Source of the DNA: a virus
Taxonomy: Duplodnaviria; Heunggongvirae; Uroviricota; Caudoviricetes
Length of the DNA: 64,000 nucleotides
IMG/VR virus record: IMGVR_UViG_2974578326_000001
Location: 26,711 to 90,710 of that record
Reading direction: 5' to 3' (one strand)
Shown here: positions 1 through 64,000 of the stretch, in pieces
Numbering within the stretch: position 1 is the stretch's first letter
Layout: every line of letters starts with the position of its first letter
Notes under the pieces: generated by a model
Databases searched by the model: none
What the model saw: only the letters and a program-made list of their open reading frames with translations
Told to the model about the DNA's origin: nothing
Made by a program: the position numbers and the translations under genes

Positions 1-131
1 TTATCCTCTTTACAGTGGAATCTTGCATTAGATAACTTAGTTTCATGTAGATTTTTCTCTAGCATTGAATCATATGGTGTACCTTTTAAAATATTTTCTT
101 TCTTTTTAAAATACCTCTTCTTAAAAGCCAC
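1..131 (-). CDS. partial ORF running off the window start (basic protein), GTG start
   Basis: AAGGAG Shine-Dalgarno 7 nt upstream of GTG at 131; open to position 1 without stop. Confidence 0.25.
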   Translation of the reverse strand, partial: MAFKKRYFKKKENILKGTPYDSMLEKNLHETKLSNARFHCKED

Positions 132-149
132 TTTGTTCTCCTTATAAAC

Positions 150-173
150 TAAAAAACCCCGCACTAGGCGAGG
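150..173 (-). terminator. rho-independent terminator (minus strand)
   Basis: hairpin CCTCGC/GCGGGG at 157-173 followed on minus strand by T6 (rc of a151-156). Confidence 0.4.
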
Positions 174-182
174 TTAATCTTG

Positions 183-383
183 TTATTCTTTCAATCCACA
201 CCAAGGGTTGTTTTTGAAATTGAATTGTTTATTTTTAATTTTCCTTTCTTTATTAGACTCTGACTTACGGAACCATTTAGACTCTGTGTCATATTCGTCA
301 TACTCTGAGAAAAGTGTATTTTCAACTTCATCTAAATCATATTGTAAAGCATCATCAAAAATTGGATAATCTTTAGTATTCAT
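183..383 (-). CDS. hypothetical small acidic protein
   Basis: 66-aa ORF, acidic, no recognisable motif. Confidence 0.35.
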   Translation of the reverse strand: MNTKDYPIFDDALQYDLDEVENTLFSEYDEYDTESKWFRKSESNKERKIKNKQFNFKNNPWCGLKE

Positions 384-515
384 AAATCTTTTCCTTTAAA
401 AATAGGATAAATAACAGGGTATCTACATATATTAGTATTTATAATTTATTTTACTTACAGTGTAGAATTAAATAGAAAAAGTGTAAGGTTTTACAAAAGT
501 AAGAGTATTATTACC

Positions 516-548
516 CTTATATTATGTGCAATAATTATTTGTAGTTTT
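516..548 (-). promoter_or_regulatory. copy 1 of conserved ~33-bp promoter/operator-like motif containing palindrome ATTATGTGCAATAAT
   Basis: near-identical to 10714-10748, 52212-52234 and reverse-complement at 61237-61273. Confidence 0.45.
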
Positions 549-566
549 TTCATACAAATTGTATAA

Positions 567-1112
567 TTATTCATCATTTCCTAAGTTCATCATAACATTT
601 CTATCAATTGTTGTGAACTTTGTTGGTTCTTCATTATGAGAAAATATAAGAAACATACTACCTTTATTATTACCATTAACAGGAACCTGAGTGTCTGCTC
701 TAACAAATGATATCCTTCCTCCGGTAACAAACATAACTTCAGAGACGTTTAATTCCAAAGCTCTATTAAACCAACCCACTGAGGTGTCGGCAGGAACTAG
801 CATCACAGTAGTTACACCTTTAGTAGATTCCGCATGGGCTTTCTCAATCCAAGGTCTTATGTCAGAGTATGGAGGGTTTAACCATACAGATTCTTCATTA
901 ACGTTTATCTCAGAAGACCAATCTTGCTCTAAAGAGTTATCGTTTACAGTGAAATATCGTGAACATAGGTGATTTAAGTTACTTGCTGCTGCATCTAGTG
1001 TAAAATTATAACCTAATTCATATTTCATGTAATTAAAAATTGATCTTGGTGTCTGCCATAAATCTCTTATGTTTACAGGTGTTGTACTTTCATATAAATA
1101 ATCTTGTGACAT
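567..1112 (-). CDS. phage-type DNA N6-adenine methyltransferase (Dam-like)
   Basis: 181 aa with catalytic NPPY motif (WLNPPYS), size typical of short phage Dam family. Confidence 0.6.
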   Translation of the reverse strand: MSQDYLYESTTPVNIRDLWQTPRSIFNYMKYELGYNFTLDAAASNLNHLCSRYFTVNDNSLEQDWSSEINVNEESVWLNPPYSDIRPWIEKAHAESTKGVTTVMLVPADTSVGWFNRALELNVSEVMFVTGGRISFVRADTQVPVNGNNKGSMFLIFSHNEEPTKFTTIDRNVMMNLGNDE

Positions 1113-1120
1113 AAATATCC

Positions 1121-1291
1121 TTAGAACGGTAAGTCTTTAATTTCTTTATCAATTTCTGGTTTATACTTCTTAATTAAAGCATCACCACAATCTTTACAGA
1201 AGTTAAAACCCTCAGTCAGAGGGTCTTTTATTAAGAAAATTTTTTCACATACTTTACATTGACATTCATAGCCATCTTTAACCTTTTTCAC
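1121..1291 (-). CDS. putative small zinc-ribbon protein (GTG start, 56 aa), not in ORF track
   Basis: CQCKVC ... CKDC spacing typical of Zn ribbon; AAGGGG SD 7 nt upstream of GTG; fills gap between dam and next gene. Confidence 0.3.
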   Translation of the reverse strand: MKKVKDGYECQCKVCEKIFLIKDPLTEGFNFCKDCGDALIKKYKPEIDKEIKDLPF

Positions 1292-1559
1292 CGAATAACC
1301 CCTTAATCATTTGTTCAAATTCTTCACCTTTTTCGTACACCTGTTCAGCTTCAATCATTGCATAGTGTACAACTTTAAGTAGATCTTGAAGTCCATTTTT
1401 AGTTTTGTGCCTAAAGGAATATTTTATCATATTCATCTGGTTCCAGTCAAGTTGTGGGTTCTTATGAAAAAATTCAATTGGTTGAATACCATCAACTTTG
1501 TAATGACTTCCACCAACCATAGTATTTAGTGCTGTTCTTTTCTCACCTGACATAATCAT
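1278..1559 (-). CDS. hypothetical protein with GGSHY motif (reminiscent of phage DUF3310-type proteins)
   Basis: 93 aa; motif MVGGSHYKV. Confidence 0.35.
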   Translation of the reverse strand: MIMSGEKRTALNTMVGGSHYKVDGIQPIEFFHKNPQLDWNQMNMIKYSFRHKTKNGLQDLLKVVHYAMIEAEQVYEKGEEFEQMIKGLFGEKG

Positions 1560-1614
1560 CTCCTGCTTGCTGCATAAAATAAATAAAGTATTAAGAATAA
1601 TAAGATTAAGGATA

Positions 1615-2016
1615 TCATATTTTTACCCTCTTATAAACCATTTCATAATTAAAAGGTTTTGTTTCCCTGGTTATGCAAATAAAAGGTATTTTCAATTCTT
1701 TAGCCACTTGGTATAGCCATTTATAGCCACCAAACAGCCTAGAATCACCTGTAGACAGTGCTACAAGGACAGATAGACAATCACCCACGTGCATATCAAA
1801 CTCTCTATGAAATGCCATAGAAGCTGTTATTTTCCCATCCTCTGTTACAACATACTCCCACCTGTCTGTGTAAACAATTGTTCCACATAAATTAAAGAAA
1901 TACTCGTCAAAGTTTCTATGTTGGAATATTTTACAGGAGTCATATACAACTTTTGCAAAATCTTTGTCAAATCCATGAGTTGGTTCACCTTTTCTGCATA
2001 AATATTTTCTAATCAT
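1615..2016 (-). CDS. hypothetical protein
   Basis: 133-aa ORF tightly packed in operon. Confidence 0.4.
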   Translation of the reverse strand: MIRKYLCRKGEPTHGFDKDFAKVVYDSCKIFQHRNFDEYFFNLCGTIVYTDRWEYVVTEDGKITASMAFHREFDMHVGDCLSVLVALSTGDSRLFGGYKWLYQVAKELKIPFICITRETKPFNYEMVYKRVKI

Positions 2017-2261
2017 AGAGGTAATATGCCTCCATAAGTGTATGAAGGTACAACTGTAATACAGTCAGTGAATTTCTTTTCAAACAAACTTCTATTCATT
2101 GCCCATTTTGTACCAACAGGGTGTCCATCGTAAGACACCTCTAGGTTTATATAAATAATTAAGTCAATGGTACAATCATTACCCATCTTAGCAAAATCAA
2201 TAACTTGGACTAATGTCTTTCTATTTATTGACCTAAACTTACTGTTTATTGAGATTTCCAT
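2013..2261 (-). CDS. hypothetical protein
   Basis: 82-aa ORF, start overlaps nrdD end. Confidence 0.35.
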   Translation of the reverse strand: MEISINSKFRSINRKTLVQVIDFAKMGNDCTIDLIIYINLEVSYDGHPVGTKWAMNRSLFEKKFTDCITVVPSYTYGGILPL

Positions 2262-4083
2262 GTTTAACTCTTCCCATTACTTCATTCTGTTTACCTGGAT
2301 TGAAAGGTCTAGTTCCTGGGTTTCCTAGATATCCACAAACCCTTCTAGTAACCTCTAAGGAGTTTGGATCTGTGTTACCACAATGAGGACATTTAAAACC
2401 ATCTTCTGTTGCCAGAGACTCTCCCATGTAACCACATGCACTACATGTATCAATAGGTGTGTTTATACCAAAATAATGAACTTTAGAGTGTGCGTAATCA
2501 ATTACATATTCTAAGGCTTTTGGAAACTTCTTCATATCTGGCAGTTCTACGTATGAAATACAACCACCACTGGCAATTGGAGTAAAATTACTCTCATAGT
2601 CGAACTTAACATCTGGTGATACTTTACGATCCACACTTAGATGATGACTGTTTGTATAATAACCCTTCTCAAACAACCAACCAAATTTCTCTCCGAACTT
2701 TTCCTTATCTATTCTGTTAAATCTATCACAAAGTGATTCTGAAGGTGTTGCATAGAGACTAAAACCAATCCCAGTTTCTGATTTCTTCTTGTCTATTTCA
2801 TTTTTCATGAAGTTCAATACATCTTTTACGAAATCAATACAAACTTTATCCATTGTATCAACATCTTTACCAAACCAAGCTTGTAGCATTTCATGACAAC
2901 CAATATAACCCACTGATATTGAAGATCTGTTAATAAAATGATCAAATACATATTCTTCAGGTTTTAATCTTAGACCAAAAGCACCATGCATATATAAGAT
3001 TGGTGCTGATTTTGCTTGCACTTGTTTTAAGTGCTCTATACGCCAATCTAAAGCCTTGAATGAAATATCAATACGTTCCTTCAATATATTAAAGAATTCA
3101 TCTCTACTGTTAGCTTCCATAGCTATTCTTGGGAGATTAATACTAACAACACCTAAATTGTTTCTACCAGAAGTTTCACCACTGTCAATTGCTGATAAGA
3201 ATGATCTACAACCCATAGACACCTTATAATCACCAGTGACCTTAACAACCTCTTCATACGATATATAATCTGGATAAATTCTCTCAGATGTACATTTCAT
3301 AGCTAATTGTTTTATGTCATAATTAGGATCATCTGGTTTCAGGTTTAAACCTTCTTTTAATACAAATACAAGTTTTGGGAAAATAGCTGTTCTCCGACTT
3401 GCACCTAGACCTTTCATTCTAACTTCTAATATTGATTTCTGTACTAATCTAGACTCCCAAGAATCGCCAAGACCAAAACCAAAAGTAACAAAAGGAGATT
3501 GACCATTTGAATTAAAAAGTGTATTAACCTCGTACTCAAGACTTTGCATCGCATCATAGACCGCCTTTTCCGTCAACTGTGTGGCAACTACAGCAGCTTT
3601 AGCTTCATTGTTATCTAGCACACGCTTTAATAGAGAAAACCATTTGTCGTACGTTTTACGAACATATGGAGCAAGTACTTCATCTAATCTATCAATAGAT
3701 GTACCACCATATTGATGACTAGATACTTGTGCTATAATTTGGGCAGTTACAGCAACTGCTGTACTTACTGATTTTGGTGTCTCAATCTCTGCATTACCGA
3801 TAACTGTTCCATTATCTAACATACCTTTTAAATCAACTAGGCAACAATTAGTAAAACCTTGAGCGGAATAATCCGTGTCATGGAAATGAATAGCACCACT
3901 ATTATGTGCTTCCCATATATCTTTTGGTAATAAATCTTTTAAAAGAAGTTTTGAAACTTCTCCAGCCATCATATCCCTTTGTGTTGGAAACCTTTCTGAT
4001 GGTTTATTGGCATTATTATGTAATAATGTTTTATCTGCACTTCCATTTAAAATCCCTTTAATTTTATTTAAGAATTCTTCCAT
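2239..4083 (-). CDS. nrdD: anaerobic ribonucleoside-triphosphate reductase (class III RNR), T4-like, no ATP-cone
   Basis: 614 aa; N-terminus collinear with T4 NrdD (NANK..RFPTQRDMMAG); C-terminal CxxC..CxxC zinc site and glycyl-radical motif RVCGYLG. Confidence 0.9.
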   Translation of the reverse strand: MEEFLNKIKGILNGSADKTLLHNNANKPSERFPTQRDMMAGEVSKLLLKDLLPKDIWEAHNSGAIHFHDTDYSAQGFTNCCLVDLKGMLDNGTVIGNAEIETPKSVSTAVAVTAQIIAQVSSHQYGGTSIDRLDEVLAPYVRKTYDKWFSLLKRVLDNNEAKAAVVATQLTEKAVYDAMQSLEYEVNTLFNSNGQSPFVTFGFGLGDSWESRLVQKSILEVRMKGLGASRRTAIFPKLVFVLKEGLNLKPDDPNYDIKQLAMKCTSERIYPDYISYEEVVKVTGDYKVSMGCRSFLSAIDSGETSGRNNLGVVSINLPRIAMEANSRDEFFNILKERIDISFKALDWRIEHLKQVQAKSAPILYMHGAFGLRLKPEEYVFDHFINRSSISVGYIGCHEMLQAWFGKDVDTMDKVCIDFVKDVLNFMKNEIDKKKSETGIGFSLYATPSESLCDRFNRIDKEKFGEKFGWLFEKGYYTNSHHLSVDRKVSPDVKFDYESNFTPIASGGCISYVELPDMKKFPKALEYVIDYAHSKVHYFGINTPIDTCSACGYMGESLATEDGFKCPHCGNTDPNSLEVTRRVCGYLGNPGTRPFNPGKQNEVMGRVKHGNLNKQ

Positions 4084-4097
4084 GATTTCCTCTTTAA

Positions 4098-4502
4098 TTA
4101 AAGATAAGTTGAGTCAATATCAATATTTGTTTTTGTAGAATCTTCTTTTATGGTCACTAAGATTACGGGGATCTCATTCCTGACTAGGTAATTATACATA
4201 TGAAGACTTCCTTTAGAAACACCATCCCATAGTATTACACCCATATCAGCGTATTTACCCATCTCTGCATTCCTAATATAACCAGCACTTTTACCATATT
4301 GATCCCAGTCTGGTTTAAATACAGTTAATTTGATTTCATTCTCTTCTGCTAAAAGTTCTCCAAATCTATCTGCACCCCTAGCATTTCCTGATACAATTTC
4401 TGTTGTATTTTTAAGTATATTGTGATCTTTGTTTACAAGATTAAACATTTTACTAAGTTGTGAGAATTTTAAATCTCTGCTTCCTGCAATGATAACTTTC
4501 AT
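4098..4502 (-). CDS. SLOG-superfamily (DUF2493/YpsA-like) nucleotide-binding protein
   Basis: IIAGSRD ... SGNARGAD Rossmann-like motifs as in DprA/LOG/DUF2493. Confidence 0.4.
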   Translation of the reverse strand: MKVIIAGSRDLKFSQLSKMFNLVNKDHNILKNTTEIVSGNARGADRFGELLAEENEIKLTVFKPDWDQYGKSAGYIRNAEMGKYADMGVILWDGVSKGSLHMYNYLVRNEIPVILVTIKEDSTKTNIDIDSTYL

Positions 4503-5125
4503 TATTTATTTCTCCATTCAAACCAACCAATAAAACTATTGACTAAGAATACAACACGCATAACTGCTATAGCTAATACTTCAGGAACTAGTGATGCAGC
4601 TGTAAACCACATAATAACTTCTATAGTATTGCATGGTATCCAGTAGTACCACTGTTTCTTTGTATCAGACATTAATAACAGAGTTGATGTTATTATTAAT
4701 GCACCACTAAGAACATCATGAACAGGCATTGTAGATCCAGTATAAAGCATTATATTTGTATATATTATAGCTAAAGTCGAGAATATTACTAAATGATATT
4801 TGTTTATGTTATTAGTTATTGTTTTCCCAATTAGATCCTTACCCTTCCATTGAAAATAAGCTATAATTTGCAATGGTGCGAGTATAAAAGTATTCACTAT
4901 CATATTTATTATGAAACCAGCTTCATAAGACATATACCCTAGTAGAACACACAGTATAAAACCTAATAGGTTACAAGCTGGAATCCTAAAAGCAACACCA
5001 ATAACAAATAGTACTCCAACTAATGAGGTTATTGTTGTTAATAGACTCGCACCTGAGACAACGCATGCCCCTAATATAAGAGAAGGGGCAACAAAGCCCC
5101 AAACTGATTTTAAATGTTTTACCAT
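4502..5125 (-). CDS. PnuC-like nicotinamide riboside transporter (membrane protein)
   Basis: 7 predicted TM segments; conserved Trp/Asn motifs (AYFQWKG, KQWYYWIPCNTIEV, IGWFEW) resembling PnuC; start moved to MVKHLK to avoid overlap. Confidence 0.45.
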   Translation of the reverse strand: MVKHLKSVWGFVAPSLILGACVVSGASLLTTITSLVGVLFVIGVAFRIPACNLLGFILCVLLGYMSYEAGFIINMIVNTFILAPLQIIAYFQWKGKDLIGKTITNNINKYHLVIFSTLAIIYTNIMLYTGSTMPVHDVLSGALIITSTLLLMSDTKKQWYYWIPCNTIEVIMWFTAASLVPEVLAIAVMRVVFLVNSFIGWFEWRNK

Positions 5126-5138
5126 ATAACTCCTTGGA

Positions 5139-5699
5139 TTAGAAAGGTTCTGCCGTACCAATAGCTTCACGTAAGTCTTCTTGTTCAGTGAAACCTTTTC
5201 CATTAGTTAATTGTAAAACAGTTCCATATACATACTGATTAATACCTAATGAGCGCCTATCTTCTGACTCTGTGATGCCTTTAACACGTCGAATGTCACC
5301 GTAGTGTGCGATCACTTCTTTATCTAGTATTTTATCTGTCAATTTCTTAATAATTCTTAACTTATGGTCACTATCAATGTCATCATCTTTTAAAACTACA
5401 TCAATTAATAATGACAAATCTTTCATACCTTTAATCTGCCCAAGCTCAACATGTGTACCAAGAGCTTCTGGTAATGGTTCAATAAGAATTGTATCAGCCC
5501 ACATAATTGCATCAGTGTCATGTTTAACAATACGTTCCGCTAAACCCTCCTGTACCGCATTCTTTTTATCATTAATCTCTTTATTATCCATAGGGTTGTA
5601 TAATTCATGTCCAAGTTGGTGAATCATTTCTTTTTCTTGATTTCTCTGTAATTGTGACCCAACTGTTAAACAATGTCCTGCAATGTAAACTTTTTTCAT
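5139..5699 (-). CDS. nucleoside 2-deoxyribosyltransferase-like (SLOG/Rossmann) protein
   Basis: N-terminal KVYIAGH glycine-rich strand and downstream acidic residues as in NDT/Rcl family. Confidence 0.4.
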   Translation of the reverse strand: MKKVYIAGHCLTVGSQLQRNQEKEMIHQLGHELYNPMDNKEINDKKNAVQEGLAERIVKHDTDAIMWADTILIEPLPEALGTHVELGQIKGMKDLSLLIDVVLKDDDIDSDHKLRIIKKLTDKILDKEVIAHYGDIRRVKGITESEDRRSLGINQYVYGTVLQLTNGKGFTEQEDLREAIGTAEPF

Positions 5700-5983
5700 T
5701 ATTTATTCCTTAAACTATCCAGTGAAAAGGTTGTATTATCGATAATAATATCACTAATATCGAGTGGAGAATGTTTAGTATACTTAGTATCACCTCTTCC
5801 ATAATATTTTGCTCCTGGGCACACATGAAGCCCTTTTATACCACAAACAGGACAAGATCCTTCTTGGATTTTATTCATCCTAATTAAGTGTTTTAGTCTA
5901 GAAATAACAAAATCAGGAACAACATCTCGATCCATGTTTTCTGATGTTTTGACTATTCGATCTAACTCTTCGTAGATACCCAT
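5699..5983 (-). CDS. hypothetical Cys-containing protein
   Basis: 94 aa; CPVCG ... CPG. Confidence 0.35.
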   Translation of the reverse strand: MGIYEELDRIVKTSENMDRDVVPDFVISRLKHLIRMNKIQEGSCPVCGIKGLHVCPGAKYYGRGDTKYTKHSPLDISDIIIDNTTFSLDSLRNK

Positions 5984-6183
5984 TATTTCCCCTTAAAAAT
6001 CTTTTTAATTCTTTTATAAATAACAAAAGACCAGAATAAAGGCCAAGATAAACTAATAATAGCAGAACCAAGAACAATTTCGTTCCATGGGTATTTTTTA
6101 AATGTTTTCTCATTTCTCTCAATATAAAATGCAATAGAGAGCATAAATGCTGTAAGTAAACAAAAACTAAAATAAATAATCAT
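5983..6183 (-). CDS. small membrane protein
   Basis: 66 aa with two hydrophobic helices. Confidence 0.35.
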   Translation of the reverse strand: MIIYFSFCLLTAFMLSIAFYIERNEKTFKKYPWNEIVLGSAIISLSWPLFWSFVIYKRIKKIFKGK

Positions 6184-7337
6184 TCTGTTGGTTCTCCATT
6201 TTTATCACAAGTACGAACATACAATCCTACAGGAAACTGAGGCAACCCTTCTTCGGTTAATGTTTGATATGAATATGTAATCCATTTACCAATCAATTCT
6301 TTTTGATTATCAACTAACCTCTCTTCATGGGTTCCTTTCATCTTACATTTAAAAATCTTCTTAGAATCAGGCATTTCACATGATAATACACCTTCTCCAT
6401 TCTTATCTTCAGAGACACTTAAAACTAACGCTTCAGCATCTTTCATTAGTTTCCATTTCTGTAAGTCTGGTGATCTGTTGTTAAAAGTATATAAACCATC
6501 TATATTTCTGAGTATAAGTCCTTCATATCCCTTTTTAATAAAAGTATCTAATAAGAATGAAGCACTTTCTTTATCATTCACAAGAATATTGTCAACAACT
6601 TGAATTGATCCAAGTCTTTTACAACTATCCTGTACTTTCTTTAACATGTTACTAAATCTTTGTTCCCATTTAACACCTTCCACTGGTATATCAAATATAT
6701 GGAATTCTAATGAAATAGTATCTTGATTATGTTTTTTAACACATGATATGATATTTTGTAAAGGCATACCATGAATGTACAATTCACCATCAAATTTATC
6801 AATGTTTGTTTTAATATACAACTCAACTAAATCTCTTTTTATATGGTCTGGGCATTCATAATCCTTACCACCACGACTAGTTAGTTTTACTGTATACTCT
6901 TTATCAACCAAGTGAATACTTGCAATACAACGAACACCATCAAGCTTAGTGCTAACATAACATGGAAATTTAATCCTATGTTCGTTTTGTAGAAAGTTTT
7001 GAGCAAGCATAGGTAGTAATTGACCGACTTCCTTTGCTTCTTCTTTAGTCCAACGATAGCATTTATCGATTTGTTTATTGATCTTACTCTCTGCCTCAAG
7101 CAAAGCCTGCTCTTCTGGGGTTGTTTCATTAGATTTACCTATATTTTTAGGCTTACATATGGTATCCTTGTAAACCATTTTACCACCTAATCTACCATGC
7201 CCTACAGTAATAGTATCACCATTTACAGAAATTGTCCAGTGTTTAAAATTACCATTCTTATCGAGTGAGAAAAGTTCTTTGAACATTAAGATATCCTTAT
7301 ATCTATTTAAGGTAAAATAAAAGGCGTAGAAATCCAC
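6180..7337 (-). CDS. ATP-dependent DNA ligase
   Basis: 385 aa; adenylation motif I KLDG (YVSTKLDGVRC); size and layout like T7 gp1.3. Confidence 0.85.
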   Translation of the reverse strand: MDFYAFYFTLNRYKDILMFKELFSLDKNGNFKHWTISVNGDTITVGHGRLGGKMVYKDTICKPKNIGKSNETTPEEQALLEAESKINKQIDKCYRWTKEEAKEVGQLLPMLAQNFLQNEHRIKFPCYVSTKLDGVRCIASIHLVDKEYTVKLTSRGGKDYECPDHIKRDLVELYIKTNIDKFDGELYIHGMPLQNIISCVKKHNQDTISLEFHIFDIPVEGVKWEQRFSNMLKKVQDSCKRLGSIQVVDNILVNDKESASFLLDTFIKKGYEGLILRNIDGLYTFNNRSPDLQKWKLMKDAEALVLSVSEDKNGEGVLSCEMPDSKKIFKCKMKGTHEERLVDNQKELIGKWITYSYQTLTEEGLPQFPVGLYVRTCDKNGEPTE

Positions 7338-7351
7338 GCCCTTTTAGATAA

Positions 7352-7783
7352 TTAGTTAAATGCTTTATTCTTCATCATATATGCAATAACATTTGCAATT
7401 TGTTCAACAGACGGTTCATCTTTATCTTCACCAACTTGATAATCTGTCATTGGTTCGTCAATGTCACTTTCTGGGACGATTTCTTTTTCCATATCCAAGT
7501 CTGTGATATCTTCAATGTCACTTTCATCAATTTCATTAAAAGTGTCAGGTTGAACAATTGTTTGGATCTCAGATCCAGATGCTTTGATAGCACTGTTGAA
7601 ATCAATTAAAGGAACCAGTTCTACATCACCCGAAGCAAGGAATAGGTGTACAGATTCCGGTGTTTGGTTCCGAGCAACTTCCACTTTGGTAATCTGGTTT
7701 AGATTCATTAGGAAGGATTCGTTTGTTCCCGTACGTGTCATTTCGAATAGTTTGATCATTGTTTGATTCCTTATTAACTTCAT
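7352..7783 (-). CDS. hypothetical highly acidic protein
   Basis: 143 aa, D/E-rich C-terminal half; overlaps FEN ORF by 158 nt. Confidence 0.35.
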   Translation of the reverse strand: MKLIRNQTMIKLFEMTRTGTNESFLMNLNQITKVEVARNQTPESVHLFLASGDVELVPLIDFNSAIKASGSEIQTIVQPDTFNEIDESDIEDITDLDMEKEIVPESDIDEPMTDYQVGEDKDEPSVEQIANVIAYMMKNKAFN

Positions 7784-8582
7784 AATTTATCCAATCCCAA
7801 GAAAATAAATCATCTTCATACTGTCCAATATAAAGAAGCCTAGCATTTTCCAGCATTATATCTTCATAGGATTCATTGTCTTCATTAAATCTCTTTTTAT
7901 ATTCTTCTTCAACTACGTTGAACATGTCTTTGACTGTTTCACAGCTCTCTAAAAGTTTTATGGCAGTCTTCTCGCCAATTCCTTTTCTTCGTAGTTGTAA
8001 CTTACCACCCCACATGACTTCTTCTCTTTTACCACAACCTAGTATATTATCAGTATTATCACCTGTTAACATTTGTTGGAAGAAGAATCTACGAGCCTCA
8101 TACTCGCTTATCCAGTGTGGCATCTGTTTGGGTTGTCTTTCACCACAAGCAAATCTATAGTGCCAACCCATAACAGTTTTTAAATCTTTATCTCTAGAAC
8201 AGATTACGGTGTTTTCCATATCCGCTCTTTGTTCTATACCCATCCAATCATCAGCTTCAGCACCAACTACAACAATACTTGGGTATTTTCTCATTATATA
8301 ATCACCAACCGTATTGTAATGGTATGGTTTTTCAACAGAATCCCTGTTCCCTTTATAAGGAGCTTGTTTAGCTATATTGAATCGGAAATTACCATTACCA
8401 GTGAAACCACACACAAATTCATCTGATTTAGTATCCCTGAGAATTTCATCTATAAGATCATCAACCAATATGTGTATTTCTTCAACTGGAGCTGGTATAA
8501 ATTCCTTTTCCAAAAAGGGATGTCTTATTTGAACTGATCCAATCTGATAACGTAGAATATCTGCGTCAATAAGAGCTTTCAT
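7626..8582 (-). CDS. 5'-3' exonuclease / flap endonuclease (T7 gp6 / T4 RNase H class)
   Basis: N-terminal acidic PIN-like site (LIDADIL), helix-3-turn-helix GIGEKTAIKLL. Confidence 0.8.
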   Translation of the reverse strand: MKALIDADILRYQIGSVQIRHPFLEKEFIPAPVEEIHILVDDLIDEILRDTKSDEFVCGFTGNGNFRFNIAKQAPYKGNRDSVEKPYHYNTVGDYIMRKYPSIVVVGAEADDWMGIEQRADMENTVICSRDKDLKTVMGWHYRFACGERQPKQMPHWISEYEARRFFFQQMLTGDNTDNILGCGKREEVMWGGKLQLRRKGIGEKTAIKLLESCETVKDMFNVVEEEYKKRFNEDNESYEDIMLENARLLYIGQYEDDLFSWDWINYEVNKESNNDQTIRNDTYGNKRILPNESKPDYQSGSCSEPNTGICTPIPCFG

Positions 8583-8584
8583 TA

Positions 8585-8809
8585 TTAATCCTTTTTGAAC
8601 AATCCATCTTCTTCCATTTTACTTACAATACTTTCAAAGGCCTCAAAACTAGTTACTGCCTCTGATAGTCGAGAAGTTCGATGTTCAACAAAATCCCTTT
8701 CTTTATTTATTACTAAATACTCTTGTGAATATTTAGGTAATACAACTTTATATAGTTTACCATCTGTAATAATTTCCATATCATTACTCCGCATCAAAAG
8801 ATATATCAT
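8585..8809 (-). CDS. hypothetical protein
   Basis: 74-aa ORF. Confidence 0.35.
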   Translation of the reverse strand: MIYLLMRSNDMEIITDGKLYKVVLPKYSQEYLVINKERDFVEHRTSRLSEAVTSFEAFESIVSKMEEDGLFKKD

Positions 8810-9350
8810 AACGCTCTAAAGTAGAAACAAGAGAGTTTCTAATACGATGCAGTCTGACATACACAAAGTTCAAAGTTATACCGTGCTTCTTAGCCACTTC
8901 TTTAGTATCTGTATTCCTAAGATATATATCTGTAAATAATTCTTTATCATCATCTTTTAGTCTATTAAATGCCATTTGAATAAACTCAGATGATTCATTA
9001 TTTAAAATATCTCTAATTGGATCTGATATACCATCATCATGACTTTCAAAATCTAGTATATTATCATATAATTCTTTATCAGGTCTATCAAACTCTTTTC
9101 TAACATATCCATAACGGACATTATTAGCTATAGTACCGATAGCACCTGTTAGCTTATCCCACTGAATTCTGTCCCAATACAACCAAATCCTAAGTAAAGT
9201 TTCTTGGGCTAAATCTTCAGCTAAATGAAAATCTCTTTCAGTGAAATAAAATTGATCCCTAAGTGGTTTCCAATACTCTAAATATAGTTCATCAAAAGAG
9301 TATCTACCTTTTTTCTTTGGTTCTGGAGCTATAACCCTCTTCGCCATCAT
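8784..9350 (-). CDS. ECF-type sigma factor-like protein
   Basis: region-2-like AEDLAQETLLRIWLYW and region-4-like HTH GITLNFVYVRLHRIRNSL. Confidence 0.55.
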   Translation of the reverse strand: MMAKRVIAPEPKKKGRYSFDELYLEYWKPLRDQFYFTERDFHLAEDLAQETLLRIWLYWDRIQWDKLTGAIGTIANNVRYGYVRKEFDRPDKELYDNILDFESHDDGISDPIRDILNNESSEFIQMAFNRLKDDDKELFTDIYLRNTDTKEVAKKHGITLNFVYVRLHRIRNSLVSTLERYDISFDAE

Positions 9351-9368
9351 AAATTCCTTTTATTTGAT

Positions 9369-9396
9369 GTGAGATAAAAGCCCCTATAAAAGGGGC
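9369..9396 (-). terminator. rho-independent terminator after SSB gene
   Basis: perfect hairpin GCCCCT-ATAAA-AGGGGC (9380-9396), T-run on minus strand. Confidence 0.55.
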
Positions 9397-9413
9397 ACCA
9401 AGGTTATAAACTA

Positions 9414-10169
9414 TTAGAAAGGTACATCATCATCAAAATCTACAGATGGCTCATCGTCAGCTGATGGTTTTGACATAGATGATTTATTGTTATTATCACC
9501 AGTTGGTTTCTGGTCATCATCACTAATAGGTTCTTTACCAGCAAAAGGAATGTTCTCTGAGTCGAATGCCTCTGCTAATAAATCTCGTTGGAATTTATAA
9601 ACCTTAGAATAAGCTTGCATCATTTCCGGAGTATCAACATATGGGTTGAATGCAACCATCTCACAACGTGCTTCACCAACTTGACTACGGAACATGTTTG
9701 GAATAGAAGATACAGAAACAACTTTATTGCGTTTTTCACCACGTTTATTGATATAATGACCTACACGAACATTAACAATTTCACCAAGTTTATCCATAAA
9801 CCACTCTAAAGTGCGAGGTACTTCTTGGATTGAAGGGTCGATACATCGGCATAAATCGTAAACATTCCCACGTTTTGCTCCTGGGAATAAAAATACATCT
9901 TGGAACTGACATGACGGACGTGGTTCAATGTCTTTTCCTACACGATCTTTATCATCCTTATATTCTTTACCTGTTGCATCAACACCAATTAATTCGTAAG
10001 CTAAAGAGCATTTGAATGCAGGGGACTTTTCTTCACCTTTGTATGGTTGTTGTTTCTGAACACCTAGTCCAATGAAACGAACGATACGTGCTGGGTAATC
10101 ACCATCAGGAATAGTATCATATACAGTGAAAGATTTAGGTTTAGAATTTGAAGGGATTTCTGTACTCAT
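9414..10169 (-). CDS. single-stranded DNA-binding protein with acidic C-terminal tail
   Basis: 251 aa ending DDEPSVDFDDDVPF (SSB-Ct DDDIPF-type tail). Confidence 0.5.
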   Translation of the reverse strand: MSTEIPSNSKPKSFTVYDTIPDGDYPARIVRFIGLGVQKQQPYKGEEKSPAFKCSLAYELIGVDATGKEYKDDKDRVGKDIEPRPSCQFQDVFLFPGAKRGNVYDLCRCIDPSIQEVPRTLEWFMDKLGEIVNVRVGHYINKRGEKRNKVVSVSSIPNMFRSQVGEARCEMVAFNPYVDTPEMMQAYSKVYKFQRDLLAEAFDSENIPFAGKEPISDDDQKPTGDNNNKSSMSKPSADDEPSVDFDDDVPF

Positions 10170-10244
10170 ATTATATTACCTCATTAAATTAAGCTCGTAA
10201 GGAAACATATCTCAAAGTGAGGGTTTCCTCGTTTACATTATATA

Positions 10245-10706
10245 TTAGCTAACTTTTTCGTGAATACTTACACCTTTATTAGTAAATATTTCACCTAAAG
10301 TCATGCCATCAAAATATCTGAAATTTTTATCATTATCGTCAAATACATTTCTATGATCTGATAAACATCCACCAAACATTTTCCAATAGTGATAATCTAT
10401 ACTACTTCTACATGATAATACTCTGTTCATAAAAGCATATACATGTCTATCACTATAAACTCTACCATGTATAACTTCTGATTTGTTATTAACAAACCTC
10501 TGTATTGAATTAAAATTAATTCTAGGGAGTGTAAATAAACAATAGAAAATAGCAGTAAATGAAGAAGGTTTACTATATCCTATTCTAGAAGAGGATTCTA
10601 TACAATTTCTTATCCATTTAGGACAATCATAATACTCTTCTATTCCCATAAGATTAAAAAGATTTATGATATCAGAGTTATCAATATCTGTAGATTTTCT
10701 TGCCAT
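10245..10706 (-). CDS. hypothetical protein
   Basis: 153 aa; start codon immediately preceded by conserved motif copy 2. Confidence 0.4.
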   Translation of the reverse strand: MARKSTDIDNSDIINLFNLMGIEEYYDCPKWIRNCIESSSRIGYSKPSSFTAIFYCLFTLPRINFNSIQRFVNNKSEVIHGRVYSDRHVYAFMNRVLSCRSSIDYHYWKMFGGCLSDHRNVFDDNDKNFRYFDGMTLGEIFTNKGVSIHEKVS

Positions 10707-10713
10707 ATAATAC

Positions 10714-10748
10714 CTTATATATTATGTGCAATAATTATTTGTAGTTTT
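10714..10748 (-). promoter_or_regulatory. copy 2 of conserved promoter/operator-like motif
   Basis: ccttatatattatgtgcaataattatttgtagtttt; includes RBS and ATG of downstream ORF. Confidence 0.5.
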
Positions 10749-10962
10749 ATGGATTTTTTATAGTAGAATCTTTTATGATATAGACTTCTTCGTCTTCATC
10801 AAAACTATATAAATACCCATTTTCCATACACACTGCATTCATTTCACATTTCATATTTGAAAAGGGTGAAGGTTTTACTTTTGAGAAAATAAAACCATCT
10901 ATATTATAAAAACAATTTGAATGCGGTATATTTTTAAATTTTGTCAAATCATCCTTGAACAT
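10747..10962 (-). CDS. hypothetical protein
   Basis: 71-aa ORF. Confidence 0.35.
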   Translation of the reverse strand: MFKDDLTKFKNIPHSNCFYNIDGFIFSKVKPSPFSNMKCEMNAVCMENGYLYSFDEDEEVYIIKDSTIKNP

Positions 10963-10967
10963 ATATT

Positions 10968-11004
10968 ATTCCCAAATAAAAAGCCCCTATAAAAGAGGCT
11001 TTAT
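10968..11004 (-). terminator. rho-independent terminator after endolysin gene
   Basis: hairpin AAAGCCCCTATAAAAGAGGCTTT flanked by T-runs on both strands; shares 20 nt with the 9380 terminator. Confidence 0.5.
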
Positions 11005-11006
11005 TT

Positions 11007-11399
11007 TTAGATAAGTTCAAAATGTGGCATATCAAGTTTTTTGTTATAAATCCAACCATCTACTTTATTTGACCATGTACCACCCCATCGAATTGGAATA
11101 TTTAATTCCTCAGAAGCTTTAAACATAGCGATAGCCATTTTTTCAAACCTTGCTCTGTCTTTCCAGTCTATTGGATAGGGAACCATATCAATAGCATTAC
11201 CAGTTATGTGTTTAGAGTTCATTGTCCATGAAACCCCTTTATTAACATATTCCTTTTGCTTTTCAATAGTCCTGATACCTTCTGTTATAGTAACATCAAA
11301 TGGCATATATTCAAATGACTTTAATACAACTTTCTGTAATTTCTCATTAACAGAAGACAACCTTTCCTTTCCAGTGTTACTTAGTTTTACATTAGACAT
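11007..11399 (-). CDS. endolysin, peptidase M15 L-alanyl-D-glutamate peptidase (T5 Lys-like)
   Basis: 130 aa; collinear with T5 lysin; zinc-site motif SKHITGNAIDM. Confidence 0.8.
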   Translation of the reverse strand: MSNVKLSNTGKERLSSVNEKLQKVVLKSFEYMPFDVTITEGIRTIEKQKEYVNKGVSWTMNSKHITGNAIDMVPYPIDWKDRARFEKMAIAMFKASEELNIPIRWGGTWSNKVDGWIYNKKLDMPHFELI

Positions 11400-11449
11400 A
11401 ATACCTCCTATAAGTTATAAGATATTATAGTGGTAACTAATGTCTTTAC

Positions 11450-11701
11450 TTACCGTTTACGTTCTCTTAGAATTTTAAATGTATCACCGTCCTCTTCTAT
11501 AAGAGTAACTTTATACATATAAACACTTTCAAAGATTGTATTTCTTTTCAAGACACCCATAGCAAGTCTAGCTTCTTTACGAGTTGGACGTCTTATTACT
11601 GAAGCTGTTGAAAATGGATCAATTTTTAGATTAGGAATATTTTTTAGTCTAGATTCTACTTCCCACCAAGTTTTCATATTACTCTCCAAAGAATAAATCA
11701 A
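11450..11701 (-). CDS. hypothetical protein
   Basis: 83-aa ORF. Confidence 0.35.
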   Translation of the reverse strand: MIYSLESNMKTWWEVESRLKNIPNLKIDPFSTASVIRRPTRKEARLAMGVLKRNTIFESVYMYKVTLIEEDGDTFKILRERKR

Positions 11702-11771
11702 AAAGAAAAAAGATTACTGTAGCACCAGCTCCTATTAGGAACCATATATTGGGATCACCCATAATTAATCC

Positions 11772-12170
11772 TTAATATTTACCGCTAACTTTAAAATCCT
11801 CATAGTATTTGTATTTTCCTGTTTTATCAGAAAACTCTGAATCTTCATTGTTAGCTTCACACCCTAATTTGAAACCACACAAATCTCTATAAGATACAAT
11901 GGTTTCTGGGCTATCATCCATCCACACATCAGGAACCCATCCAATTGCTTCTGCAATGTGTGCTTTCTGTTTTCCTGAGCAATATATTACCTCTATACCT
12001 AATTCTTTTAAATCGGGTTCTAGGTCGTGTTCATTACCCTCTGGAAATCTATAAGTAAAAATCCTAACATCCCATTCAAATGATTTCATCAGGAATATGA
12101 TTTCTTTCCACTTATCACGATCAAGAGTGTACGTGTTATCATAATCTACTGCTATCTTTACAGTTTTCAT
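11772..12170 (-). CDS. HAD-superfamily phosphatase-like protein (possible 3'-phosphatase/5'-nucleotidase)
   Basis: motif I DxDxT (AVDYDNTYT) and DD motif (VWMDDS), resembling the T4 Pnkp phosphatase domain. Confidence 0.4.
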   Translation of the reverse strand: MKTVKIAVDYDNTYTLDRDKWKEIIFLMKSFEWDVRIFTYRFPEGNEHDLEPDLKELGIEVIYCSGKQKAHIAEAIGWVPDVWMDDSPETIVSYRDLCGFKLGCEANNEDSEFSDKTGKYKYYEDFKVSGKY

Positions 12171-12592
12171 TTTACAACCTCAAAAGGTATCTCCGTTGTA
12201 ATATAGATATTTTCAGGTAGGACTGATTGGATATTCCCAATAATCCTATGAAAACCTTTATCAGAGAAAGATTCTTTATTATTTTGTATGATATCTAATA
12301 AAATGTCATAGTCTGGGTTTTTACTTCCAACACTTCTTTTAATATTAATAGATAACTCTTCAAGACCATATGAATCACTCCATAACCCATTTATATAGAA
12401 AGTAAGTCCAACTATTTTGTCAAATAGATCTTGATTATCCTCAAAATATTCCTTATCATTTTCTTTGAAAGTATAATATGTGTAATAATAAAAAGTACTA
12501 TACTTCCTATGTTCTTTTTCTTCATTATCTATACCAAGCTCTAGAACAATATCTTTAATAAACTCAATATCTTTATCAGTGAATTTAATCAT
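12167..12592 (-). CDS. hypothetical protein
   Basis: 141-aa ORF. Confidence 0.4.
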   Translation of the reverse strand: MIKFTDKDIEFIKDIVLELGIDNEEKEHRKYSTFYYYTYYTFKENDKEYFEDNQDLFDKIVGLTFYINGLWSDSYGLEELSINIKRSVGSKNPDYDILLDIIQNNKESFSDKGFHRIIGNIQSVLPENIYITTEIPFEVVK

Positions 12593-12618
12593 TACTTAAT
12601 TATATCCTATTAGATTTA

Positions 12619-12906
12619 TTATTTTAAACTAAAAGATAACATTAAAATACCTACTGGAAGTATATCAAACATTAATTCATCATCTTTTGCTCTATATCTT
12701 AAAGATTCAATAACCACTTTTCTTTCAAATGGATCTTCAGGTAATCTATCTTTAATACTAAGGGTTGAATGTGTTTTACATTTCTTAGAATTTTCTTCTA
12801 ATTTAGTTACTAATTCATCATATAATGAACTTGATAATTCAACTAATTCTTTTTTCTTTATTAAATAATTATTTTTATAATTCTCTCTTAATCTATCAAT
12901 CAGCAT
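12619..12906 (-). CDS. hypothetical protein
   Basis: 95-aa ORF. Confidence 0.35.
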   Translation of the reverse strand: MLIDRLRENYKNNYLIKKKELVELSSSLYDELVTKLEENSKKCKTHSTLSIKDRLPEDPFERKVVIESLRYRAKDDELMFDILPVGILMLSFSLK

Positions 12907-12909
12907 TAG

Positions 12910-13422
12910 TTATTTCCTATAAATATTAACATCATAAGAGTCTTCAAAAATCGTTTTAATATTCTTTTCAACTTCTTTCCAATTACCACCAGCTAAACCG
13001 CAACCGATTAATGGAAAACCAATCTTATAACCAATATTAGCTAAACCTCTGTCATCCAGTTCGTTTGCCATTCTAACAAGTCCTACAGTCAAGTATGATA
13101 ACTGGGTTCCATAATCTTCATGCCAATATCTATAATCTAGTTGACCGTAAATATTGAATACAAACTTATTCTTTTCTTTTTCAAAGAAAGAACAATGTCC
13201 AAGTCGATCTTTACCTTTTTCTTTTGAATATTCAGAATCAGATTTAAAAGCCTCTGGAATATCCCTCTTTAGTTGTTTAGCAAAACCAGAACCCATCACA
13301 TTATAGCAATTCGCTTGGTGTGCAATACAATCTACCTCACCGTCTATAAAGGCTTTTATTAGATCACCTTTTATATATTTAATCATACTACACCACCAAA
13401 TGATCTTCCTATGTTTCCGCAC
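12910..13422 (-). CDS. macro domain (ADP-ribose binding/processing) protein
   Basis: IKGDLIKA..VDCIAHQANCYNVMGSGFAKQ and GFPLIGCGLAGG match macro-domain signature. Confidence 0.7.
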   Translation of the reverse strand: MRKHRKIIWWCSMIKYIKGDLIKAFIDGEVDCIAHQANCYNVMGSGFAKQLKRDIPEAFKSDSEYSKEKGKDRLGHCSFFEKEKNKFVFNIYGQLDYRYWHEDYGTQLSYLTVGLVRMANELDDRGLANIGYKIGFPLIGCGLAGGNWKEVEKNIKTIFEDSYDVNIYRK

Positions 13423-13688
13423 AGATTGAACTCTCTAACTTCATACATATATTTACACTCGTCTTTAATCATTTCATCTATGAACGATAATGCAGTGTAT
13501 ACTGTTGGAAACAATTCCACAGTACCACTTTTATTAAAACTACAAAGTGTAAGTGGATCTTCACTCTTTACAACGATGTACCTAATCACACGAACCTCCA
13601 CTGTCACTTGACCCGCTATCATAACTAGAGTAATTATCATCAGTACTAGTTGAGTCAGAGTGATGCCTTGTGAAAGGTTCGTCATCAA
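13383..13688 (-). CDS. hypothetical protein
   Basis: 101-aa ORF. Confidence 0.3.
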   Translation of the reverse strand: MMTNLSQGITLTQLVLMIITLVMIAGQVTVEVRVIRYIVVKSEDPLTLCSFNKSGTVELFPTVYTALSFIDEMIKDECKYMYEVREFNLCGNIGRSFGGVV

Positions 13689-13839
13689 TCAAACCAGTTG
13701 ATAACATCTTATTTATCTGTCCACCAAATCCAGAATGATACTCTGAGAGGGCGTCTCTTCGACGCCTCCTTAACTGTTCTTCATTAGTTATATTTCTTTT
13801 CATTTCAAATAACCTATAAACTAGTGGGTATCCAACCAA
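13582..13839 (-). CDS. hypothetical Ser/Asp-rich protein
   Basis: 85 aa, low-complexity tail. Confidence 0.3.
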   Translation of the reverse strand: MVGYPLVYRLFEMKRNITNEEQLRRRRRDALSEYHSGFGGQINKMLSTGLIDDEPFTRHHSDSTSTDDNYSSYDSGSSDSGGSCD

Positions 13840-15659
13840 CTTCCACCTAACATAGAATCAGATGCTAGTGGGCATTCCATATTTAAATAAACCCCAGCTC
13901 TCGCCACACAAGAGTCGATGTTCTTCCTTAACTGATCAACATCTTCCCATTTAACTGTGAACTGGAATTCGTCGTGCATCATGATGACCTGATTAGCATC
14001 TAGATTATCACGATCATTCCAACCATGTAAGAAGCACATAGCCACTTTCATTGTAATAGAACCAGCCGCCTGTAGTAAAGTATTAAGAGCTTTGTGAGCC
14101 ATTACGTTTCCGTTAGAATCACGTCTCATAATTAACTTTCTACCATCAATTGCAGGAACATAACCATTAGCTTTAGCAAAATCTTGAACCCAATCAATAA
14201 GAACAGGGATACAAGGACACTCTCTTAGGAAAGTTTCTCTTAGTTTTGCACCTTCCTCTTTACCGCCTCCTAATTGACCACCTAGATTTGCATCACCTGC
14301 TCCATATAGGAATGCGTAGATAAACGTTTTAGCTGATTTCCGTGTAGGCAGACCTGCAAGACGCTGATTGTGGCTATGGATGTCACCTGTAAGTAATACT
14401 TCTCTGTACTCAAGTGCCGAATCAAGTGCTTTTTGATAGTAAATAATCTTATCTTTGTTACCTGATTTAGTGGCTTCCTCTAATAGCATCTTAGATACAG
14501 CAATTAAGTAATGTGTTAACATCCTTAATTCTAAACCAGCACCATCACCACCAACGAATGCATCATGGTTTTTTCTAACTAATACAGAACATCTATGTAA
14601 TTCATCATCCCATTTGTTCTTTTTACTGTCAAATTCAACATAATAGTTTGTATATCCTACACGTTTGAACTTACCAGTTTTAACCATTTCATCAGTTAAT
14701 TTCTTAACTACATGGGCAGATGCACCTTCTCTTCTGTTACCAATAAACAGACTACGACATTCTTCACCAAAAGGAGCACCAGCTGCTGGAATATTGACAA
14801 TTATCTTATGTCTCATCCTGGCTGTTGGTGTTGCACATGGGTTAGCCTCTCCAGATAATTTACCATCAGGTCTAACGTTCTCTATCAAACCAATAATAAG
14901 AGATCTTCTATGTGCCCAAACCATACGTTCTTTCAGTAATGTTAAAGCCCTTGAATCCTCTTCATCCAGAGAATCAAAAGAATCTTCTGTTATCTTAGGA
15001 GAAGTAGGCCAATCAGTTGTTAACAGTAGTTTTTTCTTTATTTGATCAAAAGTAGGTGTACGTCTCATATCAAAACCAAGAGCATATAAAATAGCTCTCA
15101 TATAATTTTTTGACTTACCTCTAAAATTTGAATCAATAAATGACATAACTTCTTCATCATAATACTTAGCTTCTTCATAAGTACAATGATCTCTAAGAAA
15201 TGTCCTATAAGAACAACTATTTAGTTTGTTTTTATATTTCCATGGATTAAAATCTTTTCTTTTGGTATTCCATTCAGTTGGAATCCAACCAAGATCTAAC
15301 ATTACAGATTTAACCCTTGCAGATTTAGACGGATCAAAAGGAGTAAACCATACACCAGAGAAAGGCCCACCAATGACATCCTCTGATAAATTGTGATTGT
15401 CCATATACCTTTGAACAAAAGCTTTCGGTTTCCCATTCATTTTGAAAGGTGCGTTATAAGTACTACCTTTATGCAACATAACGGGTAACATTGGAATTAA
15501 TTCAATATCTATTTTTAATATTTTTTCTGTTAGAACATGAACGAACCATTTTGCCTTTCTTTCATCAAAATTACAACCATGTTTTGCTTGATTACTAATA
15601 ATATATGAAACTTTTTGTTCCAAGAGAAATGGTTCTTTCCAATCACATGTAATATTCAT
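13821..15659 (-). CDS. DNA polymerase, family A polymerase domain only (T7 gp5-like, exo domain absent)
   Basis: motif B RKSAKTFIYAFLYGAG, motif C MMHDEFQF; collinear with T7 gp5 residues ~190-704. Confidence 0.85.
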   Translation of the reverse strand: MNITCDWKEPFLLEQKVSYIISNQAKHGCNFDERKAKWFVHVLTEKILKIDIELIPMLPVMLHKGSTYNAPFKMNGKPKAFVQRYMDNHNLSEDVIGGPFSGVWFTPFDPSKSARVKSVMLDLGWIPTEWNTKRKDFNPWKYKNKLNSCSYRTFLRDHCTYEEAKYYDEEVMSFIDSNFRGKSKNYMRAILYALGFDMRRTPTFDQIKKKLLLTTDWPTSPKITEDSFDSLDEEDSRALTLLKERMVWAHRRSLIIGLIENVRPDGKLSGEANPCATPTARMRHKIIVNIPAAGAPFGEECRSLFIGNRREGASAHVVKKLTDEMVKTGKFKRVGYTNYYVEFDSKKNKWDDELHRCSVLVRKNHDAFVGGDGAGLELRMLTHYLIAVSKMLLEEATKSGNKDKIIYYQKALDSALEYREVLLTGDIHSHNQRLAGLPTRKSAKTFIYAFLYGAGDANLGGQLGGGKEEGAKLRETFLRECPCIPVLIDWVQDFAKANGYVPAIDGRKLIMRRDSNGNVMAHKALNTLLQAAGSITMKVAMCFLHGWNDRDNLDANQVIMMHDEFQFTVKWEDVDQLRKNIDSCVARAGVYLNMECPLASDSMLGGSWLDTH

Positions 15660-15744
15660 TATCTTCTCCTAAGTCGTACACCTGAATTAACAGTTTAGGC
15701 ATCCAGCCACATTAAGTCGTACTTGTATGTAGTATTTAAACATA

Positions 15745-15930
15745 TTAACTTCTATAGTATTTGCATTTTTGTATTTGATCAGAGTTTAATCTATTTACGC
15801 ATTTATCACAATATGGGAAATATCCATCTGGGGAGTTCCCACTAGTTTTAAAACTTGTAGATTTTAACTTCATCTCATTACAATTTTTACATCTTTTAAA
15901 TCTAAAACTGTTTAACATAAATGACCCCAT
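15745..15930 (-). CDS. small zinc-finger protein
   Basis: CKNC ... CDKC. Confidence 0.4.
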   Translation of the reverse strand: MGSFMLNSFRFKRCKNCNEMKLKSTSFKTSGNSPDGYFPYCDKCVNRLNSDQIQKCKYYRS

Positions 15931-16178
15931 TTAATCAGTTTATTACTTACATAATCACGAACCATAATATTAGTTTTACGGGTCATTTGTAATGTTTGTG
16001 TTAAACCTAAAACTTTAGAAAGTCGATAACCAATAGTGCCATATTTTTGATTATCTCCTGATAAAATTGCCTCTAAATAATCTGGCAATTCAGTATCCAG
16101 AACAGTAATTATTTGAGTATCTACATAATCACCATCTGTTGTATAATCTCTACTATAAATTGTAACTAATTTAGACAT
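15912..16178 (-). CDS. hypothetical protein
   Basis: 88-aa ORF. Confidence 0.35.
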   Translation of the reverse strand: MSKLVTIYSRDYTTDGDYVDTQIITVLDTELPDYLEAILSGDNQKYGTIGYRLSKVLGLTQTLQMTRKTNIMVRDYVSNKLIKWGHLC

Positions 16179-16193
16179 ATTATATTCCCTTAT

Positions 16194-16415
16194 TTAAAAT
16201 GGTTCTGATACTGTTACATCTTCGTAATAGAACTCCCGATCATCACGAGTTATGTCATTTTCTCCACTGAATCTCCACCTTATTGCTTCTTCTATTGCTT
16301 TTTCTTTTGAATCTGATTTTACTGATAAAGTTGTCGTCCCTCTAACATATCCAGAGAAAGGGATTCTTACCATAAAGTTTTTCATATTAAAAATCATCCA
16401 TAACATAAATTTCAA
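16194..16415 (-). CDS. hypothetical protein
   Basis: 73-aa ORF. Confidence 0.35.
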   Translation of the reverse strand: MKFMLWMIFNMKNFMVRIPFSGYVRGTTTLSVKSDSKEKAIEEAIRWRFSGENDITRDDREFYYEDVTVSEPF

Positions 16416-16632
16416 CAGCTTCTGGATTGTCAGAGAATAATTTATTCATAACTAAATCCAATTTATCTCCATATTTCTGATCATTATAGATAATACAATA
16501 TCCTGTCCCATCTTCTCCGTGGATTCCATGATTTGATAGAAGATCACATGTTTCATTCCAACCAACACCAATCTCTTCACCAATCTTCGATAAATCAGAG
16601 TTTAACATTACATACTCTTTCTTAATAATCAT
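16387..16632 (-). CDS. hypothetical protein
   Basis: 81-aa ORF. Confidence 0.35.
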   Translation of the reverse strand: MIIKKEYVMLNSDLSKIGEEIGVGWNETCDLLSNHGIHGEDGTGYCIIYNDQKYGDKLDLVMNKLFSDNPEAVEIYVMDDF

Positions 16633-16859
16633 TAAGATCTTACCTCTCGTGTCATCATCATGTGATCTAATGTTGCAAATGCGTTTTCAACATCTTTTTT
16701 AAATACTTGATCTTTTGATAAAGCTATGATACCTTTACCATCAAATCGGATTATAAGCTTATCATACTCAATGTAATATGATCCAACAGTATTTAAATCA
16801 ATACTAACGAAAGCTCCAAGTTTTACACGATTTACAATATTATTTGACATAATTTTCAA
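16632..16859 (-). CDS. hypothetical protein
   Basis: 75-aa ORF. Confidence 0.35.
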   Translation of the reverse strand: MKIMSNNIVNRVKLGAFVSIDLNTVGSYYIEYDKLIIRFDGKGIIALSKDQVFKKDVENAFATLDHMMMTREVRS

Positions 16860-17055
16860 CCATCATCTTTTTTAGTTTATTAAAATCATTTTCATCAAAA
16901 ACACTTTCATTTTCAATAGTTTCTGATAAAGCTGGATAGAAGTGCCTGAACATTAAGTACAAAGCATCTCCATTATTTAGAAATTTATAAGTCTTAACTT
17001 CTTTTCTAGCTTCTTTTATCAAGAAGTTAATTTCCCTTTTACTTAAAGTACCCAC
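16840..17055 (-). CDS. hypothetical protein
   Basis: 71-aa ORF. Confidence 0.35.
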   Translation of the reverse strand: MGTLSKREINFLIKEARKEVKTYKFLNNGDALYLMFRHFYPALSETIENESVFDENDFNKLKKMMVENYVK

Positions 17056-17536
17056 TGTTACCTCTGATAAATTCTAACAAATCTTTACGAGACATTTCAT
17101 CCAAATCAACAGGGCTTACAAGTTCAAACCCATTAAATTTCTTTGATTCCTTTTTACCTTGGACATCATTATCTCCAATCAAGAAGTATTTTACATTATC
17201 CTTATTCGGCAATAAGTCTTTAACATGTTTTGGGAGGTTTACACCAAGTGCAGCAATAGCTACAAAACCAATATTATGGAGTGCTACTGCTTTAAACACA
17301 GACTCTGCTATGAAGCATATACCATTATATCCAACAGGAACTGTCTCCCATCCCCAAAAAGCATAAGATGTGGAGTGTGTAATGTATTTTCTTTTACTTG
17401 TTGGTTTATAAGATTGCTCACCTAGAAATCTGCCAGTGTTAGGGCAATATAAGGGCACAGTAAGTGTGTCATCAGACATCCAGCAATGGTATTCATCTGG
17501 ATTAAATCCACGAGAAATTAGGTGCTCTTTAAACAT
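17039..17536 (-). CDS. TOPRIM-domain protein (primase-related)
   Basis: conserved Glu (ICFIAESVF) and DxD (LIGDNDVQG) of TOPRIM fold, like the T7 gp4 RNA-polymerase domain. Confidence 0.4.
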   Translation of the reverse strand: MFKEHLISRGFNPDEYHCWMSDDTLTVPLYCPNTGRFLGEQSYKPTSKRKYITHSTSYAFWGWETVPVGYNGICFIAESVFKAVALHNIGFVAIAALGVNLPKHVKDLLPNKDNVKYFLIGDNDVQGKKESKKFNGFELVSPVDLDEMSRKDLLEFIRGNSGYFK

Positions 17537-17841
17537 AATTTATACCTTTTATTAGAAATAGAAGATTGTATAATATTTCTTATACTCTGATTATTAACCC
17601 TTTTGATATAAAACTCCAAAGATTGTAGCTTTATCTCTCTATCTTCGAAGAATAGTATAATATTTAATACATCTTTTACCTCTGGATATAACACCTTTAC
17701 ATTTCTAAACCTATCGAGAACCTTTATAGATCTATTGTGATTTTCAAATATCATATCAAATATTGATCTTAATAGTTCTTGTTCTTGTAGAGACAGTTTT
17801 CTATTATACATCATAATCAATCTTACATCCACAATATCCAC
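17518..17841 (-). CDS. hypothetical protein
   Basis: 107-aa ORF. Confidence 0.35.
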   Translation of the reverse strand: MDIVDVRLIMMYNRKLSLQEQELLRSIFDMIFENHNRSIKVLDRFRNVKVLYPEVKDVLNIILFFEDREIKLQSLEFYIKRVNNQSIRNIIQSSISNKRYKLCLKST

Positions 17842-18208
17842 TGTTAATTATATCATTAACAAATCTAGTAGGGAGTACTTTAAAGTTATTAAAGATCTTT
17901 GATTTATCTTTATTATTTTTAAAATTATTCAAATCAACGTAGAAATCACTAAGATTATCTTTAAAGATATACTCTTCTCCGCAAAAAACTCCCTCAAAAT
18001 TCGGTAGATATTTTTTATCATAACAAAATACATCATTATCAAGATCAAGAACGTCCTCAGAGTGTGTCATAAAGAAGCACCACCTATAAAACAAAGGTAA
18101 GCTTTCGTCAGAGATGATATCATCAAAGGATTTTCTAATCGTTTCTCGAATAGTCAATAATTCTTTCTCTTTATTCTTTAATAATTCTATCAACAAATCT
18201 AGTTTCAA
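17804..18208 (-). CDS. hypothetical protein
   Basis: 134-aa ORF. Confidence 0.35.
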   Translation of the reverse strand: MKLDLLIELLKNKEKELLTIRETIRKSFDDIISDESLPLFYRWCFFMTHSEDVLDLDNDVFCYDKKYLPNFEGVFCGEEYIFKDNLSDFYVDLNNFKNNKDKSKIFNNFKVLPTRFVNDIINSGYCGCKIDYDV

Positions 18209-18250
18209 AGTATGTTCCTTAGATATAAGAAAGGGAAGCCGAAGCCTCCC

Positions 18251-18619
18251 TTATTTTTTCTTAGGTTTAGAAGTTGGTAATCTCTCACGTTTTTTCTTAT
18301 TAGCTTTACGAGCTCCAGAAGCTTTTCCTTTTGAAGATCCTATTTTACCACCATGAGACATGTTTTTACTGGCATCAATAGTTCTTAAATTAGAAAGTTT
18401 ATTCTGAGACTCACTAATAGAAGTTTTCAATGGTTTTTTGTGGTCAACATGAACTGATGTTGGAAGTTTACGACCTATAGACTTCTCTACTGCTCTTCGG
18501 GCTCGATGTCTCATAGCATCTTTAGATTTCTTACCAACTGAAGTCTCACCACGTTTAATAGCGGTTAAACGCTCTTGTTGATAGTTTCTAACCTAAACAT
18601 AGCCTGGTGAACTCGGCAT
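18251..18619 (-). pseudogene. HNH endonuclease-like ORF with in-frame TAG after codon 8 (MPSSPGYV-stop-120 aa)
   Basis: ATG at 18619 encodes the same octapeptide as the neighbouring HNH gene; TAG at 18593-18595 in frame; downstream frame has HVDHKKP..N..N HNH motif. Confidence 0.4.
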
Positions 18620-18628
18620 ATGACCTCC

Positions 18629-19207
18629 TTAGCCTTTTAGGCAGTTAACGATTGATCTACACCATTCATACAGTTCACTCATAGTCAGTGTTGTTTTCAT
18701 CACGTTAGTGACGGCACAGACTAGCTGTATGTTACCTTCTTCATACGGTTTAGATGAATCAATCCTGTCAATTGATAAATTAGTATGTACTTTATCGCTT
18801 TTTGGTATTTTGATGAAAGTCATCTCTTTACCACTTAAAGCACATAGACCTTTTTGAGAGTCATATAGACTGAGTATGTACTCTAATGTTAAGTTCTCTC
18901 TTTCTTTCTTTTTTAATAGTAAAGAAATGTAAGCCTCTTTATTACCATTAAGATATTTATATGATCTCTCAACTTGAGCTAAAGAGTGGCAATGTTGATC
19001 ACCGCACATCCTCTGAGTATTTGATTGTTTCGGAACTGTTTTATTACAATAAGGACAAGTCACTGTATCTTTTCTATTTGCCCTGACGAATTTAGCACCA
19101 CAGCTTCTACTACAAAATCTTGTAACCTTCTTTTTGGATTGGAAATCAGATCCACAGTACTCACAGGTTTTGTTATGTAATCTGACATAACCTGGACTAC
19201 TAGGCAT
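18629..19207 (-). CDS. HNH homing endonuclease
   Basis: 192 aa; N-terminal Cys pairs, C-terminal GLCALSG..SIDRIDSSKPYEEGNIQLVC..N His-Me finger motif. Confidence 0.6.
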   Translation of the reverse strand: MPSSPGYVRLHNKTCEYCGSDFQSKKKVTRFCSRSCGAKFVRANRKDTVTCPYCNKTVPKQSNTQRMCGDQHCHSLAQVERSYKYLNGNKEAYISLLLKKKERENLTLEYILSLYDSQKGLCALSGKEMTFIKIPKSDKVHTNLSIDRIDSSKPYEEGNIQLVCAVTNVMKTTLTMSELYEWCRSIVNCLKG

Positions 19208-19535
19208 CTTTACCTCCTAACCCTCTTAGGGTGTCCCTGTGAGACCTATAAGCTATATACTCTCTAGCTACTGGAAAAAGATTATTCTCCATCAGAGTAT
19301 ATTCTACAACTTCATGCATTTCAGGAATTGTTATTGATTCATCATGAATAACTTTATCCTGAACTTGTAAAGATACTTGCAGTGCTTGGTCAAAATCAGA
19401 CTTTCCTATTTTCTCTTGTGCAGATAGAATAGCATTTACTATTTTGTTGATATCAAAAGGTTGATTACTTCCATCTCTTTTAATTACTACAACCATCTTG
19501 ATCTCCTTAGATACTAGATCTAACAAAATATGCAT
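19200..19535 (-). CDS. stand-alone ATP-cone domain protein (NrdD N-terminus-like)
   Basis: VIKRDGSNQPFDINKI and AREYIAYRSHRD match the ATP-cone of E. coli NrdD; 111 aa, no catalytic domain. Confidence 0.65.
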   Translation of the reverse strand: MHILLDLVSKEIKMVVVIKRDGSNQPFDINKIVNAILSAQEKIGKSDFDQALQVSLQVQDKVIHDESITIPEMHEVVEYTLMENNLFPVAREYIAYRSHRDTLRGLGGKDA

Positions 19536-19971
19536 ATTTACTTAGTTCAGCACAACAGTTTTCTAACAAACTTTTTGTTATAGGATCTGTTTCATCTGAA
19601 TTCAAATAGGCAATAGTTCTTTCACAAATTGCCTCAAGAGAGTTTAACAAATCTTGTTTCATCTCACCAGCAGATGAATCATGTTTACCCTCTGCAAACC
19701 AAGAATCTTCAATGTATTTGCTTGCCCTTCCGTCAACACACATTTGTAAAGCTCGCATACGTTCAGCGATTTCATCGGAACATCGAATTGCTTGTTTCTG
19801 CAAATCATCAAACATTTCATGTAAACCAGGGAATTCAGGCCCAGTTACATTCCAGTGATAATTTTTAGATTTGACATGCAGTAGTGTACAATTACCAACA
19901 AACTCTTGAAGGAAGTTTGAATTGGATTCACGTCTTAGTGATGGTCTTGAACGAATCATATCTCTAGCCAT
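19507..19971 (-). CDS. Dps-family ferritin-like protein
   Basis: 154 aa; ferroxidase-centre signature HWNVTGPEFPGLHEMFDD..AERMRALQ. Confidence 0.7.
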   Translation of the reverse strand: MARDMIRSRPSLRRESNSNFLQEFVGNCTLLHVKSKNYHWNVTGPEFPGLHEMFDDLQKQAIRCSDEIAERMRALQMCVDGRASKYIEDSWFAEGKHDSSAGEMKQDLLNSLEAICERTIAYLNSDETDPITKSLLENCCAELSKYAYFVRSSI

Positions 19972-20255
19972 TATTTAATCTCCTTATTTCTAGTTGCCTC
20001 TAAATCCATGTTAACACCAACATTTCCCTCAATGTTAGCCCTAATCTGATCTGTAATAACAATCATATTAGTGGGTTTTGCTAGTGTTGTTCGATTTTCA
20101 TCAATAACATTAATTCTGACTTTCATAGGAGTTGAGTCAATGACAGATCCAATCTTCATTTTCTGATTATACTTACCATTACTCCAAACTACATAATCAC
20201 CATATTTTAGGACACGATTTAACATGTCCCTGTGTAAATAACCTAAAAGTGCCAT
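19971..20255 (-). CDS. hypothetical protein
   Basis: 94-aa ORF. Confidence 0.35.
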   Translation of the reverse strand: MALLGYLHRDMLNRVLKYGDYVVWSNGKYNQKMKIGSVIDSTPMKVRINVIDENRTTLAKPTNMIVITDQIRANIEGNVGVNMDLEATRNKEIK

Positions 20256-20271
20256 CCTTGGCCTCCTTATC

Positions 20272-20529
20272 TTACAAACCTACAAATTTGGATAATTCAT
20301 CCCTTGTCATAACACCAGATTTCATACCCTTAGCTAGTCCATCAACTGTAAAGATAAATGTTGGTACTGCCCTGATACCTAACTCACTAGCTTTCTTTAA
20401 CCCTTCATCAGAGTCAATTGCTACCTCTTCTAATTTGATATCTGTACCCTCAAGTACATCTTCAACAACAGGAGCCATAGCTTTGCAAGGAGAACAATTG
20501 GTGCTGTAAAATTTAATAAGTTTTTTCAA
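20272..20529 (-). CDS. thioredoxin
   Basis: 85 aa; active site CSPC, cis-Pro motif AVPTFIF. Confidence 0.8.
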   Translation of the reverse strand: MKKLIKFYSTNCSPCKAMAPVVEDVLEGTDIKLEEVAIDSDEGLKKASELGIRAVPTFIFTVDGLAKGMKSGVMTRDELSKFVGL

Positions 20530-20540
20530 AATTATACCCT

Positions 20541-20575
20541 CAATAAAACCCCCGAAGGGGTAATTTTTAAATTAA
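20541..20575 (-). terminator. hairpin with UUCG-type tetraloop between dcd and thioredoxin (terminator/attenuator)
   Basis: ACCCC-CGAA-GGGGT stem-loop (20548-20561) with T-runs on both sides. Confidence 0.45.
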
Positions 20576-21181
20576 TTCAGTAGTGTGACCAGTGCCTGTG
20601 AAAGCTTTAGTAGCACCTTTTTGCCCATTGTAGTTACCCTTAACTGCATAACTATCTTTATCATCTACAGGCTCATGCTCAAAGAATACCATTTGTCCAA
20701 TTCTCATATTTGGTTTTAATAGTAAACGATGGTATTTTAATTCATTTTTAAATTCCATGGTAAGTTGTGCTCCGTGCCAACCAGCATCACACCAACCTGC
20801 CAGCATATGTTGTAAACCACAACGAGCCACAGAAGATCGTAACTTAAACTCACATGAAATATTATTTGGTAAATTGAAAGTCTCAATAGTGTGTGCTAAG
20901 AAGAAATCACCTGGGTGAATAATTAAACCCTCTTCTGGAATCTCAACTTCTTTGAATTCTGGGGATTTTTTATTATCCATATCAATTGGATCTAATCGAA
21001 TTGAATCTTTGTATAGAGTCATACCAGTAGTGGTAACAGCTTCAATAACTTCTGGTGATTCAATTAAAATCTTATTACCAATTCTGATATCTAAAGATGA
21101 ACTATTTACGTTTTCGTGTAAACCATCAATTACACCATCATCAATTAGTTTATGTATTTGTTTTGAAGATAATAATGACAT
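20567..21181 (-). CDS. dcd: dCTP deaminase / dUTPase-fold enzyme
   Basis: 204 aa; AGWCDAGWHGAQLTMEFKN matches Dcd catalytic motif. Confidence 0.7.
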   Translation of the reverse strand: MSLLSSKQIHKLIDDGVIDGLHENVNSSSLDIRIGNKILIESPEVIEAVTTTGMTLYKDSIRLDPIDMDNKKSPEFKEVEIPEEGLIIHPGDFFLAHTIETFNLPNNISCEFKLRSSVARCGLQHMLAGWCDAGWHGAQLTMEFKNELKYHRLLLKPNMRIGQMVFFEHEPVDDKDSYAVKGNYNGQKGATKAFTGTGHTTELI

Positions 21182-21250
21182 TAAAAATTCCTTTATAGTA
21201 ATGTTGACATAATATATTAGTGTTAATAATAGGATACCCTTACAGATATC

Positions 21251-21769
21251 CTACTTAAACATATCTTCGATCATCTGATAATCGAAAATACTTCTAGGTG
21301 GATCTTTTGGATCGAAACCTGCTAATTCACAAAGATGTAAATATAACCTCTCAGTTACCTCAACATCTCGTTCACAATAAACAAACATTTCTTCGTCAAA
21401 CACTTCCCATTGCTCTGGGTTATCTTTGCCGTACTCCATTTTATTAATACCCAGAACCTTCCCCCAAGAATCGAGGGAGTGTCCTTGGATTCTATCAGGC
21501 TCTAACATCCTAGATAGAACTAGGGTATCAAAAATTGGAGGTGGATTAAAACTTGGATTCAGTTTCTTTATTGCAGAGAAGTCATAATCGATACCATTAT
21601 GTAAAACTGCCAAATCATAATTTGACAAATCGTCACAGTAGTCAGAGAATTGGTCAGGTCTATAACCTTTCCTCTCCCCTGAAAGTGGATCAATAATCCA
21701 AGCGCAATGAAACTTATCAACCGTATTGAACAATCCGTTTGCTTCAATATCAGTCACAGCAATTCTCAT
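21251..21769 (-). CDS. 3'-5' proofreading exonuclease (DnaQ/DEDD), equivalent to the N-terminal domain of T7 gp5
   Basis: IAVTDIEANGLFNTVDKFHC nearly identical in pattern to the T7 gp5 N-terminus; Exo II/III motifs LHNGIDYD, YCERDVEV. Confidence 0.8.
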   Translation of the reverse strand: MRIAVTDIEANGLFNTVDKFHCAWIIDPLSGERKGYRPDQFSDYCDDLSNYDLAVLHNGIDYDFSAIKKLNPSFNPPPIFDTLVLSRMLEPDRIQGHSLDSWGKVLGINKMEYGKDNPEQWEVFDEEMFVYCERDVEVTERLYLHLCELAGFDPKDPPRSIFDYQMIEDMFK

Positions 21770-21778
21770 ACATACTCC

Positions 21779-23590
21779 TTAGAAAGGTTTTGATGAAGGA
21801 TCACCATCAGGTGAGTAACCACTATCACTCTCTGATTCATATCCAGGTAGTTCAAATGGATGCTCTGGGTCGTACTCATCGTCAGTTCGTTGTCTTAATC
21901 TTCCAGTAACAGGGTTATATATAGTTGGTATAACACCTGTTTGACCAAAGTTACGCTCTTTCAATAGCCTGATTTGTGATAAGTTTTTACAATCACCTTC
22001 ACCTTGCTTATTTCTCTCAAAACCAAGAATAACTTGAGAGAATCTCATAAGAGCACGAGATCCAGTAAATTGAACCTCTTGAACCTGACCGCCTTCTTCA
22101 TGTGGAGCACCACCTTTTGGTGGATTTAAATGACTGAAAACATAAGCTGTGAAGTTTAATTCATTACACATTCCAGATAATTCAACACCAATTCTAGCGA
22201 CCTCTGTATTAATCTCAGTGGCTGTTAGATGAGAGACTAATGCTGTGATATTATCTAAGAAAATAAATTTAACACCGTGCTCTACAACCCAGAACCTGAT
22301 ACATCTCTTAATATCTTCCCAGTCGTTTTGACCATAATTTCGATATAAGAAAAGATTTCCATCATATTTCAAGATTTCAGATTTTAATAAATCAGGATCA
22401 AATTCAACGTCTGGTCTATGGAAAGGCACATTAGCAGATTTACCAGCAATATTTTTTAATGTATTGCCAGTAGTTTCTTCTAACATAAACACACCAACTT
22501 TCTGGTGATATTTATTAATCAACCAAGCAGTTAATTCATGTGCTAATAGTGTCTTACCACCACCCACTCCACCACCAACTGCAATCATCTCTCCATATCT
22601 AATACCATAGGTGAGCTCTGTTAACCCCTTCCAAGGGTAATCCATACCCCATTCAGGCTTCTTCAGAGCATCCTCTAGACATTCAGAGACTGTAGCAGAA
22701 CCAGCTGGAGATTCTTTGGCTGCATTGAATCTTAAGAGATTATTAAGTTCAACACCACGACCCTCCATTAACATATCGTTTGCATCTTTCATAGGACTGC
22801 CATCTTTCTTTTTACCTTTCGGTATTCTAGCAATCTTAATTCCTGGATACATTGCACGAGCTGCTGTTACTGCCTCTTCTCCTGCTTCATCATTATCCAT
22901 ACAGATAACAATTTCATCAAAAGAGTCTAAATATTTCCTACGTCTTGAAAAAGTTGTAGCAATAGATTTTGAACCATTAGGAAGAGCTACACAAGCTGGT
23001 TTGTATGTTGTTTTACCACTACTAACCAATACTTGAAAACCAGACATAGCAGATAACTCATCTTCAAAGATGAATAATTTACGACTGTATACATCACCTA
23101 ATATTGATTGGCTTTCGCCAAAGAAATCACACTCTCTACCATTTCCTATAGAGTAGAAATCTTTTGGATCTAAGTTCCTAATCTTGTATGCAGTGATTAC
23201 ACCGTCTTTTTCTTTAGGGTAAAAATGAGAGATTACCTCTCTGTTTGTTGCTGATAAGCCAACTCTAACCCCATATCGTTCCGCTACAGATTTATTAATA
23301 CCCCTAGAGGTCAGTTCCATTATCGGAAGCTCCTCTACCTCTGAAAGAACCTCTTTGAGTTCTTCAGGGGATAATTCAACCTGGACTTTTCTAATTTTCT
23401 CGAACTCTTCTTTATTTGATTCGGTGATCTCTTCATAGTGACCACATCTGTTACATGTTGCCCACTCCTCACCATTATCTTCATTTCTCATATGAATCAA
23501 ATGGTTGCCTGTCTTATCGTGACCCCTAGAACGGCAAGTAGGACAGGCACTATCACCTAAAATTATTTTATTTCCGTATGGTTTTGACAT
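21779..23590 (-). CDS. bifunctional primase-helicase (T7 gp4-like)
   Basis: N-terminal zinc ribbon CPTC..CNRC, TOPRIM, DnaB-like helicase with Walker A GGGVGGGKT, acidic C-terminal tail ending F. Confidence 0.85.
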   Translation of the reverse strand: MSKPYGNKIILGDSACPTCRSRGHDKTGNHLIHMRNEDNGEEWATCNRCGHYEEITESNKEEFEKIRKVQVELSPEELKEVLSEVEELPIMELTSRGINKSVAERYGVRVGLSATNREVISHFYPKEKDGVITAYKIRNLDPKDFYSIGNGRECDFFGESQSILGDVYSRKLFIFEDELSAMSGFQVLVSSGKTTYKPACVALPNGSKSIATTFSRRRKYLDSFDEIVICMDNDEAGEEAVTAARAMYPGIKIARIPKGKKKDGSPMKDANDMLMEGRGVELNNLLRFNAAKESPAGSATVSECLEDALKKPEWGMDYPWKGLTELTYGIRYGEMIAVGGGVGGGKTLLAHELTAWLINKYHQKVGVFMLEETTGNTLKNIAGKSANVPFHRPDVEFDPDLLKSEILKYDGNLFLYRNYGQNDWEDIKRCIRFWVVEHGVKFIFLDNITALVSHLTATEINTEVARIGVELSGMCNELNFTAYVFSHLNPPKGGAPHEEGGQVQEVQFTGSRALMRFSQVILGFERNKQGEGDCKNLSQIRLLKERNFGQTGVIPTIYNPVTGRLRQRTDDEYDPEHPFELPGYESESDSGYSPDGDPSSKPF

Positions 23591-23611
23591 TATTTCTTCC
23601 CTGAGATTTAA

Positions 23612-23977
23612 TTAGAGGGTGAAAGGCACCCCGCCACCTGTATAAACTTCTTCTTCTTCGATATCAAAATCCAAGTCTAATCCTAAGTCTTTGGTATATT
23701 GGTATCTATTGATTATTTCTTGAGCTTCTTCTTTAGTGTCGAAGAGTCCAGATTTTGATCTAACTCCGCCTAAAATAAATACTGGAGAATATTTGATTAA
23801 AAGTTCTATTTTTGATAGATTGTCTTCCTTGATCCGAAGTGGTGGAGCTCCGTCCAGCCATGACACTAAAACTAAACCTTTCTTGTCAAGTGTTTTTAAT
23901 ACAACACCCCTCGTACAATAACTTAGTAGATTATTATTTGAAACAACTACTGAATCACCAGTTTTAAATAAAGACAT
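23612..23977 (-). CDS. hypothetical protein
   Basis: 121-aa ORF. Confidence 0.4.
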   Translation of the reverse strand: MSLFKTGDSVVVSNNNLLSYCTRGVVLKTLDKKGLVLVSWLDGAPPLRIKEDNLSKIELLIKYSPVFILGGVRSKSGLFDTKEEAQEIINRYQYTKDLGLDLDFDIEEEEVYTGGGVPFTL

Positions 23978-24007
23978 TTCTCACCCTCTGTATTATATTC
24001 TCAGTTA

Positions 24008-24454
24008 TTACTTACGTTTGTACTCAACCCAATCACCAGACTCTACAAGAGTAGGTTGCTCTTCATCAATATGGTAGATCCAAGCATCTAATATATCACC
24101 ATTATCTAATTTAATTTCAACAATTGATCGATTGTAGAAATTCTGTGGACTATCTTTCTCATAGAAGCCTTCCAATGCATCATAAGCACCTTCCATTCCA
24201 CTTATAGGTGCTTCAAATACATCAACAACAACTTGTTTATCATTGTCATTATGAACTAAAGACACGCTAGGAAAATAAGAGCTTGCATAAGCATATAAAT
24301 TAAAATTATCTACTGTTCGACCAGTTCCAATATGAACTCCTTCACCTCTTGCATTTACTCGGAAATTTTCCATTCCTAATCGAAGAGATCCATAAGTTGC
24401 GATAAAAGTGTTACCTTCTTTTGGAGCTAGTTTTTTAATATCTTTAGACATCAT
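24008..24454 (-). CDS. gamma-glutamyl cyclotransferase-like (AIG2/GGCT fold) protein
   Basis: FIATYGSLRLGMENF matches the YGSL..G..N signature of the AIG2/GGCT family. Confidence 0.45.
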   Translation of the reverse strand: MMSKDIKKLAPKEGNTFIATYGSLRLGMENFRVNARGEGVHIGTGRTVDNFNLYAYASSYFPSVSLVHNDNDKQVVVDVFEAPISGMEGAYDALEGFYEKDSPQNFYNRSIVEIKLDNGDILDAWIYHIDEEQPTLVESGDWVEYKRK

Positions 24455-24466
24455 TATACCTTATTT

Positions 24467-25039
24467 TTAAAAATCGTAATTGAAAAAACTGTGTTTATCT
24501 TTTAGTTTTGTTAATAATTTATTAAAACTATCTTCATTCAAAACTAATCTGTTTGAGTCTGGTGGAGAATATGAGCAATCTAATATTCCTTCACTTGGAG
24601 GAGAAATAACTCTGTCACCTATCACTCTTCTATCTTGTGTATATAAACCAGAGTCATATACCCTAATAGGTCTTCTATGGTGACTATTTACAAACTCCAT
24701 ATGATCTTCCATATATCTCCTAATATGATGACCATGTGATCCAACAAAATCAGCTTTTACTGAGTAATAGGTTCCATCATCCTTTATATTAGAACCAAAT
24801 ATATGTGTCACATCAGTTTTTGATTTATTATCAAATATAGTCACACATGGTTTTAATGATTGTAAAATCAATTCTTTAGAAACTGGGTATATATCCACCA
24901 TCTCTTTATAACAAGATATGAAAGAAAGTTGACTACCTAGAGCACTTATCACAAGATCATAATATAATGTTTCAAGCCTTTGCATATCCAAGTTATCCAC
25001 CCAAACATGCTTACCATCTATACTTCTTATTTGGTACAT
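24467..25039 (-). CDS. hypothetical protein (His-rich motif GSHGHH)
   Basis: 190-aa ORF. Confidence 0.35.
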   Translation of the reverse strand: MYQIRSIDGKHVWVDNLDMQRLETLYYDLVISALGSQLSFISCYKEMVDIYPVSKELILQSLKPCVTIFDNKSKTDVTHIFGSNIKDDGTYYSVKADFVGSHGHHIRRYMEDHMEFVNSHHRRPIRVYDSGLYTQDRRVIGDRVISPPSEGILDCSYSPPDSNRLVLNEDSFNKLLTKLKDKHSFFNYDF

Positions 25040-25072
25040 TCAAACTCCTGATGATATATAAGATTCTTATTT

Positions 25073-25609
25073 TCAACGTATAAAGTTAAAATCAGATAAT
25101 CTTTTATCATTATATATCATATCTAATATTTTATTTAACAGATCCTCTGATACTAGTCCGACTCTTGTGTTTATACTGAAACCAGCATTTCGGTATTCTA
25201 CAACACCTCTACCTTCAGCATATAATTTTTTATAAAAATCTTCATATGTTTTATCTTTTTTAAAACTAACGATTGTATCAGCTAGGAATTCTGTCCCTTC
25301 TTCATCTGTTACATATACATTCTCACATGTACAATGTTCTAGTGTTACTGAGTTTATATGATTACTAGATAATTTAACACTTTTACCATCCACAATCTCA
25401 CAAATTTCTCTGAATTTTATTACGGAATCCAGGCAGAGAAGGGTTAGGTATCTTTTTGATATTTCTAGTTCCTTCATACCCATGAACATTTGTTTTATCG
25501 TAAGAGACATATTTTCTACTGTCTCTTTAACTATGAAATCTATAGCTTTTTCTAAACTATCTGTTTCATACTTTATCAATCCCATAGTAGAGTGTTTAAC
25601 CAAGAACAT
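25073..25609 (-). CDS. hypothetical protein, paralog family member A
   Basis: N- and C-terminal similarity to 25626-26189 and 26191-26748. Confidence 0.45.
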   Translation of the reverse strand: MFLVKHSTMGLIKYETDSLEKAIDFIVKETVENMSLTIKQMFMGMKELEISKRYLTLLCLDSVIKFREICEIVDGKSVKLSSNHINSVTLEHCTCENVYVTDEEGTEFLADTIVSFKKDKTYEDFYKKLYAEGRGVVEYRNAGFSINTRVGLVSEDLLNKILDMIYNDKRLSDFNFIR

Positions 25610-25625
25610 ATTATCTCCAAATTAC

Positions 25626-26189
25626 TTAGTTGTTTTCAGGGGTATTGAAATCTCTTCCTTCTATAATCATACCTTTTGTTCTCTTATGATTATAAATTCC
25701 ATCAAGTATTTTTTTGAACTGATCTTCGCTATATAGAACCATAACGCCTCCAGTTCCTCCAGATCTTTGTGAAATTTCCTCATATTCAATACTTTCAACT
25801 TCAAAATCAACCTGTCTTTTGAATAAAGATTCTTGAGTAGGGTTTATATAATATGATGGAATTCTTCCAAAATCAACCCTTTCTCCTGATTTTTTAATCA
25901 TATATATACTTTTGTATAAGTGAGATTGAAAATACAGAACATTTATAATATTTTTTGTTATATCAACATCATTAAAATATATTTTTCTAAATTTAGTTTT
26001 TGCATCCATAAGAACCCGAACTATATACTTCTTGCAAATATGGATATCTAATTTATTTACAGAGAAAGCAGAGCTTAGAGCAGATGTGACACACTCTATA
26101 GCTTCATTTATTATAAAATTTTCTATTTCTTCTAATGATTCAGATTTATATTTCTCTGTTCCGAATAAGGAATGAGTTATTCTATACAT
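25626..26189 (-). CDS. hypothetical protein, paralog family member B
   Basis: KYKSESLEEIENFIINE / EDQFKKILDGIYNHKR aligned with neighbours. Confidence 0.45.
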   Translation of the reverse strand: MYRITHSLFGTEKYKSESLEEIENFIINEAIECVTSALSSAFSVNKLDIHICKKYIVRVLMDAKTKFRKIYFNDVDITKNIINVLYFQSHLYKSIYMIKKSGERVDFGRIPSYYINPTQESLFKRQVDFEVESIEYEEISQRSGGTGGVMVLYSEDQFKKILDGIYNHKRTKGMIIEGRDFNTPENN

Positions 26190-26190
26190 A

Positions 26191-26748
26191 TCATCCTCTA
26201 TTATTTATATTTTCATAAATTTCACTACTTTTAATAAATCCAAGTAGTTTATTTAGAGTCTTTTGATTTGGTATGCTTACTCTCAAGTCTGCGTTTCCAT
26301 TTACACCTGACACTGAAACATCTTCCACTCCTTTGAAAGAAGGAAACCTTTCTTCATGTATAGCTTTTACTCTCTCTATGAAGTTTGAATCTATAAAGCA
26401 CTCATGCCAGTTACCATAATCCATAACAGATCCATCTTTAAAGATAACACTCACTTTTCTATATGGCATATTTTTCATAGTAATGTTTTTAGAATAATCA
26501 TCTGTTAGATCTATTAAAACACCTTTGTCATCTTTTTCTATGATAAACCTATTACACATTTTAGATCTGATTATTAATTTTAATAAATGTTCATCTGTTA
26601 CTTTTAATTTAAGAAACCTATAGGCGTATGTTAGGCTTTCTAATACACCTGTACAAATATCCTTTATAAATTCTTCTTCAACTTTTTCTAAATTCTCATC
26701 ACTAAAAATATGTGTAATTGAGCTCTTATTATACATCAACATGTACAT
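26191..26748 (-). CDS. hypothetical protein, paralog family member C
   Basis: similar termini to the two downstream ORFs. Confidence 0.4.
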   Translation of the reverse strand: MYMLMYNKSSITHIFSDENLEKVEEEFIKDICTGVLESLTYAYRFLKLKVTDEHLLKLIIRSKMCNRFIIEKDDKGVLIDLTDDYSKNITMKNMPYRKVSVIFKDGSVMDYGNWHECFIDSNFIERVKAIHEERFPSFKGVEDVSVSGVNGNADLRVSIPNQKTLNKLLGFIKSSEIYENINNRG

Positions 26749-26811
26749 TTAATATTCCTCTATTTGATATGTTTATAATATAAAATAGCCCCCGTTAGGA
26801 GGCTCGGAAAA

Positions 26812-27951
26812 TTATAATTCAAAATCTAGTAATGTAGAAGTGTCAACTTTAGAATCAATTTGACCTACTAAATAAGAACTTACTTCAACTTCTTGTGGGG
26901 CAACTTGTACATTATCAGACACTAACCAAGAGTTAATCCATGGGATAGGGTTTGATTTAGATTCGAACAGGACTGGTAATCCAACAGCTCTCATTCGAAT
27001 GTTTGTGATATACTCTACATACGAAGATAAGATGTCATAATTCAAACCAATCATAGATCCTTTAGAGAATAAATACTTAGCCCATTCTTTTTCCTGATTA
27101 GCAGAGTCTAAGAACATCTTGATACACTCCTCTTGACATTCAGAGGCAATAGATGCCATATCCTCATCATCTTTACCTGATGCCAATATATTTAAAGTGT
27201 GTTGTGTTCCTGTTAAATGCAAAGCTTCGTCACGAGCAATTAATTTAATAATCTTAGCATTTCCTTCCATTAGTTCACGTTCTGCAAACGCAAAGGAACA
27301 TGCAAAACTGACATAGAATCGAATTGCTTCTAGAATATTAATGCTCATTAAGCAAAGATAAATTAATTTCTTATGTTCACGAAAAGATAAGGTTTTGACA
27401 ACACCCTCTTTATCTTTGTAATTACCATAACCATAAATACTTACTAAGTTGTTGTAATTGATTAGATTATCATAATACTTAGAAACACTAGTAGCTCTCT
27501 TTTTAATCTCTTCATTCTCGACAATATCATCAAACACAATAGATGGATCGTTTACAATATTACGAATAATATGTGTATAAGAACGAGAGTGGATTGTTTC
27601 AGAGAATGACCAAGTTTCAATCCATGTCTCTAACTCTGGAATTGATACAATAGGTAGTAATGCAACATTAGGAGATCTGCCTTGAACAGAGTCTAAAAGT
27701 GTTTGATACTTTAAGTTACTAATAAAGATATGTTTTTCATGCTCTGGAAGTTTCATGTAATCAATTCTATCTTGACTTACATCTACCTCTTCTGGTCGCC
27801 AAAAGAATGATAATTGCTTCTCTATTAACTTCTCAAAGATTGGGTATTTCTGTTGATCATACCGAGAAACGTTAACATTCTGACCTAAAAACATTGGTTC
27901 TTCAAGTTGGTTGTTTTTCACTTGTGAGAATGTTGTATATTTTTTAGACAT
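26812..27951 (-). CDS. nrdB: ribonucleotide reductase class Ia small subunit (beta)
   Basis: 379 aa; diiron ligand motifs incl. [20 protein letters not shown]. Confidence 0.9.
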
Positions 27952-27957
27952 TATTAC

Positions 27958-27988
27958 CTCATAATAAAAGAGGGGAATAAACCCCTCT
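27958..27988 (-). terminator. strong hairpin between nrdA and nrdB (attenuator/terminator)
   Basis: AGAGGGG-AATAAA-CCCCTCT perfect 7-bp stem followed by U-rich tract on minus strand. Confidence 0.45.
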
Positions 27989-27993
27989 ATAAA

Positions 27994-30267
27994 TTAAATT
28001 TTACAAGCCCCACTTTCACAATCTGAATCTAAATCTTCCTGAGAATCTTCAGCTCCATCTCTTGTGTTTTGATAGTATAGAGTCTTGAGTCCAAACTTAT
28101 AAGCCATCAATAAATCTTTCAACAACTGATTCATTGGAACTTTATCATCTTGGAATCGTTTAGGATCATAATTAGTATTAGCTGAAATTGCTTGGTCAAC
28201 AAACTTCTGCATAATACCAACAAGTTGTAAATAGCCACTATTATTTGGGATACTCCATAATAATTCATAGTTATCTTTAAGTTTGTCAAACTCTGGAACA
28301 ACTTGTTTTAAGATTCCGTCTTTAGAAGTTTTAACACTAACAAAACCTCTAGGAGGCTCAATACCATTAGTGGCATTTGAAATCTGAGAAGATGTTTCTG
28401 ATGGCATCAACGCTGTTAATGTGGAGTTTCTTAATCCATTCTCAACAATATCTTTTCTTAAGGTTTCCCAGTCCATGTGAAGTTTTTCAGTCACAATGGA
28501 ATCAATATCTTTTTTATAAGTATCAATTGGAAGAATACCTTTTGAATAGGTTGTCTCGTTGAATAATTCACAAGCACCAAACTCTTTTGCTAATTTATTA
28601 GAAGCCTTCAATAAATAATACTGTATTGCTTCAAATGTTCGGTGAGTCAAGTTATTTGCACTACCATCAGAGTACTTAACTCCATTCTTAGCCAAATAAT
28701 ACGCAAAGTTAATAACACCTACACCTAAAGTTCTTCGTCTCTTAGAAGATAACTCAGCTGCAATGATTGGATAGTTTTGATAATCTAATAGAGAATCAAG
28801 ACCACGGACAATCAACTCAGACAAGTATTCTAATTCTTCGAGATTTTCGATTTTACCAAGATTGAAAGCAGACAAAGTACACAATGCAATCTCACCATCT
28901 TCATCTTTTAAATCTTTCATTGGCTTAGTTGGAAGTGCAATCTCTAAACATAAGTTTGACTGCTTAATAGGAGCTACTTCTGAATCAAATGGACTATGTG
29001 TATTACAGTGGTCAACATTCTGAATGTAGATACGGCCTGTTGAAGCCCTTTCTTGCATCAGGGTTGAGAATAAATCTACAGCTCTAACAACTTTCTTCCT
29101 AATACTATCATCATTTTCATATTGATGGTATAAGGCTTCGAATTGTTTCTGATTACTGAAGAATGATTCATAGAGTCCAGGTACATCAGAAGGACTGAAC
29201 AATGTGATATTACCATTTTGGATTAAACGATTATAAAGTGTTTTATTAATTTGAACACCATAATCTAAATGTCTAACCCTGTTCTCCTCTACACCTCTGT
29301 TATTTCGTAACACGAGTAAGCTTTCGGCTTCTAAATGCCAGAGAGGATAGAATAATGTAGCAGCACCACCACGTACTCCACCTTGTGAACAAGATTTTAC
29401 TGCTGTTTGGAAATGTTTGTAGAAAGGTATAACACCTGTATGGAAAGCTTCCCCTCCTCTGATACGACTTCCAAGAGCACGAATTGCTCCAGCATTAATA
29501 CCTATTCCAGCTCGCTGTGATACATATTTGATAATAGCATTAGATGCAGAGTTAATCTCATCTAAACTATCACCAGCTTCAATCAATACACAAGAGCTAA
29601 ACTGACGTGTTGGAGTCCTTACACCAGCCATGATAGGTGTTGGTAATGATAGTTTAAAAGTGGAAGTTGCATCATAGAAATCTCGAATAAGTTTCATTCT
29701 CTTTTCTCCACTATATTTGGAGAATAGACAAGCTGCAACTAGCATATACAAGAATTGAGCACTCTCATAAATATCACCACTAACACGATCCTGTACAAGA
29801 TATTTACCTTCCAACTGTTTAACAGCTGCGTAAGCAAAGTCTAAATCTCGGTCATGATCAATGAAATCATCCATCATGTTAATCTCATTCTCAGAGTAAT
29901 CCTCAAGAATGTGAGCATCATATTTACCCATTCCTACTAATTTTTTAATATGATCATAAAGTTTAGGTGGTTTATAGCCTCCATAAGCTTTCTTTCTCAG
30001 ATTAAAAATAGATAAACGAGCTGCAAGATATTGGTAATCAGGAGACTCTTCACTAATTAAATCTGCTGCACTCTTTATAAGTGTTTCATGGATATCTGAG
30101 GTCTTCATGTTTGGTGCAAACTGAATCTGTGCCCTTAATTCTACCTGAGACACAGATACATTATTTAAACCCTCTGAAGCCCATGTTACTACTTTGTGAA
30201 TCTTTTCCAGATCCAGAGGCTCTTGACTTCCATCACGTTTAGTAACTAACATTCCTTGTTGTTCCAT
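27994..30267 (-). CDS. nrdA: ribonucleotide reductase class Ia large subunit (alpha) with N-terminal ATP-cone
   Basis: 757 aa; ATP-cone VTKRDGSQEPLDLEKI, catalytic NLCLEIALPT, C-terminal CESGAC redox tail. Confidence 0.95.
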   Translation of the reverse strand: MEQQGMLVTKRDGSQEPLDLEKIHKVVTWASEGLNNVSVSQVELRAQIQFAPNMKTSDIHETLIKSAADLISEESPDYQYLAARLSIFNLRKKAYGGYKPPKLYDHIKKLVGMGKYDAHILEDYSENEINMMDDFIDHDRDLDFAYAAVKQLEGKYLVQDRVSGDIYESAQFLYMLVAACLFSKYSGEKRMKLIRDFYDATSTFKLSLPTPIMAGVRTPTRQFSSCVLIEAGDSLDEINSASNAIIKYVSQRAGIGINAGAIRALGSRIRGGEAFHTGVIPFYKHFQTAVKSCSQGGVRGGAATLFYPLWHLEAESLLVLRNNRGVEENRVRHLDYGVQINKTLYNRLIQNGNITLFSPSDVPGLYESFFSNQKQFEALYHQYENDDSIRKKVVRAVDLFSTLMQERASTGRIYIQNVDHCNTHSPFDSEVAPIKQSNLCLEIALPTKPMKDLKDEDGEIALCTLSAFNLGKIENLEELEYLSELIVRGLDSLLDYQNYPIIAAELSSKRRRTLGVGVINFAYYLAKNGVKYSDGSANNLTHRTFEAIQYYLLKASNKLAKEFGACELFNETTYSKGILPIDTYKKDIDSIVTEKLHMDWETLRKDIVENGLRNSTLTALMPSETSSQISNATNGIEPPRGFVSVKTSKDGILKQVVPEFDKLKDNYELLWSIPNNSGYLQLVGIMQKFVDQAISANTNYDPKRFQDDKVPMNQLLKDLLMAYKFGLKTLYYQNTRDGAEDSQEDLDSDCESGACKI

Positions 30268-30289
30268 TAATAATCTCCCTGATCAATTC

Positions 30290-30472
30290 TTATTTATCTA
30301 ATTTTTCAATCATCATGACTGCAGCTTTTGTAATGAATGCCTTTTTATGGCTTATTCCTTCTTCATCTTTTACATAGAACACAAATCCGCTACCCTCTTC
30401 CGCATAGAAACTCGCTTCAATTTCTATTGGATCTGCATTATTATAGAAACGTGTTATAACATATTTATTCAT
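30290..30472 (-). CDS. hypothetical protein
   Basis: 60-aa ORF. Confidence 0.3.
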   Translation of the reverse strand: MNKYVITRFYNNADPIEIEASFYAEEGSGFVFYVKDEEGISHKKAFITKAAVMMIEKLDK

Positions 30473-30474
30473 TT

Positions 30475-30915
30475 TTATTTAATCTCTTTAGTAATGTATA
30501 AGATTTCAGATGAACGAAAAACTGCAACGAAGTTCTTTTCGTCGTGCCTGTTATCTCCATTATAAAAATGAGTCCAAGTATCATCAGAGATAGATCTCTC
30601 TGCTTTTACTGACACTAGATCACCATTCTTTAAACCTACTTTGTATTTATATGTAATTGGCATATCTTCTCCTAATGGAATATTTATAATATCATTAATT
30701 GCGAAGTCCCTAGTTTTATTTTTATCTAAATCTAGAGCTGTTACAAAATACTGTTCACCTTTGTGATACTCTGTTTCACCTTTCCATATAGATCTTACCT
30801 CTATGTTTCTTAGTGAAGTAATACCTTTCCAGTTTTTATATAATATCTTTAATTTTTTATTAATGAAAGAGTTTAATATTTCTATTTTAACTCTATTATT
30901 CAAAGTGATACTCAT
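30475..30915 (-). CDS. hypothetical protein
   Basis: 146-aa ORF. Confidence 0.4.
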   Translation of the reverse strand: MSITLNNRVKIEILNSFINKKLKILYKNWKGITSLRNIEVRSIWKGETEYHKGEQYFVTALDLDKNKTRDFAINDIINIPLGEDMPITYKYKVGLKNGDLVSVKAERSISDDTWTHFYNGDNRHDEKNFVAVFRSSEILYITKEIK

Positions 30916-31457
30916 AATTCTAAATCCTTTGATAAGTGCTTTACAGCATAAGCTAATGAGGATTCAATTAAGATTTTTGAATTTTGACAACATGTTTCTA
31001 GATTAGAAAGTGTTTTACCCAGAGTAGTAATACTTGATAAATCATTACCTTCTAAGTGGACAATAAATACATACGTTATAGTGGGTACTAAATCTGTATT
31101 TATGACTAACTTTCCAATCAGTTCAGTGTTTCCATTGATCTGTAAAGATTTCATAAGATCTTCTGCTACTTCATAAGGATCTTTTTTGTCTTTTGTTTTT
31201 GAGTGGGAAGAAAGGATAGGGATATCTAATAGTGCATTCTTCCCCTCTTTTATTACAACAAAATTATTTTTTGGATTATCTTGTTGCATTACAGGTATGA
31301 TAGCCACTTGATCTTTTATTAATGCAATATCCTGATCTTTATCAGATGTTCTCACATTTACAAGTTCAATATTTTCTGTTTTTTCAATAACGCTGTATGA
31401 TATCATCTTTTCCTCAAAATGGAATGTCGTCATTAATCCATGCATTACCAAAAGCAT
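30912..31457 (-). CDS. hypothetical protein
   Basis: 181-aa ORF. Confidence 0.4.
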   Translation of the reverse strand: MLLVMHGLMTTFHFEEKMISYSVIEKTENIELVNVRTSDKDQDIALIKDQVAIIPVMQQDNPKNNFVVIKEGKNALLDIPILSSHSKTKDKKDPYEVAEDLMKSLQINGNTELIGKLVINTDLVPTITYVFIVHLEGNDLSSITTLGKTLSNLETCCQNSKILIESSLAYAVKHLSKDLEL

Positions 31458-31695
31458 CTTCTTGCTCTCGTAAATACATCTCTAATAAACGCTTGTTTTG
31501 TTCAGACTCCTGTTTATTTTTATATAAACGTTTCTGAACCTTAATAATGTGTTCAACTGCAGGAGTTACAGTGATTCTTGGAACTTGTCCGTCAAAGGAA
31601 AGCCCCTTAAAAGGGGCAATCAAGTAACAAAATATCGCTGCTTCGCTATTAGTTCTCAGTTGTACATCTTCACCGTTAGTCAGTTTGTAATTCAC
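31414..31695 (-). CDS. hypothetical protein ending in SSB-like tail NDDIPF
   Basis: 93 aa; C-terminus ...AWINDDIPF mimics the bacterial SSB C-terminal peptide. Confidence 0.35.
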   Translation of the reverse strand: MNYKLTNGEDVQLRTNSEAAIFCYLIAPFKGLSFDGQVPRITVTPAVEHIIKVQKRLYKNKQESEQNKRLLEMYLREQEDAFGNAWINDDIPF

Positions 31696-33535
31696 CTAAA
31701 AGATCTCCAACTGTACAATCAGTTAAATCAACAGGGATTTCCCAAGCTACGATTTCAAAGTGTCTTAACTCTGATTTGTAAACACCTACTGAGTTTTCAC
31801 CATTAACAGATAATAAGTAAATTCCGTTGTTAGTTAATCCCGCTGATACTCTTTCTGCTTCTTCTAACTGTCTAGCTATTTCAGCTTCAGCTTCTAATCG
31901 GATACGCTCTTCTTCAGCTTGTTGCCTTTCATACTCAGCTCTAGCCTCTTCAGCGAAGGTTTCAATATTACTCTCAGTAATTCCTACCACTACATCTGAT
32001 ACATAAGCGTAAGTATCAAATACATCTAATAGATGATATACACCACCTCCGTTTATAGAACTAACCTTCATAATAGTTCCAGAATTAGCTAATCTCCTCA
32101 TAGCATTAGTTAATCCTAAACGGATTTGTCTTTCATTTTGACCAAGCGTATGTGGATTAACAAAAACATTGCTACCCACAATTGGTACAGATAAGTCCAA
32201 TACTCCAGAGTCACACACATTTGTCACACTGACTCTGTTCAGATCATGCTCAACACCAGATGTGTGCCAACCTGTTGCTGGTAGTCTAGTAGATGAAATT
32301 CTATGGTTTCTAAGAGGTTTAATAACAATAAACTTATCTCCATTTACTTCATAAACAGAACCAATTCTTAATCCATAGGTATTAATTTGATCTTGTGTAA
32401 ATGTTCTTGGAGTTACAAAGGATTCGACATCATCTCTAGAAACGAAGATTCTATTTAGACTATGTACAGAATCACGTCGGTGGTTATAAACACAAAGAAT
32501 TAATCTTCCGTCTTCATGTACACTCATCACTAAACCAATATTTTGACAAAGTGGTCTTGCATCCATTTCAACAGATACATTTGGTTTTAATCGAACAAAT
32601 CGTCCAGTCCAGTTCTCGTTTGTAAGTGGTAAATCTTCAGGGTTCTCATTACCATTGATCTCATCAACAAGATCTTGCATATCAACAGATATACCCTCTG
32701 GTTCCTCACCATTCTTTACACGAATGATATTGTTACAGAATGTTTCCAGATTTGTTCCTGTCATTCCTGGAGCTGTATTAACTTCTAAGACCCAGCAATT
32801 ATCCATACGTGTAATAACATCAACAGCACCATAATCTAGTCCTAATGCATTTACGGACTGTACTGCTGCGACTTTGGCACTATCAATTACATCAGCGTTT
32901 TGGGTAGCATAAATCCAACCTGTGTGATAGTTTCGTACAACATTGCTGTACTCTTCCATTTCACGATATCCATCACGACGACGTTTTTGTTGTACATAGG
33001 TAACAACACCATTCATCACATGGATTCGGAATTCACGACGTTGTTCTGTCAACCCCTTCGTGTATAAGTTGGCATTAACCAAAGATGTACTTGTTTCAAC
33101 GGAAGATCCGATATCTGATAGTTGTGATAATAAATTTTCATTAGCACATACTACAATACCAGCACCAGAATGTCCTTGCAGTTGTGTTCGTGCATATACA
33201 ACTGAGCCATTATCCATCCATTGTTGTGCTTCCTCACGATCAGTTGTACTTTCAACAATTGGAATATTATTTTCACGAAGAATATTCATTGCTGTCCGTT
33301 TGTTTGAAGCGTTAGAAATAGCTTGTGGATGGTTTAATACTCTTGCACTACCAATTACACTTTCTGGTAAAGAAGAAGAACCATAGTTAACAATCAGATC
33401 TCCTCTGCGTCCTCGGAAAGTCGAACCAGTGGATCGTAATTTAATAATTCGTTGACCATCCATTCCGTTAATTTGTTCACGGATGAGGTTTACTGTATCT
33501 GATGGTGCATGAGAGAAAATTGCTAATCTTGACAT
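31676..33535 (-). CDS. ATP-grasp ligase (RimK/GshB-like) with ~350-aa C-terminal extension incl. Glu/Ala-rich coiled coil
   Basis: ATP-grasp signature DYGAVDVITRMDNCWVLEVNTAPGMTG; extension contains EEARAEYERQQAEEERIRLEAEAEIARQLEEAER. Confidence 0.65.
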   Translation of the reverse strand: MSRLAIFSHAPSDTVNLIREQINGMDGQRIIKLRSTGSTFRGRRGDLIVNYGSSSLPESVIGSARVLNHPQAISNASNKRTAMNILRENNIPIVESTTDREEAQQWMDNGSVVYARTQLQGHSGAGIVVCANENLLSQLSDIGSSVETSTSLVNANLYTKGLTEQRREFRIHVMNGVVTYVQQKRRRDGYREMEEYSNVVRNYHTGWIYATQNADVIDSAKVAAVQSVNALGLDYGAVDVITRMDNCWVLEVNTAPGMTGTNLETFCNNIIRVKNGEEPEGISVDMQDLVDEINGNENPEDLPLTNENWTGRFVRLKPNVSVEMDARPLCQNIGLVMSVHEDGRLILCVYNHRRDSVHSLNRIFVSRDDVESFVTPRTFTQDQINTYGLRIGSVYEVNGDKFIVIKPLRNHRISSTRLPATGWHTSGVEHDLNRVSVTNVCDSGVLDLSVPIVGSNVFVNPHTLGQNERQIRLGLTNAMRRLANSGTIMKVSSINGGGVYHLLDVFDTYAYVSDVVVGITESNIETFAEEARAEYERQQAEEERIRLEAEAEIARQLEEAERVSAGLTNNGIYLLSVNGENSVGVYKSELRHFEIVAWEIPVDLTDCTVGDLLGELQTD

Positions 33536-33536
33536 T

Positions 33537-33770
33537 TTATTTACCTTTAGTTTGAAGTTTTAGTTCGTTTTCTTTTCTTGTTAACCGCATTGTTAACTTG
33601 TTAATACTTTCCTCTAAATTTACATACCTATTCATTGCAGCTTTAAATTCAAGAGGTGTTTTTGCATTTATAATTTCTTTATATACATAGAACTGGGAGA
33701 ATAATCTCCCTTCTAATAAACGTCTTAAAGTATTAACATCTCGTTTCAACAGCTTTTTTTGAGAAACCAT
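33537..33770 (-). CDS. hypothetical coiled-coil protein
   Basis: 77-aa ORF. Confidence 0.35.
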   Translation of the reverse strand: MVSQKKLLKRDVNTLRRLLEGRLFSQFYVYKEIINAKTPLEFKAAMNRYVNLEESINKLTMRLTRKENELKLQTKGK

Positions 33771-33991
33771 TATGGTTTAATACCTTTCATATGACAATAT
33801 TCATTAAGCATCATATAGATACTGACAGGGAATGGAATTATTACATCCTCTCCTTTCTTTTCTTTGTACACCTTAACTTGGTAATCACGTACAGCTCTAA
33901 GAAGATCACTTCCATGATCTGTCATTGGCATCTTACGGACTACAACTGGCTTGTCAAGACGCAACACTTTTGCTTCTTTCATTTCTTCCAT
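33770..33991 (-). CDS. hypothetical protein
   Basis: 73-aa ORF. Confidence 0.35.
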   Translation of the reverse strand: MEEMKEAKVLRLDKPVVVRKMPMTDHGSDLLRAVRDYQVKVYKEKKGEDVIIPFPVSIYMMLNEYCHMKGIKP

Positions 33992-33992
33992 T

Positions 33993-35756
33993 TTAAACTA
34001 CTCCTTGACAATTTGGGCAAATTGGTTTCTGTCCCTGAAATGCTGTTAGTGGTGCTTCACTCCAAGGGATTCGATGGAAACAAGAACTACATTCGTTCAT
34101 CTTTTCCCAATTACTTTTAGAAACTTTGAAACCATTTCTAAGGGTTTTACGAAAAGCTGTGTCACCACCTGTTTGGCTTGACTTGAAGACTTTTTCACAT
34201 TCTTTACAGCATGAGGCATCTGTTGTTGACATTTCTGATGGATCGAATTCTTTTGCGCAAAATCGACATACTTCTTTTTCGACCACCTTACTATCAATAT
34301 GAGTACCCATCACTTCAGTGTAGCATTCTTCACAACAAAAAGCAACATCGTGAACAATAACAACATCTGGTATGTCTTCAAAATCAATTGGTGAACTACA
34401 GTTAGCACAAGTTTGCATATCACCCTTACGAATCCATTGCTGTTCTGTGAAGGTTTCACCCGTCACAGTAGTAAGCTCTTGTGTAGGAGTATCATCCATT
34501 GGATCACTAATGATTTCTTCAACAGTATCGTCAACATATTCCGGAATTTTTTTTATTTTTTTATTAAAATCAAAAAGAACCGCCGCTGTATCCATACGGA
34601 TTACATCATTAGGATTTTTTAAATCTTTAACCAATAAATGAACACAGTAATTCATGTAATATGCTGAAGTAATTTCTGCCGAGTATGATTTCTCTTTCTC
34701 GACTTCTTCTGGTCGAATACCGTGGCACTGAACTTCGATGTATTCTTCTCCATCATTAATCCAACCAATAAGCTGTGCTCTGTCAGAATTTCTTCCATAT
34801 GGTCGAATATCTAATGCTTCAAAGATAATACGATCACCTATCTTCTTATTTGGAAGAACTGATTTGATGATCCCATTAACACCGGAATGTGGGTCTTTTG
34901 AATCTACTTTGTTCGGAAAAGATTTTTTACTATAGTTGCCATAGTTATAAAGGTTGTCATCATCGTAATTACGGTTCCAGTACGAGTATTTGGGAAAGGT
35001 AGGAAGCGTATGCTTCTTTTCCTCCTTTAATGTCATGTTAGTGGCATCAAAGATATACTGAACACCTACTTCACATTCAAAGTGGCGTTTTACTGTTGGA
35101 GAATACTTCTTACGATTTAGAATCCACATCAACATTTCTTCTTCAGAAGCACCATACCATTCACCAGTGTTAGTTTCTGCTAAATGAAAAGGTCGTTCTT
35201 CATTTCGTAAAATGTTTAATGTTTTTTCATTATCATCAAACCAAACTAGAGTGAAGGCACCATCTAGTTTCTGAACTGTTTCATCAATTCCAATTTTTGC
35301 AATAGAATGACAGATGTTTTCACTATCAACCTCAAAGTCTTTACTATCAGGTAATAGTCCTTGATCAATTAAAGTACCATTATGTACCAATGTGATATGT
35401 CCATGTGTGAACGGATGGGCATTCTTAGCATTAATTGCACCTTGAGTTGCATAACGGTTATGGCCAACCATAATACTTGGTCTTACTGTTGATTTAGTAT
35501 AGGCTTTACCTGTTGAAATAGGTGTATACTCCTCTCTCTCACTTACTTCTTTGAATAGTGGAGATCTAGAGAACTGATCACCAGGAATTGCTTCCTTAGC
35601 CCATATTAAATCTAAATCTTTTCCATCTTTAAAGACAGAGTAAACTCCTGTTGAGTGCTCCCCTCGGAATGTATCACAGAATAGTAACTTCTGGAAAATT
35701 CCAACTTCATTAACAGTTAAGGTAGTTTTTGTTCCAGCTAGCACAATACCACACAT
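33993..35756 (-). CDS. class-II (Ntn) glutamine amidotransferase-like protein with C-terminal multi-zinc-ribbon region
   Basis: MCGIV nucleophile start (GlmS/PurF-like), HNRYATQG..NAHPF..LVHNGTL motifs; last ~170 aa carry >=5 CxxC pairs. Confidence 0.7.
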   Translation of the reverse strand: MCGIVLAGTKTTLTVNEVGIFQKLLFCDTFRGEHSTGVYSVFKDGKDLDLIWAKEAIPGDQFSRSPLFKEVSEREEYTPISTGKAYTKSTVRPSIMVGHNRYATQGAINAKNAHPFTHGHITLVHNGTLIDQGLLPDSKDFEVDSENICHSIAKIGIDETVQKLDGAFTLVWFDDNEKTLNILRNEERPFHLAETNTGEWYGASEEEMLMWILNRKKYSPTVKRHFECEVGVQYIFDATNMTLKEEKKHTLPTFPKYSYWNRNYDDDNLYNYGNYSKKSFPNKVDSKDPHSGVNGIIKSVLPNKKIGDRIIFEALDIRPYGRNSDRAQLIGWINDGEEYIEVQCHGIRPEEVEKEKSYSAEITSAYYMNYCVHLLVKDLKNPNDVIRMDTAAVLFDFNKKIKKIPEYVDDTVEEIISDPMDDTPTQELTTVTGETFTEQQWIRKGDMQTCANCSSPIDFEDIPDVVIVHDVAFCCEECYTEVMGTHIDSKVVEKEVCRFCAKEFDPSEMSTTDASCCKECEKVFKSSQTGGDTAFRKTLRNGFKVSKSNWEKMNECSSCFHRIPWSEAPLTAFQGQKPICPNCQGVV

Positions 35757-35824
35757 ATTTAATAATCCTTGTTTTACATTTAATTTTAAACACAATTTAA
35801 CCCCTATTTCTAGGGGTATCTACT

Positions 35825-37399
35825 TTAAAGAGTACGTCGCCAGTTTAGATATTCTTGTAGAACTTCTGGATCTCTGAAGAACCAACCAGGTTCAAACGTT
35901 GAATCTAATGAATTCATAATGGTCTGAATTTTATTTACCCAAGAGAATGTTGGTAATAAAGGTTTACTATCGGGTAATCGATATTCAGTTCTTGATGAAA
36001 TCGAATTTCTTGTGTGTTCCCAACCTGCTGTATGATAAGAACCTCTGGTCATATTATATGTTCTATCACCCTGAATTTGTGTCTCTTCTGGGATAAGAGT
36101 TGTGATAGTCCTACGTCGGATTTTACTACGAGATAGAATATCATTACATAGTTTATAACCAATACTTAGGTCTTTAGAGAAATCTGGGCACTTTTTAGGT
36201 AAGCCTTTTCTAATTACTTTCTCAATAGGTGTACTATTAAGCATTTCTAAAAACTCTTCATCGGTTCCTTCAAAATTCTTTGCAATTTCTTTTAATGACA
36301 AGAATCTATTTACTAATCGAATTAGTTTCCCTTTACGCCACTTAGCTTCAGAGATTCGAAACTCAATAGATCCAAATGAAGTCATTGGACAAAGATTCAT
36401 TGCTGTGTACTTGTTCCAGTTAACAACTACATGAGATAAAAAGTTTTCTTTATTCCAACTATCTGATAAAACATCAATATATTCCTGAGCGAACCCTAAA
36501 GCTACGCAGAAATTATTACGATATCGATGGAACCCAGAGCAACGGAACAGTGGTCGTTCATAGAATAAATAAGCAAGAATCATTTTCTTGACTTCTTCTT
36601 CTGTCATATCACGGACATCAACATGAACATGTGTTGAGCATCTCCATGTTTCATCTGGTGCATTATTGAAGAGAAATGAATCAATCTCAATTGCTGCATT
36701 ATATAAATCTCGACCTCCCCAAGGAGATGAGCACACATATTCTATACCACCGTTACGAAGTGAACCATCTTCTTTTGAAGACCAATATTGGAATCTTGGA
36801 TGAGATACTTCTCCTAGATTTTCTAGTTCAATCTCTACACCCGCTAAATTAGTACCTACAATCAAAGGATGACTTTCAATTGTTGGATAACTAGCTCTCA
36901 TTCCAAAAGTGCTAGCAACTGTTGGCATTGTTATAACCTCTGTGTTTCCTGAAATTGGTTGATTTGGGATTGTTCTACTTCTTCTTGGTATATTAAAACC
37001 AAAAAGACCACTTTGATAATTTCCTGATTGTGTTGGTTCAGGTTCTTCTATTTCTTGATCTTCAGGTGATCCATACAAATAATCATCATCAATAATCTCA
37101 TCTTGTGGTTCTTCCACTGGAACTTCAATATCGATGGAATCTTCGTCAGACTGAGTACGAATCTCTTCGACAGGTTGTGTTGTCATTCTTCCAACGAATT
37201 CATTCCAGTCTACTAGGCTTGGAGAAGCATAGATCATAGACGAGATATCATTATCAGTTGTTTGTTCATTATGAGTAACATTTCTTTGTCTAGAATCAAC
37301 TTCTCTTCGACTATAAAATGGTGTTGAACTTCTGACTGATCTTGTCTGTGTTGATGAGTTATTGTTAGACCACCTTAATCCTCTATAATTACCTGGCAT
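35825..37399 (-). CDS. glutamine-synthetase/GCS2-like amidoligase (COOH-NH2 ligase) with disordered acidic N-terminal region
   Basis: GVEIELE ... DGSL..GGIEYV ... CSTHVHVDV pattern of carboxylate-amine ligase (YbdK/Amidoligase_2-like). Confidence 0.45.
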   Translation of the reverse strand: MPGNYRGLRWSNNNSSTQTRSVRSSTPFYSRREVDSRQRNVTHNEQTTDNDISSMIYASPSLVDWNEFVGRMTTQPVEEIRTQSDEDSIDIEVPVEEPQDEIIDDDYLYGSPEDQEIEEPEPTQSGNYQSGLFGFNIPRRSRTIPNQPISGNTEVITMPTVASTFGMRASYPTIESHPLIVGTNLAGVEIELENLGEVSHPRFQYWSSKEDGSLRNGGIEYVCSSPWGGRDLYNAAIEIDSFLFNNAPDETWRCSTHVHVDVRDMTEEEVKKMILAYLFYERPLFRCSGFHRYRNNFCVALGFAQEYIDVLSDSWNKENFLSHVVVNWNKYTAMNLCPMTSFGSIEFRISEAKWRKGKLIRLVNRFLSLKEIAKNFEGTDEEFLEMLNSTPIEKVIRKGLPKKCPDFSKDLSIGYKLCNDILSRSKIRRRTITTLIPEETQIQGDRTYNMTRGSYHTAGWEHTRNSISSRTEYRLPDSKPLLPTFSWVNKIQTIMNSLDSTFEPGWFFRDPEVLQEYLNWRRTL

Positions 37400-37974
37400 T
37401 CTGGGAATCCTTCATTTAGATAAGGGATAAGATATTTTGCTTCACTGAAGATTGTAATGGTTTCACCATCTTTTGTACCAATCTTTGCTCCCTTGTAATC
37501 AATATCACCATTATCACGTTTAAAGAACACCTCATTAATGATTCTATCATCTGTCTGAGGTTGATAAAAAGCATACATAAATCGATGACTAAAAGTAGGA
37601 TAACCTCTTAATTTACGATCATTAATACCTTTCTTAGTTGATCGACATGAAGAATAAGTAATCCAGTATGGGTTGTTATTATACACAGTATAATGTGAAT
37701 CAGGTGGATCAAGAACAAGGTTCTCAGAAGTCATTGGTACTTGTGTAGAATGCTGTCTTCCATCTGAAGTGATTCTATATCCAGTGAAAACTAAAGCGTT
37801 CTCAGCTTCCACACTAAACTCCATATCACGTCGTTCAGATCTTGACATGTTATCAAAATCAAGAATGGAATCATCATTATAGACACTTTCAACATAAAAG
37901 GGGACTAGCCCCTCATCTGTTTTTAGTCCGACATATGTTCCACTATAATACATATTGAAATCATCGGCTAACAT
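37375..37974 (-). CDS. hypothetical protein
   Basis: 199-aa ORF inside the ligase cluster. Confidence 0.4.
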   Translation of the reverse strand: MLADDFNMYYSGTYVGLKTDEGLVPFYVESVYNDDSILDFDNMSRSERRDMEFSVEAENALVFTGYRITSDGRQHSTQVPMTSENLVLDPPDSHYTVYNNNPYWITYSSCRSTKKGINDRKLRGYPTFSHRFMYAFYQPQTDDRIINEVFFKRDNGDIDYKGAKIGTKDGETITIFSEAKYLIPYLNEGFPECQVIIED

Positions 37975-37977
37975 ATT

Positions 37978-38784
37978 TTACATTACCTTTAATAATTTAA
38001 TCAATGCTTCTGCTGAACGTTTGTCATTATCATTGATAACACGCTGGATTTCTTTTGGATCAACTTTTGCTACCAGTTCTTTAAAAGAACCTTCTTTCAG
38101 AGCACCAAAAGCCTTATGTGCTTGATCCCAAGCCCATCGACGATTATCTTCCTTAGCAATCCAGAAATTAGACAATGTACGATACTCAATACCATATGTC
38201 TTATAACGACAAGCACCAGCTTTACCATACAACTCACGACGACGATCATCATTATCTAATAATAATGATGGAACACCCAAGAAGAAGTCACACATAACAC
38301 CAAGAATACTTTGATTCATCTGTGTTACATCTAATTCACCCTCAAAGCCAATATGGATATGACCACCAGCTGTTCGAAGACCAGGATCAGCTGCTTTAGG
38401 TTTTGGATTACGTGCCCCTGTTAATGCATTATAATCAGGTTCACATCCAAAGATAAATGCGCTTTTGTGGAAACTCGTTAGTTCTGCTCTAGAGAAAATA
38501 TGAGAGCTTACACCCTCTGCGATTGACATTCCAATCTTATTAGCCTCAGTGTAACATGCAGAAATACCACGAGCCATATTATCATTGAAACCTTCCCACG
38601 TTTCATGTGGGTTGATATCATATTCAATTAGCACGTTATCTTCCTGAATACGCACATCGTCAGACAAATGTTTTTTCTCTTCTTTGCTAGCTCCAAGACG
38701 ACCAGCAAAAGATCCAATTAAACCTGTTTTAATATCAAAACCTAGTAATTCTGGATCTGAACCAATAGTTAATTTAAAGCTCAT
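37978..38784 (-). CDS. second GCS2-like carboxylate-amine ligase (amidoligase)
   Basis: N-terminal TIGSDPEL (G.E.E-like strand) and GGHIHIG (GxHxHxG) as in YbdK-type ligases. Confidence 0.45.
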   Translation of the reverse strand: MSFKLTIGSDPELLGFDIKTGLIGSFAGRLGASKEEKKHLSDDVRIQEDNVLIEYDINPHETWEGFNDNMARGISACYTEANKIGMSIAEGVSSHIFSRAELTSFHKSAFIFGCEPDYNALTGARNPKPKAADPGLRTAGGHIHIGFEGELDVTQMNQSILGVMCDFFLGVPSLLLDNDDRRRELYGKAGACRYKTYGIEYRTLSNFWIAKEDNRRWAWDQAHKAFGALKEGSFKELVAKVDPKEIQRVINDNDKRSAEALIKLLKVM

Positions 38785-38797
38785 TTTATTTTACCTT

Positions 38798-39730
38798 TTA
38801 AGCAAATGGGTTAATATTATTTTCTACAAGAAATGATTCCATTTCAACAACTAATCGAGGTATTTTGAAACCTCTATGATCAACAATTTCTATTTCAACA
38901 GTTCCATCACGTCTATGATCACCCCTTCTAGATGGGTTATCTAAGAAATGTGTGTCCCTTTCAACACTAAGGCAGTCTATTAATTTCCTACCCCTTCCAT
39001 TGAATCTTGATAATGATCCACTAAACCCATCATCTCTTTTGTAATATCCCTGATCTTTCCATTCTTCTTGAACGAATGCATCATCAGTGAAATCACCAGA
39101 TAATAGCCTAATCAAAGATTGTTTACCAAATGATAAGGGACTAATCCAGTTTGTTTCTCCCACCCACTGGACTGAATATGAGTTAGAGAAAGCACCTACA
39201 TTGCTAAACAGTAGATGTGCTACAACAGCTGAGAAAGAGGGTCTATATCCCCAATTAATCATGTCATTGTACATCCTTGACATAGTTCCGCATGTTGTTA
39301 AGTTACGAGCCAAGAATAAACCTGTTATAATTTTATCAGCCTTATTATTTTTGATATGAGCTCGAACTACTTTCAGAATAGGGTGAACTGATATACAACC
39401 TTGATAGATTTTTAAATCATCAAAAATAGCTTTTAGATGTTTAATTAAATTCTTTTCAGCTTTTTCTTTTTTGGATAGGAATGTAATATCATCCGCTGAC
39501 AGGAAATCAAACCCACCTAAGTTGTTTTCCCAATTACTAATATTTGATATATTATCCCCTATTGAGAATTCAATGAAAGAATGTAGGTTTTTATTATCCT
39601 TCCCAATTAAGATTTCTTGATGTCTTCGATCTCTAACTCCACCCCATCCAGAAGATGCCATTTTACCAAAACAAGGTGCATTAGAAACTTTTCCTTTTAC
39701 TCCATTCTTAAGTGCTATGCTATACTCCAT
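38798..39730 (-). CDS. hypothetical protein
   Basis: 310-aa ORF. Confidence 0.4.
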   Translation of the reverse strand: MEYSIALKNGVKGKVSNAPCFGKMASSGWGGVRDRRHQEILIGKDNKNLHSFIEFSIGDNISNISNWENNLGGFDFLSADDITFLSKKEKAEKNLIKHLKAIFDDLKIYQGCISVHPILKVVRAHIKNNKADKIITGLFLARNLTTCGTMSRMYNDMINWGYRPSFSAVVAHLLFSNVGAFSNSYSVQWVGETNWISPLSFGKQSLIRLLSGDFTDDAFVQEEWKDQGYYKRDDGFSGSLSRFNGRGRKLIDCLSVERDTHFLDNPSRRGDHRRDGTVEIEIVDHRGFKIPRLVVEMESFLVENNINPFA

Positions 39731-40659
39731 TTTTTATACTCCTTATAAATGTTTTTAGCTAAATCGAGGAAAATATCAATAGTAATTTGTTTTGATGATA
39801 TTTCATCTGGTATTAATAATTCCCCATTTTTCTCATCACTTAAAAAAGTATGAGTTAAAGTGAAATTTTCCTTGTTACGATCGAACAGGTCAGTATATTC
39901 TCTGTCGTAGTAACCAAACCTTCCGTAACCATTTTCCGTATCACCCCAATTGCCTTGGTAGATTTGTTTAAAATCACCAGTACACATGTTTTTGAAATCT
40001 TCTAATGTGGCTTCATAGTGCGGCAAAATAGTAGAATCATAGTCAACAATATTTACATATGTTTCCCCAGAGTAATCTTTACACATATAAAACATCTGAG
40101 ATAACATAAAAGAGAAATGCCAATCAAAACCTTTATTGATAAGCAGGTTGAATACAAATCCTATATCATAATCATTGAGGATGTTTCGAATCATCATAGC
40201 TGGCAACAATGTTTTCTGCATGTTTAAGCCTTTAGTTTTTATTTTAAAACCATTGACTTCCATCATTACACTTTCATTATCTATGTGACACTCTTCTTCT
40301 TCATATTCTGGTACAATAAAGGTTCCAAACTCTATATGGTCAAACATCCCATTGTTCATTGGATTCTCTAGAACTTCACTGATTAATTTATCTAAGAATT
40401 TCTTTTGATCCATATCACCACGTATCTGTTTTACAATATATAAATCTGATGAAAACCTGTCACTTGGGTAATATATTACATGATCGAGATTATCTGAAAA
40501 TATGTTATCTAATGAAACATCTTCCCAATCTTCATTTTCAACAACACAATCTAATTCAGACAACATACCAAAGCATGGTACATCTTCTCGGAACATCCAC
40601 CCGTTATCACCTACTAATGTTAGATACATCTTAATCCTCTGTCTCTTCACCAATACCAC
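39715..40659 (-). CDS. hypothetical protein
   Basis: 314-aa ORF. Confidence 0.4.
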   Translation of the reverse strand: MVLVKRQRIKMYLTLVGDNGWMFREDVPCFGMLSELDCVVENEDWEDVSLDNIFSDNLDHVIYYPSDRFSSDLYIVKQIRGDMDQKKFLDKLISEVLENPMNNGMFDHIEFGTFIVPEYEEEECHIDNESVMMEVNGFKIKTKGLNMQKTLLPAMMIRNILNDYDIGFVFNLLINKGFDWHFSFMLSQMFYMCKDYSGETYVNIVDYDSTILPHYEATLEDFKNMCTGDFKQIYQGNWGDTENGYGRFGYYDREYTDLFDRNKENFTLTHTFLSDEKNGELLIPDEISSKQITIDIFLDLAKNIYKEYKKWSIA

Positions 40660-40900
40660 GTAGCTGACTTACATACACTTGTTTACCATCTTTTCCAGTA
40701 ACAGTGCATTGCCCAGTTAAAACTCGGAAAGTTGTATCTCGGCTTAGGTCATATTGAGCTAGAACACAATCTTTAAACTGTATTCCTCTGAAGTAACCGA
40801 GAATAATAACAAATACCAAAAAGATAAGAAGCGCTAAATAACGCTTCTTGAAGTATTTATTTGATAATTGATTATATTTGTCTTTAATAATATTAATCAT
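40631..40900 (-). CDS. small single-pass membrane protein
   Basis: 89 aa, one TM helix (LALLIFLVFVIILGYF). Confidence 0.4.
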   Translation of the reverse strand: MINIIKDKYNQLSNKYFKKRYLALLIFLVFVIILGYFRGIQFKDCVLAQYDLSRDTTFRVLTGQCTVTGKDGKQVYVSQLRGIGEETED

Positions 40901-41289
40901 TTTTGTTCAGCCTTTAATTCTTCAAACATTTTATCTAAATTGCGGACATGTTCTTCGGTGTCGTTAATAAAATGTTTAATTTGAGCTTGTCGGAATTTAA
41001 TTTCACCTAAAGCTAATAGCGATTCAGCATAAGAGTCAGCAAACATTCGACGTGAAAATTCTAACGCACGGTTGCAACCCTTTCCTTTGTTGTCAATTTG
41101 GTTTTGTCGAATCTGCTTTTTGATGTCAGTTAATACCGATGAAAGTTGGATTCGAACAATACGAGCTGCTGCCATTTCACGATTAGTATTCTTTAAATCT
41201 TTTCGAGCTTGGTCTAAATTAGCACCAATTGCTTTTAAAGAAAATTCAACAGAAGATAACTTAGTTGTTTTAGCAGTTGCTTTAGTCAT
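40897..41289 (-). CDS. hypothetical coiled-coil protein
   Basis: 130-aa ORF. Confidence 0.4.
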   Translation of the reverse strand: MTKATAKTTKLSSVEFSLKAIGANLDQARKDLKNTNREMAAARIVRIQLSSVLTDIKKQIRQNQIDNKGKGCNRALEFSRRMFADSYAESLLALGEIKFRQAQIKHFINDTEEHVRNLDKMFEELKAEQK

Positions 41290-41350
41290 GATTAAATACC
41301 TTTTAATAAACGATTAATTAAGTGAGTTTCTTTTAAGAAGTTTACAAATA

Positions 41351-41560
41351 TTATTTAGAAGAAATAATCTCTTCACCAGTGATAGCTTTTACTGCTGTAA
41401 GTGCTTTTTCTGCACTTGACTGTTCTTGTTTCATTGTCTTTAATTCTTTTTCAGCAGTTGTGATATTCTCTTTATTTTCAGATAAAAACAAAACAAGATC
41501 ATCACGAACTTTTGTGAATGAAGAAAGGATAGAAGATAGTGATTTTTTAGATGAGAACAT
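41351..41560 (-). CDS. hypothetical coiled-coil protein
   Basis: 69-aa ORF. Confidence 0.35.
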   Translation of the reverse strand: MFSSKKSLSSILSSFTKVRDDLVLFLSENKENITTAEKELKTMKQEQSSAEKALTAVKAITGEEIISSK

Positions 41561-41571
41561 TTTAATACCTC

Positions 41572-41994
41572 TTATTTAATAAAATAGTGATCTTTGTATT
41601 TATGAATATCTTTTCCTTGTGCCCAGTATGGTTTACTATTCCCACTGTAAAAGAATTTATATTCGTACTTTGGTTTATACCCAGGTTTTAGAGTCATTAG
41701 TGCAACTCTTCCTGCCGTTTGGAAGTTTTCTAGCTCACCGTAGTGCTTCAATCTTCCTTTCTCAAGAGTTTTATAATACTCCAAGAATCCTTTCTCATCT
41801 CTGGTCTTTAATACAGTTGACCATGAAAACTGATTCTTTTGAAGTAGTACACCCATTACATTATCTGGGAATCTAGGATCTTCAACCCTATTGTGAACTA
41901 CATCAGCTACTCTGTGCATTCCATCAAACCCTTGATTTCCTGCTTCCATGTAGGTGTTCATTGTTAATGCTAACCAGCATACTAAGAATTTCAA
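41572..41994 (-). CDS. SleB-like cell-wall hydrolase (Hydrolase_2) with signal peptide
   Basis: N-terminal signal sequence; EAGNQGFDGMHRVADVVHNRVEDPRFPDNV..QFSW matches SleB domain. Confidence 0.6.
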   Translation of the reverse strand: MKFLVCWLALTMNTYMEAGNQGFDGMHRVADVVHNRVEDPRFPDNVMGVLLQKNQFSWSTVLKTRDEKGFLEYYKTLEKGRLKHYGELENFQTAGRVALMTLKPGYKPKYEYKFFYSGNSKPYWAQGKDIHKYKDHYFIK

Positions 41995-42054
41995 AACATA
42001 TAACTCCTTTTAATTAATATCACAAGAAGCCTAATAGACTTCTTAGGTTATTAA

Positions 42055-42393
42055 CTAATATCTACGGAGTATTATATCAACACCATATTTATTCTTAAAT
42101 GAATCTTTAGCAGAGTACATATTTGTAACTGCTGAAGAATTATGTGAGTGTATGTAAATTGTTTTAAGTCTGATTAATACATCTCTATGAAGAAGTTCTT
42201 CAATTATGTACAATGCATCCTTTCCCTCAAAACCTTCTATACCTAAATCATTATCTAGTGAAACTGTAACTATTTCTTTAGAATGGTTATGTATGCAATT
42301 GAAAAAAGATTTTCTATCATTCGCCCAGTATGTTTTACCTGTGCATAACACATACTCAGGTGGTTTTCTGATATCATCAAGCCAAAGAAACAT
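42055..42393 (-). CDS. cyclic-phosphate processing receiver (CPR) domain protein
   Basis: MFLWLDDIRKPP ... VSLDNDLG ... IHSHN pattern of CPR family found with RNA-repair genes. Confidence 0.55.
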   Translation of the reverse strand: MFLWLDDIRKPPEYVLCTGKTYWANDRKSFFNCIHNHSKEIVTVSLDNDLGIEGFEGKDALYIIEELLHRDVLIRLKTIYIHSHNSSAVTNMYSAKDSFKNKYGVDIILRRY

Positions 42394-42448
42394 AAATCCT
42401 CCAGTAAATTTAAGATAAGGTACACACTAGGTATACCTTAGATTTAAA

Positions 42449-42664
42449 TCAACTAACAATTTTATACTTAGTGTTTCTTGTTTTAAGTATCAAATCACCA
42501 TCTTCATCAGTTGTTAATGATTCAACTCTTGATGTAAGAACAGGGGTTCCATCCTTGAATGGATGATTCCCGTGTGTTGATGTATCATTCTTAATGAATC
42601 CAGACACAACCCTTTCTTCAATAAAGAATGTTTCGATTTTTAATTCAGCATCATACTTACTCAT
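42449..42664 (-). CDS. hypothetical protein
   Basis: 71-aa ORF. Confidence 0.35.
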   Translation of the reverse strand: MSKYDAELKIETFFIEERVVSGFIKNDTSTHGNHPFKDGTPVLTSRVESLTTDEDGDLILKTRNTKYKIVS

Positions 42665-42674
42665 AAGTACCTAC

Positions 42675-43613
42675 TCAGTTTTTACTTCGCATATCCATGA
42701 TCATTTGACCATCATAAGATGCACCAACAACTGTTTGTGGTACATCACCTTTATATGCTTTAGCACGTAGCATTTCAACATCCAATTGCTTCCATTTAAG
42801 CATCTCAGGTGTGATTGTTTGCTGTAAAGCTTTATTGGCTTCAGCTTCTTTCTGTGCTGCATATAACCGAGCATCCGCATCACGTTCATTAGCTTGGGCA
42901 TCATTGTTACGAGCTTCACGTTCAGCTTCTGCCTGTTTAACTTTCTGTTGTGCGACAGCTTCTGCTTTTTTCAGATTTGCAAGTTCAGCATTAACTTGTT
43001 CTTCACGTACTTTTGTGTTAGTGACCTGAGTCATGATTACTTCAGGAAGAGTAATATCTTGCAAGAAGACCTGCTTAACAGTGTAACCATAAGGTCGTGC
43101 ATATTCTTCAACTTCCTGTTGAATTGCAATCTGCAACTCATTCTGGATTTTGGAGTCAAACAAATCTTGTGCTTTAGGAACAGATTTACCGAATTCTCGG
43201 ATTGTACTTAACAATTTCTCTGTTACATATCGATCAAGTGCTTGATCTTGATTACCTGCGTTGACTTTGTTTACAGGTGCTTTATTACCATCAAACTGCA
43301 ACATAACAGTAATGTCAACAGTGGATTTAAACTTATCTTGAGATGGAACTTGAAGGGCTTCAAACTTCATTGCAATATCTTTAGTGCTAAATGTATCATA
43401 GCTTGCAATTGGGTTTACAAAGTGGAAACCTGGTGTAATAATGTTTGGATTAACCTTACCTAGGAATGTCTGAGTAACAACAGATCCATCCTGAACAACA
43501 ATGTAAGAGTTAAGACCAACAATAAGAACACCCAAGCCAATAGCTAAACCAGCCAAGTATTTCTTTGGTTTTTCCATTACTTTTTCAATAAAATTCATAT
43601 TTTCTTTTTTCAC
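42675..43613 (-). CDS. SPFH/band-7 (prohibitin/HflK-like) membrane-anchored protein
   Basis: N-terminal TM helix, SPFH core, C-terminal Ala/Glu-rich coiled coil. Confidence 0.6.
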   Translation of the reverse strand: MKKENMNFIEKVMEKPKKYLAGLAIGLGVLIVGLNSYIVVQDGSVVTQTFLGKVNPNIITPGFHFVNPIASYDTFSTKDIAMKFEALQVPSQDKFKSTVDITVMLQFDGNKAPVNKVNAGNQDQALDRYVTEKLLSTIREFGKSVPKAQDLFDSKIQNELQIAIQQEVEEYARPYGYTVKQVFLQDITLPEVIMTQVTNTKVREEQVNAELANLKKAEAVAQQKVKQAEAEREARNNDAQANERDADARLYAAQKEAEANKALQQTITPEMLKWKQLDVEMLRAKAYKGDVPQTVVGASYDGQMIMDMRSKN

Positions 43614-43652
43614 AATTAAGCCTTATTAAGGGGGTTATCTCCCCCATTGTAT

Positions 43653-44900
43653 TTAGGAGAAAATTACATCAATCAGATCAATCTCTACAACTTGATCTAA
43701 TCGTGCATAAAGTGGTTGACCAAATAAGTCGAATCGAATTTCTATTGTATCCTTCTTAACCGACACAAAAGATGGGTCATTACTTCTTACATGAAAAGAC
43801 ATTGCGAAGTGTTCTTTTTCTACACCTTCATAATCTTTATATACTCTGTAATCTACACCATTACCTTGAAGACATGGAATATCACTTAAGTATTCTTCTA
43901 TTGATGAAACAACTTCATAATCTTCAACTCCTTCTTCCCCTAAATAAACTAACTCAGGTTTGTTTTGTTTTATGATTTTAAGAAGAGTTTCATTATCAAA
44001 TGTGAAATAAATAGATTGACCCCCTTTTGAAACTATATAAGGGATAAGATTATAGTCTCGATCATAACCTTTGATATTAATTCCACCAAGTGTTATTTCT
44101 GTCATTTTATATTTCTTTTCGACACTATCTAATCGAATTGATAGTCCCATCATTTTAACAGATTCAACAAAAGGTCGATCTGGGAAACGATTAACCTCTG
44201 CTGTTAAGTTTTGCAGAATATCAAAGTTCATGTTTGAGTTTTCAGACATGATTTTAAAGTATTCGGTTTTTGATTTATCATTAAGTTTATCATCCAAATA
44301 ATCTTGAATAATATCCCAACCTAAATGATCATATTTAAATGTGTAGTGAATACGATTAGGACGGTCAATCATATACTCACTTACACTTTTAACATTCGCT
44401 GATAATAAGAACACATTACCAGTGTGAATGCCACCATCCATGATTGTTAGTAAATCATTTTGCTGATCTTTATGTTGATATTTCTTTTCAAATTCATCGA
44501 TAAAGAATACCAAAGGTCGACCAGCTAATTCAATCATGCTTGTGATTGTTGCTGCATCATAAGGTGCATCGAAGTGGATAACAGGGAATCCCATTTTACT
44601 TGCTAATTCATTGTTTAAAATGTTTAGCATCATGGTTTTACCAGAACCTTTCTCACCAACAGCTAATACACCTGTGTTATTTTTCGGAGAACGATCATGG
44701 ATTGTCTTCATAACATCCATAACTTTAGCAGATGGATCACCGTAAATCTTGCTAGGAACACTTGGTTCAGACACCTTTTTAAAATATGGAGGTGTTGTCA
44801 TTGTCGCTGGAGAGTATGTATAATGTCCACCCTCTAGAACTTCAAAGCGTTTATCTGCATTTGAAGCTCTTGATACGATTCCATCTTTTTCTTGTAACAT
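43653..44900 (-). CDS. AAA-type P-loop ATPase
   Basis: Walker A GEKGSGKT, Walker B FFIDEFEK. Confidence 0.5.
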   Translation of the reverse strand: MLQEKDGIVSRASNADKRFEVLEGGHYTYSPATMTTPPYFKKVSEPSVPSKIYGDPSAKVMDVMKTIHDRSPKNNTGVLAVGEKGSGKTMMLNILNNELASKMGFPVIHFDAPYDAATITSMIELAGRPLVFFIDEFEKKYQHKDQQNDLLTIMDGGIHTGNVFLLSANVKSVSEYMIDRPNRIHYTFKYDHLGWDIIQDYLDDKLNDKSKTEYFKIMSENSNMNFDILQNLTAEVNRFPDRPFVESVKMMGLSIRLDSVEKKYKMTEITLGGINIKGYDRDYNLIPYIVSKGGQSIYFTFDNETLLKIIKQNKPELVYLGEEGVEDYEVVSSIEEYLSDIPCLQGNGVDYRVYKDYEGVEKEHFAMSFHVRSNDPSFVSVKKDTIEIRFDLFGQPLYARLDQVVEIDLIDVIFS

Positions 44901-44904
44901 TTTG

Positions 44905-46032
44905 TTATCCTTTTACATTAACAACAGGTTTAATATAGTGTAAAACTTCTACAAGATCTTCTTGAAGTCTCATAACATCAAAAATATCTTTATAGGCAAA
45001 AGGTGATTCATCTATTGTTGATTCACCAACAGTAGCACCTGGGATGTCTTTCATGGACTCTTTAAAGGATTCTAGTGTTACCTCTTTCTTAGCCTTAGAA
45101 CGACTCATAACACGACCAGCACCATGAGAGGAACTGTTCATGCTTTCTGGATTACCTTTACCACGAACAATGAAACAACCATCACGCATGTTTCCAGGAA
45201 TAACACCCATCATTCCATTATCAGCATGTGTTGCACCTTTTCGGTGAACCCATAAATTGTTTTTGAACTCAGCATGGTTATGATTTCTATTAATAATAGA
45301 ATTACCATCCATAGTGAATCCATTAACTGAGCATACACGCTGTGCAATGTATTCACGGTTCGCTAGTGCAAACTGAAGACCATATTCTAAATCTAGAATA
45401 TAATCTCTGCCCTCTTCAGAAGTCTCTGAAAGAGGACAAGCACTTTCAGCTTTTCCCTCATCACCAGAAGCCAATTTCATATACAATGATGCTATACCAT
45501 GTCCAATGGATCGACTACCAGAGTGGATAGTTAACCAAACTTGATCTTCTTCATCATATCCAATTTCAATGAAATGGTTTCCTCCACCAAGAGTTCCAAT
45601 ACAATTTGGAGCATGGCCAAGGATATCATTAATTCTGCTGGAATGTTTTGGTAGTACTTTTTGAGATAACCACTTACTTGCTTCTTGAAGATTTTCATTT
45701 TTAGAGAAACCCACAGGAACCGCTGAAAATATTTTATCTCTGATAGTTTCAGCATTATTGATTAAATCTCCTTTAGTTACACCAAGGAGTTTCACGGAGA
45801 ACATACCACATCCGATATCATATCCAACAAATGATGGGTATATTGTTCCAGCTGTTGAGACAACTGCACCAATTGGAAGTACATATCCAGAGTGGGCATC
45901 AGGCATTAATGCACCTTGAACTACATCAGGTAGTGACATTACATTTACAAATTGATCTATTGCACCTGATTCTAAATACTCTGCATAGATTTTATAAGGT
46001 TTATTTAATTCTTCTAGTTTTTTAAGTTTCAT
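44905..46032 (-). CDS. rtcB: RtcB-family RNA 3'-phosphate ligase
   Basis: metal/GTP-site motifs PDAHSGYVLPIG, NHNHAEF, SSHGAGR. Confidence 0.85.
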   Translation of the reverse strand: MKLKKLEELNKPYKIYAEYLESGAIDQFVNVMSLPDVVQGALMPDAHSGYVLPIGAVVSTAGTIYPSFVGYDIGCGMFSVKLLGVTKGDLINNAETIRDKIFSAVPVGFSKNENLQEASKWLSQKVLPKHSSRINDILGHAPNCIGTLGGGNHFIEIGYDEEDQVWLTIHSGSRSIGHGIASLYMKLASGDEGKAESACPLSETSEEGRDYILDLEYGLQFALANREYIAQRVCSVNGFTMDGNSIINRNHNHAEFKNNLWVHRKGATHADNGMMGVIPGNMRDGCFIVRGKGNPESMNSSSHGAGRVMSRSKAKKEVTLESFKESMKDIPGATVGESTIDESPFAYKDIFDVMRLQEDLVEVLHYIKPVVNVKG

Positions 46033-46244
46033 TATAAATCTTTTATGATTAGTTCTGAAGATTTCAGTTCTACACGATCTTCTGGTTTAAAATAAGCAGG
46101 TTTCATATCTGTCATTGATATGGCATTGATTGTATGGTTTATAATAATTTTCAAATAAACCTTTTCCTTGAATAGGAAGACATCACCATATCTTAATACA
46201 GTGAATTCTTTTAATTGTTTATCTTTGTCAAATTTAATTTTCAT
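46032..46244 (-). CDS. small protein, GD-x-F family member
   Basis: paralog of 46241-46474, 56879-57112, 57114-57362. Confidence 0.4.
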   Translation of the reverse strand: MKIKFDKDKQLKEFTVLRYGDVFLFKEKVYLKIIINHTINAISMTDMKPAYFKPEDRVELKSSELIIKDL

Positions 46245-46474
46245 CTTATCACCTGTACTATTGTCTTCACTTTTTCCACATGTGTATCCGTTGGGTGGAA
46301 CATTGCTAATCTATTTTCAGATAAGTTAACTGAATTGATATTATCTTCTACAACGTCCTTTATTTTTAAATAAATATTACCTTTAAACTGAAAAGTATCA
46401 CCAAAATTTAAATCACAAAACTTTACAAACTTCCGACCTTTCTCAGTTATTTCAATATTCATTTTAGACCTCAT
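46241..46474 (-). CDS. small protein, GD-x-F family member
   Basis: FCDLNFGDTFQFKGNIYLKI pattern shared with paralogs. Confidence 0.4.
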   Translation of the reverse strand: MRSKMNIEITEKGRKFVKFCDLNFGDTFQFKGNIYLKIKDVVEDNINSVNLSENRLAMFHPTDTHVEKVKTIVQVIR

Positions 46475-46748
46475 AAAAAGAGTTTGAGATTATAATTTCA
46501 ACAGATTCTAATCTTTGGAAATAATCATGGCTCCAGAAATTCGATACTGGTTGAATTGAACCATCATCTAATTCAATATTTATTGTCTGATCTCTTCGAC
46601 TTGAATTCACAACAGCGTCGAAAGCTTTCTTAGCTTTGTTGAAATCTGACCATACATATGGAAGAGTATCATTTTCTCTATATGAATTAAAAGAATTACC
46701 ATCTATATAGCACACTTTTACTTCAAATTTTGGTGTTATGTCACTCAT
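46464..46748 (-). CDS. hypothetical protein
   Basis: 94-aa ORF. Confidence 0.35.
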   Translation of the reverse strand: MSDITPKFEVKVCYIDGNSFNSYRENDTLPYVWSDFNKAKKAFDAVVNSSRRDQTINIELDDGSIQPVSNFWSHDYFQRLESVEIIISNSFYEV

Positions 46749-47016
46749 GGCATTCTAACTCTATGATATTATCACTGTTAATCCAACCACCAACAATTTT
46801 TAAATTCATATCATTGTGTGCATACCTATATGTTGTTTTATAAGAGGTTTCTCTAATTTTATCAAATTTAACATAAACATATTTGGGTTTACCAGTATAA
46901 GGGTAGTCATAAACAATGAATTGTCCATCGCAATCAACTTTTCTGGAATTATCTAAGTTTGAAAAAGAATTACATCCACAAAGTGCCATTGTTAATAACA
47001 ACAGTAATTTTTTCAT
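46741..47016 (-). CDS. putative secreted/lipoprotein
   Basis: signal peptide MKKLLLLLTMALCGC. Confidence 0.4.
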   Translation of the reverse strand: MKKLLLLLTMALCGCNSFSNLDNSRKVDCDGQFIVYDYPYTGKPKYVYVKFDKIRETSYKTTYRYAHNDMNLKIVGGWINSDNIIELECHE

Positions 47017-47148
47017 AACTAATAACCTTATTTAATTTGTGGAGAATGATGGATTCCAACCATCCACCCCACCTTGGGTAGCGAACTATCGGATGTTTGA
47101 TAGACATACGCCCAAGGTAGAGTTGCCGCATGCATCCCCATAGAATAT

Positions 47149-47224
47149 TGGTACCCTGTACAGGATTCGAACCTGTGACCTACGATTTAGAAGATCGTTG
47201 CTCTCTCCACTGAGCTAACAGGGT
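47149..47224 (-). tRNA. tRNA-Arg (anticodon UCU)
   Basis: 76-nt cloverleaf read on minus strand, anticodon loop CTTCTAA, T-loop GGTTCGAATCC, CCA encoded. Confidence 0.8.
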
Positions 47225-47228
47225 TAAT

Positions 47229-47305
47229 TGGTGGCCCTTGCTGGACTTGAACCAGCGACCAATCAGTTATGAGCTGATCGCTCTAACCATCTGAGCTAAA
47301 GGGCC
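47229..47305 (-). tRNA. tRNA-Met (anticodon CAU; elongator, or Ile2 if lysidinylated)
   Basis: 77-nt cloverleaf, anticodon loop CTCATAA, CCA encoded; 4 nt from tRNA-Arg. Confidence 0.75.
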
Positions 47306-47314
47306 ATTTTATTA

Positions 47315-47479
47315 ACAGGATTCATCACAAGGTGCATCACCGCATGTTTCACAAACTATTTTTGAATAGAAACACCCCTCTACTGAATCCCCGTCTAAAG
47401 TATCTACACCACAATCAGGGCAAACACCATTAGGTTTACTTCCATCACTTAAAAGGTTCCAACCATCACAACAAGCCAT
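47315..47479 (-). CDS. Cys-rich 54-aa protein (not in ORF track)
   Basis: 12 Cys incl. CPDCG, CETCGDAPC; AAGG SD upstream of ATG at 47479. Confidence 0.3.
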
Positions 47480-47480
47480 A

Positions 47481-47678
47481 TCACATACCTTTTTTCTTAT
47501 TATTTATATAATTAAACATACCCAAATCAGCACCATTTTTAATTGCAGCAGATATTAGTGTATCTGGGGAAATGTAATCTAAAACCTTGTCGATCTTACC
47601 TTCAATAATAAGACAATGTGCAATATCTGATTCATTATGTTCAAATATCAACTTCTGTAATAACTCAACGTTTCTCAT
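47481..47678 (-). CDS. hypothetical protein
   Basis: 65-aa ORF. Confidence 0.3.
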   Translation of the reverse strand: MRNVELLQKLIFEHNESDIAHCLIIEGKIDKVLDYISPDTLISAAIKNGADLGMFNYINNKKKGM

Positions 47679-47895
47679 TTAGATTTCCTTTTTCTTCACA
47701 CTCATCAGATAATATTGTACCACCAGAAATTACAATTAAAACAAATGCTAAGAAACCCCAAATAATACCACCTATTGGGTATACCAAATATAATTGCTCT
47801 CCTCGAAAACCAATATCATACCTTAGTTTTACAAAGAATGTGCAAATAGTAATTGTTAATACCATAGATAAGATAATCCATGTTCCTTTTTTCAT
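47665..47895 (-). CDS. small membrane protein
   Basis: 76 aa, 2 TM helices. Confidence 0.35.
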   Translation of the reverse strand: MKKGTWIILSMVLTITICTFFVKLRYDIGFRGEQLYLVYPIGGIIWGFLAFVLIVISGGTILSDECEEKGNLNEKR

Positions 47896-47909
47896 ATTTA
47901 TACCTTTAT

Positions 47910-47981
47910 CGCTCCGTGCAGGAATCGAACCTGCAACTACCTCTTAGGAGGAGGTTATTATATCCATTTAACTAACAGAGC
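47910..47981 (-). tRNA. tRNA-Arg (anticodon CCU)
   Basis: cloverleaf on minus strand, anticodon loop CTCCTAA, T-loop GGTTCGATTCC, no encoded CCA. Confidence 0.7.
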
Positions 47982-47986
47982 ATTGA

Positions 47987-48193
47987 TTATTTTTTAATAA
48001 ACGGTCGATCAACCGAAACAGTCCATCCAATCGTCACAGTAGTCATGAATATATAAAATAGAATTGCTTCATTGTCTCCAATTTGAGTATATCTACCCAA
48101 GTTGTATGATTGTATTGCTGTAATCAATACAGCTAAGAAAACCTTAAACATATTAATTACCTCAAAGTGGGCAACATTTAATCTGCTACCCAC
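47987..48193 (-). CDS. small membrane protein
   Basis: 68 aa, 2 TM helices. Confidence 0.35.
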   Translation of the reverse strand: MGSRLNVAHFEVINMFKVFLAVLITAIQSYNLGRYTQIGDNEAILFYIFMTTVTIGWTVSVDRPFIKK

Positions 48194-48204
48194 TGTATTA
48201 TTTA

Positions 48205-48861
48205 TTAATAATTACGGAGAACCGTTCGGGTTAAATCAGTTAGTGTTTTATCAGTTGTGTTTTCACCAATAACAGTAACTTCCCAACCAGAACCAGTTCG
48301 ATCAAGGCGGGCAAGAATAGCACATTCTTTTCCTGCGAACTTCTTATCATTTTCCATGTTAAATTCAGCAATCTTCATACCTTTGCCATCTTTAACAAGA
48401 CCATCGTAGATGTTAATTCCAATATATGGGATCTCATCAAACTTCTGATGGGAATAGGAGTTCAGAACTGCATACATGTGCTTAACATTGCTTGGGACTT
48501 TCAGACCCTTAATGGTAATGATTTCATTATCCATTCCATCATCTTCATCATCACCTGAACGATCATCACCAGTGTGTGTTACAGAGCCACACGAGGAACG
48601 CAACTTGCCAAAGTAAACAGTGTCAACTTTCTTTTTATCACCATCAGCCAAGATTAATGATAAATCCAAATCAACATCTTCTAAGATAGCTTTCTCTGCA
48701 CCAACAAAAGATAAAGCTTTACCTAATAAACCAGAAGCTTTGGAATTACCAGCTCGATTGATTTTACCCCAGTTAACACCAAATGAGATATCAATAACTG
48801 GTGTACCTTTCTCATTTAAAAGTCGAGTTGTTTCATTTTTATTTAATACTAAAGTTGACAT
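48205..48861 (-). CDS. TerD-domain protein
   Basis: VDLDLSLILAD..VYFGKL..GSVTHTGDDRSGDDEDD..EIITI match TerD calcium-binding signature. Confidence 0.7.
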   Translation of the reverse strand: MSTLVLNKNETTRLLNEKGTPVIDISFGVNWGKINRAGNSKASGLLGKALSFVGAEKAILEDVDLDLSLILADGDKKKVDTVYFGKLRSSCGSVTHTGDDRSGDDEDDGMDNEIITIKGLKVPSNVKHMYAVLNSYSHQKFDEIPYIGINIYDGLVKDGKGMKIAEFNMENDKKFAGKECAILARLDRTGSGWEVTVIGENTTDKTLTDLTRTVLRNY

Positions 48862-48870
48862 TATTTATCC

Positions 48871-50520
48871 TTAAATATAGAGCTTTAAATTATTTTTAAT
48901 ACGAGATTCAATCTCAGACCAATCAGTTGTCGTTACTTCACCATCCTTAAAAATGGTTAACAGTGAAGTGTTCTCTTCTTCTTCAACTGTTGCCTTGTCC
49001 TTGAATTTCAGGACTCCATCTTCATAGTAATGGTAAATGAGACCAGTTAATGATTTCTTACCAGGATCAGTAATTGGATCTTTCATTACTTCACGTGCTT
49101 CGCCATTAACAACACCATATGTTGCTTTGATTGCAAAACCAAAGGTATCACGGGTGATGTACTGATACGTGAATGCACCTACACCAAATACTACAGCAGA
49201 TGATGCATACCCTTTATCATGTAAACGCTCCATGATTTCATTAGCACGCTGTTTAGTGATTGAATCGCCGTAAAGAACGCCAACATGGGGATCGAGAACC
49301 TTGAAGCCTTTTGAGTTTATAGTGTGACCAAAGATTTCATCAAGTAATTGAACTACTCCTTTCATCTCAGGAGCCAGTTTATCAATTTGAGACCATTTAA
49401 AATCAAAACCAACATCTTTATCTTCTAAATAAGATGCGATATATTTCTTGCCATTAATAGTTTCAATAATGAAATCAGTAATCTCTCGATTATAACGTTG
49501 ACACAAGATATTATGAACATCATCAACGGTGTGATAATCAAGTTTTGTAATGTTACAGCGAATAACTGGTAAGCCACACAGGATATCAGCTGGATCACCT
49601 GAATCAGGTCGTGTTACAACCTTACCATCTCTGGAAAGGATTACATCTTTCAGCTCACGTAAGATTTTATCAACGTGGTTCCATGTATCCCAAGTATCAT
49701 TTACTATTGACACAATACCTGTTGGCGTTGTTTCTGTGATAAGACGACGAACAGTATCAAGTTCACCATCTTTCGTCCCCATGCACATTACAGAGTGTTC
49801 TGTTGCATCTACAGAACCACCACGTTCTGTTTTGTAAACGTGCTCAAATATCTCACGACCAAAAACAGAGTCAGTACCTTGGAACACAGATAAGTGAGCC
49901 ATACCAGCAATTGCTGATGCATAGATTCCATAATCACCACGGCTACTGAAATCATGACCTTGCCAATCAACATGTGAATTATCATCACAATTTCGAATTG
50001 CCCACTGTTCACAGAGTAGACGGAAATGAAATGCTGTTGTCGCAGAAGTAATGATAGGCCACATCTCTGCACTAATTAAGGTTTCAAGGTAGTTCACAAG
50101 CCAGAAAAAATCTGGATGGGTATTTTTAATTGTTAACATTGGGGTTCCAACATCAACAACTTCACCCTCTGGAACAACTTTAATTTCGAGTGGTAAGTAA
50201 CCAAGTTTGTGTAAAGCTCGGATACGGCTAATATCGTAATCTTTTCCGAGGTAACGATCAACAGAACGCTTCATCTCATCACAAATGCTTTCATCTTTTT
50301 GGAAGAATTCAGAATCAAATTCATCTTTAATCCAATTAGTAATGAAAGCTTGAAAACCAAAACTAAGAATCTTTGGATCATCAGTTACTTGTCTATCGGT
50401 AAATCGTTTTGCATTACGTGGTACAAAGTTACCATATATAAGACTTGTACCTTCTGGGTATTGATTTGCATGAGATAGTTTATAACCATCAATTGCAAAA
50501 ATAGGAGATGTTCTTTTCAT
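48871..50520 (-). CDS. NAMPT-family nicotinamide phosphoribosyltransferase (NadV/Namat-like)
   Basis: 549 aa; PIFAIDGYKLSHANQYP and GHDFSSRG match NAMPT N-terminal and catalytic motifs. Confidence 0.85.
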   Translation of the reverse strand: MKRTSPIFAIDGYKLSHANQYPEGTSLIYGNFVPRNAKRFTDRQVTDDPKILSFGFQAFITNWIKDEFDSEFFQKDESICDEMKRSVDRYLGKDYDISRIRALHKLGYLPLEIKVVPEGEVVDVGTPMLTIKNTHPDFFWLVNYLETLISAEMWPIITSATTAFHFRLLCEQWAIRNCDDNSHVDWQGHDFSSRGDYGIYASAIAGMAHLSVFQGTDSVFGREIFEHVYKTERGGSVDATEHSVMCMGTKDGELDTVRRLITETTPTGIVSIVNDTWDTWNHVDKILRELKDVILSRDGKVVTRPDSGDPADILCGLPVIRCNITKLDYHTVDDVHNILCQRYNREITDFIIETINGKKYIASYLEDKDVGFDFKWSQIDKLAPEMKGVVQLLDEIFGHTINSKGFKVLDPHVGVLYGDSITKQRANEIMERLHDKGYASSAVVFGVGAFTYQYITRDTFGFAIKATYGVVNGEAREVMKDPITDPGKKSLTGLIYHYYEDGVLKFKDKATVEEEENTSLLTIFKDGEVTTTDWSEIESRIKNNLKLYI

Positions 50521-50783
50521 TCTGAATCCAACTCAATTTCTAATGTTTTAATTCTACCAATAGCAAGGACAAGGGTGTTATTTTTAACAGATATAAGTGA
50601 TGCATCTTCTAATCTTAGATATGCATCATGCCCTTCATAGTTATTTTGAACCTTTATATAACTTCCATCAACTCTGCCATTAATTTTATAAATCTTACCA
50701 TCGTTAGGTTCTGTCATCCCTGACTGTATATATGGTAATTTTTTATCGACAACAACCTTTTTCAGAAATTTAGGGTTTTTCAA
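50517..50783 (-). CDS. hypothetical protein
   Basis: 88-aa ORF between NAMPT and PRPS-like genes. Confidence 0.35.
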   Translation of the reverse strand: MKNPKFLKKVVVDKKLPYIQSGMTEPNDGKIYKINGRVDGSYIKVQNNYEGHDAYLRLEDASLISVKNNTLVLAIGRIKTLEIELDSE

Positions 50784-50792
50784 TTGTAACCT

Positions 50793-51593
50793 CTACTTTG
50801 TCCAGTCATAAACAGCATAGATATGATCAATAATATTATAGAACACTTCTTTACCTTTTGAGAAGATACCATTCGTAACGAACAGAGAGATTGATTCAGG
50901 ATTACCCTTAGCTCTTAATGCTTTGGCTACTTCAACAAATGTACGACCACCATCACAAATATCATCAACAATAATCAGATTAGCGTCACAGTAGTCAATG
51001 GAAGTATTGACTTCTACACCAGTGATTTCTCCTGTTGATGTATCACGAATTTTACTTGCGTGTATAACAGGTTTGTTGAATAATTTTGATAACTCATGAA
51101 TCTTTTTATCAGCCCCTGCATCTGGTGATACAAATATTGTTTTTCCTTTAAACATCTCACCTATTGGTAAAGCGTGTTTGTGTTGCAGGAACACTTGAGA
51201 TTGTTTAATTACACTGGAATTATTTATCAGTGCTGGTGCAACATCAGAGTGTGGATCAATAAGAATAACTTCATCTGCATTCAAAGAGTTAACTAAGTTC
51301 GCAAACACTTTTAAAGAGAAGCACTCTGTTTTAGATGTTACACGATCTTGTCTTGCGAATGGTAGATATTCAAAGATGATTTTTAAATTACCATCTTTAC
51401 GTTTCATACGACTTACTACATCATGAATAAGAAGCATATCGATTACTTCATCAGAAGAGCGTAGAGAACAGATCATCTCAACATCAATAACAACTACTGG
51501 AGGTTTTGACAAAAGCTTGGCGTGTCTTTCACCTCCGTTAAATGAGAACAAATCAAATTCTTGAGGAATACCATTCATTGTTACATGAATCAT
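50793..51593 (-). CDS. ribose-phosphate pyrophosphokinase-like (PRPS/Adps-like) enzyme
   Basis: 266 aa; PFARQDR and PRPP-binding loop IVDDICDGGRT. Confidence 0.75.
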   Translation of the reverse strand: MIHVTMNGIPQEFDLFSFNGGERHAKLLSKPPVVVIDVEMICSLRSSDEVIDMLLIHDVVSRMKRKDGNLKIIFEYLPFARQDRVTSKTECFSLKVFANLVNSLNADEVILIDPHSDVAPALINNSSVIKQSQVFLQHKHALPIGEMFKGKTIFVSPDAGADKKIHELSKLFNKPVIHASKIRDTSTGEITGVEVNTSIDYCDANLIIVDDICDGGRTFVEVAKALRAKGNPESISLFVTNGIFSKGKEVFYNIIDHIYAVYDWTK

Positions 51594-51907
51594 TCTAAAT
51601 CCTCCACATATTTTTTATACCACTTATCAACCTTTTTACTAATTGAATCTTCCAGTAAAGAGATGAAATTTTCTTTAGTAATGAACCCTTTATTGCGATA
51701 ATAAAGAAAAGCACAATCAACAGAAGAAATAATAATGTCAGCAGTTTCATTAACTACATTCTCCATATGTTCATTATAAAGAATAGCAGACTGAAGTTCA
51801 CCAGACTCTTCTCCTACTTTTAATGCTACATCTTTTGGATCTCTTGCTAGACCAGCAACAAACGATGTATCTAATATTTTATTTAGAGATTCCATACTTA
51901 TCTTCAT
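51590..51907 (-). CDS. MazG-like nucleoside triphosphate pyrophosphohydrolase
   Basis: EESGELQSAIL and ETADIIISSV (EExxE / ExxD helices). Confidence 0.5.
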   Translation of the reverse strand: MKISMESLNKILDTSFVAGLARDPKDVALKVGEESGELQSAILYNEHMENVVNETADIIISSVDCAFLYYRNKGFITKENFISLLEDSISKKVDKWYKKYVEDLE

Positions 51908-52139
51908 CCCCTTTATGGAAACTATTATTCACAGAGTATGTTTTATCAACGTCTGATTGAATCAATGTTTCGACTACAGCATTATCTAATTTCTTAGCCT
52001 CAGAGTTTTTATCTGATTTATTTGCCATATAGATAAATAGAAAAGTAATAACAAAGAATAAGATAACACCACCCATCATCTGACCACTACTACCACTTCC
52101 AGTGATTCTTGGATCACCTAAATCATCGTCATCAATCAT
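51879..52139 (-). CDS. small membrane protein
   Basis: 86 aa; one TM helix. Confidence 0.35.
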   Translation of the reverse strand: MIDDDDLGDPRITGSGSSGQMMGGVILFFVITFLFIYMANKSDKNSEAKKLDNAVVETLIQSDVDKTYSVNNSFHKGDEDKYGISK

Positions 52140-52211
52140 TAACTTTCATACCAGTGTATTATTAAGATGATAAGGTATATAACTAAGAAAAAGTGATACA
52201 TCATATACCTC

Positions 52212-52234
52212 CTTATATTATGTGCAATAATTTA
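52212..52234 (-). promoter_or_regulatory. copy 3 of conserved promoter/operator-like motif
   Basis: cttatattatgtgcaataattta followed by AAGGAGG SD. Confidence 0.45.
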
Positions 52235-52729
52235 TCGACCAATTTTTGTACAATGAGGCATATTTTCTAGTCCTTCCTTTACCTCTGGTAATAAATCAAT
52301 TGCTAGTTTAAGGAAACTTATTGGAACCCTGTCACAAGAAGGCCTTTCTCTATTGATTTTAACAAGCTCTTCAAAAGGTTTCTCAAATAGTTTGTAACAA
52401 AATTGCAGGTCGAGATAATCAGCTAGCATTTTCCAATCAAGAACTGTACCAATATTAAAATTAGTGTTGCATATTATAATTTCTTTTATTTGGCTTCTTT
52501 TTGAAAGCTCGATAACTTGTGCCTTCATCATGTTTTTCATCAAAGACAGTGTTTCTTTATTATTTAGTCTTGAAAAGAATTCTTTTTTATCCATATCTCC
52601 AAATAAGGTTGTTCTCAAGTTATCTAAACTAACAACTGCAATCCTTCCTAAATCTCTTTTGCAACGTCTATTAGTCCAAGTGGTTTTACCCGCACCAGCA
52701 GAACCAATTGTTAATATTAACTTTTTCAT
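52232..52729 (-). CDS. polynucleotide 5'-kinase (T4 Pnk kinase domain only)
   Basis: MKKLILTIGSAGAGKTTW almost identical to T4 Pnkp N-terminus; collinear through the kinase domain; no HAD phosphatase domain. Confidence 0.7.
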   Translation of the reverse strand: MKKLILTIGSAGAGKTTWTNRRCKRDLGRIAVVSLDNLRTTLFGDMDKKEFFSRLNNKETLSLMKNMMKAQVIELSKRSQIKEIIICNTNFNIGTVLDWKMLADYLDLQFCYKLFEKPFEELVKINRERPSCDRVPISFLKLAIDLLPEVKEGLENMPHCTKIGR

Positions 52730-52740
52730 TTAATACCTTT

Positions 52741-53010
52741 CTATTTTACAAGAGTTAGGATTAAGATTAAAGTAACTATTATTACAATAGTTATTGATAA
52801 TACATTGTTTTTATTCACTCTTTTTTGTTTTAGTTTTTCGATAAGTAAATACCGATTCCACCATTTTTGAATAAGATTATTCAATTCATCATCTGAGTAT
52901 CCGCTGAATGAGTATGTTGTGTAAGCCATTAACAAATTATTATCAACTAAAACTGATCCCCTTTTATCATGAAACAATATCCTACCATCACCAAGTTGAT
53001 TTACTTTCAT
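52741..53010 (-). CDS. hypothetical protein with C-terminal TM helix
   Basis: 89-aa ORF. Confidence 0.35.
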   Translation of the reverse strand: MKVNQLGDGRILFHDKRGSVLVDNNLLMAYTTYSFSGYSDDELNNLIQKWWNRYLLIEKLKQKRVNKNNVLSITIVIIVTLILILTLVK

Positions 53011-53012
53011 AG

Positions 53013-53339
53013 TTACCTCAACTGAGAATCCTTAGAGCCTCTTCTATTGTATCCAGAGAATGTCTTGACATCTTTTAATGATTGACACTCTATACAGAAC
53101 TTAACACCTTTTAAAGCCTTTCTACGAGCTTCTGGTATTGGTTCACCACACTCTAAGCAGAACATTTCACTTTCACCTTTTGGTAAGTTTGCCCTTGCCC
53201 TTAAAATGCCATCATCAATAGTGGCTTTAATAGTATCTTGGAAATTGTCTATATTTCCGAAGCCAACTGCCATATTACACCTCAAAATAGGAGGAACATA
53301 ATGTTCCCCCCTTAGATTAAAAATTAACAATTCTTCCAT
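53013..53339 (-). CDS. DksA/TraR-family C4 zinc-finger protein
   Basis: CLECGEPIPEARRKALKGVKFCIECQ. Confidence 0.55.
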   Translation of the reverse strand: MEELLIFNLRGEHYVPPILRCNMAVGFGNIDNFQDTIKATIDDGILRARANLPKGESEMFCLECGEPIPEARRKALKGVKFCIECQSLKDVKTFSGYNRRGSKDSQLR

Positions 53340-53539
53340 TCAGTAATACCTGATAGAATTTCAACCCCATCAAGTTTACGATCTTTGTGGTTTTTAAGCT
53401 CACGAGTGAACACTGGGTTTTTAACATCTGAACCCTCTACCACTTCTTCAGAGTAAACAGCCTTGGTGAAAGCGCCTTTATTTTTAACAATAACAACAGC
53501 ACCAACTTCAGGACGTTTTTCTGAGATATTTAAGAACAT
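53324..53539 (-). CDS. hypothetical protein
   Basis: 71-aa ORF. Confidence 0.35.
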   Translation of the reverse strand: MFLNISEKRPEVGAVVIVKNKGAFTKAVYSEEVVEGSDVKNPVFTRELKNHKDRKLDGVEILSGITEWKNC

Positions 53540-53618
53540 ATTAATTTCACCTTTAATTTAAATTAAGATTAGGAGTCGCTCAAGATCCCTCAAGCGACTT
53601 ATTAATGATTACAGAGGT

Positions 53619-54203
53619 TTATGCTTTACGTGATTCTAAAATGTCAGCCAGACCATTCTTAGAGCTTTCACCAACTGGTTCTGCTAGGTTAGTTACTTGC
53701 CACTCACCGTTAGTATCTTTTTCAATCATGACGAATTCAACAGCAGTAGAGAATGCCGCATTTTCATCAAGTTTAGCTTCAAATAAAACTTTATCGTCAT
53801 CGCCATATAAACGAGCAACTGGATTTGTTGAAGCTGCAAAAGGAACTGGCTCGTTAGCACTGTAAGAAGTCACAGCGATTAATAATTTATTAGCCTGTAC
53901 TTTTGTTAAATCAATTTCAATTGTTTCATCGTCACCATCAGCTGCACCATCACGAGCGTCACCGTAGTGAACAACTCCTGCGACAGGGTTCTCTGCATTC
54001 CCATGCTCGTTACCTGTACAGTTTCCATAATAAGCAATGTTTTCAGAATCAGGTTGTTTAATCTTGCCGTTATCATCTAACGCAACAAGAACAGCATCTA
54101 AATCTGCACTTTCATCCCAAGCCAAACCAAAGCGTAACTTTGTTAGAGATTTTGCTGCTTTTGACATATTGATGGTTTGGTTTTTGCTTAATACGATAGA
54201 CAT
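53619..54203 (-). CDS. TerD-domain protein (second copy)
   Basis: FGLAWDESADLDAVLVALDDNG..HYGDARDGAADGDDETIEIDL. Confidence 0.7.
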   Translation of the reverse strand: MSIVLSKNQTINMSKAAKSLTKLRFGLAWDESADLDAVLVALDDNGKIKQPDSENIAYYGNCTGNEHGNAENPVAGVVHYGDARDGAADGDDETIEIDLTKVQANKLLIAVTSYSANEPVPFAASTNPVARLYGDDDKVLFEAKLDENAAFSTAVEFVMIEKDTNGEWQVTNLAEPVGESSKNGLADILESRKA

Positions 54204-54308
54204 ATATTAACTTCCTTATGAATGTTAAGGCATTATTGCCAGATAGAATGTTTTTACTACACAATAAAATATGTTAGGGGTCTTAAACTAACAACCCCTA
54301 AAGGTATT

Positions 54309-54617
54309 TTATCGGATTTGCATGCTTGTAATATCAATGCTACCAATAACAATCAAACGTGGTTTAGCTTGTGGGTTATGCATTTTATTTGAACGATAAC
54401 CACTGCAACCTGTGCGAAGATTAGATACATATAACCCTAGGCTAGTTTTTCCAGTAACAGCGTATAAATCACCATTGTTACCTTTATAAACATCACCATT
54501 AACTAACATTGAAGCTGATTTGATTTGAGATTTCTTGAACTTCTTAATCTTGTATTTTAAAGTTGCCATCTGTCTATACCTTTTACAGTTGTTTGATTTT
54601 AATGGACGAGTAAACAT
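54309..54617 (-). CDS. hypothetical basic protein
   Basis: 102-aa ORF. Confidence 0.35.
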   Translation of the reverse strand: MFTRPLKSNNCKRYRQMATLKYKIKKFKKSQIKSASMLVNGDVYKGNNGDLYAVTGKTSLGLYVSNLRTGCSGYRSNKMHNPQAKPRLIVIGSIDITSMQIR

Positions 54618-54670
54618 TAATATAAATGCTTAATAATAGAGCTACAGTAAATAGCCCTATGGTTAAGAAT

Positions 54671-55585
54671 TTATCTCTTGTTCAAAGATTTAATAACACC
54701 CATACCAAGTAGGGATAGGACTATAATCAAGGATAAAATTGGATTAATATGAAAACCAATAGTTGATGCAATTAATTTTAAACCTACAAAGATTAAAACA
54801 TAGCCAACATATGTTTCTAATTCCGATAACTTTTTAATCAAAATATCAAGAATAAAGAATAATGCTCTTAATCCAAGAATTGCCATGATAATTGCTGCAT
54901 AAACTAGTGTAGGTTCTTCTGTAATCGAGATGACAGCAGGTACACTATCGAACGAGAACATGATATCACTGAACTCGATAGCCACCATACAAAGGAAAAC
55001 AGGAGTAACATATTTAACACCATTAACGAAATGGAAGAAACGATCACCAGATGAAGTACCCGTGTAAACAGGGTAAAATTTCTTGACCATTTTGATGAAC
55101 CATTTATCGTCATAATTGACAGCTTCTTCTTCTTCATCTCCACCACCTTTTAAGATTGCGTAAGCAGACCATAGAACTATAAGTCCAAATACAACCTGAA
55201 CTAATGGGTGTAAATTAAACAGAGATGTTCCAAGGCTTACAAATATACCACGGAAGACTAAAGCACCAGCAATGCCCCATAACAATATCCGATGTTTTGT
55301 ATGAGTGTCTTTGATACCAAAGTACGAGAAGATTGCAATGAATACAACTAGGTTATCAATTGATAGAACCTTTTCCATTACATATCCACTATAATAGTGA
55401 ACCATACTAGTTGTGCCCATTAATAGCCACACAATAATACCAAAGGCAATACCAATACCTACCCAGAATACAGACCACATACAACTCTCACGGAAAGTCA
55501 TTTCTTTCTTGTTTCCATGACCAATAAAATCAAAGAAAATAGAAACTGAAATGACCATAGCCATTGCAATGTAAATACCAATCAT
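54671..55585 (-). CDS. TerC-family integral membrane protein
   Basis: multi-TM; duplicated signature VLSIDNLVVFIAIF and MFSFDSVPAVISI. Confidence 0.65.
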   Translation of the reverse strand: MIGIYIAMAMVISVSIFFDFIGHGNKKEMTFRESCMWSVFWVGIGIAFGIIVWLLMGTTSMVHYYSGYVMEKVLSIDNLVVFIAIFSYFGIKDTHTKHRILLWGIAGALVFRGIFVSLGTSLFNLHPLVQVVFGLIVLWSAYAILKGGGDEEEEAVNYDDKWFIKMVKKFYPVYTGTSSGDRFFHFVNGVKYVTPVFLCMVAIEFSDIMFSFDSVPAVISITEEPTLVYAAIIMAILGLRALFFILDILIKKLSELETYVGYVLIFVGLKLIASTIGFHINPILSLIIVLSLLGMGVIKSLNKR

Positions 55586-55779
55586 TAGATAACCTTTTTA
55601 ATCATTTTAACTTCTGAGCAAGGGAATTCAGCAACAATTTCATCGCCTACAAGGAACACATATACACCCATCATTCGATGGTTGTGTGGGTTATCTCTCT
55701 TAATTGAAAGATATAAATCTGCTTCAACTTCAACACCTGAATTATCATTGTAACCCATTCTAACTTCATACTTATTCAT
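55585..55779 (-). CDS. hypothetical protein
   Basis: 64-aa ORF. Confidence 0.35.
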   Translation of the reverse strand: MNKYEVRMGYNDNSGVEVEADLYLSIKRDNPHNHRMMGVYVFLVGDEIVAEFPCSEVKMIKKVI

Positions 55780-55840
55780 TTTATAACCTCTAATAAGTAG
55801 TTTCGGTTTTAAAGAGATCCGAAAACTCTATCGATGGGTA

Positions 55841-56425
55841 TTAGAACCCTACCGCAAAGCCAGCACCAATCGCATGGTCTTGTTCTGAGTTATGACTAAA
55901 TGATAACCGAACAGCAGTTGACCGTGTAGGTTTGATTTGAGCACCAACAGCTACTGCATTTTCGCCATTATACCAACCACCACCAACACCAACACTGAAT
56001 GTATCACCATCAACATAAGGGATATTTGACATAGCTGCTACACCAGAAATACCAGCAGACATTTTCTTTTCGCTTGTACGCATCCACTTCTGAACATCAC
56101 CACGCAAAGCACCAACCTGATTATCGGTGTAAGCAATGCTGCTTGATGAAGTAGCGACTAATTGATCACCAAAGTATTGCTCTGTTTGGTGTAACTTATC
56201 GTCAGTGTACTTGTTAGAAACCTTAATGGCTTCACTTTTACGGACATCAGTGTATTCATTAGAGCGTTGTTCTGCATCTAATGTTTCTTGGTGACTTGTT
56301 AGATACAACTCATAAGCATGTGCCTGCTCATAGGAAAGATCAGGGTATTTTTCTTCCAATGTTTGGGCAAATGCAGTAGAGGCAAGTAATAAGCCAGATA
56401 CTAAGGCAACAATTTGTTTTTTCAT
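55841..56425 (-). CDS. secreted outer-membrane protein with YadA-like C-terminal beta-barrel anchor
   Basis: signal peptide MKKQIVALVSGLLLASTAFA; C-terminal Gly/Ala-rich strands ending with aromatic F. Confidence 0.45.
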   Translation of the reverse strand: MKKQIVALVSGLLLASTAFAQTLEEKYPDLSYEQAHAYELYLTSHQETLDAEQRSNEYTDVRKSEAIKVSNKYTDDKLHQTEQYFGDQLVATSSSSIAYTDNQVGALRGDVQKWMRTSEKKMSAGISGVAAMSNIPYVDGDTFSVGVGGGWYNGENAVAVGAQIKPTRSTAVRLSFSHNSEQDHAIGAGFAVGF

Positions 56426-56513
56426 TATTCATCTCTTAGGACAATGTGAATTAAAACGAACGATAGTAAAATAAAAGCTAAATCAGGACTCATAGCCCCT
56501 CCCTAGCACGACG

Positions 56514-56810
56514 TCACAGTAGTAAGTTTGATTTCTCACCACTATGTAACTTGATTTGCATACCTTTTAAGTTTTCAAAAGTATGTCGGATTGCACCATA
56601 CAACTTGTGCATGTTATTGTTTTTGGAATCAAATCGGAAGTTCTCAAGATACTTAACTTCTTTTTGTTTACCATAGAGTTTTACAGTTACTTGAAGGCAA
56701 TTACGTTTTGCTTTACGCTTGACATAAATTTTACCTACTATTTCAGGTAACTTGATAGATGTTTTCTTATCAAAATAAACATTGTTTACATTCAAAACGA
56801 CCATTGACAT
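56514..56810 (-). CDS. hypothetical basic protein
   Basis: 98-aa ORF. Confidence 0.35.
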   Translation of the reverse strand: MSMVVLNVNNVYFDKKTSIKLPEIVGKIYVKRKAKRNCLQVTVKLYGKQKEVKYLENFRFDSKNNNMHKLYGAIRHTFENLKGMQIKLHSGEKSNLLL

Positions 56811-56878
56811 TTTGATAACCTCTTATATGGTTTAATAAATATTAACTAGTCCTCTGCGTGAAGACTAGGTGATATTCA

Positions 56879-57112
56879 CTATCTTTTTATAACTAACTCA
56901 ACATCAATAGGTTTAACATTGTGACTGTTAAAGAAGTTAGTAATTTTGAATCCTGCTAACTCACTGATCCCTGAGTTTAATTGGATAGCTGATCCTTTGT
57001 TTATCTTACGGTAAATAGCACCGTCCTTGTTTTCAAAGCAATCACCTATACCAATACTTCCAAAAAGTATATACAAGTCTTCACAATTATCATCAATTAT
57101 TTTAAAAGACAT
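56879..57112 (-). CDS. small protein, GD-x-F family member
   Basis: FGSIGIGDCFENKDGAIYRKI pattern. Confidence 0.4.
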   Translation of the reverse strand: MSFKIIDDNCEDLYILFGSIGIGDCFENKDGAIYRKINKGSAIQLNSGISELAGFKITNFFNSHNVKPIDVELVIKR

Positions 57113-57113
57113 G

Positions 57114-57362
57114 TTAACCTCTATGATCGGATATTATTAACTCTACAAAAACAGGTCTGACTTTGAGATTTGGTTTTGGTTTTTCAAACTTAGTGTCTCC
57201 AAATCCAACTTTACTATTACTAATACATAAAGCAAGTGATTCAGTGTATTTTCTGTACACTAACCCACACTCTGTCATATAACAGTCATTAGGTGGTATG
57301 TCTTCAAACCTTACGAAAGGGCTTTTTGTTTTTGTTACTTTAAATGTCATTATTAACCTCAA
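57114..57362 (-). CDS. small protein, GD-x-F family member
   Basis: tandem with 56879-57112. Confidence 0.4.
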   Translation of the reverse strand: MRLIMTFKVTKTKSPFVRFEDIPPNDCYMTECGLVYRKYTESLALCISNSKVGFGDTKFEKPKPNLKVRPVFVELIISDHRG

Positions 57363-57540
57363 TACAACTGAAATTCATATCAGGGTTACGCCAGCGTGGC
57401 TCTACATCTTTCATCAATGTCTTACCAATATCTAGACAATCAGATTGTGATTGAGCTTGTACACGGACGGAGTTAGATGTCACTGATACACCGCTTGGGT
57501 CAGATACTGAGATAACCCAAACTAAAATAAAAATTTTCAC
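57340..57540 (-). CDS. small secreted protein
   Basis: signal peptide MKIFILVWVISVS, 2 Cys. Confidence 0.35.
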   Translation of the reverse strand: MKIFILVWVISVSDPSGVSVTSNSVRVQAQSQSDCLDIGKTLMKDVEPRWRNPDMNFSCIEVNNDI

Positions 57541-57563
57541 TATAATAACCTCACATTAGTGAT

Positions 57564-58112
57564 TTATTTTAACCCTCTCATTGCCTTGGTCATTTCAGCT
57601 AATCTTGAAGTTCGAGTTGCATCATTCTCAATTCTTCTTTCTTCTTCAATAGCCTTATCTTTTATTTCCTGTCTTACCATTTTAAGTGAAAGTTTTAAAA
57701 TCCTCTCTTTTGTTTTTAAATCAACTAAATCCGAGTGCATTAATGTATCAACATGGGCTTTGGCACAATTAGCGTTAGCTCTAACTAGACACACATTACC
57801 GCGCACATAACCTTTTAGGGGGTTTATACGTTCAATAGTTATATCAGGAGCATTTTTAAATTCTTCCCCAGAATAGGCGCAAAGACCATTGCCTTTATTA
57901 AAAAGATCATGTACATCTTTTAAGGTCAAATCAAACTCAACACCCTTTGAGCTAGCATTATTAATTTTATCTAGCATTTTTCTTAGAATAATATAAGGGC
58001 TTAGGCTTGTATATTTCATTGAAGATCCTTTAACTTCCTTGATTGTCATAGAATTTACTGAACATTGCAGTGATAGGGTGTATCTTTTCAGATTCTTTTC
58101 TTTTTCTATCAC
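57564..58112 (-). CDS. HNH-like nuclease domain protein with coiled-coil C-terminus
   Basis: GLCAYSGEEF..ITIERINPLKGYVRGNVCLV..N parallels the HNH motif of 18629-19207. Confidence 0.45.
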   Translation of the reverse strand: MIEKEKNLKRYTLSLQCSVNSMTIKEVKGSSMKYTSLSPYIILRKMLDKINNASSKGVEFDLTLKDVHDLFNKGNGLCAYSGEEFKNAPDITIERINPLKGYVRGNVCLVRANANCAKAHVDTLMHSDLVDLKTKERILKLSLKMVRQEIKDKAIEEERRIENDATRTSRLAEMTKAMRGLK

Positions 58113-58193
58113 GTTCCTCTTTCTCTGCTAATATTCTTTCACGTCTGTCTAATGCAGGTTCAGATAGACCGATTGTTACTATTTCTGGCGCAC

Positions 58194-58628
58194 TCATAAC
58201 GTTGTTAACTCACTTACTGAATAACCAATACCAAAATAAACAGCCTGGTTTAAAGAATGATCAGCGCATATTTTATCTACACCACAGCCATTCTCTTTAA
58301 TGAAGAATTCATAAGCTTTCTTAACACTTGGTCTAACACCAAAATTTTCATGATAGTCCATACCTAGTACAAGAGAATCAATATAATCTTCGGATACAGT
58401 GTTGATACAATCAATCATTGTTTGATCAGAAGGCATTGGTTTATTCTTTGCAAAAGCTTTACAGATGTTTGTTGCATCTTTTTCAATAGAATTTAAAGTT
58501 TGTTGTGTTTCTGGTAAATATTTAGATCGATCTAAGTCTAAAAACTTATCAGAAGCCAATACTGGATGGCATGCGGAAAGCGTCACCGTAGTGACAATTG
58601 CAATAGCTACTGCTCTTAAAGGCTTCAT
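58194..58628 (-). CDS. lipoprotein
   Basis: signal peptide with lipobox LSAC. Confidence 0.55.
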   Translation of the reverse strand: MKPLRAVAIAIVTTVTLSACHPVLASDKFLDLDRSKYLPETQQTLNSIEKDATNICKAFAKNKPMPSDQTMIDCINTVSEDYIDSLVLGMDYHENFGVRPSVKKAYEFFIKENGCGVDKICADHSLNQAVYFGIGYSVSELTTL

Positions 58629-58798
58629 CTTTTACCCCATTTATTTTCATTAGCTTTATTCGTTACCAACTTCTTATAAATAGTTGGCTCTCTATCTGGG
58701 TGACGTTTGGTATTTTCATACAAGTAAGATTGTTCAAAAGCTTTCTTTCTCACTTTCATGATAGCTTTTTTCAAAGCTTGTCCTCTCAACCTTTCCAT
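58625..58798 (-). CDS. small basic protein (57 aa, not in ORF track)
   Basis: ATG at 58798; stop overlaps lipoprotein start (ATGA). Confidence 0.25.
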   Translation of the reverse strand: MERLRGQALKKAIMKVRKKAFEQSYLYENTKRHPDREPTIYKKLVTNKANENKWGKR

Positions 58799-59075
58799 TT
58801 TTCACCTTATGATAATACATTAATAAACCATTAGCTTATTAATATACAATCAGGAAAACCCTCACACAATTTTATGCAAGGGTTTTCAGTTCCTCAATTA
58901 TCATATACTCAAATTAATTAGATAATATCTGAAAATATTTCCTATCCGTCTAACCTATTCTAGAATAGTTGTTTGTGTTAAACGCCTAACAAAGATTTAT
59001 TTTTATACTTTGTTTCTAAGGTTTTGATAGTTAGTAAAGCCTTTCAAACTTTACCTACCGCATGGGAATTACTCC

Positions 59076-59459
59076 TTAAAACTCTACCTTATAGCAGATT
59101 AAAGACATATTAACATCTGTTGCAATTTTATTACCATCTTCAAACAAAGTAACAACACTGTCTTTGATGATCGCATCATAGATATGACCGAGTTTTAAAC
59201 CTTTGTAAGACCACATAGGATTAACAGCGGATAGTTTAAAGCTAAATTTTCCATTGGTATTGATACCAGTGTCTTTTAACCATGATAAGACGGATTTCAG
59301 ATCATCATCTAAATCATAAGATTTTCCAAAGCGACACAGTAGTGTGCAAGCTCCGTCAGGGTGAACATGGATATGGTCTACATCTTCAACCATAAAGCAT
59401 GTATTGTTGTCTTTGATTTCTATTTCTTGGTTAGTTAAATCTACGCTGTTTATATTCAC
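59076..59459 (-). CDS. hypothetical protein
   Basis: 127-aa ORF. Confidence 0.4.
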   Translation of the reverse strand: MNINSVDLTNQEIEIKDNNTCFMVEDVDHIHVHPDGACTLLCRFGKSYDLDDDLKSVLSWLKDTGINTNGKFSFKLSAVNPMWSYKGLKLGHIYDAIIKDSVVTLFEDGNKIATDVNMSLICYKVEF

Positions 59460-59631
59460 TGCATATTCCTCATATGGTTTATGAATTATAATGATAGGAT
59501 TCTTATTTGAAAAGTTTTGGCTGTTAAGAAGAGGAATCCTATGGTTATAATCACACTGGAAAGGTTAAGGGTAAACCCGTATGACTATTAAGAGGCACTC
59601 AATGAATGCCCCTATTTTAGTTACACGGCTG

Positions 59632-60231
59632 TTATGCTTCTTGAGTATATTTAGCCTCAAGTGCTTTGATAGCTTCGGCTTTCTCGGCTTCGAGTGCTTC
59701 GGCTCGTGCTACATCTAACACTAGGTTAATTGCATCACGCATTTCTTGAGACAATGAAGCATTTTCTTTCTCTAACTTTTTAGTTAAAGTTGAAGTTAAA
59801 GTATTGTTCAACCATACAGCAGGGATAAATGCTTTCTTCTCTTTCTCTTCTTTTTCTGGAACAAAGTCCATGAATTCAGTTGATAAGCACTCACGCCCTA
59901 AGTCGCTGTCTAAGAAGTTAACATCTGGTTTATTCTTAGCCACTTTTACAGTGAAGTTGATAACCTTACCGACTTTTTCTTGAGAAATTTTTACAGGTGC
60001 AAATTTCTTTAAGAAAGCCAGCATTGCTTTTTGTTCAGTGCCACCATCTTTAGCCATTTTTAAGATTGGCTCGATGAAAGTGCAGTCACCATGTTGATGA
60101 GTGTGAACGATAGCAGACACTAACAGTAAGTTAGTTTGAGCTTGAGCCTCTTTACGTGATGCAGAAAGAGTTGCGATAGCATTTTGAATGTTAGCTTGAC
60201 CAAAGATTAAGTTAGTTACTTGAATAGCCAT
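59632..60231 (-). CDS. hypothetical protein with Ala/Glu-rich C-terminal coiled coil
   Basis: 199-aa ORF, second gene of leftward operon. Confidence 0.4.
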   Translation of the reverse strand: MAIQVTNLIFGQANIQNAIATLSASRKEAQAQTNLLLVSAIVHTHQHGDCTFIEPILKMAKDGGTEQKAMLAFLKKFAPVKISQEKVGKVINFTVKVAKNKPDVNFLDSDLGRECLSTEFMDFVPEKEEKEKKAFIPAVWLNNTLTSTLTKKLEKENASLSQEMRDAINLVLDVARAEALEAEKAEAIKALEAKYTQEA

Positions 60232-60268
60232 GATATTTCACCTTTTATATACATTTAAGAAATTAGAA

Positions 60269-60595
60269 TTAACGTGCTGGATTGAATGACTTGCCTTTCT
60301 TAGACTCACGCCAATCATTCTTGTTCATTGTTGTTGCTCCGCCAGTTGTGGCGAAAGTCCTAGCGTAGATTTTACGCAAGTGGTTTTTAGCTTGGTTAAC
60401 CTGTAAAGTAGTGAATGGCTTTTCCCATTCCCCAGTTAACTCATTTAAGCTAGGTTTATTGTCGATAACCTCGTTTAAGTTTTTAACAACCTCATGACGA
60501 CGTAAAGCAATATCATTCATGAAATCAGGTTGTTCCTTTTGTAGTCTGGCTCTTCTGGCTATCATTTTGTTTAGCCTTTTAAAGTTTCTAGACAT
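60269..60595 (-). CDS. hypothetical basic protein (first gene of leftward operon)
   Basis: 108-aa ORF adjacent to the noncoding control region. Confidence 0.4.
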   Translation of the reverse strand: MSRNFKRLNKMIARRARLQKEQPDFMNDIALRRHEVVKNLNEVIDNKPSLNELTGEWEKPFTTLQVNQAKNHLRKIYARTFATTGGATTMNKNDWRESKKGKSFNPAR

Positions 60596-61236
60596 TACAT
60601 TTACACCTTTGTTAAATGACCTTTGACGGGCTAGGGATTCGATAGTATAAGTTAACTAGTAACCACTCTAACTAAATCCCTAGCTCAAAGCGTCACTTGC
60701 GCAGTGCTTGCAAGTTTAGCTTGATAGCGAGCAATCATGTATACGGATGCTCATACCCTGTTTTTATTGCTATCGTGTTTTTATAACCGCCCTATAATCT
60801 ACGGTTTCAGAACGTTGCATTGTCACCAATGTTATCAACTAAACTGATTTAGGCTTTTTCCCCCGTTTACGGCTGGGGACGCTTTCACCTGATACGCTCG
60901 ATCCGATTTGGCACGCTTTGGATCTCAACCTGCGATATGTTTTTATGGTCATTCATTACTCATTAGTTATAAACCACTTACATTTATAACCACTTTCACG
61001 GTTGCCAGACCCGACAAACGGTGCTTTGTTTGTCATAGCTTTTAACATTCCCGTACTCACCTACTCAAAAACGCTTGCAATCTACTTGAGAAGCATAAAA
61101 CCGATTTACAATGAGAGCTTTCGAGTGCAATCAGGGCGCTATCGAATCCCTTACTACTTGCCGACTATCTTATATTAAGTTAATCAGCTTGTCAACCCCT
61201 TTTATTATCGTCTACTATTTAAGCAGATTGTACAAT

Positions 61237-61273
61237 AAAACTACAAATCATTATTGCACATAATATATAAGGG
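61237..61273 (+). promoter_or_regulatory. copy 4 of conserved promoter/operator-like motif, opposite orientation
   Basis: aaaactacaaatcattattgcacataatatataaggg = reverse complement of copies 1-3. Confidence 0.45.
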
Positions 61274-61353
61274 ATAACTCTAATCACTGTTACCTATGAT
61301 AAACTAACCAATTATGAAAGTCAATACTTATAATTGATTAATCTATCTAGTTA

Positions 61354-61641
61354 CTACACTAACAACTTAATGGATATTCTAAACCCATCTTGTTTAAAGG
61401 GAATCACTATCTTTTTCCCTTGCTTACCAGTATATAACTTTTTAACCTTGCCTGTCAATAGCTGATTTAATCTTGTACCGCCAGCCATTAATGACAAAGG
61501 ATAGTTTATATTGATATACGCTTGTAAATGATTTAAAGATTTAAACTTCTTATTGAGATAATTGCCGTTCTCATTAAGAATTCTTTCATCTAACAAACGA
61601 TATTCAATAACGTCTATTCTTTTCGGCTTGTCTTTTCTCAT
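61354..61641 (-). CDS. possible small basic protein inside noncoding region
   Basis: 95-aa ORF with weak SD. Confidence 0.25.
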   Translation of the reverse strand: MRKDKPKRIDVIEYRLLDERILNENGNYLNKKFKSLNHLQAYININYPLSLMAGGTRLNQLLTGKVKKLYTGKQGKKIVIPFKQDGFRISIKLLV

Positions 61642-62439
61642 GATAGTTTTACCTTTTAATTTACACCTTAACAGTGCTATAAAATGATTAGTTTATCATA
61701 AGCAACAATGATTAGATTTTTAAAGAGCTTTACTACTTGCCCTTAATTATACAGATAACCTTTTAAGCTGTCAACTATTATCTTTCGAGATTCTCATCAA
61801 CTTTCTTACTAAACACCTAACAATCATAAGAGTGCATCAGTGTAAACTCAACGCTTGCCCAGTTGATCTTACTACCTACTTGCTAATAATTAACAAATGG
61901 TTATCCATATTATTAAAGAGCATTACTACTTACTGCTTGCGATACATCATATAACGCTTGTATCACGTTGTAAAGGATTAATTAACGCTACCCTAAACAA
62001 CTATCTACTTGCTTGTTTGCTTTCGACGTAGTGCATTACACACTATTCTAATCTATCTGTCAAACATATTTTTAAACTATTTTATAACTTATTGATTTAT
62101 ATATTAATTTACTTGATCCATTAACTTATCTTATCTATTTTTTCCTTTACTATACATCACACGATTAACATAATTTAATAGTATTGTCTAGTTATTATCA
62201 CGGATATAGTAACTTGTGACAAGTCATTGAAACCGTGTTTTGTTATCCTATCAAATATTATAATATCCTACACACTGAAAGAAAAAGAAAGAAAATACTA
62301 TGTTTATCAATCAATAATTATCAAGGTAATAACTCTCATATAATAGGTGGCGAATTGATAGATTATGAATAAGCATGCAATCTATCAACCAACGATTGAG
62401 TAAGCAAGAATAACGGATACATGGCTTGTCATACATACC

Positions 62440-62970
62440 CTAATGACTACCTACTATGGAACTATTAACACGGTAAACAATGGCTATGGAATGAATGACT
62501 ATGCAAGTTACGTGAATGTTTATGCACTATGAGATAACACTGTATGATATGGCATACGACAATATGACCAGGCTATGAGAACGTGAGAGATAACCTATTG
62601 ATATTATTAACACTATGGGATGGTTACGTGAATGATACACTGGTTTACTATGGGATGTGATTATGATTAATGAGATGGTATGATTATTTATACAGTGTAA
62701 TAAATTAATTAGATTAATCAATGGTTTACTATGGAATAATATATTGTCTACCATTTAGGATAATTCCTATTTACTGGTGGATTGTGAAGTGATACAATGT
62801 TAACCCCTTTCCCCCTTTTACGAAAACGAGAGAGCGTGCTAGACTACCATACCACGAGAAGGAGATATAAGAATGAGGATATCCCTATATTATACATGTG
62901 TGAGTGACAAGGACTATGGAACTATTGACTATGAGATATGACCTGCCATCAACTGCTATGAGGTGGCATC
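62440..62970. repeat. iteron-like array: ~10 copies of CTATGRG / ACTATGGAACTATT(A/G)AC
   Basis: motif copies at 62455, 62484, 62500, 62527, 62573, 62613, 62647, 62718, 62905, 62925, 62956. Confidence 0.55.
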
Positions 62971-63395
62971 AATCTTTATCAGAGTAACTAGAATATGACA
63001 TGGCATTATCCTCATCAACACTATTTATTTTATTTCCAGTGTAAGGCGTAAGATTTTAAGAAAAAGTGTACTAACGTACATGTGACTATAAGAAATAATC
63101 TCTTAGGAATAATACTCTTATAGTCTTTCTCTGAATTAAGAGAGATTAGAGATTTATTAACCTCTTAATTCTTTTTCTATTAACTCTTCCTTACTTTCAT
63201 TGCTTCCTTTATGACCTCCCATCTAGCAGTGTCTATATGACATCCCATCAATCTAACCTTCCTTTCTTCAGAGTAAAATAAAATTATTTTGTAATGATTT
63301 CTTTTATCAGAGACTAGAATAGGTTGAAGAGCTTCCAAGGTTTGTATCAGAGGGAAGTAGCGGAGGTGGAGGGAAATGTTTTAAGGAGTGATGTA

Positions 63396-63764
63396 ATGAC
63401 AGACAATGTAAATGAAAATGGTCGTAACATCCAAACTGGTAAGTTCTTAAAAGGTAACAGTTTTGGTAAAGGTCGTCCTAAAGGTTCTCGGAATAAAATG
63501 ACACAACGTATGCTTGACAGAGTTTGTGAACGAAGTGAAGATGGTTTGTCTATGGAAGAGATTATGATGGATATTGCACAAGATCCTAATATGCCTGCTG
63601 AGTTAAGGTTCAAAGCTGCTGCCAAGGTTGCAGATATTGTTTATCCTAAAGCTTCCTCTGTTGAAGTTAAGATGGATGATAAAGAGCAAATGACTAAAGC
63701 ACAGATTGATGATCGACTGAAGATGTTACTGGCTGAAACAGTTAAACGAGATAAAAAAGAATAA
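63396..63764 (+). CDS. putative DNA-binding protein (GRPKG motif; possibly terminase small subunit-like)
   Basis: AAGGAG SD 8 nt upstream of ATG 63396; motif GNSFGKGRPKGSRNK; track start 63324 is TTG and unlikely. Confidence 0.4.
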   Translation: MTDNVNENGRNIQTGKFLKGNSFGKGRPKGSRNKMTQRMLDRVCERSEDGLSMEEIMMDIAQDPNMPAELRFKAAAKVADIVYPKASSVEVKMDDKEQMTKAQIDDRLKMLLAETVKRDKKE

Positions 63765-63817
63765 CCCCGACAGGGAGAGCGAAGTCCCCGCTCTTAAAAA
63801 TATAGGGACTTTTCTAT

Positions 63818-63891
63818 AGGGGATTAGTATATTGGTATTACAATTGCCTCCAAAGCTAGAGAAGAGGGTTCAATTCCTTCATCCCCTGCCA
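63818..63891 (+). other. tRNA-like element with canonical acceptor stem, T-arm and CCA but non-canonical anticodon arm
   Basis: AGGGGAT...GAGGG-TTCAATT-CCTTC-ATCCCCT-G-CCA; 7-bp acceptor and T-loop TTCAATT fold, anticodon stem cannot be drawn. Confidence 0.3.
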
Positions 63892-63954
63892 ATTAGTCAT
63901 GCTTACTGGGGCGGACGTTAAACTAAGAATCCAGTCTTAATAAAGTAAGGAGAA

Positions 63955-63985
63955 GGCCTCTCAGGAGGCCGTTTCTTTTTGTTTG
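63955..63985 (+). terminator. rho-independent terminator (plus strand)
   Basis: GGCCTC-TCAG-GAGGCC hairpin followed by GTTTCTTTTTGTTTG. Confidence 0.6.
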
Positions 63986-64000
63986 TAAATTTTTTTCGTC

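Follow-up and report, generated by a model that had tools for sequence, protein, structure and literature searches.

The control of host RNA polymerase by phages has phiEco32 and 7-11 among its model systems. The published scheme for 7-11 consists of σ70 early promoters and gp47 late promoters only, with no other motif; the transcription study, which probed sites other than those described below, reported neither middle promoters nor any over-represented motif (PMC8948821). The mapped late promoters of the 7-11 sigma factor gp47 are bipartite, GTAAtg-N16-aCTA (Lavysh et al. 2022, PMC8948821), and late promoter P28 precedes the endonuclease-spanin unit and P48 the gene 48-sigma unit (PMC8948821). 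For the phiEco32 sigma factor gp36, single-element promoters of the form tAATGTAtA have been described (Pavlova et al. 2012, as presented in PMC8948821 and PMC12276001).

The window, meaning the whole stretch of 64,000 nucleotides that was analysed, is part of Proteus phage Privateer (MT028297; record positions 26711-90710), and window coordinates are marked w. The first-pass annotation had described four near-identical copies of a repeat, and the sequence was indeed present at all four places. A 35-nt pattern, searched with at most three mismatches, matched at w514-548 (+), w10714-10748 (+) and w61237-61271 (-) and gave no match in 100 shuffles, so that the real copies stand far above chance. 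The 14-mer TTATGTGCAATAAT occurred exactly at four sites in the window (w522, w10722, w52218 and w61250), and the genome-wide search returned these four in total, with no further copy in the remaining Privateer genome (record 1-26710). The earlier description needs two corrections: copy 1 has an A/T run 2 nt shorter than that of copies 2 and 4, and copy 3 has only the gene-proximal ~26 nt in common, its distal half being the end of the polynucleotide kinase gene.

Comparative analysis revealed strong conservation of this element. Each of six Privateervirus genomes carries exactly four syntenic copies, and the 14-nt core is unchanged in all 24; none of its 56 alignment columns varies, versus 78 of 600 in the ±75-nt flanks (Fisher p = 9e-4). 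Genus-specific variants, at 5-7 per genome, were found in Crifsvirus (six in GAP52, five in A24), Libingvirus (at least five in BUCT695) and Moazamivirus (five in 7-11), and outside the element the genomes of these genera and Privateervirus are scarcely alignable. The unit conserved across the four genera, hereafter the box, is directional and ~25 bases long: A-W-T-S-CACAT, 5-8 nt of A/T, then AAGRG, with a different 5' part in the 7-11 variant. Depending on copy and genus, the A/T run that follows CACA(T) is TATAAT, TAATAT, TATTAT or TATATA, and it resembles a -10 hexamer, TATAAT being present in many GAP52 and 7-11 copies. The core had been annotated as an inverted repeat, ATTAT-N5-ATAAT. 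This symmetry exists only in Privateervirus: it is lost in GAP52/A24 through a change of CATAAT to CATTAT, and the region reads ATTATTGCACATTAT in GAP52/A24 and AAATCCACATAT in 7-11 and BUCT695. The conserved half-sites and spacing that an operator for a dimeric regulator requires are therefore missing across genera, and that proposal is not supported.

Within the leftward gene cluster, full boxes (core, A/T run and AAGRG) are all co-oriented with the genes (three in Privateer, five in GAP52, four in A24, four in 7-11 and three in BUCT695), and the start codon usually lies 16-18 nt past CACAT. One full copy per genome sits at the border of the early region and is aimed at the late genes. This co-orientation and the constraint on the core bear out the earlier description of a multi-copy, orientation-matched signal heading genes or operons. 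Boxes at orthologous positions across genera precede the gp045 homologue, the terminal PnuC/gp027-endonuclease-spanin unit and the AEK82009/GAP52_071 homologue, and the one copy directed at the late cluster is positioned orthologously too. BUCT695 has two additional antisense copies that consist of the core only, without the A/T-AAGRG part; these suit a protein-binding site better than a promoter.

Copy 1 (w514-548, minus strand; gene sense AAAAACTACAAATAATTATTGCACATAATATAAGGG) lies between gp028 (Dam methylase) and gp027 and heads the last leftward unit, comprising gp027, a terminator, an endonuclease and spanins. It is syntenic in the six Privateervirus genomes, with orthologous positions at 30220 in GAP52, 29445 in A24, 55126 in BUCT695 and 30499 in 7-11. 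After the last of these come ~45 nt without an ORF and then a rho-independent terminator, which is a promoter-terminator layout. Copy 2 (w10714-10748, minus strand) adjoins the ribosome-binding site and ATG of gp045 (ORF w10245-10706), as originally annotated, running directly into AAGG-N7-ATG; gp045 is followed by gp044, a hairpin and the sigma gene, and a box also precedes the gp045 homologue in GAP52 (37306), A24 (35822) and BUCT695 (44263). Copy 3 (w52208-52234, minus strand), which retains only the gene-proximal part AAATTATTGCACATAATATAAGGAGG, overlaps the polynucleotide kinase stop codon. Five nucleotides past its AAGGAGG begins an unannotated hydrophobic ORF of 21 codons (w52139-52204, minus strand; MMYHFFLVIYLIILIIHWYES), the stop of which overlaps the gp121 ATG (TAATG), and a similar small hydrophobic ORF follows the box at 66646 in GAP52 and 64356 in A24.

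Copy 4 (w61237-61273) is the sole plus-strand copy and lies in the early control region with no adjoining ORF. It does face the plus-strand genes, as had been noted, and points towards the late genes; however, the first plus-strand gene, gp147 (w63396), is ~2.1 kb away, and leftward early promoters lie in between. These belong to a cluster of near-consensus σ70-type promoters (w61167-62222, minus strand) of a different class from the box, for example TTGACA-17-TATAAT at w61774-61746 and TTGACA-18-TATACT at w61458-61429. Late-cluster-directed equivalents of copy 4 are found at 76606+ in GAP52, 74478+ in A24, 439- in BUCT695 and 89899+ in 7-11, the 7-11 copy being split across the record ends.

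The position of copy 4 among early promoters would suit an asymmetric operator, at which a protein of phage or host origin would bind as a monomer or in a single orientation and repress or activate transcription or translation starts nearby; the copy in the early region could then act as a roadblock or switch beside the early promoters. The ~14-nt block, which is contiguous and invariant and of which all copies in one genome change in concert (TTG versus ATC variants), is consistent with this idea, as are the antisense core-only copies of BUCT695. The DnaA box consensus is TTWTNCACA, and our own comparison with this textbook consensus gave a match at eight of nine positions in the invariant TAWTSCACA. 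However, position 2 is A, not T, in every copy, and the box unit is longer and directional. An operator would also not require strict co-orientation with genes, or an A/T run and AAGRG in copies that have no ORF, and the inverted repeat is unconserved. Moreover, no DNA-binding regulator was identified, and the main early promoters of BUCT695 are located beyond the copy in its early region, not across it. Judged from sequence, we consider such an operator unlikely.

The near-constant distance to the start codon, with the ribosome-binding site inside the conserved unit, could alternatively point to an RNA-level leader element, acting as a binding site for a translational regulator or as a nuclease processing site just upstream of the ribosome-binding site on long read-through transcripts. 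The early transcripts of Privateer, GAP52 and 7-11 run antisense to the early-region copy, so that their leader would be complementary to the other copies and might pair with the sense copies in trans and mask their ribosome-binding sites. Against this stand the conserved copies without a nearby ORF (copies 1 and 4, GAP52 76606 and 7-11 30499). We found no stable conserved structure at the box, and an Rfam covariance-model search of the window returned four tRNAs only, with no match for the box. Among the Privateervirus genomes, copy 4 varies by indels in its AAGGG part without matching changes in the sense copies, and the consensus early promoters of BUCT695 leave its antisense copy untranscribed. 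A regulatory leader is thus a rather improbable explanation.

It is more plausible that the box is a promoter-type signal, although of no familiar kind. The hexamers CTACAA-17-TATAAG that had been suggested as σ70-like contacts do not hold up, since copy 3 and the other genera all lack CTACAA, and the two hexamers are spaced by 17 in copy 1 but by 19 in copies 2 and 4. Column counts revealed no conserved -35-like hexamer upstream of the box, and a σ70 consensus scan made no gene-sense call at any of the four Privateer copies. Of the seven copies that have no ATG next to them, five tend to form a hairpin that includes AAGRG at the 5' end predicted for a transcript from the box; two of these hairpins have z of about -2.2, so that this trend in favour of a promoter is statistically weak. 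A start 6-8 nt past the putative -10 would exclude the ribosome-binding site from the mRNA.

The first-pass annotation had favoured recognition by the phage ECF-like sigma factor gp043 (w8784-9347, minus strand), which would make the box a second promoter class of this protein. In a profile search, its Sigma70 r2/r4 regions scored below the Pfam cut-offs. The box resembles the gp47 promoters of 7-11 in being a low-copy, conserved, phage-specific operon-head signal in the same phage family, and it takes the gp47-promoter position in two places, as Privateer has a box at the head of both its endonuclease-spanin unit and its gp045-gp044-sigma unit, with no P48-type site at the latter. Its 5' part ((G/A)TAATT, GTAAAT) also resembles the GTAAtg -35, and the gp36 promoters start TAAT. 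Yet the box sequence is unrelated to that of gp47 promoters, being one contiguous block plus A/T run plus AAGRG instead of bipartite, and no gp47 pair at spacing 15-17 was found in it: aCTA is lacking at 16 nt, and no GTAA stands 16 nt before CACA. gp043 and gp47 share 66% identity, and the bipartite sites persist at late genes in all four genera. Exact consensus matches in Privateer precede the capsid gene and gp147 (record 5033 and w63291), none of them at a box; the latter (w63291-63316, plus strand; consensus from PMC8948821) is the kind of promoter expected for the phage sigma. A late-promoter-like GTAAGG-N16-ACTA (w21218-21243, minus strand) lies upstream of gp071 (dCMP deaminase), at a position equivalent to 7-11 P69. 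Both signal classes coexist in each genome, 7-11 included. Like the box, the phiEco32 promoters are single contiguous elements without a strong -35, present in about six copies per genome, and the mapped sigma-dependent promoter P6 abuts AGGAG-N6-ATG in a box-like geometry. However, phiEco32 has no CACAT box, the box has no AATG core, and the sigma factor of Grimontviridae belongs to the gp47 type; the box reads TAATTAWTS, lacking the G at -11 that gp36 requires (PMC12276001). Taken together, these results make recognition by gp043 highly doubtful.

Two further kinds of element invite comparison. T7-like promoters, read by single-subunit phage polymerases, are conserved over ~23 bp through the start site. 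The box shares with them a long block, an A/T melting stretch and a purine start (CACTATA-GGGAGA versus CACATWWWW-AAGRG), as well as copies that are near-identical within a genome and differ in sequence between genera, but the length of its A/T run is variable, and T7-type promoters are not known to tolerate such variation. The annotations of Privateer, GAP52, A24, 7-11 and BUCT695 list no phage single-subunit RNA polymerase gene, and recognition by the host RNA polymerase is suggested on this account. PeSL elements of T4-type phages are promoter-associated mobile cassettes in which repeated promoter-containing sequences flank inserted genes. Similarly, a box stands on either side of a 343-bp endonuclease VII cassette in GAP52, at a place where A24 has a single box, as expected if each cassette brings its own promoter, but the box has no stem-loop and this is the one clear cassette case. 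We know of no fit to the invariant positions across genera among the consensuses of sigma54, sigmaE, sigma28, CRP, Fur, IHF, the MotA box, marbox, P1 C1 operator or PvdS IS box, which were compared by eye and carry no weight in the argument.

Searches for a cognate factor and for further carriers gave the following results. Phyletic profiling selected genes present in box-bearing phages and absent from 7-11, namely those for TraR/DksA-like gp124, gp140 and gp141, but this list became void when the variant box of 7-11 was found. The TraR-like protein also occurs in many phages outside this group, and gp140 has few homologues and a weak helical-repeat likeness with no DNA-binding signature. A CAAGTAG after BUCT695 box 233, at the same distance as after the Privateer early -10, was discounted as a single case of a common word. 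An 18-mer scan of IMG/VR returned only vB_CsaP_009 apart from chance matches, chance single matches dominated among the matches listed in scans with two 14-mers, and a search via the gp045 protein gave only genomes already known. The core sequence was absent in a phage context from the literature searched, and the Privateer paper does not mention the repeat.

Of the earlier proposals, a phage-specific promoter class remains the best reading of the box, and on sequence grounds we give about even chances to an undescribed promoter-type signal used by the host RNA polymerase in an unexplained mode. The box would be a directional expression signal common to Grimontviridae, in which a ~14-nt recognition block ending in A-W-T-S-CACAT is followed by the A/T run of 5-8 nt and the purine run AAGRG; directly upstream of a gene, AAGRG would also serve as the ribosome-binding site, making the box a phage-specific promoter with a built-in short leader. 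We infer that transcription starts at the boxes, which in the leftward cluster would re-initiate it before gp045-gp044-sigma, before the small ORF with gp121 and the nucleotide/NAD genes, and before gp027-endonuclease-spanins. The copy at the early border would drive rightward transcription across a non-coding, repeat-rich region to the late genes. The box may also be a portable junction, with cassettes inserted together with their own copy. Since it matches neither plain σ70 contacts nor the mapped type of the phage sigma, an additional factor or an unusual mode of recognition is implied. More tentatively, the boxes could be the missing middle or delayed promoter class, read through a new phage factor or an unusual mode, with one copy opposing the early promoters and driving transcription through the repeat-rich non-coding region, perhaps an origin or packaging region, as far as the late genes, and with the box doubling as a recombination joint for gene-cassette exchange.

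If true, the 7-11 scheme would have to be revised to include a third signal, shared throughout the family and placed at the head of the sigma operon, of the lysis/endonuclease unit and of the early-late junction, and this would point to an unrecognised specificity factor. The box would also offer compact, portable expression signals and may mark unannotated small genes or RNAs.

The stretch w52000-64000 (w denotes a window coordinate) is 100% identical to positions 78710-90710 of the Proteus phage Privateer record MT028297, and window coordinates therefore equal record coordinates minus 26710. Privateer, a member of the Grimontviridae, is a prolate podophage whose late/structural cluster runs rightward and whose early and middle genes run leftward over roughly 60 kb; it encodes an ECF-like sigma factor, gp043. 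We confirmed that all four repeat copies reported by the first-pass annotation are present in the window. A 35-nt pattern allowing up to 3 mismatches matched 3 sites, compared with 0 in 100 shuffles, the 14-mer TTATGTGCAATAAT matches exactly at 4 sites, and no further copy was found in the Privateer genome outside the window. Read in the sense of the genes, this element, hereafter the box, is AAAACTACAAATAATTATTGCACATAATATA(TA)AGG.

The minus strand carries copies 1-3, which point the same way as the genes. Copy 1 (w514-548) is separated from gp027 by 130 nt, and copy 2 (w10714-10748) is directly followed by AAGG-N7-ATG of gp045. Behind copy 3 (w52208-52234), of which just the proximal 26 nt are retained, come AAGGAGG and a hydrophobic ORF of 21 codons that is missing from the annotation (w52139-52204, minus strand; MMYHFFLVIYLIILIIHWYES). 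This ORF has a perfect ribosome-binding site and is translationally coupled to gp121, whose start its stop codon overlaps. A comparable small hydrophobic ORF is found behind the box at 66646 in GAP52 and at 64356 in A24, and the DNA behind copy 1 (w~500-430) looks like a decayed version of the 21-codon ORF. The end of the Dam gene contains a sigma70-like promoter (TTCACA-17-TG-TATGAT, 10/12; w589-617, minus strand) whose -10 is extended and which lies some 40 nt upstream of copy 1. Copy 4 (w61237-61273, plus strand) sits within a leftward cluster of near-consensus sigma70-type promoters, and no credible ORF was found behind it.

Comparison of six Privateervirus genomes (Privateer, vB_CsaP_009, 3H10_20, YP1, J3S and P59) revealed exactly four boxes in every one, with shared places and orientation. 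The core TTATTGCACATAAT is invariant (0 of 56 columns), whereas 78 of 600 flanking columns vary (p = 9e-4). Short-query BLAST further returned multi-copy matches in other genera. The form in Crifsvirus (44% GC) is (g/a)TAATTATTGCACATTAT(a/t)ATAAGrG, six times in GAP52 and five times in A24; ECO319P1 has five places by BLAST matches alone; and the Aeromonas phage BUCT695 (Libingvirus) carries TAATTAATCCACATAT…AAGGrA. Salmonella phage 7-11 (Moazamivirus) was at one stage taken as box-less, a view dropped once five variant copies, CAGT(A/T)AATCCACATAWWATAAGrG, were found at 84128, 71785, 58833, 30499 and 89899, the last of them split by the GenBank record ends. No CACAT-type box was found in phiEco32 (Kuravirus). 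All copies share a block, A-W-T-S-CACAT, then 5-8 A/T and then AAGRG, with no conserved sequence upstream of the block, and the variants shift in concert per genome, TTG in Privateervirus and Crifsvirus versus ATC in Libingvirus and Moazamivirus. BUCT695 also has two core-only copies, AATTAATCCACATA, at 8539-8553 and 8993-9007 (minus strand), which are antisense, near a TerC-like gene, and without the A/T run and AAGRG. These two would suit a protein-binding site better, and the box might thus be an asymmetric operator, which we regard as unlikely.

The positions of the boxes argue for a promoter-type signal instead. Full boxes within the unidirectional cluster are all co-oriented with the genes, and in most of them the start codon follows CACAT by 16-18 nt, with AAGRG as the ribosome-binding site. 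The box heading the last leftward unit (PnuC/gp027-endonuclease-spanin) is orthologous in all four genera, that before the gp045 homologue occupies an orthologous place in three, and that before the AEK82009/GAP52_071 homologue holds an orthologous position across genera. Each genome has one box on the early-region border that is directed at the late cluster. Phage 7-11 has its endonuclease-spanin unit in inverted orientation behind the late promoter P28, and its gene 48-sigma unit lies behind the mapped promoter P48. A P48-type site is absent from the sigma operon of Privateer and BUCT695, where a box stands one gene upstream. Of the relatives checked at that position, those without a box, PKM.Lu.22.1 and pSal-SNUABM-01, have a P48-type site. 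In GAP52 (30163-30716, compared with A24 29388-29560) a 343-bp endonuclease VII cassette is inserted exactly at a box, which is duplicated with one copy on each side, the outcome to be anticipated if a cassette moves together with a promoter of its own. Behind the terminal 7-11 box, at 30499, there is no ORF, only ~45 nt and then a rho-independent terminator (GGGGAaattaaTCCCCTTTCTCTT). The stretch (30499-30420, minus strand; CTTACACTGTA) is related to the leader behind Privateer copy 1 and is either a candidate small RNA of ~75 nt or the relic of a leader. Copies without an ORF also tend to fold AAGRG into a hairpin at what would be the 5' end of the transcript, a statistically weak tendency.

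The proposal of a regulatory signal at gene heads thus held, but the anatomy first assigned to it did not. The 5-bp inverted repeat is confined to Privateervirus: a single-base difference, CATAAT to CATTAT, abolishes it in Crifsvirus, and its left arm differs in Libingvirus and Moazamivirus. Of the suggested CTACAA/TATAAG hexamers, CTACAA is genus-specific and missing from copy 3, and the spacing between the two is 17 or 19. There is no conserved -35 in the box, and a sigma70 scan called no Privateer copy in gene sense. Recognition by the phage sigma is probably also wrong. Gp043 is 66% identical to gp47, the 7-11 sigma, whose promoters, mapped and transcribed in vitro, read GTAAtg-N16-aCTA (PMC8948821). 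Scanning for this pattern recovered the published 7-11 sites and equivalents at late genes of GAP52, A24 and Privateer. The Privateer matches, not annotated in its record, lie upstream of gp147 (w63291-63316, plus strand, exact), the major capsid gene (record 5033-5058, plus strand, exact) and the dCMP deaminase gene (w21218-21243, minus strand). The box lacks these elements at the right spacing, as well as the AATG core required by the phiEco32 sigma gp36, and it is improbable that it forms a second promoter class of the phage sigma.

Where a box-driven transcript would begin depends on which part acts as the -10. Many copies from GAP52 and 7-11 have TATAAT as their A/T run. If this run is the -10, a start 6-8 nt later would exclude the ribosome-binding site from the mRNA, precisely the geometry of the mapped phiEco32 promoter P6, TAATGTAGA-AGGAG-N6-ATG. 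With the block itself as -10-equivalent, the leader would be 15-20 nt and include that site. A phyletic approach identified no recognition factor. It had pointed to gp124 (w53013-53273, minus strand), a TraR/DksA-type C4 zinc-finger protein (Pfam PF01258), and two early proteins, a pattern void once the 7-11 variant was found; TraR-like proteins are, moreover, commonplace in unrelated phages. Across the six Privateervirus genomes gp124 shows 100% identity, although the genomes themselves differ by ~5-10%, and its close homologues are scattered among T4-like and jumbo phages.

An RNA-level leader element is a somewhat weaker prospect than an operator. Relative to early transcripts, the early-region copy of Privateer, GAP52 and 7-11 has antisense orientation, and could pair, as RNA, with the sense copies. 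Against this, the consensus early promoters of BUCT695 sit beyond the early-region copy. The A/T run and AAGGG of copy 4 also vary among Privateervirus, indels included, so the constraint there is on the block and not on the downstream part, and AAGGG drifts without compensation. Rfam returned only tRNAs and no other structured RNA in the window.

Around copy 4, six near-consensus sigma70-type promoters stand in tandem (w61100-62300, minus strand). Several carry a conserved word, CAAGTAGTAA, 6 nt after the -10, and 5 of 6 minus-strand CAAGTAG occurrences in the genome fall there, which suggests a shared start or leader of early transcripts. The non-coding stretch that separates copy 4 from the late promoter (w62440-63260) holds two families of short direct repeats, five ACTATGG(G/A)AT/CCATAGT (w62453-62919) and five TATGACCTGCCATC-like (w62937-63249); they resemble iterons and could mark an origin or packaging region. 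The GenBank records of GAP52 and 7-11 both open at the early-region box, GAP52 ending 10 nt past it and 7-11 being cut inside, which may reflect either physical genome ends or convention. The A24 record begins and ends with the same 127 bp.

Privateer's published description mentions the sigma factor and not the box repeat, and no description of the box was found in the literature searched. Taken together, the best explanation, to which we give about an even chance, is that the box is a hitherto undescribed promoter-type signal of the Grimontviridae.

Follow-up and report, generated by a model that had tools for sequence, protein, structure and literature searches.

The window analysed here, 64,000 nucleotides of phage DNA sharing 100% identity with Proteus phage Privateer, carries two ORFs that match different parts of the T7 DNA polymerase (gp5) and are separated by a gap of 5,591 nt. 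This locus raises the question of how a T7-type polymerase came to be encoded by two distant genes, and whether, as the first-pass annotation proposed, a once-contiguous gene was divided by mobile HNH cassettes and morons.

Two halves of a T7-type DNA polymerase

The two genes, and the one preceding them, are as follows:

21779..23590, minus strand: T7 gp4-like primase/helicase (Pfam DnaB_C and Toprim)
21251..21769, minus strand: stand-alone 3'-5' proofreading exonuclease subunit (exo; DEDDy), equivalent to T7 gp5 residues 1-200
13821..15659, minus strand: exo-less family A DNA polymerase subunit (pol), corresponding to residues 201-704 of T7 gp5 and carrying three insertions specific to its lineage

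Both ORFs (172 and 612 aa, respectively) are present at these coordinates, and they encode the proofreading and the polymerising halves of a T7-type DNA polymerase. The exo ORF, named "DNA polymerase exonuclease subunit" in RefSeq, had been recognized as the N-terminus of gp5, and BLASTP bears this out (exo 5-142 with gp5 3-181, E 2e-22); a search of structure chains returned T7 gp5 chains only (E 1.3e-14; query 4-144 with gp5 2-177/184). Exo I (DxE; D7, E9), Exo II (Nx2-3[FY]D; N58, D63) and Exo III (Yx3D; Y131, D135) are intact, and these six positions are invariant or nearly so among 18 sequences including T7. The best match of the pol ORF is likewise T7 gp5 (E 1.7e-34; BLASTP, pol 93-133 with gp5 319-359 and pol 205-612 with gp5 340-704). 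In the multiple alignment, gp5 residue 200 corresponds to the end of the exo ORF and residue 201 to the start of the pol ORF; the two are therefore collinear and non-overlapping, and pol begins where the exo domain would end, as had been claimed. The phrog_17 (DNA polymerase) profile is matched by exo at positions 670-827 and by pol at positions 834-1233, i.e., contiguously, as expected of complementary halves of a gp5-like enzyme.

The pol ORF matches PF00476 (E 2e-25), and a 65-row alignment shows conservation of D372 (motif A), R440/K444/Y448 (motif B) and H562-D563-E564 (motif C). These motifs (DxxxLE, RxxxKxxxFxxxYG and HDE, respectively) and the modelled palm-fingers-thumb fold point to a family A polymerase. 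No N-terminal exo domain was found on the pol chain, and the pol ORF contains no Exo motifs. The best 120 clusters of pol homologues (99-39% identity) are all at most 618 aa long, so none of them has an exo domain. When exo and pol were joined into a virtual fusion and modelled with AlphaFold2 (121-row alignment), the mean pLDDT was 95.4 and the pTM 0.91, with low confidence only at residues ~160-178 (the junction). Since the model is a covalent fusion and the alignment includes naturally fused homologues, the docked exo-pol arrangement is partly imposed by homology. With this model, the top 27 Foldseek matches were whole T7 gp5 chains (E 3.5e-37, TM 0.69-0.78 by target). T7 gp5 (with E. coli thioredoxin) is the closest solved structure; it has the same fold and domain order and the same Tyr at the motif B position (FIY-A/G-FLYG), but is a single 704-aa chain, whereas Privateer has two chains and three extra pol segments (pol residues ~133-236, ~307-365 and ~385-412).

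The replicative polymerase of Privateer would then be a T7 gp5-type family A enzyme on two separate polypeptides: a DEDDy 3'-5' exonuclease of 172 aa whose gene comes directly after that of the primase/helicase, and a 612-aa polymerase (palm, thumb and fingers) encoded 5.6 kb downstream of it in the same orientation, with the break in the exo-pol linker at T7 residue ~200. Presumably, non-covalent association of the two proteins yields a gp5-like holoenzyme, and proofreading would be done in trans by exo, a suggestion already made in the first-pass annotation and consistent with a separate exo ORF and a pol ORF devoid of Exo motifs. The same principle operates in E. coli Pol III, whose polymerase (alpha) and DEDD exonuclease (epsilon, DnaQ) are separate associating polypeptides; Pol III belongs, however, to family C, not A, and epsilon was never a domain of alpha, whereas Privateer exo appears to be a detached PolA domain.

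Stand-alone DnaQ-type exonucleases are common, and Pfam yields only weak RNase_H_2 and DNA_pol_A_exo1 matches to the exo ORF, which could thus be imagined as a DnaQ-like nuclease that was acquired independently and had a separate history, never having been part of a polymerase. We consider this very unlikely: the significant PDB relatives of exo are T7 gp5 N-termini only, its match to the polymerase PHROG is contiguous with that of pol, its order of similarity (Kuravirus, then LUZ24-like and T7-like about equally) roughly parallels that of pol, and in the loci compared exo is always found together with an exo-less pol. That exo is a decaying remnant of a polymerase working without proofreading is scarcely credible, as the ORF is intact in every relative compared and its six catalytic positions are invariant or nearly so across diverged stand-alone homologues.

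Age of the split and origin of the gap genes

Apart from the HNH cassette and the gene that it interrupts (described below), the gap contains the following genes:

20567..21181, minus strand: dCTP deaminase, conserved gap gene (PF22769, E 1e-34)
20272..20529, minus strand: 85-aa thioredoxin with a CSPC active site (PF00085, E 5e-15)
19971..20255, minus strand: conserved hypothetical ORF94 (phrog_10984, E 1e-34)
19507..19971, minus strand: Dps/ferritin-like protein, conserved gap gene (PF00210, 1e-11; phrog_3636; synteny)
19200..19535, minus strand: stand-alone ATP-cone protein (PF03477, E 3e-20)
17804..18208, minus strand: DUF7020 protein (PF22885, E 3e-25)
17039..17536, minus strand: extra Toprim/primase-fragment gene (PF13155, 1.5e-4; phrog_849, 2e-24)

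Pfam and PHROG matches thus uphold the thioredoxin, dCTP deaminase, Dps, ATP-cone and TOPRIM genes listed at first, while the "two HNH genes" were half right: 18629-19207 is one (PHROG, 6e-15 to 4e-11), but 18251-18514 is the 3' part of a core gene with a weak HNH motif.

Comparison with related phages showed exo and pol as separate ORFs in Privateervirus, Lahexavirus, Kuravirus/phiEco32 and LUZ24-like phages, all with the same break and the order helicase-exo-gap-pol, and as a single ORF in the T7-like loci (L018-L021). The primase/helicase gene lies immediately upstream of exo in every split-polymerase relative examined (L002, L004 and L008-L017). In the alignment, four diverged lineages share the position of the break (T7 gp5 ~195-205), namely Privateervirus, the 90-kb relative L009, Kuravirus 172-1 and LUZ24-like Ab22, with gaps of 4.5-5.6, 6.7, 8-9 and 1.9 kb, respectively. 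Privateervirus and Kuravirus share a syntenic gap core composed of dCTP deaminase, ORF94, Dps, thioredoxin and the small HNH-motif gene; dCTP deaminase is equivalently placed in Kuravirus, L008-L011 and L015, ORF94 is also syntenic in other relatives, and the Toprim/primase-fragment gene was found, among the loci compared, in Privateervirus only. Exo-less pol homologues occur also in Trabzonvirus and Vibrio phage Vp_R1.

The arrangement found in Privateer was already described for other phages. phiEco32/Kuravirus (UniProt DPOL_BPE32 and EXO74_BPE32), whose polymerase and exonuclease split was reported in 2008 (Savalia et al., 2008, as cited in PMC3517423), has the same two genes (46-47% identity to Privateer for both), junction, helicase-exo adjacency and gap core. 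Its 8-9 kb gap includes nucleotidyltransferase, thymidylate synthase and PhoH genes, whereas the 5.6 kb gap of Privateer has the ATP-cone gene, the Toprim fragment and the HNH cassette where Kuravirus has other genes. In the LUZ24-like phages (Bruynoghevirus; phage tf, PaP3), the split was published in 2012 for phage tf, according to the same text (PMC3517423), and the genes are called "DNA polymerase part I / part II"; the junction lies at gp5 ~204/205 and a small HNH-motif gene directly follows exo, but the gap is just 1.9 kb and pol (545 aa) has a shorter insertion 1 and lacks insertion 3. The LUZ24 pol gene contains an intron (PMC3517423).

A recent fission, in which HNH cassettes and morons separated the parts of a contiguous gp5-like gene in this lineage, is extremely improbable and already contradicted. 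One real homing HNH gene does lie within the gap, but it is the sole truly mobile one and sits in another gene; the HNH-less relatives P59, 3H10_20 and J3S and distant genera have the identical split, and gap-core synteny extends from Privateervirus to Kuravirus. In relatives, the pol gene does receive mobile elements: motif B of YP1 pol is interrupted by a 794-nt insertion with a group I intron match (E 9e-6) and its own HNH-motif ORF, and among the 120 closest pol clusters, 20 terminate within motif B. These insertions, however, lie at motif B and not at the exo/pol junction, and that of YP1 bears a group I intron signature. A split intein was also considered and rejected, the ends of exo and pol having no extra length.

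The comparisons instead point to a fission that is old, fixed and inherited by a large phage group including Privateervirus, Lahexavirus, Kuravirus/phiEco32 and LUZ24-like phages. The present gap genes are mostly long-resident replication and nucleotide-metabolism genes and not the cause of the split. Taken as a whole, a two-polypeptide T7-type polymerase that arose by such a fission, with the gap genes playing no causal part, is very probably the correct reading. Exo homologues, taken as their best 150 clusters, measure 108-196 aa throughout the top 12; overall, 61 clusters are shorter than 260 aa and 66 have at least 500 aa; in the exo tree, the Privateer clade is stand-alone in 17 of 18 cases. 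Across the 150 representatives the tree implies ~30 changes between fused and stand-alone states, so there may have been more than one exo/pol fission, or tree and fragment noise may be involved. Terminator-like hairpins follow the dCTP deaminase gene and the small HNH-motif gene, which suggests that exo and pol may be on different transcripts, in which case their stoichiometry would not be guaranteed.

The gap does contain the phage thioredoxin gene, as first noted, and homologues are found in the gaps of Kuravirus, L008/L009 and L015. The idea that this protein acts in processivity was already published by the authors of the Privateer genome (PMC7881722) and is not strengthened by our sequence comparisons. 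The thumb segment that Privateer pol has at the T7 thioredoxin-binding site is shorter than its T7 counterpart by ~28 aa, shows no sequence similarity to it, and has the same length in LUZ24-like Ab22, whose whole genome, unlike that of Privateer, contains no thioredoxin gene. The T7 loop that binds thioredoxin comprises ~76 aa in the thumb (T7 residues 262-338).

An HNH cassette within a small core gene

The remaining part of the gap has a composite structure:

18629..19207, minus strand: 192-aa HNH homing endonuclease ORF (PHROG endonuclease VII/HNH families, 6e-15 to 4e-11)
18590..19183, minus strand: 594-nt in-frame homing cassette (comparison with HNH-less P59, 3H10_20 and J3S; direct sequence reading)
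18590..18598, minus strand: GTT-TAG-GTT, in-frame stop between matched Val codons, candidate take-off/landing pair
18251..18619, minus strand: small basic HNH-motif protein, one of the core genes of the split-polymerase lineage (120 aa if uninterrupted; here with TAG as codon 9)

The cassette interrupts the small conserved gene after its codon 8 and comprises, in order, (i) the HNH body, (ii) a TAA stop, (iii) a new RBS, (iv) an ATG plus 8 recoded codons (MPSSPGYV), and (v) TAG GTT. The HNH ORF borrows the native RBS, ATG and first 9 codons of its target gene; its homologues elsewhere can be aligned from residue 13 onwards only and occur sporadically in unrelated Aeromonas, Streptomyces and crAss-like phages. 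Three of six Privateervirus genomes carry the cassette (Privateer, Cronobacter phage 009 and YP1), and P59, 3H10_20 and J3S lack it. Family matches, sporadic spread, presence/absence and sharp boundaries together mark the ORF as a probable free-standing HNH homing endonuclease. The annotated 87-aa ORF (18251-18514), whose HNH motif is weak (Pfam E 0.07), is the tail of the 120-aa core gene from Met34 and not a mobile cassette.

Two other kinds of element were rejected. For a group I intron, the ORF takes up all but ~35 nt of the 594-nt insert, and no Intron_gpI match was found in 13000-24000 (E<=1) or 18450-19300 (E<=10), the YP1 pol insertion (Intron_gpI, E 9e-6) serving as the positive control. 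For an intein, the in-frame insertion has TAA and TAG stops within it.

A candidate stop-hop

The TAG-flanked pair is present in all three HNH-positive genomes (GTT-TAG-GTT in Privateer and YP1, GTT-TAG-GTA in 009) and in none of the three HNH-less ones. Independently, Aeromonas phage LAh_9 has CGA-TAG-CGA one codon further on; it differs from LAh_6, LAh_8 and 4_4572 by the cassette, and its flanks are 99.7% identical to those of HNH-less LAh_8 (L010), so this insertion is very recent. Skipping the TAG and the next codon restores the ancestral protein exactly. We therefore regard these sites as candidates for programmed bypass: the peptidyl-tRNA-Val would leave GUU, pass UAG and re-pair with the next GUU, the 6-nt insert being skipped. 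By adding a TAG and a copy of the preceding codon the cassette would protect itself, and the ribosome hop would restore the conserved 120-aa protein, a reading to which we give slightly less than an even chance.

Alternatively, there is no recoding, and the TAG simply ends an 8-codon leader, the product being the 87-aa protein from Met34, or there is low-level UAG readthrough (+2 aa); this, too, falls just short of an even bet. RefSeq annotates the 87-aa ORF (gp065), but its Met34 start has no annotated RBS and drops residues 9-33, which hold 13 of 34 invariant columns. Between Privateer and 009, codons 9-33 show 8 synonymous and no non-synonymous changes, an indirect sign, like the synonymous recoding in the cassette, of one polypeptide made across the stop; this divergence could predate homing and have arisen in HNH-less genomes, because in YP1 the HNH gene is Privateer-like (99.5%) and the downstream exon 009-like, and the LAh_9 insertion, being so young, also fits an absence of recoding. 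Against it, the new RBS, the ATG and the 8 recoded codons (6 of 24 nt differ from the native copy, all synonymously) would be pointless if the peptide stopped at TAG. Readthrough requires no duplicated codon, yet identical codons flank the TAG in two independent lineages (chance rate, 3-4% each), and no suppressor tRNA is encoded.

The proposed hop has a natural and a synthetic counterpart. In the T4 mobA/gene 60 bypass cassette (Bonocora, 2011, as cited in bioRxiv 10.1101/2022.08.31.505936), as in Privateer, a recoded copy of the target segment ("homR") accompanies an HNH homing endonuclease, and UAG, placed directly behind a codon found again at the landing site, opens a short insert. The T4 insert blocks self-cleavage and is skipped by the ribosome, according to the same text (bioRxiv 10.1101/2022.08.31.505936). 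The differences are that the insert has 6 nt in Privateer and 50 in gene 60, that no stem-loop signal was found in Privateer, that the target is a small HNH-motif protein rather than a topoisomerase, and that take-off in Privateer, unlike in gene 60, would follow only 8-9 codons, so a long nascent-peptide signal of the gene 60 type is impossible. The Privateer cassette is thus a candidate for a miniature analogue of the T4 system. Synthetic "stop-hops" in E. coli, in which a stop lies between matched codons and 9 nt are decoded as one amino acid, were described by Weiss et al. (1987; as reviewed in PMC5009743). GTT-TAG-GTT and CGA-TAG-CGA have exactly this pattern, but the E. coli cases were engineered constructs, and no natural stop-hops were known according to that 2016 review (PMC5009743).

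The new lead at this locus is hence not the polymerase split but a mobile nuclease gene in the gap that leaves a stop between two identical codons in a conserved neighbour. If the hop occurs, Privateer would provide the first natural stop-hop, with LAh_9 (CGA-TAG-CGA) as the second instance, and the cassette would add a second example of the T4 mobA/gene 60 strategy, minimal in form and of independent origin.

The exonuclease and polymerase genes

The segment 13821-21769, all genes of which lie on the minus strand, is identical (100%) to Proteus phage Privateer (MT028297/NC_048861, record positions 40531-48479), whose closest relatives are Cronobacter phage vB_CsaP_009 and Proteus phages P59, 3H10_20, J3S and YP1. 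As the first-pass annotation held, a T7-type DNA polymerase is encoded here by separate exo (21251-21769; 172 aa) and pol (13821-15659; 612 aa) genes. Among solved structures, only T7 gp5 chains matched the exo product significantly (E 1.3e-14), residues 5-142 aligning to gp5 3-181 (BLASTP), and gp5 was the best match of the pol product (E 1.7e-34), with residues 93-133 aligned to gp5 319-359 and 205-612 to gp5 340-704 (BLASTP). A multiple alignment of concatenated exo and pol pairs with fused enzymes showed both products to be collinear on gp5, exo ending at residue 200 and pol starting at 201, and one PHROG polymerase profile was matched contiguously (exo at 670-827, pol at 834-1233). The Exo I-III residues (D7/E9, N58/D63 and Y131/D135) are intact in exo, and motifs A, B and C in pol. 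A split intein or trans-splicing was ruled out, because neither the exo nor the pol end has extra sequence.

The two proteins would join into a gp5-like enzyme, in which the exo subunit would edit in trans. An AlphaFold2 model of a virtual exo-pol fusion, built from a 121-row alignment, reached a mean pLDDT of 95.4 and a pTM of 0.91, with low confidence solely at the artificial junction (residues ~160-178), and its top 27 Foldseek matches were whole T7 gp5 chains; from the single sequence, pLDDT was 35. The model is consistent with the assembly and falls short of proof, since the docking is steered by fused homologues present in the alignment. Three lineage-specific insertions in the pol protein were all modelled with pLDDT above 90.

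Insertions in the Privateer pol protein relative to T7 gp5 (alignment and AlphaFold2)
Residues ~133-236: insertion 1, a helical bundle
Residues ~307-365: insertion 2, a beta-rich module before motif A
Residues ~385-412: insertion 3, extending two helices after motif A

LUZ24-like polymerases are without the third of these (~385-412). A possible role of the insertions is contact with the separate exo subunit or with other replisome components.

The thioredoxin gene noticed between exo and pol is real (PF00085; CSPC active site), and the other genes named there, apart from the HNH genes considered below, were confirmed by Pfam and PHROG. The authors of the Privateer genome proposed a T7-like coupling of thioredoxin to the polymerase (PMC7881722). 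At the site that binds thioredoxin in T7, the thumb segment of Privateer pol is ~28 aa shorter than its T7 counterpart and has an unrelated sequence; its length equals that in the LUZ24-like phage Ab22, in whose whole genome no thioredoxin gene was found. No co-variation of thioredoxin with the thumb segment was found, and the proposed coupling gained no added support. A role as reductant for the phage ribonucleotide reductase is equally plausible, T4 NrdC being a precedent.

Age of the split and mobile elements in pol

The first-pass annotation saw a gp5-like gene divided by HNH genes and morons. This causal story is wrong: the polymerase split is old, fixed and already known, and adds nothing new, since it is both published and annotated. 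According to the phage tf paper, every LUZ24-group phage, like phiEco32, encodes its proofreading exonuclease in a gene apart from that of the polymerase (PMC3517423), and RefSeq names the pair "DNA polymerase exonuclease subunit" and "DNA polymerase I", with reference to EXO74 and DPOL of phiEco32. The order is primase/helicase, exo, 9.0 kb and pol in Kuravirus 172-1, and helicase, exo, 1.9 kb and pol in Ab22. Checking related phages for fused versus split versions, as had been proposed, found the close relatives split: among 15 IMG/VR loci retrieved with the exo protein, helicase-exo adjacency with a distant pol occurs in every close relative, and a single fused ORF in four T7-like loci (30-39% exo identity). 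The exo/pol junction falls at gp5 195-205 in Privateer, a 90-kb relative (L009), 172-1 and Ab22. No exonuclease domain is present in the 120 best pol homologue clusters (99 to 39% identity), given that none exceeds 618 aa; the best 150 exo homologue clusters mix stand-alone (61) and fused (66) proteins, the top 12 being stand-alone, and so are 17 of the 18 members of Privateer's clade in the exo-domain tree.

The order dCTP deaminase, ORF94, Dps, thioredoxin and a small HNH-motif gene is shared by Privateervirus and Kuravirus, and Ab22 too has the small gene. With its core syntenic to Kuravirus, the gap is, by gene order, not a pile of recent morons. A lone ATP-cone domain (19200-19535, 111 aa; annotated as 'ribonucleotide reductase') adjoins Dps in Privateervirus, Lahexavirus and loci L008/L009. 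A Toprim/primase-fragment gene (17039-17536, 165 aa), present besides the gp4-like primase/helicase, stands alone and was seen in Privateervirus only, among the loci compared. Terminator-like GC hairpins with TTCG loops lie on the minus strand at 20537-20561, directly 3' of the dCTP deaminase gene and followed by TATAAT, and at 18231-18252, directly 3' of the small gene, so that exo and pol may be on different transcripts. The split remains a good natural system in which to study how a proofreading domain, once detached, finds its polymerase.

Judging from the homologues, mobile elements do enter this polymerase, though not at the split. In YP1 (PV535314; locus L024, 786-1579), a 794-nt insertion in pol motif B (FIYAFL/YGAG, after FIYAFL) carries a 192-aa HNH-motif ORF unrelated to that of Privateer and matches the group I intron model of Rfam with a score below the gathering threshold (E 9e-6), a signature that makes its removal by RNA splicing probable. 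In 20 of the 120 closest pol clusters, the protein is a 437-463-aa fragment that stops inside motif B, at slightly varying points (after KTF, KTFI or KTFIYAFL). These sequences suggest that motif B is a recurrent hotspot of intron/endonuclease insertion, e.g., in Aeromonas phage BUCT695; a pol intron has also been reported in LUZ24 (PMC3517423). Motif B, rather than the exo/pol junction, is where these pol insertions sit.

An HNH cassette in a conserved small gene

Two HNH genes had been reported in the gap. The 192-aa product is indeed an HNH endonuclease; the 87-aa ORF (18251-18514) proved to be the tail of a conserved 120-aa basic protein (MPSSPGYVRNYQQERLTAIKRGET..RHRARR..HVDHKKP..GGK) with a weak, degenerate HNH motif. 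This protein belongs to PHROG 4590 (motif ERxxAIxRGETGxGxxSxDAxRHxARR; alignment A3), is best conserved at residues 9-42, and had no PDB relatives in a profile search against PDB sequences. Its gene is intact in P59, 3H10_20, J3S, L009, Aeromonas phage LAh_8 (L010), Kuravirus and LUZ24-like phages. Likewise, 29 of the 30 homologues from IMG/VR are intact, the exception being Cronobacter phage 009. By its distribution, the small gene belongs to the core of the replication modules in Privateervirus, Kuravirus and LUZ24-like phages.

In Privateer, 009 and YP1, the small gene contains an in-frame cassette of 594 nt.

Element interrupting the small gene
18590-19207, minus strand: HNH cassette and HNH ORF, inserted after codon 8 of the small gene

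The native RBS, ATG and first codons of the small gene now lead into the 192-aa endonuclease, which matches PHROG HNH/endonuclease VII families and whose homologues elsewhere, scattered among unrelated phages, align from residue 13 only. Located 3' of its TAA stop are (i) a new GGAGG, (ii) ATG + 8 codons encoding MPSSPGYV again, with 6 of 24 nt differing from the native copy, all synonymously, (iii) TAG GTT, and (iv) the remainder of the small gene, in frame. Compared with the P59-type target (..CCAGGTTATGTTCGGAACTAT..), the Privateer allele has a TAGGTT insert. The TAG is present in all three genomes with the HNH gene and absent from all three without it (P59, 3H10_20 and J3S). A group I intron around the HNH ORF was rejected, no intron signature being found there, with the YP1 pol intron as positive control.

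The cassette joins an HNH gene to a recoded version of the target segment and a short UAG-led insert. In this design it resembles T4 mobA/gene 60, whose insert prevents self-nicking and is bypassed during translation (bioRxiv 10.1101/2022.08.31.505936). In phage T2S1-k141_477764 (Zobellviridae; L061, 1444-2245), an HNH homologue of 31% identity directly precedes a small-gene homologue, which is uninterrupted. From gene neighbourhoods, the endonuclease family appears to track the small target gene across distant phages.

A candidate natural stop-hop

Removal of "TAG + following Val codon" restores the ancestral protein exactly. GTT-TAG-GTT has the same pattern as the synthetic "stop-hops" made by Weiss et al., of which the 2016 review by Atkins et al. 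states that no natural example is known (PMC5009743). We regard GTT-TAG-GTT as a candidate natural stop-hop, linked to an endonuclease as in T4 mobA/gene 60. Identical codons flank a stop by chance at a rate of 3-4% in this genome, and between Privateer and 009, codons 9-33 show eight synonymous and no non-synonymous changes. The landing GTT is followed by AGA, a codon read by tRNA-Arg(tct), which the phage itself encodes.

Sequence comparison identifies Aeromonas phage LAh_9 (NC_048776; L060, 1459-2030) as a second, independent stop-flanked case, where an HNH homologue (42% identity) occupies the same neighbourhood. The small gene downstream of it reads ATG CCT AGT TCA CCA AAC TAT GTG CGA TAG CGA GAT.. 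(MPSSPNYVR-TAG-RDYEQ), the CGA-TAG-CGA pair lying one codon further on than that of Privateer. In the near-isogenic LAh_6, LAh_8 and 4_4572 the cassette is absent and the small gene intact; the LAh_9 cassette flanks are 99.7% identical to the HNH-less partner (L010, 11968-12300), and identity resumes exactly at the second CGA. Pattern searches for PGYV-stop-VRNY returned Cronobacter phage 009 alone in IMG/VR and two unrelated chance matches in JGI metagenomes, and YVR-stop-RDY had no match in IMG/VR.

Co-conversion during homing could have brought in the synonymous divergence from HNH-less genomes, and in YP1 the HNH gene resembles that of Privateer but the downstream exon that of 009; readthrough of the TAG, or a truncated Met34 product, may therefore take the place of a hop. 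No amber suppressor is found among the four tRNA genes of the window (Arg(tct), Met(cat), Arg(cct) and Trp(cca); 47149-47982 and 63818-63891), and the annotation of the remaining genome lists no tRNA. Around the TAG, no stimulatory RNA structure was found (z -0.29).

It is plausible that the region holds a new recoding and homing cassette, which matters more than the polymerase split. If ribosomes hop the UAG, short programmed bypassing occurs in nature, and homing endonucleases can exploit it to disrupt their own DNA target with the host protein unchanged. The 9-nt site would then be an easily mutated model for take-off and landing rules, and annotators would be warned that a 'truncated' gene beside a homing endonuclease gene may still yield an intact protein.

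Follow-up and report, generated by a model that had tools for sequence, protein, structure and literature searches.

Cassettes of the kind described here are already known from comparative genomics work of 2009-2013 and have been described for the phages phiEco32, LUZ24, RIO-1, PA11 and CW02, either as an operon devoted to gamma-glutamyl amide bonds or to unusual peptide bonds, or as a 'peptidoglycan modification cassette'. The initial annotation of the locus studied here appealed to comparative genomics for a prediction of gamma-glutamyl-type peptide or metabolite chemistry; this holds up, and three papers reach the same general reading as we do (PMC4819975, PMC5498523, PMC6256558). In phage PSA-HP1, expression of the homologous cassette starts right after infection (PMC7082346). 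Just as the initial annotation held that no product had been demonstrated, we found no experimentally determined product in the literature searched.

The window, i.e. the whole 64,000-nt stretch of DNA that was analysed, belongs to Proteus phage Privateer (100% identity). Positions 31676-40659 are filled by nine densely arranged minus-strand genes, and all of the annotated ORFs are present at their coordinates (Table 1). The Privateer gene order recurs in phiEco32, UFV-P2, LAh_9 and Vp_R1, and a related order is found in Zobellviridae, PA11-like, Rhizobium and crAss-like phages. The genes had been described as co-transcribed, which is plausible: neighbours overlap or lie 1-13 nt apart, with a single 68-nt gap containing a hairpin as the exception, and the terminator scan detected no minus-strand terminator-like site in the gaps of the array, all those detected lying within coding sequence. 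The hairpin itself is reported by the scan on the plus strand only and has a poor T-tail. Promoter-like sites are not enriched (79 observed versus 89 expected). None of the module proteins has a transmembrane segment.

Table 1. Features of the Privateer cassette, with positions in the window
Feature	Position	Strand	Basis or remarks
gp075, GGACT/AIG2, gamma-glutamylamine cyclotransferase-like	24008..24454	-	PF06094, E=9.6e-14
gp086, RimK-family ATP-grasp ligase	31676..33535	-	core at about residues 1-265 plus C-terminal extension of about 350 aa
gp087, predicted helical protein, 77 aa, lineage-specific	33537..33770	-	no family match
gp088, DUF7195 small protein, 73 aa	33770..33991	-	PF23825, E=3.8e-37
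gp089, stand-alone Ntn (class II) glutamine amidotransferase-like	33993..35756	-	GATase_6, phrog_4736
GC-rich hairpin ACCCCTAGAAATAGGGGT (coding strand)	35800..35817	.	sole sizeable gap, between Amidoligase_2 and amidotransferase
gp090, Amidoligase_2, GS-like carboxylate-amine ligase, core at about residues 150-430	35825..37399	-	phrog_38711, phrog_7469
gp091, 199 aa, beta-rich fifth core component	37375..37974	-	SH3/Tudor/BAH-like barrels
gp092, phiEco32-type COOH-NH2 ligase type 2, glutamine-synthetase/GCS2-like fold	37978..38784	-	PF14395, phrog_3815
gp093, 310 aa, second uc1 paralogue	38798..39730	-	profile, hhalign
gp094 (CPT_Privateer_094), about 304 aa, divergent uc1 member	39715..40629	-	family profile match

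Pfam, PHROG and NCBIfam profile searches agree with the assignment of the four amide-bond enzymes to their named families, the Pfam match of Amidoligase_2 being weak. The catalytic residues whose absence had been named beforehand as refuting the assignment (Cys1 of the amidotransferase, the ATP-grasp triad and the GS-like ligands) are conserved in the family alignments. The ATP-grasp ligase gp086 matches PF08443 (E=3.6e-8, residues 76-263), phrog_2599 (E=5e-113) and the NCBIfam models for MptN (E=8e-15) and the RimK family (E=1e-14), both well under the family cut-offs. RimK structures 5zct and 4iwx align with its residues 43-264, and K79, E168/R170, K184 and the metal triad D239/E251/N253 are conserved among 82 sequences. 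Its C-terminal extension is lineage-specific, being absent from most homologues (alignment occupancy <0.25), and the long coiled coil predicted earlier corresponds to a helix within this extension, rich in E, R and A and highly charged, at about residues 527-565.

The amidotransferase-like gp089 matches GATase_6 (E=2e-15) and phrog_4736 (E=4e-142) and aligns to the glutaminase domain of GlmS. Its likely start is the ATG at 35756, which lies 9 nt downstream of an AGGA and exposes Cys1, as proposed earlier from the MCGIV sequence; it is favoured over the GenBank start, TTG at 35795. In 66 of 83 homologues the N-terminus is MCG plus I, L or V, and the GHNR.AT, NAHPF, HNG and VDS motifs are kept across the 83. 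The amidotransferase domain (residues 1-230) is followed by a poorly conserved middle domain (about 300-380) and by the Cys-rich tail already recognised in the initial annotation, which on direct reading of the sequence consists of three lineage-specific CxxC...(C)CxxC zinc ribbons (residues 450-583, MCGIV numbering). Beyond about residue 215 no position except P252 and G331 is conserved at ≥70% among the 83 homologues, and their alignment revealed no conserved synthase domain.

The GS-like motifs described for the two remaining ligases are likewise borne out. In gp090 (phrog_38711, E=7e-144; phrog_7469 'amidoligase', E=8e-84; PF12224, E=1e-3, with 19.3 bits falling short of the cut-off of 22), 88 aligned sequences conserve G-x-E-x-E-x-E (187-193), DGSLR, RxSxHxH (R253/H257/H259) and EFR, and the N-terminal 150 or so residues are acidic, of low complexity and lineage-specific (occupancy <0.15). 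In gp092 (PF14395, E=1.7e-8; phrog_3815, E=1e-103), D10, E12, Q47, D49, E54, H142, H144, R182, R193, E200 and R202 are invariant in 11 diverse sequences.

The three small ORFs lying among the enzymes had been set down as uncharacterised. This description fits gp087, which has no match in Pfam, PHROG or NCBIfam and for which a search of 91 loci turned up no homologue beyond the window itself. It does not fit gp091, which is near-universal: it is present in 42 of the 46 loci with full flanks, and in 70 of 80 loci its stop overlaps the start of Amidoligase_2. No catalytic family was detected in gp091, which is probably an adaptor translationally coupled to Amidoligase_2. The third, gp088, occurs in 20 of 91 loci, only in phiEco32-, LUZ24- and Lahexavirus-type cassettes, and in the five mapped loci it is flanked by the amidotransferase and ATP-grasp genes. 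Its R19, P22, P53 and P55 are invariant, its C-terminus is unconserved, and the PDB sequence search found no relatives.

The two ORFs at 38798-40659 had been included by proximity only. Both proved to belong to one uncharacterised family, labelled uc1 here, which includes phiEco32 gp87/gp88, is fast-evolving and usually recurs directly upstream of the COOH-NH2 ligase. A profile built without gp093 matches that protein at E=4e-10 (hhalign probability 80%). For gp094, a profile of 99 uc1 members excluding it matches at E=1.4e-16, comparison with the uc1 profile gives E=1e-5 (hhalign probability 70%), and the BLASTP match to gp093 is weak (E=0.014). It matches phrog_24882 and no Pfam family, and it probably starts at 40629, as in GenBank, rather than at GTG 40659. 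The family comprises 2081 clusters at 50% identity (E≤1e-3); Pfam searches gave a single marginal match (1/99 members, E=0.009) and PDB sequence searches nothing significant (best E=0.32). In gp093, Cys20 and Arg142 are invariant and S81, E146, H193 and Y236 nearly so; the protein could be an enzyme, and its AlphaFold2 model has a pLDDT of 49.

The AIG2/GGCT-like gp075, suggested as a partner at a distance, is a displaced accessory member of the cassette. Its homologues lie 0-2 genes past the ATP-grasp in UFV-P2, phiEco32, LUZ24-like phages and Vp_R1, whereas in Privateer inserted genes totalling about 7 kb, nrdAB among them, have moved it away, its ancestral position directly upstream of the primase/helicase gene being kept. 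GGACT is present in 27 of the 46 full-flank loci. Peptidase C26 forms a near-complementary alternative to it: 24 loci have GGACT only, 17 C26 only, three both and two neither (Fisher p=9e-8); after clustering into lineages at 70% identity the corresponding counts are 11, 16, three and two, with few independent lineages underlying the pattern (14 clusters at 50% identity). The clustering of the ATP-grasp, the amidotransferase, Amidoligase_2 and the COOH-NH2 ligase far exceeds chance, since all 46 full-flank loci carry all four.

GS/GCS2-fold ligases form gamma-glutamyl amides (GshA, PuuA/PauA, EgtA), RimK-family enzymes (RimK, CofF, MptN, LysX) ligate L-Glu or aminoadipate, and a ligase is paired with a gamma-glutamyl remover in EgtA/EgtC, PuuA/PuuD and BtrJ/BtrG. 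GGACT acts on free gamma-glutamyl-alkylamines. By analogy, we consider it somewhat better than an even bet (probability about 0.55) that the Privateer cassette encodes an early pathway of the cytoplasm by which gamma-glutamyl-type amide bonds are formed on an amine and trimmed. Its six-part core comprises the two GS-fold ligases, the RimK-type ATP-grasp, the Ntn amidotransferase-like enzyme, gp091, one gamma-glutamyl-amine cleaver (GGACT/AIG2 in Privateer, or peptidase C26) and, in the Privateer lineage, the uc1 paralogues gp093 and gp094. All of these would act in the cytoplasm soon after infection. One GS-fold ligase would phosphorylate the gamma-carboxylate of glutamate, or a similar carboxylate, and couple it to an alkylamine-type acceptor; the other, together with the ATP-grasp, would extend the product with amide-linked residues, that added by the ATP-grasp being most likely an L-Glu-like amino acid. 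The amidotransferase-like enzyme would then give glutamine-derived ammonia to the acyl-phosphate of a partner ligase, or hydrolyse a gamma-glutamyl amide as EgtC does, and GGACT or C26 would take the gamma-glutamyl group off the amine. The net result would be a short gamma-glutamyl-linked amide or peptide, built and trimmed on a small amine-bearing molecule such as a metabolite, a polyamine or a peptidoglycan-precursor-like peptide. Scores for the ATP-grasp and the amidotransferase fall far under the equivalog cut-offs, and therefore the substrate specificity of the characterised enzymes is not transferable. The amidotransferase may in fact serve to donate ammonia; 'trimming' would then be the wrong word for its role.

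A small molecule is not the only conceivable acceptor: the adaptor, the zinc ribbons, the long extensions and the fast-evolving gp093/gp094 suit a macromolecular target at least as well. It is possible, though rather unlikely, that the ligases and the amidotransferase add residues to or amidate the stem peptide of UDP-MurNAc-peptide, lipid II or recycled muropeptides. Cell wall biochemistry offers precedents in the ATP-grasp D-Asp ligase Aslfm, the class II amidotransferases AsnB1/LtsA, which amidate mDAP, and MurT/GatD. All cassette proteins appear cytoplasmic, which is the site of precursor synthesis; wherever hosts of cultured carriers have been identified, they are Gram-negative; and gp091 is SH3-like in fold, SH3-like domains being common binders of peptidoglycan peptides. 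In Privateer, a gene three positions upstream encodes a SleB-like cell-wall hydrolase, but in other phages it is unlinked, at varying distances in five loci. Moreover, the cassette lacks a Mur-ligase, Fem or lipid-II-binding domain and any membrane or periplasmic component, and the benefit would be doubtful because little new wall is made in a short lytic cycle. The idea has been put forward as a hypothesis in papers citing Iyer 2009 and Hardies 2013.

We regard the modification of a host or phage protein with glutamate, other residues or a gamma-glutamyl-linked tag, on side chains or the C-terminus, as quite unlikely. The models here would be RimK acting on S6, the tubulin glutamylases and PafA, with targets recognised by gp091, the zinc ribbons and gp093/gp094. 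RimK structures are the nearest solved relatives of the ATP-grasp, PafA/Dop share the GS-like fold, the adaptor-like gp091, together with the long extensions and the zinc-ribbon tail, points to the binding of a macromolecule, and fast evolution is expected of host-contacting components such as gp093/gp094 might be. However, free gamma-glutamyl amines are the substrates of GGACT and C26 enzymes, which are not known to act on protein-bound isopeptides, the small cassette proteins lack the conserved acidic or Gln/Glu C-terminus that marks a Pup- or LysW-like tag or carrier, and three distinct ligases with trimming enzymes would seem to resemble stepwise biosynthesis more. A weak lead comes from Privateer virions, in which both capsid bands run above their calculated mass, a shift that according to the authors may be an artefact (PMC7881722). 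Very improbable is a modification of phage DNA bases or tRNA with amide or amino-acid groups that would shield them from restriction or anticodon nucleases. The initial annotation also named a modified nucleotide as an option, but nothing in the window speaks for it: the annotation of the window contains no base-hydroxymethylase, 5-HMUDK, aGPT-Pplase, DpdA, 7-deazaguanine or base-flipping transferase genes. Zinc ribbons are capable of binding nucleic acids, as are Tudor/Sm-like barrels, and in most mapped loci the cassette lies among replication and nucleotide-metabolism genes (primase/helicase, DNA polymerase, ribonucleotide reductase; UDG in crAss-like phages), but this linkage is accounted for by the genome backbone common to these podoviruses. 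To our knowledge, the thymidine and deazaguanine hypermodification pathways described so far use no GS-fold or ATP-grasp ligases.

The cassette is essentially phage-restricted and early-expressed, and is found almost only in lytic podoviruses: phiEco32-like, LUZ24-like, Zobellviridae/RIO-1-like, PA11-like and some crAss-like ones. A gp092 homologue is present in 309 phage records. Only 48 COOH-NH2 ligase loci were found in 185,579 species genomes, nearly all of them on MAG contigs, many of which, at 43-54 kb, are as long as a phage genome. To the earlier descriptions we add this virtual absence of the COOH-NH2 ligase from bacterial genomes, the 46/46 co-occurrence of the four enzymes, gp091 as a near-universal fifth core protein, gp093/gp094 as divergent paralogues of a large family, the near-complementarity of GGACT and peptidase C26, and the corrected start of the amidotransferase. 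Were peptidoglycan precursors the true acceptors, the phage would alter the wall of its host, for example so that superinfecting phages are excluded or lysis is tuned.

The 8984-base stretch with the cassette matches Proteus phage Privateer (MT028297 / NC_048861, record positions 58386-67369) at 100% identity. The window as a whole corresponds to record positions 26711-90710 of this phage, a prolate, phiEco32-related podovirus of the Grimontviridae with a 90.7-kb genome, whose relatives at 84-96% nucleotide identity have Proteus and Cronobacter as hosts. Since the minus strand carries all annotated genes of the window except one small ORF at the right end, transcription is expected to run from right to left, i.e. 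from the early genes through the cassette to the replication genes. The nine genes of the array, gp086 to gp094, overlap or are separated by 1-13 nt, the single exception being a 68-nt gap between the Amidoligase_2 and amidotransferase genes; this gap, the only sizeable one, contains a GC-rich, perfect 7-bp hairpin (ACCCCTAGAAATAGGGGT, 35800-35817) that could act as an element for RNA processing, stability or attenuation. The genes are tightly packed, the terminator scan placed zero minus-strand terminator-like sites in the gaps between them, and no enrichment of promoter-like sites was seen; co-transcription of the cassette, as predicted from the layout, is therefore plausible. Over positions 23500-43000 there are 20 terminator-like hairpins against 7.5 expected, many of them intragenic. 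The start of gp094 is probably at 40629 and not at 40659. Since a predicted membrane span is absent from every module protein, the chemistry of the cassette is probably cytoplasmic.

Coordinates of the cassette enzymes and of the other features discussed in the text (window positions, or positions on the individual locus where one is named)
Feature	Record	Coordinates	Strand	Remarks
RimK-like ATP-grasp (gp086)	window	31676-33535	minus	profile matches
Class II glutamine amidotransferase (gp089)	window	33993-35756	minus	profile matches
Amidoligase_2 (gp090)	window	35825-37399	minus	profile matches
phiEco32-type COOH-NH2 ligase (gp092)	window	37978-38784	minus	profile matches
GGACT/AIG2 (gp075)	window	24008-24454	minus	E=9.6e-14
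PnuC-like	window	4502-5125		
Nucleoside 2-deoxyribosyltransferase	window	5139-5699		
ADP-ribose-phosphate phosphatase-like	window	12910-13386		
RtcB-like RNA ligase	window	44905-45906		
tRNA genes	window	~47149-47982		several
Ter-family (tellurite-resistance) protein	window	48205-48861		
NAMPT	window	48871-50520		
Ribose-phosphate pyrophosphokinase	window	50793-51593		
Polynucleotide kinase	window	52232-52729		
Ter-family protein	window	53619-54203		TerD-like
Ter-family protein	window	54671-55585		TerC-like
Amidoligase_2 with extra N-terminus	L004	12275-13732		
Amidoligase_2 with extra N-terminus	L080	12694-14466		
Amidoligase_2 with extra N-terminus	L058	9543-11342		

The initial annotation had seen in this array a RimK-like ATP-grasp, a class II amidotransferase and two GS/GCS2-like ligases, and Pfam, PHROG and NCBIfam profiles bear out all four families. 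The active-site motifs of the cassette enzymes are intact: the amidotransferase Cys1, the ATP-grasp triad and the GS-like ligands are all present in the alignments. The COOH-NH2 ligase type 2 matches PF14395 (E=1.7e-8; its 34.5 bits exceed the cut-off of 25) and is 50% identical to phiEco32 gp86; among 11 diverse sequences 25 positions are invariant, and the conserved residues include the acidic pairs D10/E12 and D49/E54, H142/H144 and R182/R193/R202. With 19.3 bits the Amidoligase_2 gene stays under the Pfam cut-off of 22, and PHROG 'amidoligase' profiles match it at E=8e-84 to 7e-144. Its GS-type motifs G-x-E-x-E-x-E, DGSLR, R-x-S-x-H-x-H and EFR are kept across 88 homologues, with E189/E191/E193, H257/H259 and EFR 346-348 as the ligand-type residues. 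Both ligases thus carry the alternating Glu metal-ligand strand, the H-x-H and the phosphate-binding Arg that are hallmarks of GS/GCS2-like enzymes.

The ATP-grasp core can be aligned with RimK crystal structures, including the Asp/Glu/Asn metal triad, and gp086 has the ATP- and Mg-binding residues of the fold, which are conserved across 82 homologues. Its best NCBIfam matches are MptN and the RimK family; the score of 54.5 bits against TIGR00768 (cut-off 143) and 26 bits against PRK10446 (cut-off 331) falls short of the curated RimK-family cut-offs (54 bits versus 143-350 bits). The PHROG label 'ribosomal protein S6 glutaminyl transferase' on this protein is an annotation transfer and not functional evidence. 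The segment described earlier as a long coiled coil proves to be a charged helix; it belongs to a C-terminal extension missing from most homologues.

The GenBank CDS of the amidotransferase opens at TTG 35795 (MCLKLNVKQGLLNMCGIV...). We prefer ATG 35756, because AGGA lies 9 nt upstream of it, an Ntn nucleophile needs Cys1 and the resulting MCGIV N-terminus is shared by homologues, 66 of 83 of which have an MCG(I/L)V-type N-terminus (position 4 being I, L or V), which makes the deposited start probably incorrect. Class II motifs hold the Arg/Asp that binds the alpha-carboxylate/alpha-amino group of glutamine, plus an Asn-Gly oxyanion hole. In gp089 Cys1 and the GHNR.AT, NAHPF, HNG and VDS motifs are conserved (83 homologues): R101, N126-G127 and D143 sit in GHNR.AT, HNG and VDS, respectively, and the GHNR.AT, NAHPF and HNG regions align to GlmS. 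The protein thereby has Cys1, the glutamine-binding Arg/Asp and the Asn-Gly oxyanion hole of a class II enzyme. Beyond approximately residue 215, just P252 and G331 reach 70% conservation, and after approximately residue 230 neither a Pfam domain nor a cluster of conserved residues was found across the 83 homologues, so that a conserved synthase (acceptor) domain like those of GlmS, PurF, AsnB or GltB is lacking. In its predicted architecture gp089 resembles the stand-alone amidohydrolases of the EgtC/YafJ type; the NCBIfam EgtC match reaches only E=3e-3. The Cys-rich tail noted earlier does consist of zinc ribbons, three in number.

We compared gene content across 91 loci, i.e. 10 annotated phage loci, 80 IMG/VR loci and the window, linking ORFs to the Privateer proteins by iterative profile searches (jackhmmer). 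Besides the COOH-NH2 ligase, present in 91/91 loci, counterparts of the other three enzymes each occur in 83-89 of the 91 arrays (Amidoligase_2 and the class II amidotransferase in 89, the ATP-grasp in 83), and all four are found together in 46/46 of the full-flank loci, meaning those with 6 kb or more before the ligase and 7 kb or more after it. Genes are usually arranged as [C26]-X-COOH-NH2 ligase-gp091-Amidoligase_2-amidotransferase-ATP-grasp-[GGACT], followed by primase/helicase and DNA polymerase; the order is permuted in crAss-like phages. Examined for informative fusions, the longest variants of each enzyme showed no extra Pfam domains, and recurrent neighbour clusters are replication and nucleotide-metabolism genes or unknowns.

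Three ORFs among the enzymes had been set down as uncharacterised. One of them, gp091, is a fifth core component of the cassette: its family is present in 81/91 loci and in 42 of the 46 full-flank loci. The gp091 stop overlaps the Amidoligase_2 start in 70/80 loci (by 25 nt in Privateer), which suggests coupled translation and a complex of the two proteins. For gp091, the searches turned up neither a Pfam family nor a related PDB sequence. Its AlphaFold2 model (119 homologues, pLDDT 76) is mostly beta, and a Foldseek search of the model against viral models returned uncharacterised proteins only, the named matches being from Vp_R1, CW02, RIO-1, an uncultured Caudovirales phage and Escherichia phage myPSH1131; we read gp091 as a putative non-catalytic adaptor. 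Two crAss-like loci (L004 and L080) and a third locus, L058, lack a separate gp091 gene, and their Amidoligase_2 has an extra, beta-rich N-terminus of ~230 aa that could be a fused functional equivalent of gp091; a Rosetta-stone check detected no sequence similarity between gp091 and the extension in the crAss-like proteins. The second ORF, gp088 (DUF7195), is limited to phages of the phiEco32, LUZ24 and Lahexavirus types (20/91 loci). A ribbon-helix-helix-like assignment of DUF7195, suggested by a sequence pattern, was dropped, as PDB sequences lend it no support. The third, gp087, has no homologue in the other fetched loci (91 loci including the window).

The two flanking ORFs, gp093 and gp094, had been included in the cassette for their proximity only, a view that does not stand: both match an uncharacterised family, uc1, that recurs next to the ligase. 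The two proteins are weakly similar to each other, and the family profile matches gp093 at E=4e-10 (hhalign probability 80%) and gp094 at E=1e-5 (70%). An independent profile built without gp094 matches gp094 at E=1.4e-16, and 19 of the 26 members found with this profile end no more than 200 nt from the ligase start. The family includes phiEco32 gp87 and gp88, Aeromonas phage LAh_9 gp56 and gp57, and a 442-aa CVT22 protein; ORF19 and ORF20 of the LUZ24 type could not be linked to it (hhalign probability <5%). While a single-sequence search with gp093 finds 3 proteins and an alignment query 24, mostly of the CVT22 type, the exhaustive uc1 search yields 2081 clusters at 50% identity. Among 99 members one had a marginal Pfam match (E=0.009), and there was no significant match to PDB sequences; the AlphaFold2 model of gp093, made on a shallow alignment, has a pLDDT of 48.8. 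One Cys and one Arg are invariant in uc1, and a Ser, a Glu, a His and a Tyr nearly so, a pattern that hints at an enzyme.

Using the COOH-NH2 ligase as the tblastn query, we found 309 phage records, with hosts including Pseudomonas, Escherichia, Vibrio, Aeromonas, Salmonella, Cronobacter, Klebsiella, Citrobacter and Rhizobium, as well as crAss-like phages; at least 577 IMG/VR stretches match the ligase. Homologous genes of Pseudoalteromonas phage PSA-HP1 are 'expressed immediately' upon infection (PMC7082346). A scan of Bacteria and Archaea, with one genome for each of 185,579 species, gave 48 loci with the ligase, nearly all on MAG contigs, the longer of which are often 43-54 kb (phage-genome-sized) and the rest mostly short fragments. 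That the loci are so few and phage-like argues that the cassette is a feature of lytic phages and not a borrowed host operon. Ligase fragments 59-70% identical to that of Privateer occur on three tiny scaffolds (0.5-1.1 kb; L092, L094 and L095) of the actinobacterial isolate Herbiconiux daphne CPCC 203386, most likely reflecting contamination of the assembly by a phiEco32-like enterobacterial phage and not a bacterial gene.

The cassette shares its COOH-NH2 ligase type 2, Amidoligase_2, class II amidotransferase, ATP-grasp, AIG2/GGACT, DUF7195 and gp091 family with the phiEco32/LUZ24/phiRIO-1 operon, and gene order and the position upstream of primase/helicase agree with phiEco32 (gp88 to gp77) and the LUZ24-like UFV-P2 (ORF19 to ORF29). 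For Privateer and phiEco32 alike the order reads uc1-uc1-COOH-NH2 ligase-gp091-Amidoligase_2-amidotransferase-DUF7195-x-ATP-grasp ... GGACT-x-primase/helicase. The AIG2/GGCT-like protein proposed as a candidate partner fits into this scheme: its homologues lie 0-2 genes past the ATP-grasp in phiEco32 and UFV-P2, whereas in Privateer ~7 kb including nrdA and nrdB is inserted, so that GGACT is found ~7.2 kb downstream of the ATP-grasp, not adjacent to it, yet in its usual place just upstream of primase/helicase. Privateer further differs in that its ATP-grasp has 619 aa (250-400 aa elsewhere), its Amidoligase_2 has an acidic N-terminal extension of ~150 aa, gp087 is present and peptidase C26 is absent. 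The extended ATP-grasp, zinc-ribbon tail, acidic N-terminus of Amidoligase_2, uc1 paralogues and displaced GGACT are lineage-specific elaborations.

Gamma-glutamyl-amine bonds are split by GGACT, through cyclisation to 5-oxoproline, and by C26/PuuD, through hydrolysis. The Privateer GGACT is one such accessory enzyme; GGACT is present in 48/91 loci and a peptidase C26 / class I amidotransferase-like protein in 43-45. Among the 46 full-flank loci, 24 have GGACT only, 17 C26 only, 3 both and 2 neither (Fisher p=9e-8, with kinship ignored); collapsed to 32 lineages at 70% identity, of which few are independent, the counts are 11, 16, 3 and 2. This exchange of two unrelated enzymes that cleave the same type of bond is the best available clue that the pathway may pass through a gamma-glutamyl-amine intermediate.

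Ligases of the GS/GCS2 fold, such as GshA, PuuA/PauA and EgtA, join an amine to a carboxylate that they have activated, in most cases the gamma-carboxylate of glutamate. The substrate added by RimK-family ATP-grasp enzymes (RimK, CofF, MptN, LysX) is L-glutamate or aminoadipate, and EgtC shows that a class II amidotransferase-like enzyme standing alone can work as a gamma-glutamyl amidase. The metabolism of ergothioneine (EgtA/EgtC), polyamines (PuuA/PuuD) and butirosin (BtrJ/BtrG) makes use of a gamma-glutamyl amine as a temporary handle. By analogy with these systems, we put at roughly 55% the probability that the cassette encodes a stepwise cytoplasmic pathway: a ligase would place a gamma-glutamyl amide on an alkylamine-type acceptor, the other two ligases would lengthen it, and the amidotransferase and GGACT would trim or amidate the product. 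For the acceptor, we favour a small molecule or a precursor peptide over a protein. As in EgtA/EgtC, PuuA/PuuD, PauA/PauD and BtrJ/BtrG, a ligase installing the gamma-glutamyl amide would be paired with a remover, and all three types of remover known from gamma-glutamylation pathways (class II amidotransferase-like, peptidase C26 and GGCT-fold) occur across the phage cassette variants. Unlike those pathways, the cassette has three ligases and lacks an oxidase, PLP enzyme, methyltransferase or carrier protein, and no phage protein attains the equivalog score for any of these enzymes. Glutathione and glutathionylspermidine metabolism, with GshA as a GS-fold ligase, GshB and Gss as ATP-grasp ligases and ChaC/GGCT for degradation, combines the same folds on gamma-glutamyl amides, but GshA, GshB and Gss show no significant similarity to the phage proteins, which include an additional ligase and an amidotransferase. 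The phage ATP-grasp aligns with RimK over its core and keeps the ATP/Mg-binding residues, but it has a large extra C-terminal region and lacks the RimK tetramerisation context and a RimA/RimB partner.

Modification of peptidoglycan precursors, the hypothesis put forward in the literature, overlaps with the stepwise pathway, a precursor peptide being one candidate acceptor there. It would fit a SleB-like cell-wall hydrolase (41572-41994, PF07486, E=3.7e-14) whose gene stands with the early genes, three positions upstream of the cassette, but this linkage is not conserved in other phages. We consider the hypothesis unlikely. Glutamylation or tagging of a protein would be in keeping with gp091 as an adaptor-like protein, with the zinc ribbons and long extensions and with the fast evolution of gp093/gp094, and both Privateer capsid bands migrate above their calculated mass, for which the authors allow an artefact (PMC7881722). 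Against tagging, none of the small cassette proteins looks like a tag or carrier that ends in conserved acidic residues or Gln/Glu: DUF7195, gp087, gp091 and the other cassette families have no Pup- or LysW-like C-termini, and the neighbouring proteins with acidic tails are SSB-like or small unrelated ones. On balance protein tagging seems rather improbable.

Modification of nucleic acid is very improbable, since the annotation of the 64-kb window, checked at that level, holds none of the genes that define known hypermodification pathways (base-hydroxymethylase, hmdU kinase/aGPT-Pplase, FolE/QueCDE/DpdA); the nucleotide genes present are Dam, dCTP deaminase, ribonucleotide reductases and a dNMP kinase only. 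We also entertain, as a speculation with low odds, a counter-defence or takeover pathway that would gamma-glutamylate a near-universal bacterial alkylamine, for which putrescine, spermidine, cadaverine or a lysine- or mDAP-containing signal or precursor may serve as examples; the conjugate would then be elaborated into a novel gamma-glutamyl-amide metabolite, with GGACT or C26 returning the amine, and gp093/gp094 would be a new enzyme class. The ten cassette proteins have no match in PADLOC-DB at E<=0.01.

Several neighbouring genes deserve mention in their own right. Directly upstream of gp094, gp095 (40631-40900, 89 aa) is predicted with confidence to span the membrane once (Kyte-Doolittle 2.58); it is the sole membrane protein next to the cassette and has homologues in 3/91 loci. 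Privateer, LAh_9 and UFV-P2 all encode an SPFH/band-7 protein upstream of the cassette (42675-43613 in the window). Three proteins of the tellurite-resistance (Ter) family are encoded in the early region of Privateer. Genes for NAD+ salvage and ADP-ribose-related functions form a further set in Privateer, and in LAh_9 the amidoligase cassette is followed immediately by the genes for PRPP synthetase and NAMPT (L006 17018-20156); by analogy with other phages, this set could serve NAD+ reconstitution as a counter-defence. RtcB and polynucleotide kinase, an RNA-repair pair, share the early arm with several tRNA genes, which suggests a defence against anticodon nucleases of the host; in LAh_9 a gene for RNA ligase 2 precedes the cassette. 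Privateer virions contain a Dps-family protein (window 19507-19971), and the virion mass spectrometry data are public (MassIVE 10.25345/C5DZ18; PMC7881722).

The cassette was reportedly recognised by comparative genomics in 2009 (Iyer et al., Mol Biosyst), and the operon is named 'gamma-glutamyl amide / unusual peptide bond' or 'peptidoglycan modification cassette' (Iyer et al. 2009 and Hardies et al. 2013, J Virol, as quoted in later papers; Duhaime et al. 2017, PMC5498523). The paper on Sinorhizobium phage PhiM6 calls it a module for peptide-bond synthesis (PMC6256558), and the Privateer genome paper mentions just the amidotransferase (PMC7881722). The initial annotation, which invoked such predictions and noted that no product had been demonstrated, agrees with this literature: our search, which covers subscription journals sparsely so that absence is not proof, returned no experimental product, target or phenotype. 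To the earlier picture we add a fifth core protein coupled to Amidoligase_2, the complementarity of GGACT and C26, a corrected Cys1 start and a defined minimal core.

The cassette is among the most widespread multi-enzyme modules of lytic podoviruses, and its carriers include LUZ24-like and phiEco32-like phages used in therapy cocktails. Finding its product would tell whether the target is the host wall or a protein, or whether the outcome is a metabolite peculiar to phages, and would assign functions to two prediction-only Pfam families as well as to the large, unannotated gp091-like and gp093/gp094-like families. Should the speculative alkylamine pathway prove true, lytic podoviruses in culture by the hundreds, among them Pseudomonas and E. 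coli phages used in therapy, would share a phage-only metabolite pathway of a new kind, in which the gp093/gp094 family, with its more than 2000 sequence clusters and invariant Cys and Arg, would perform a step without known counterpart.
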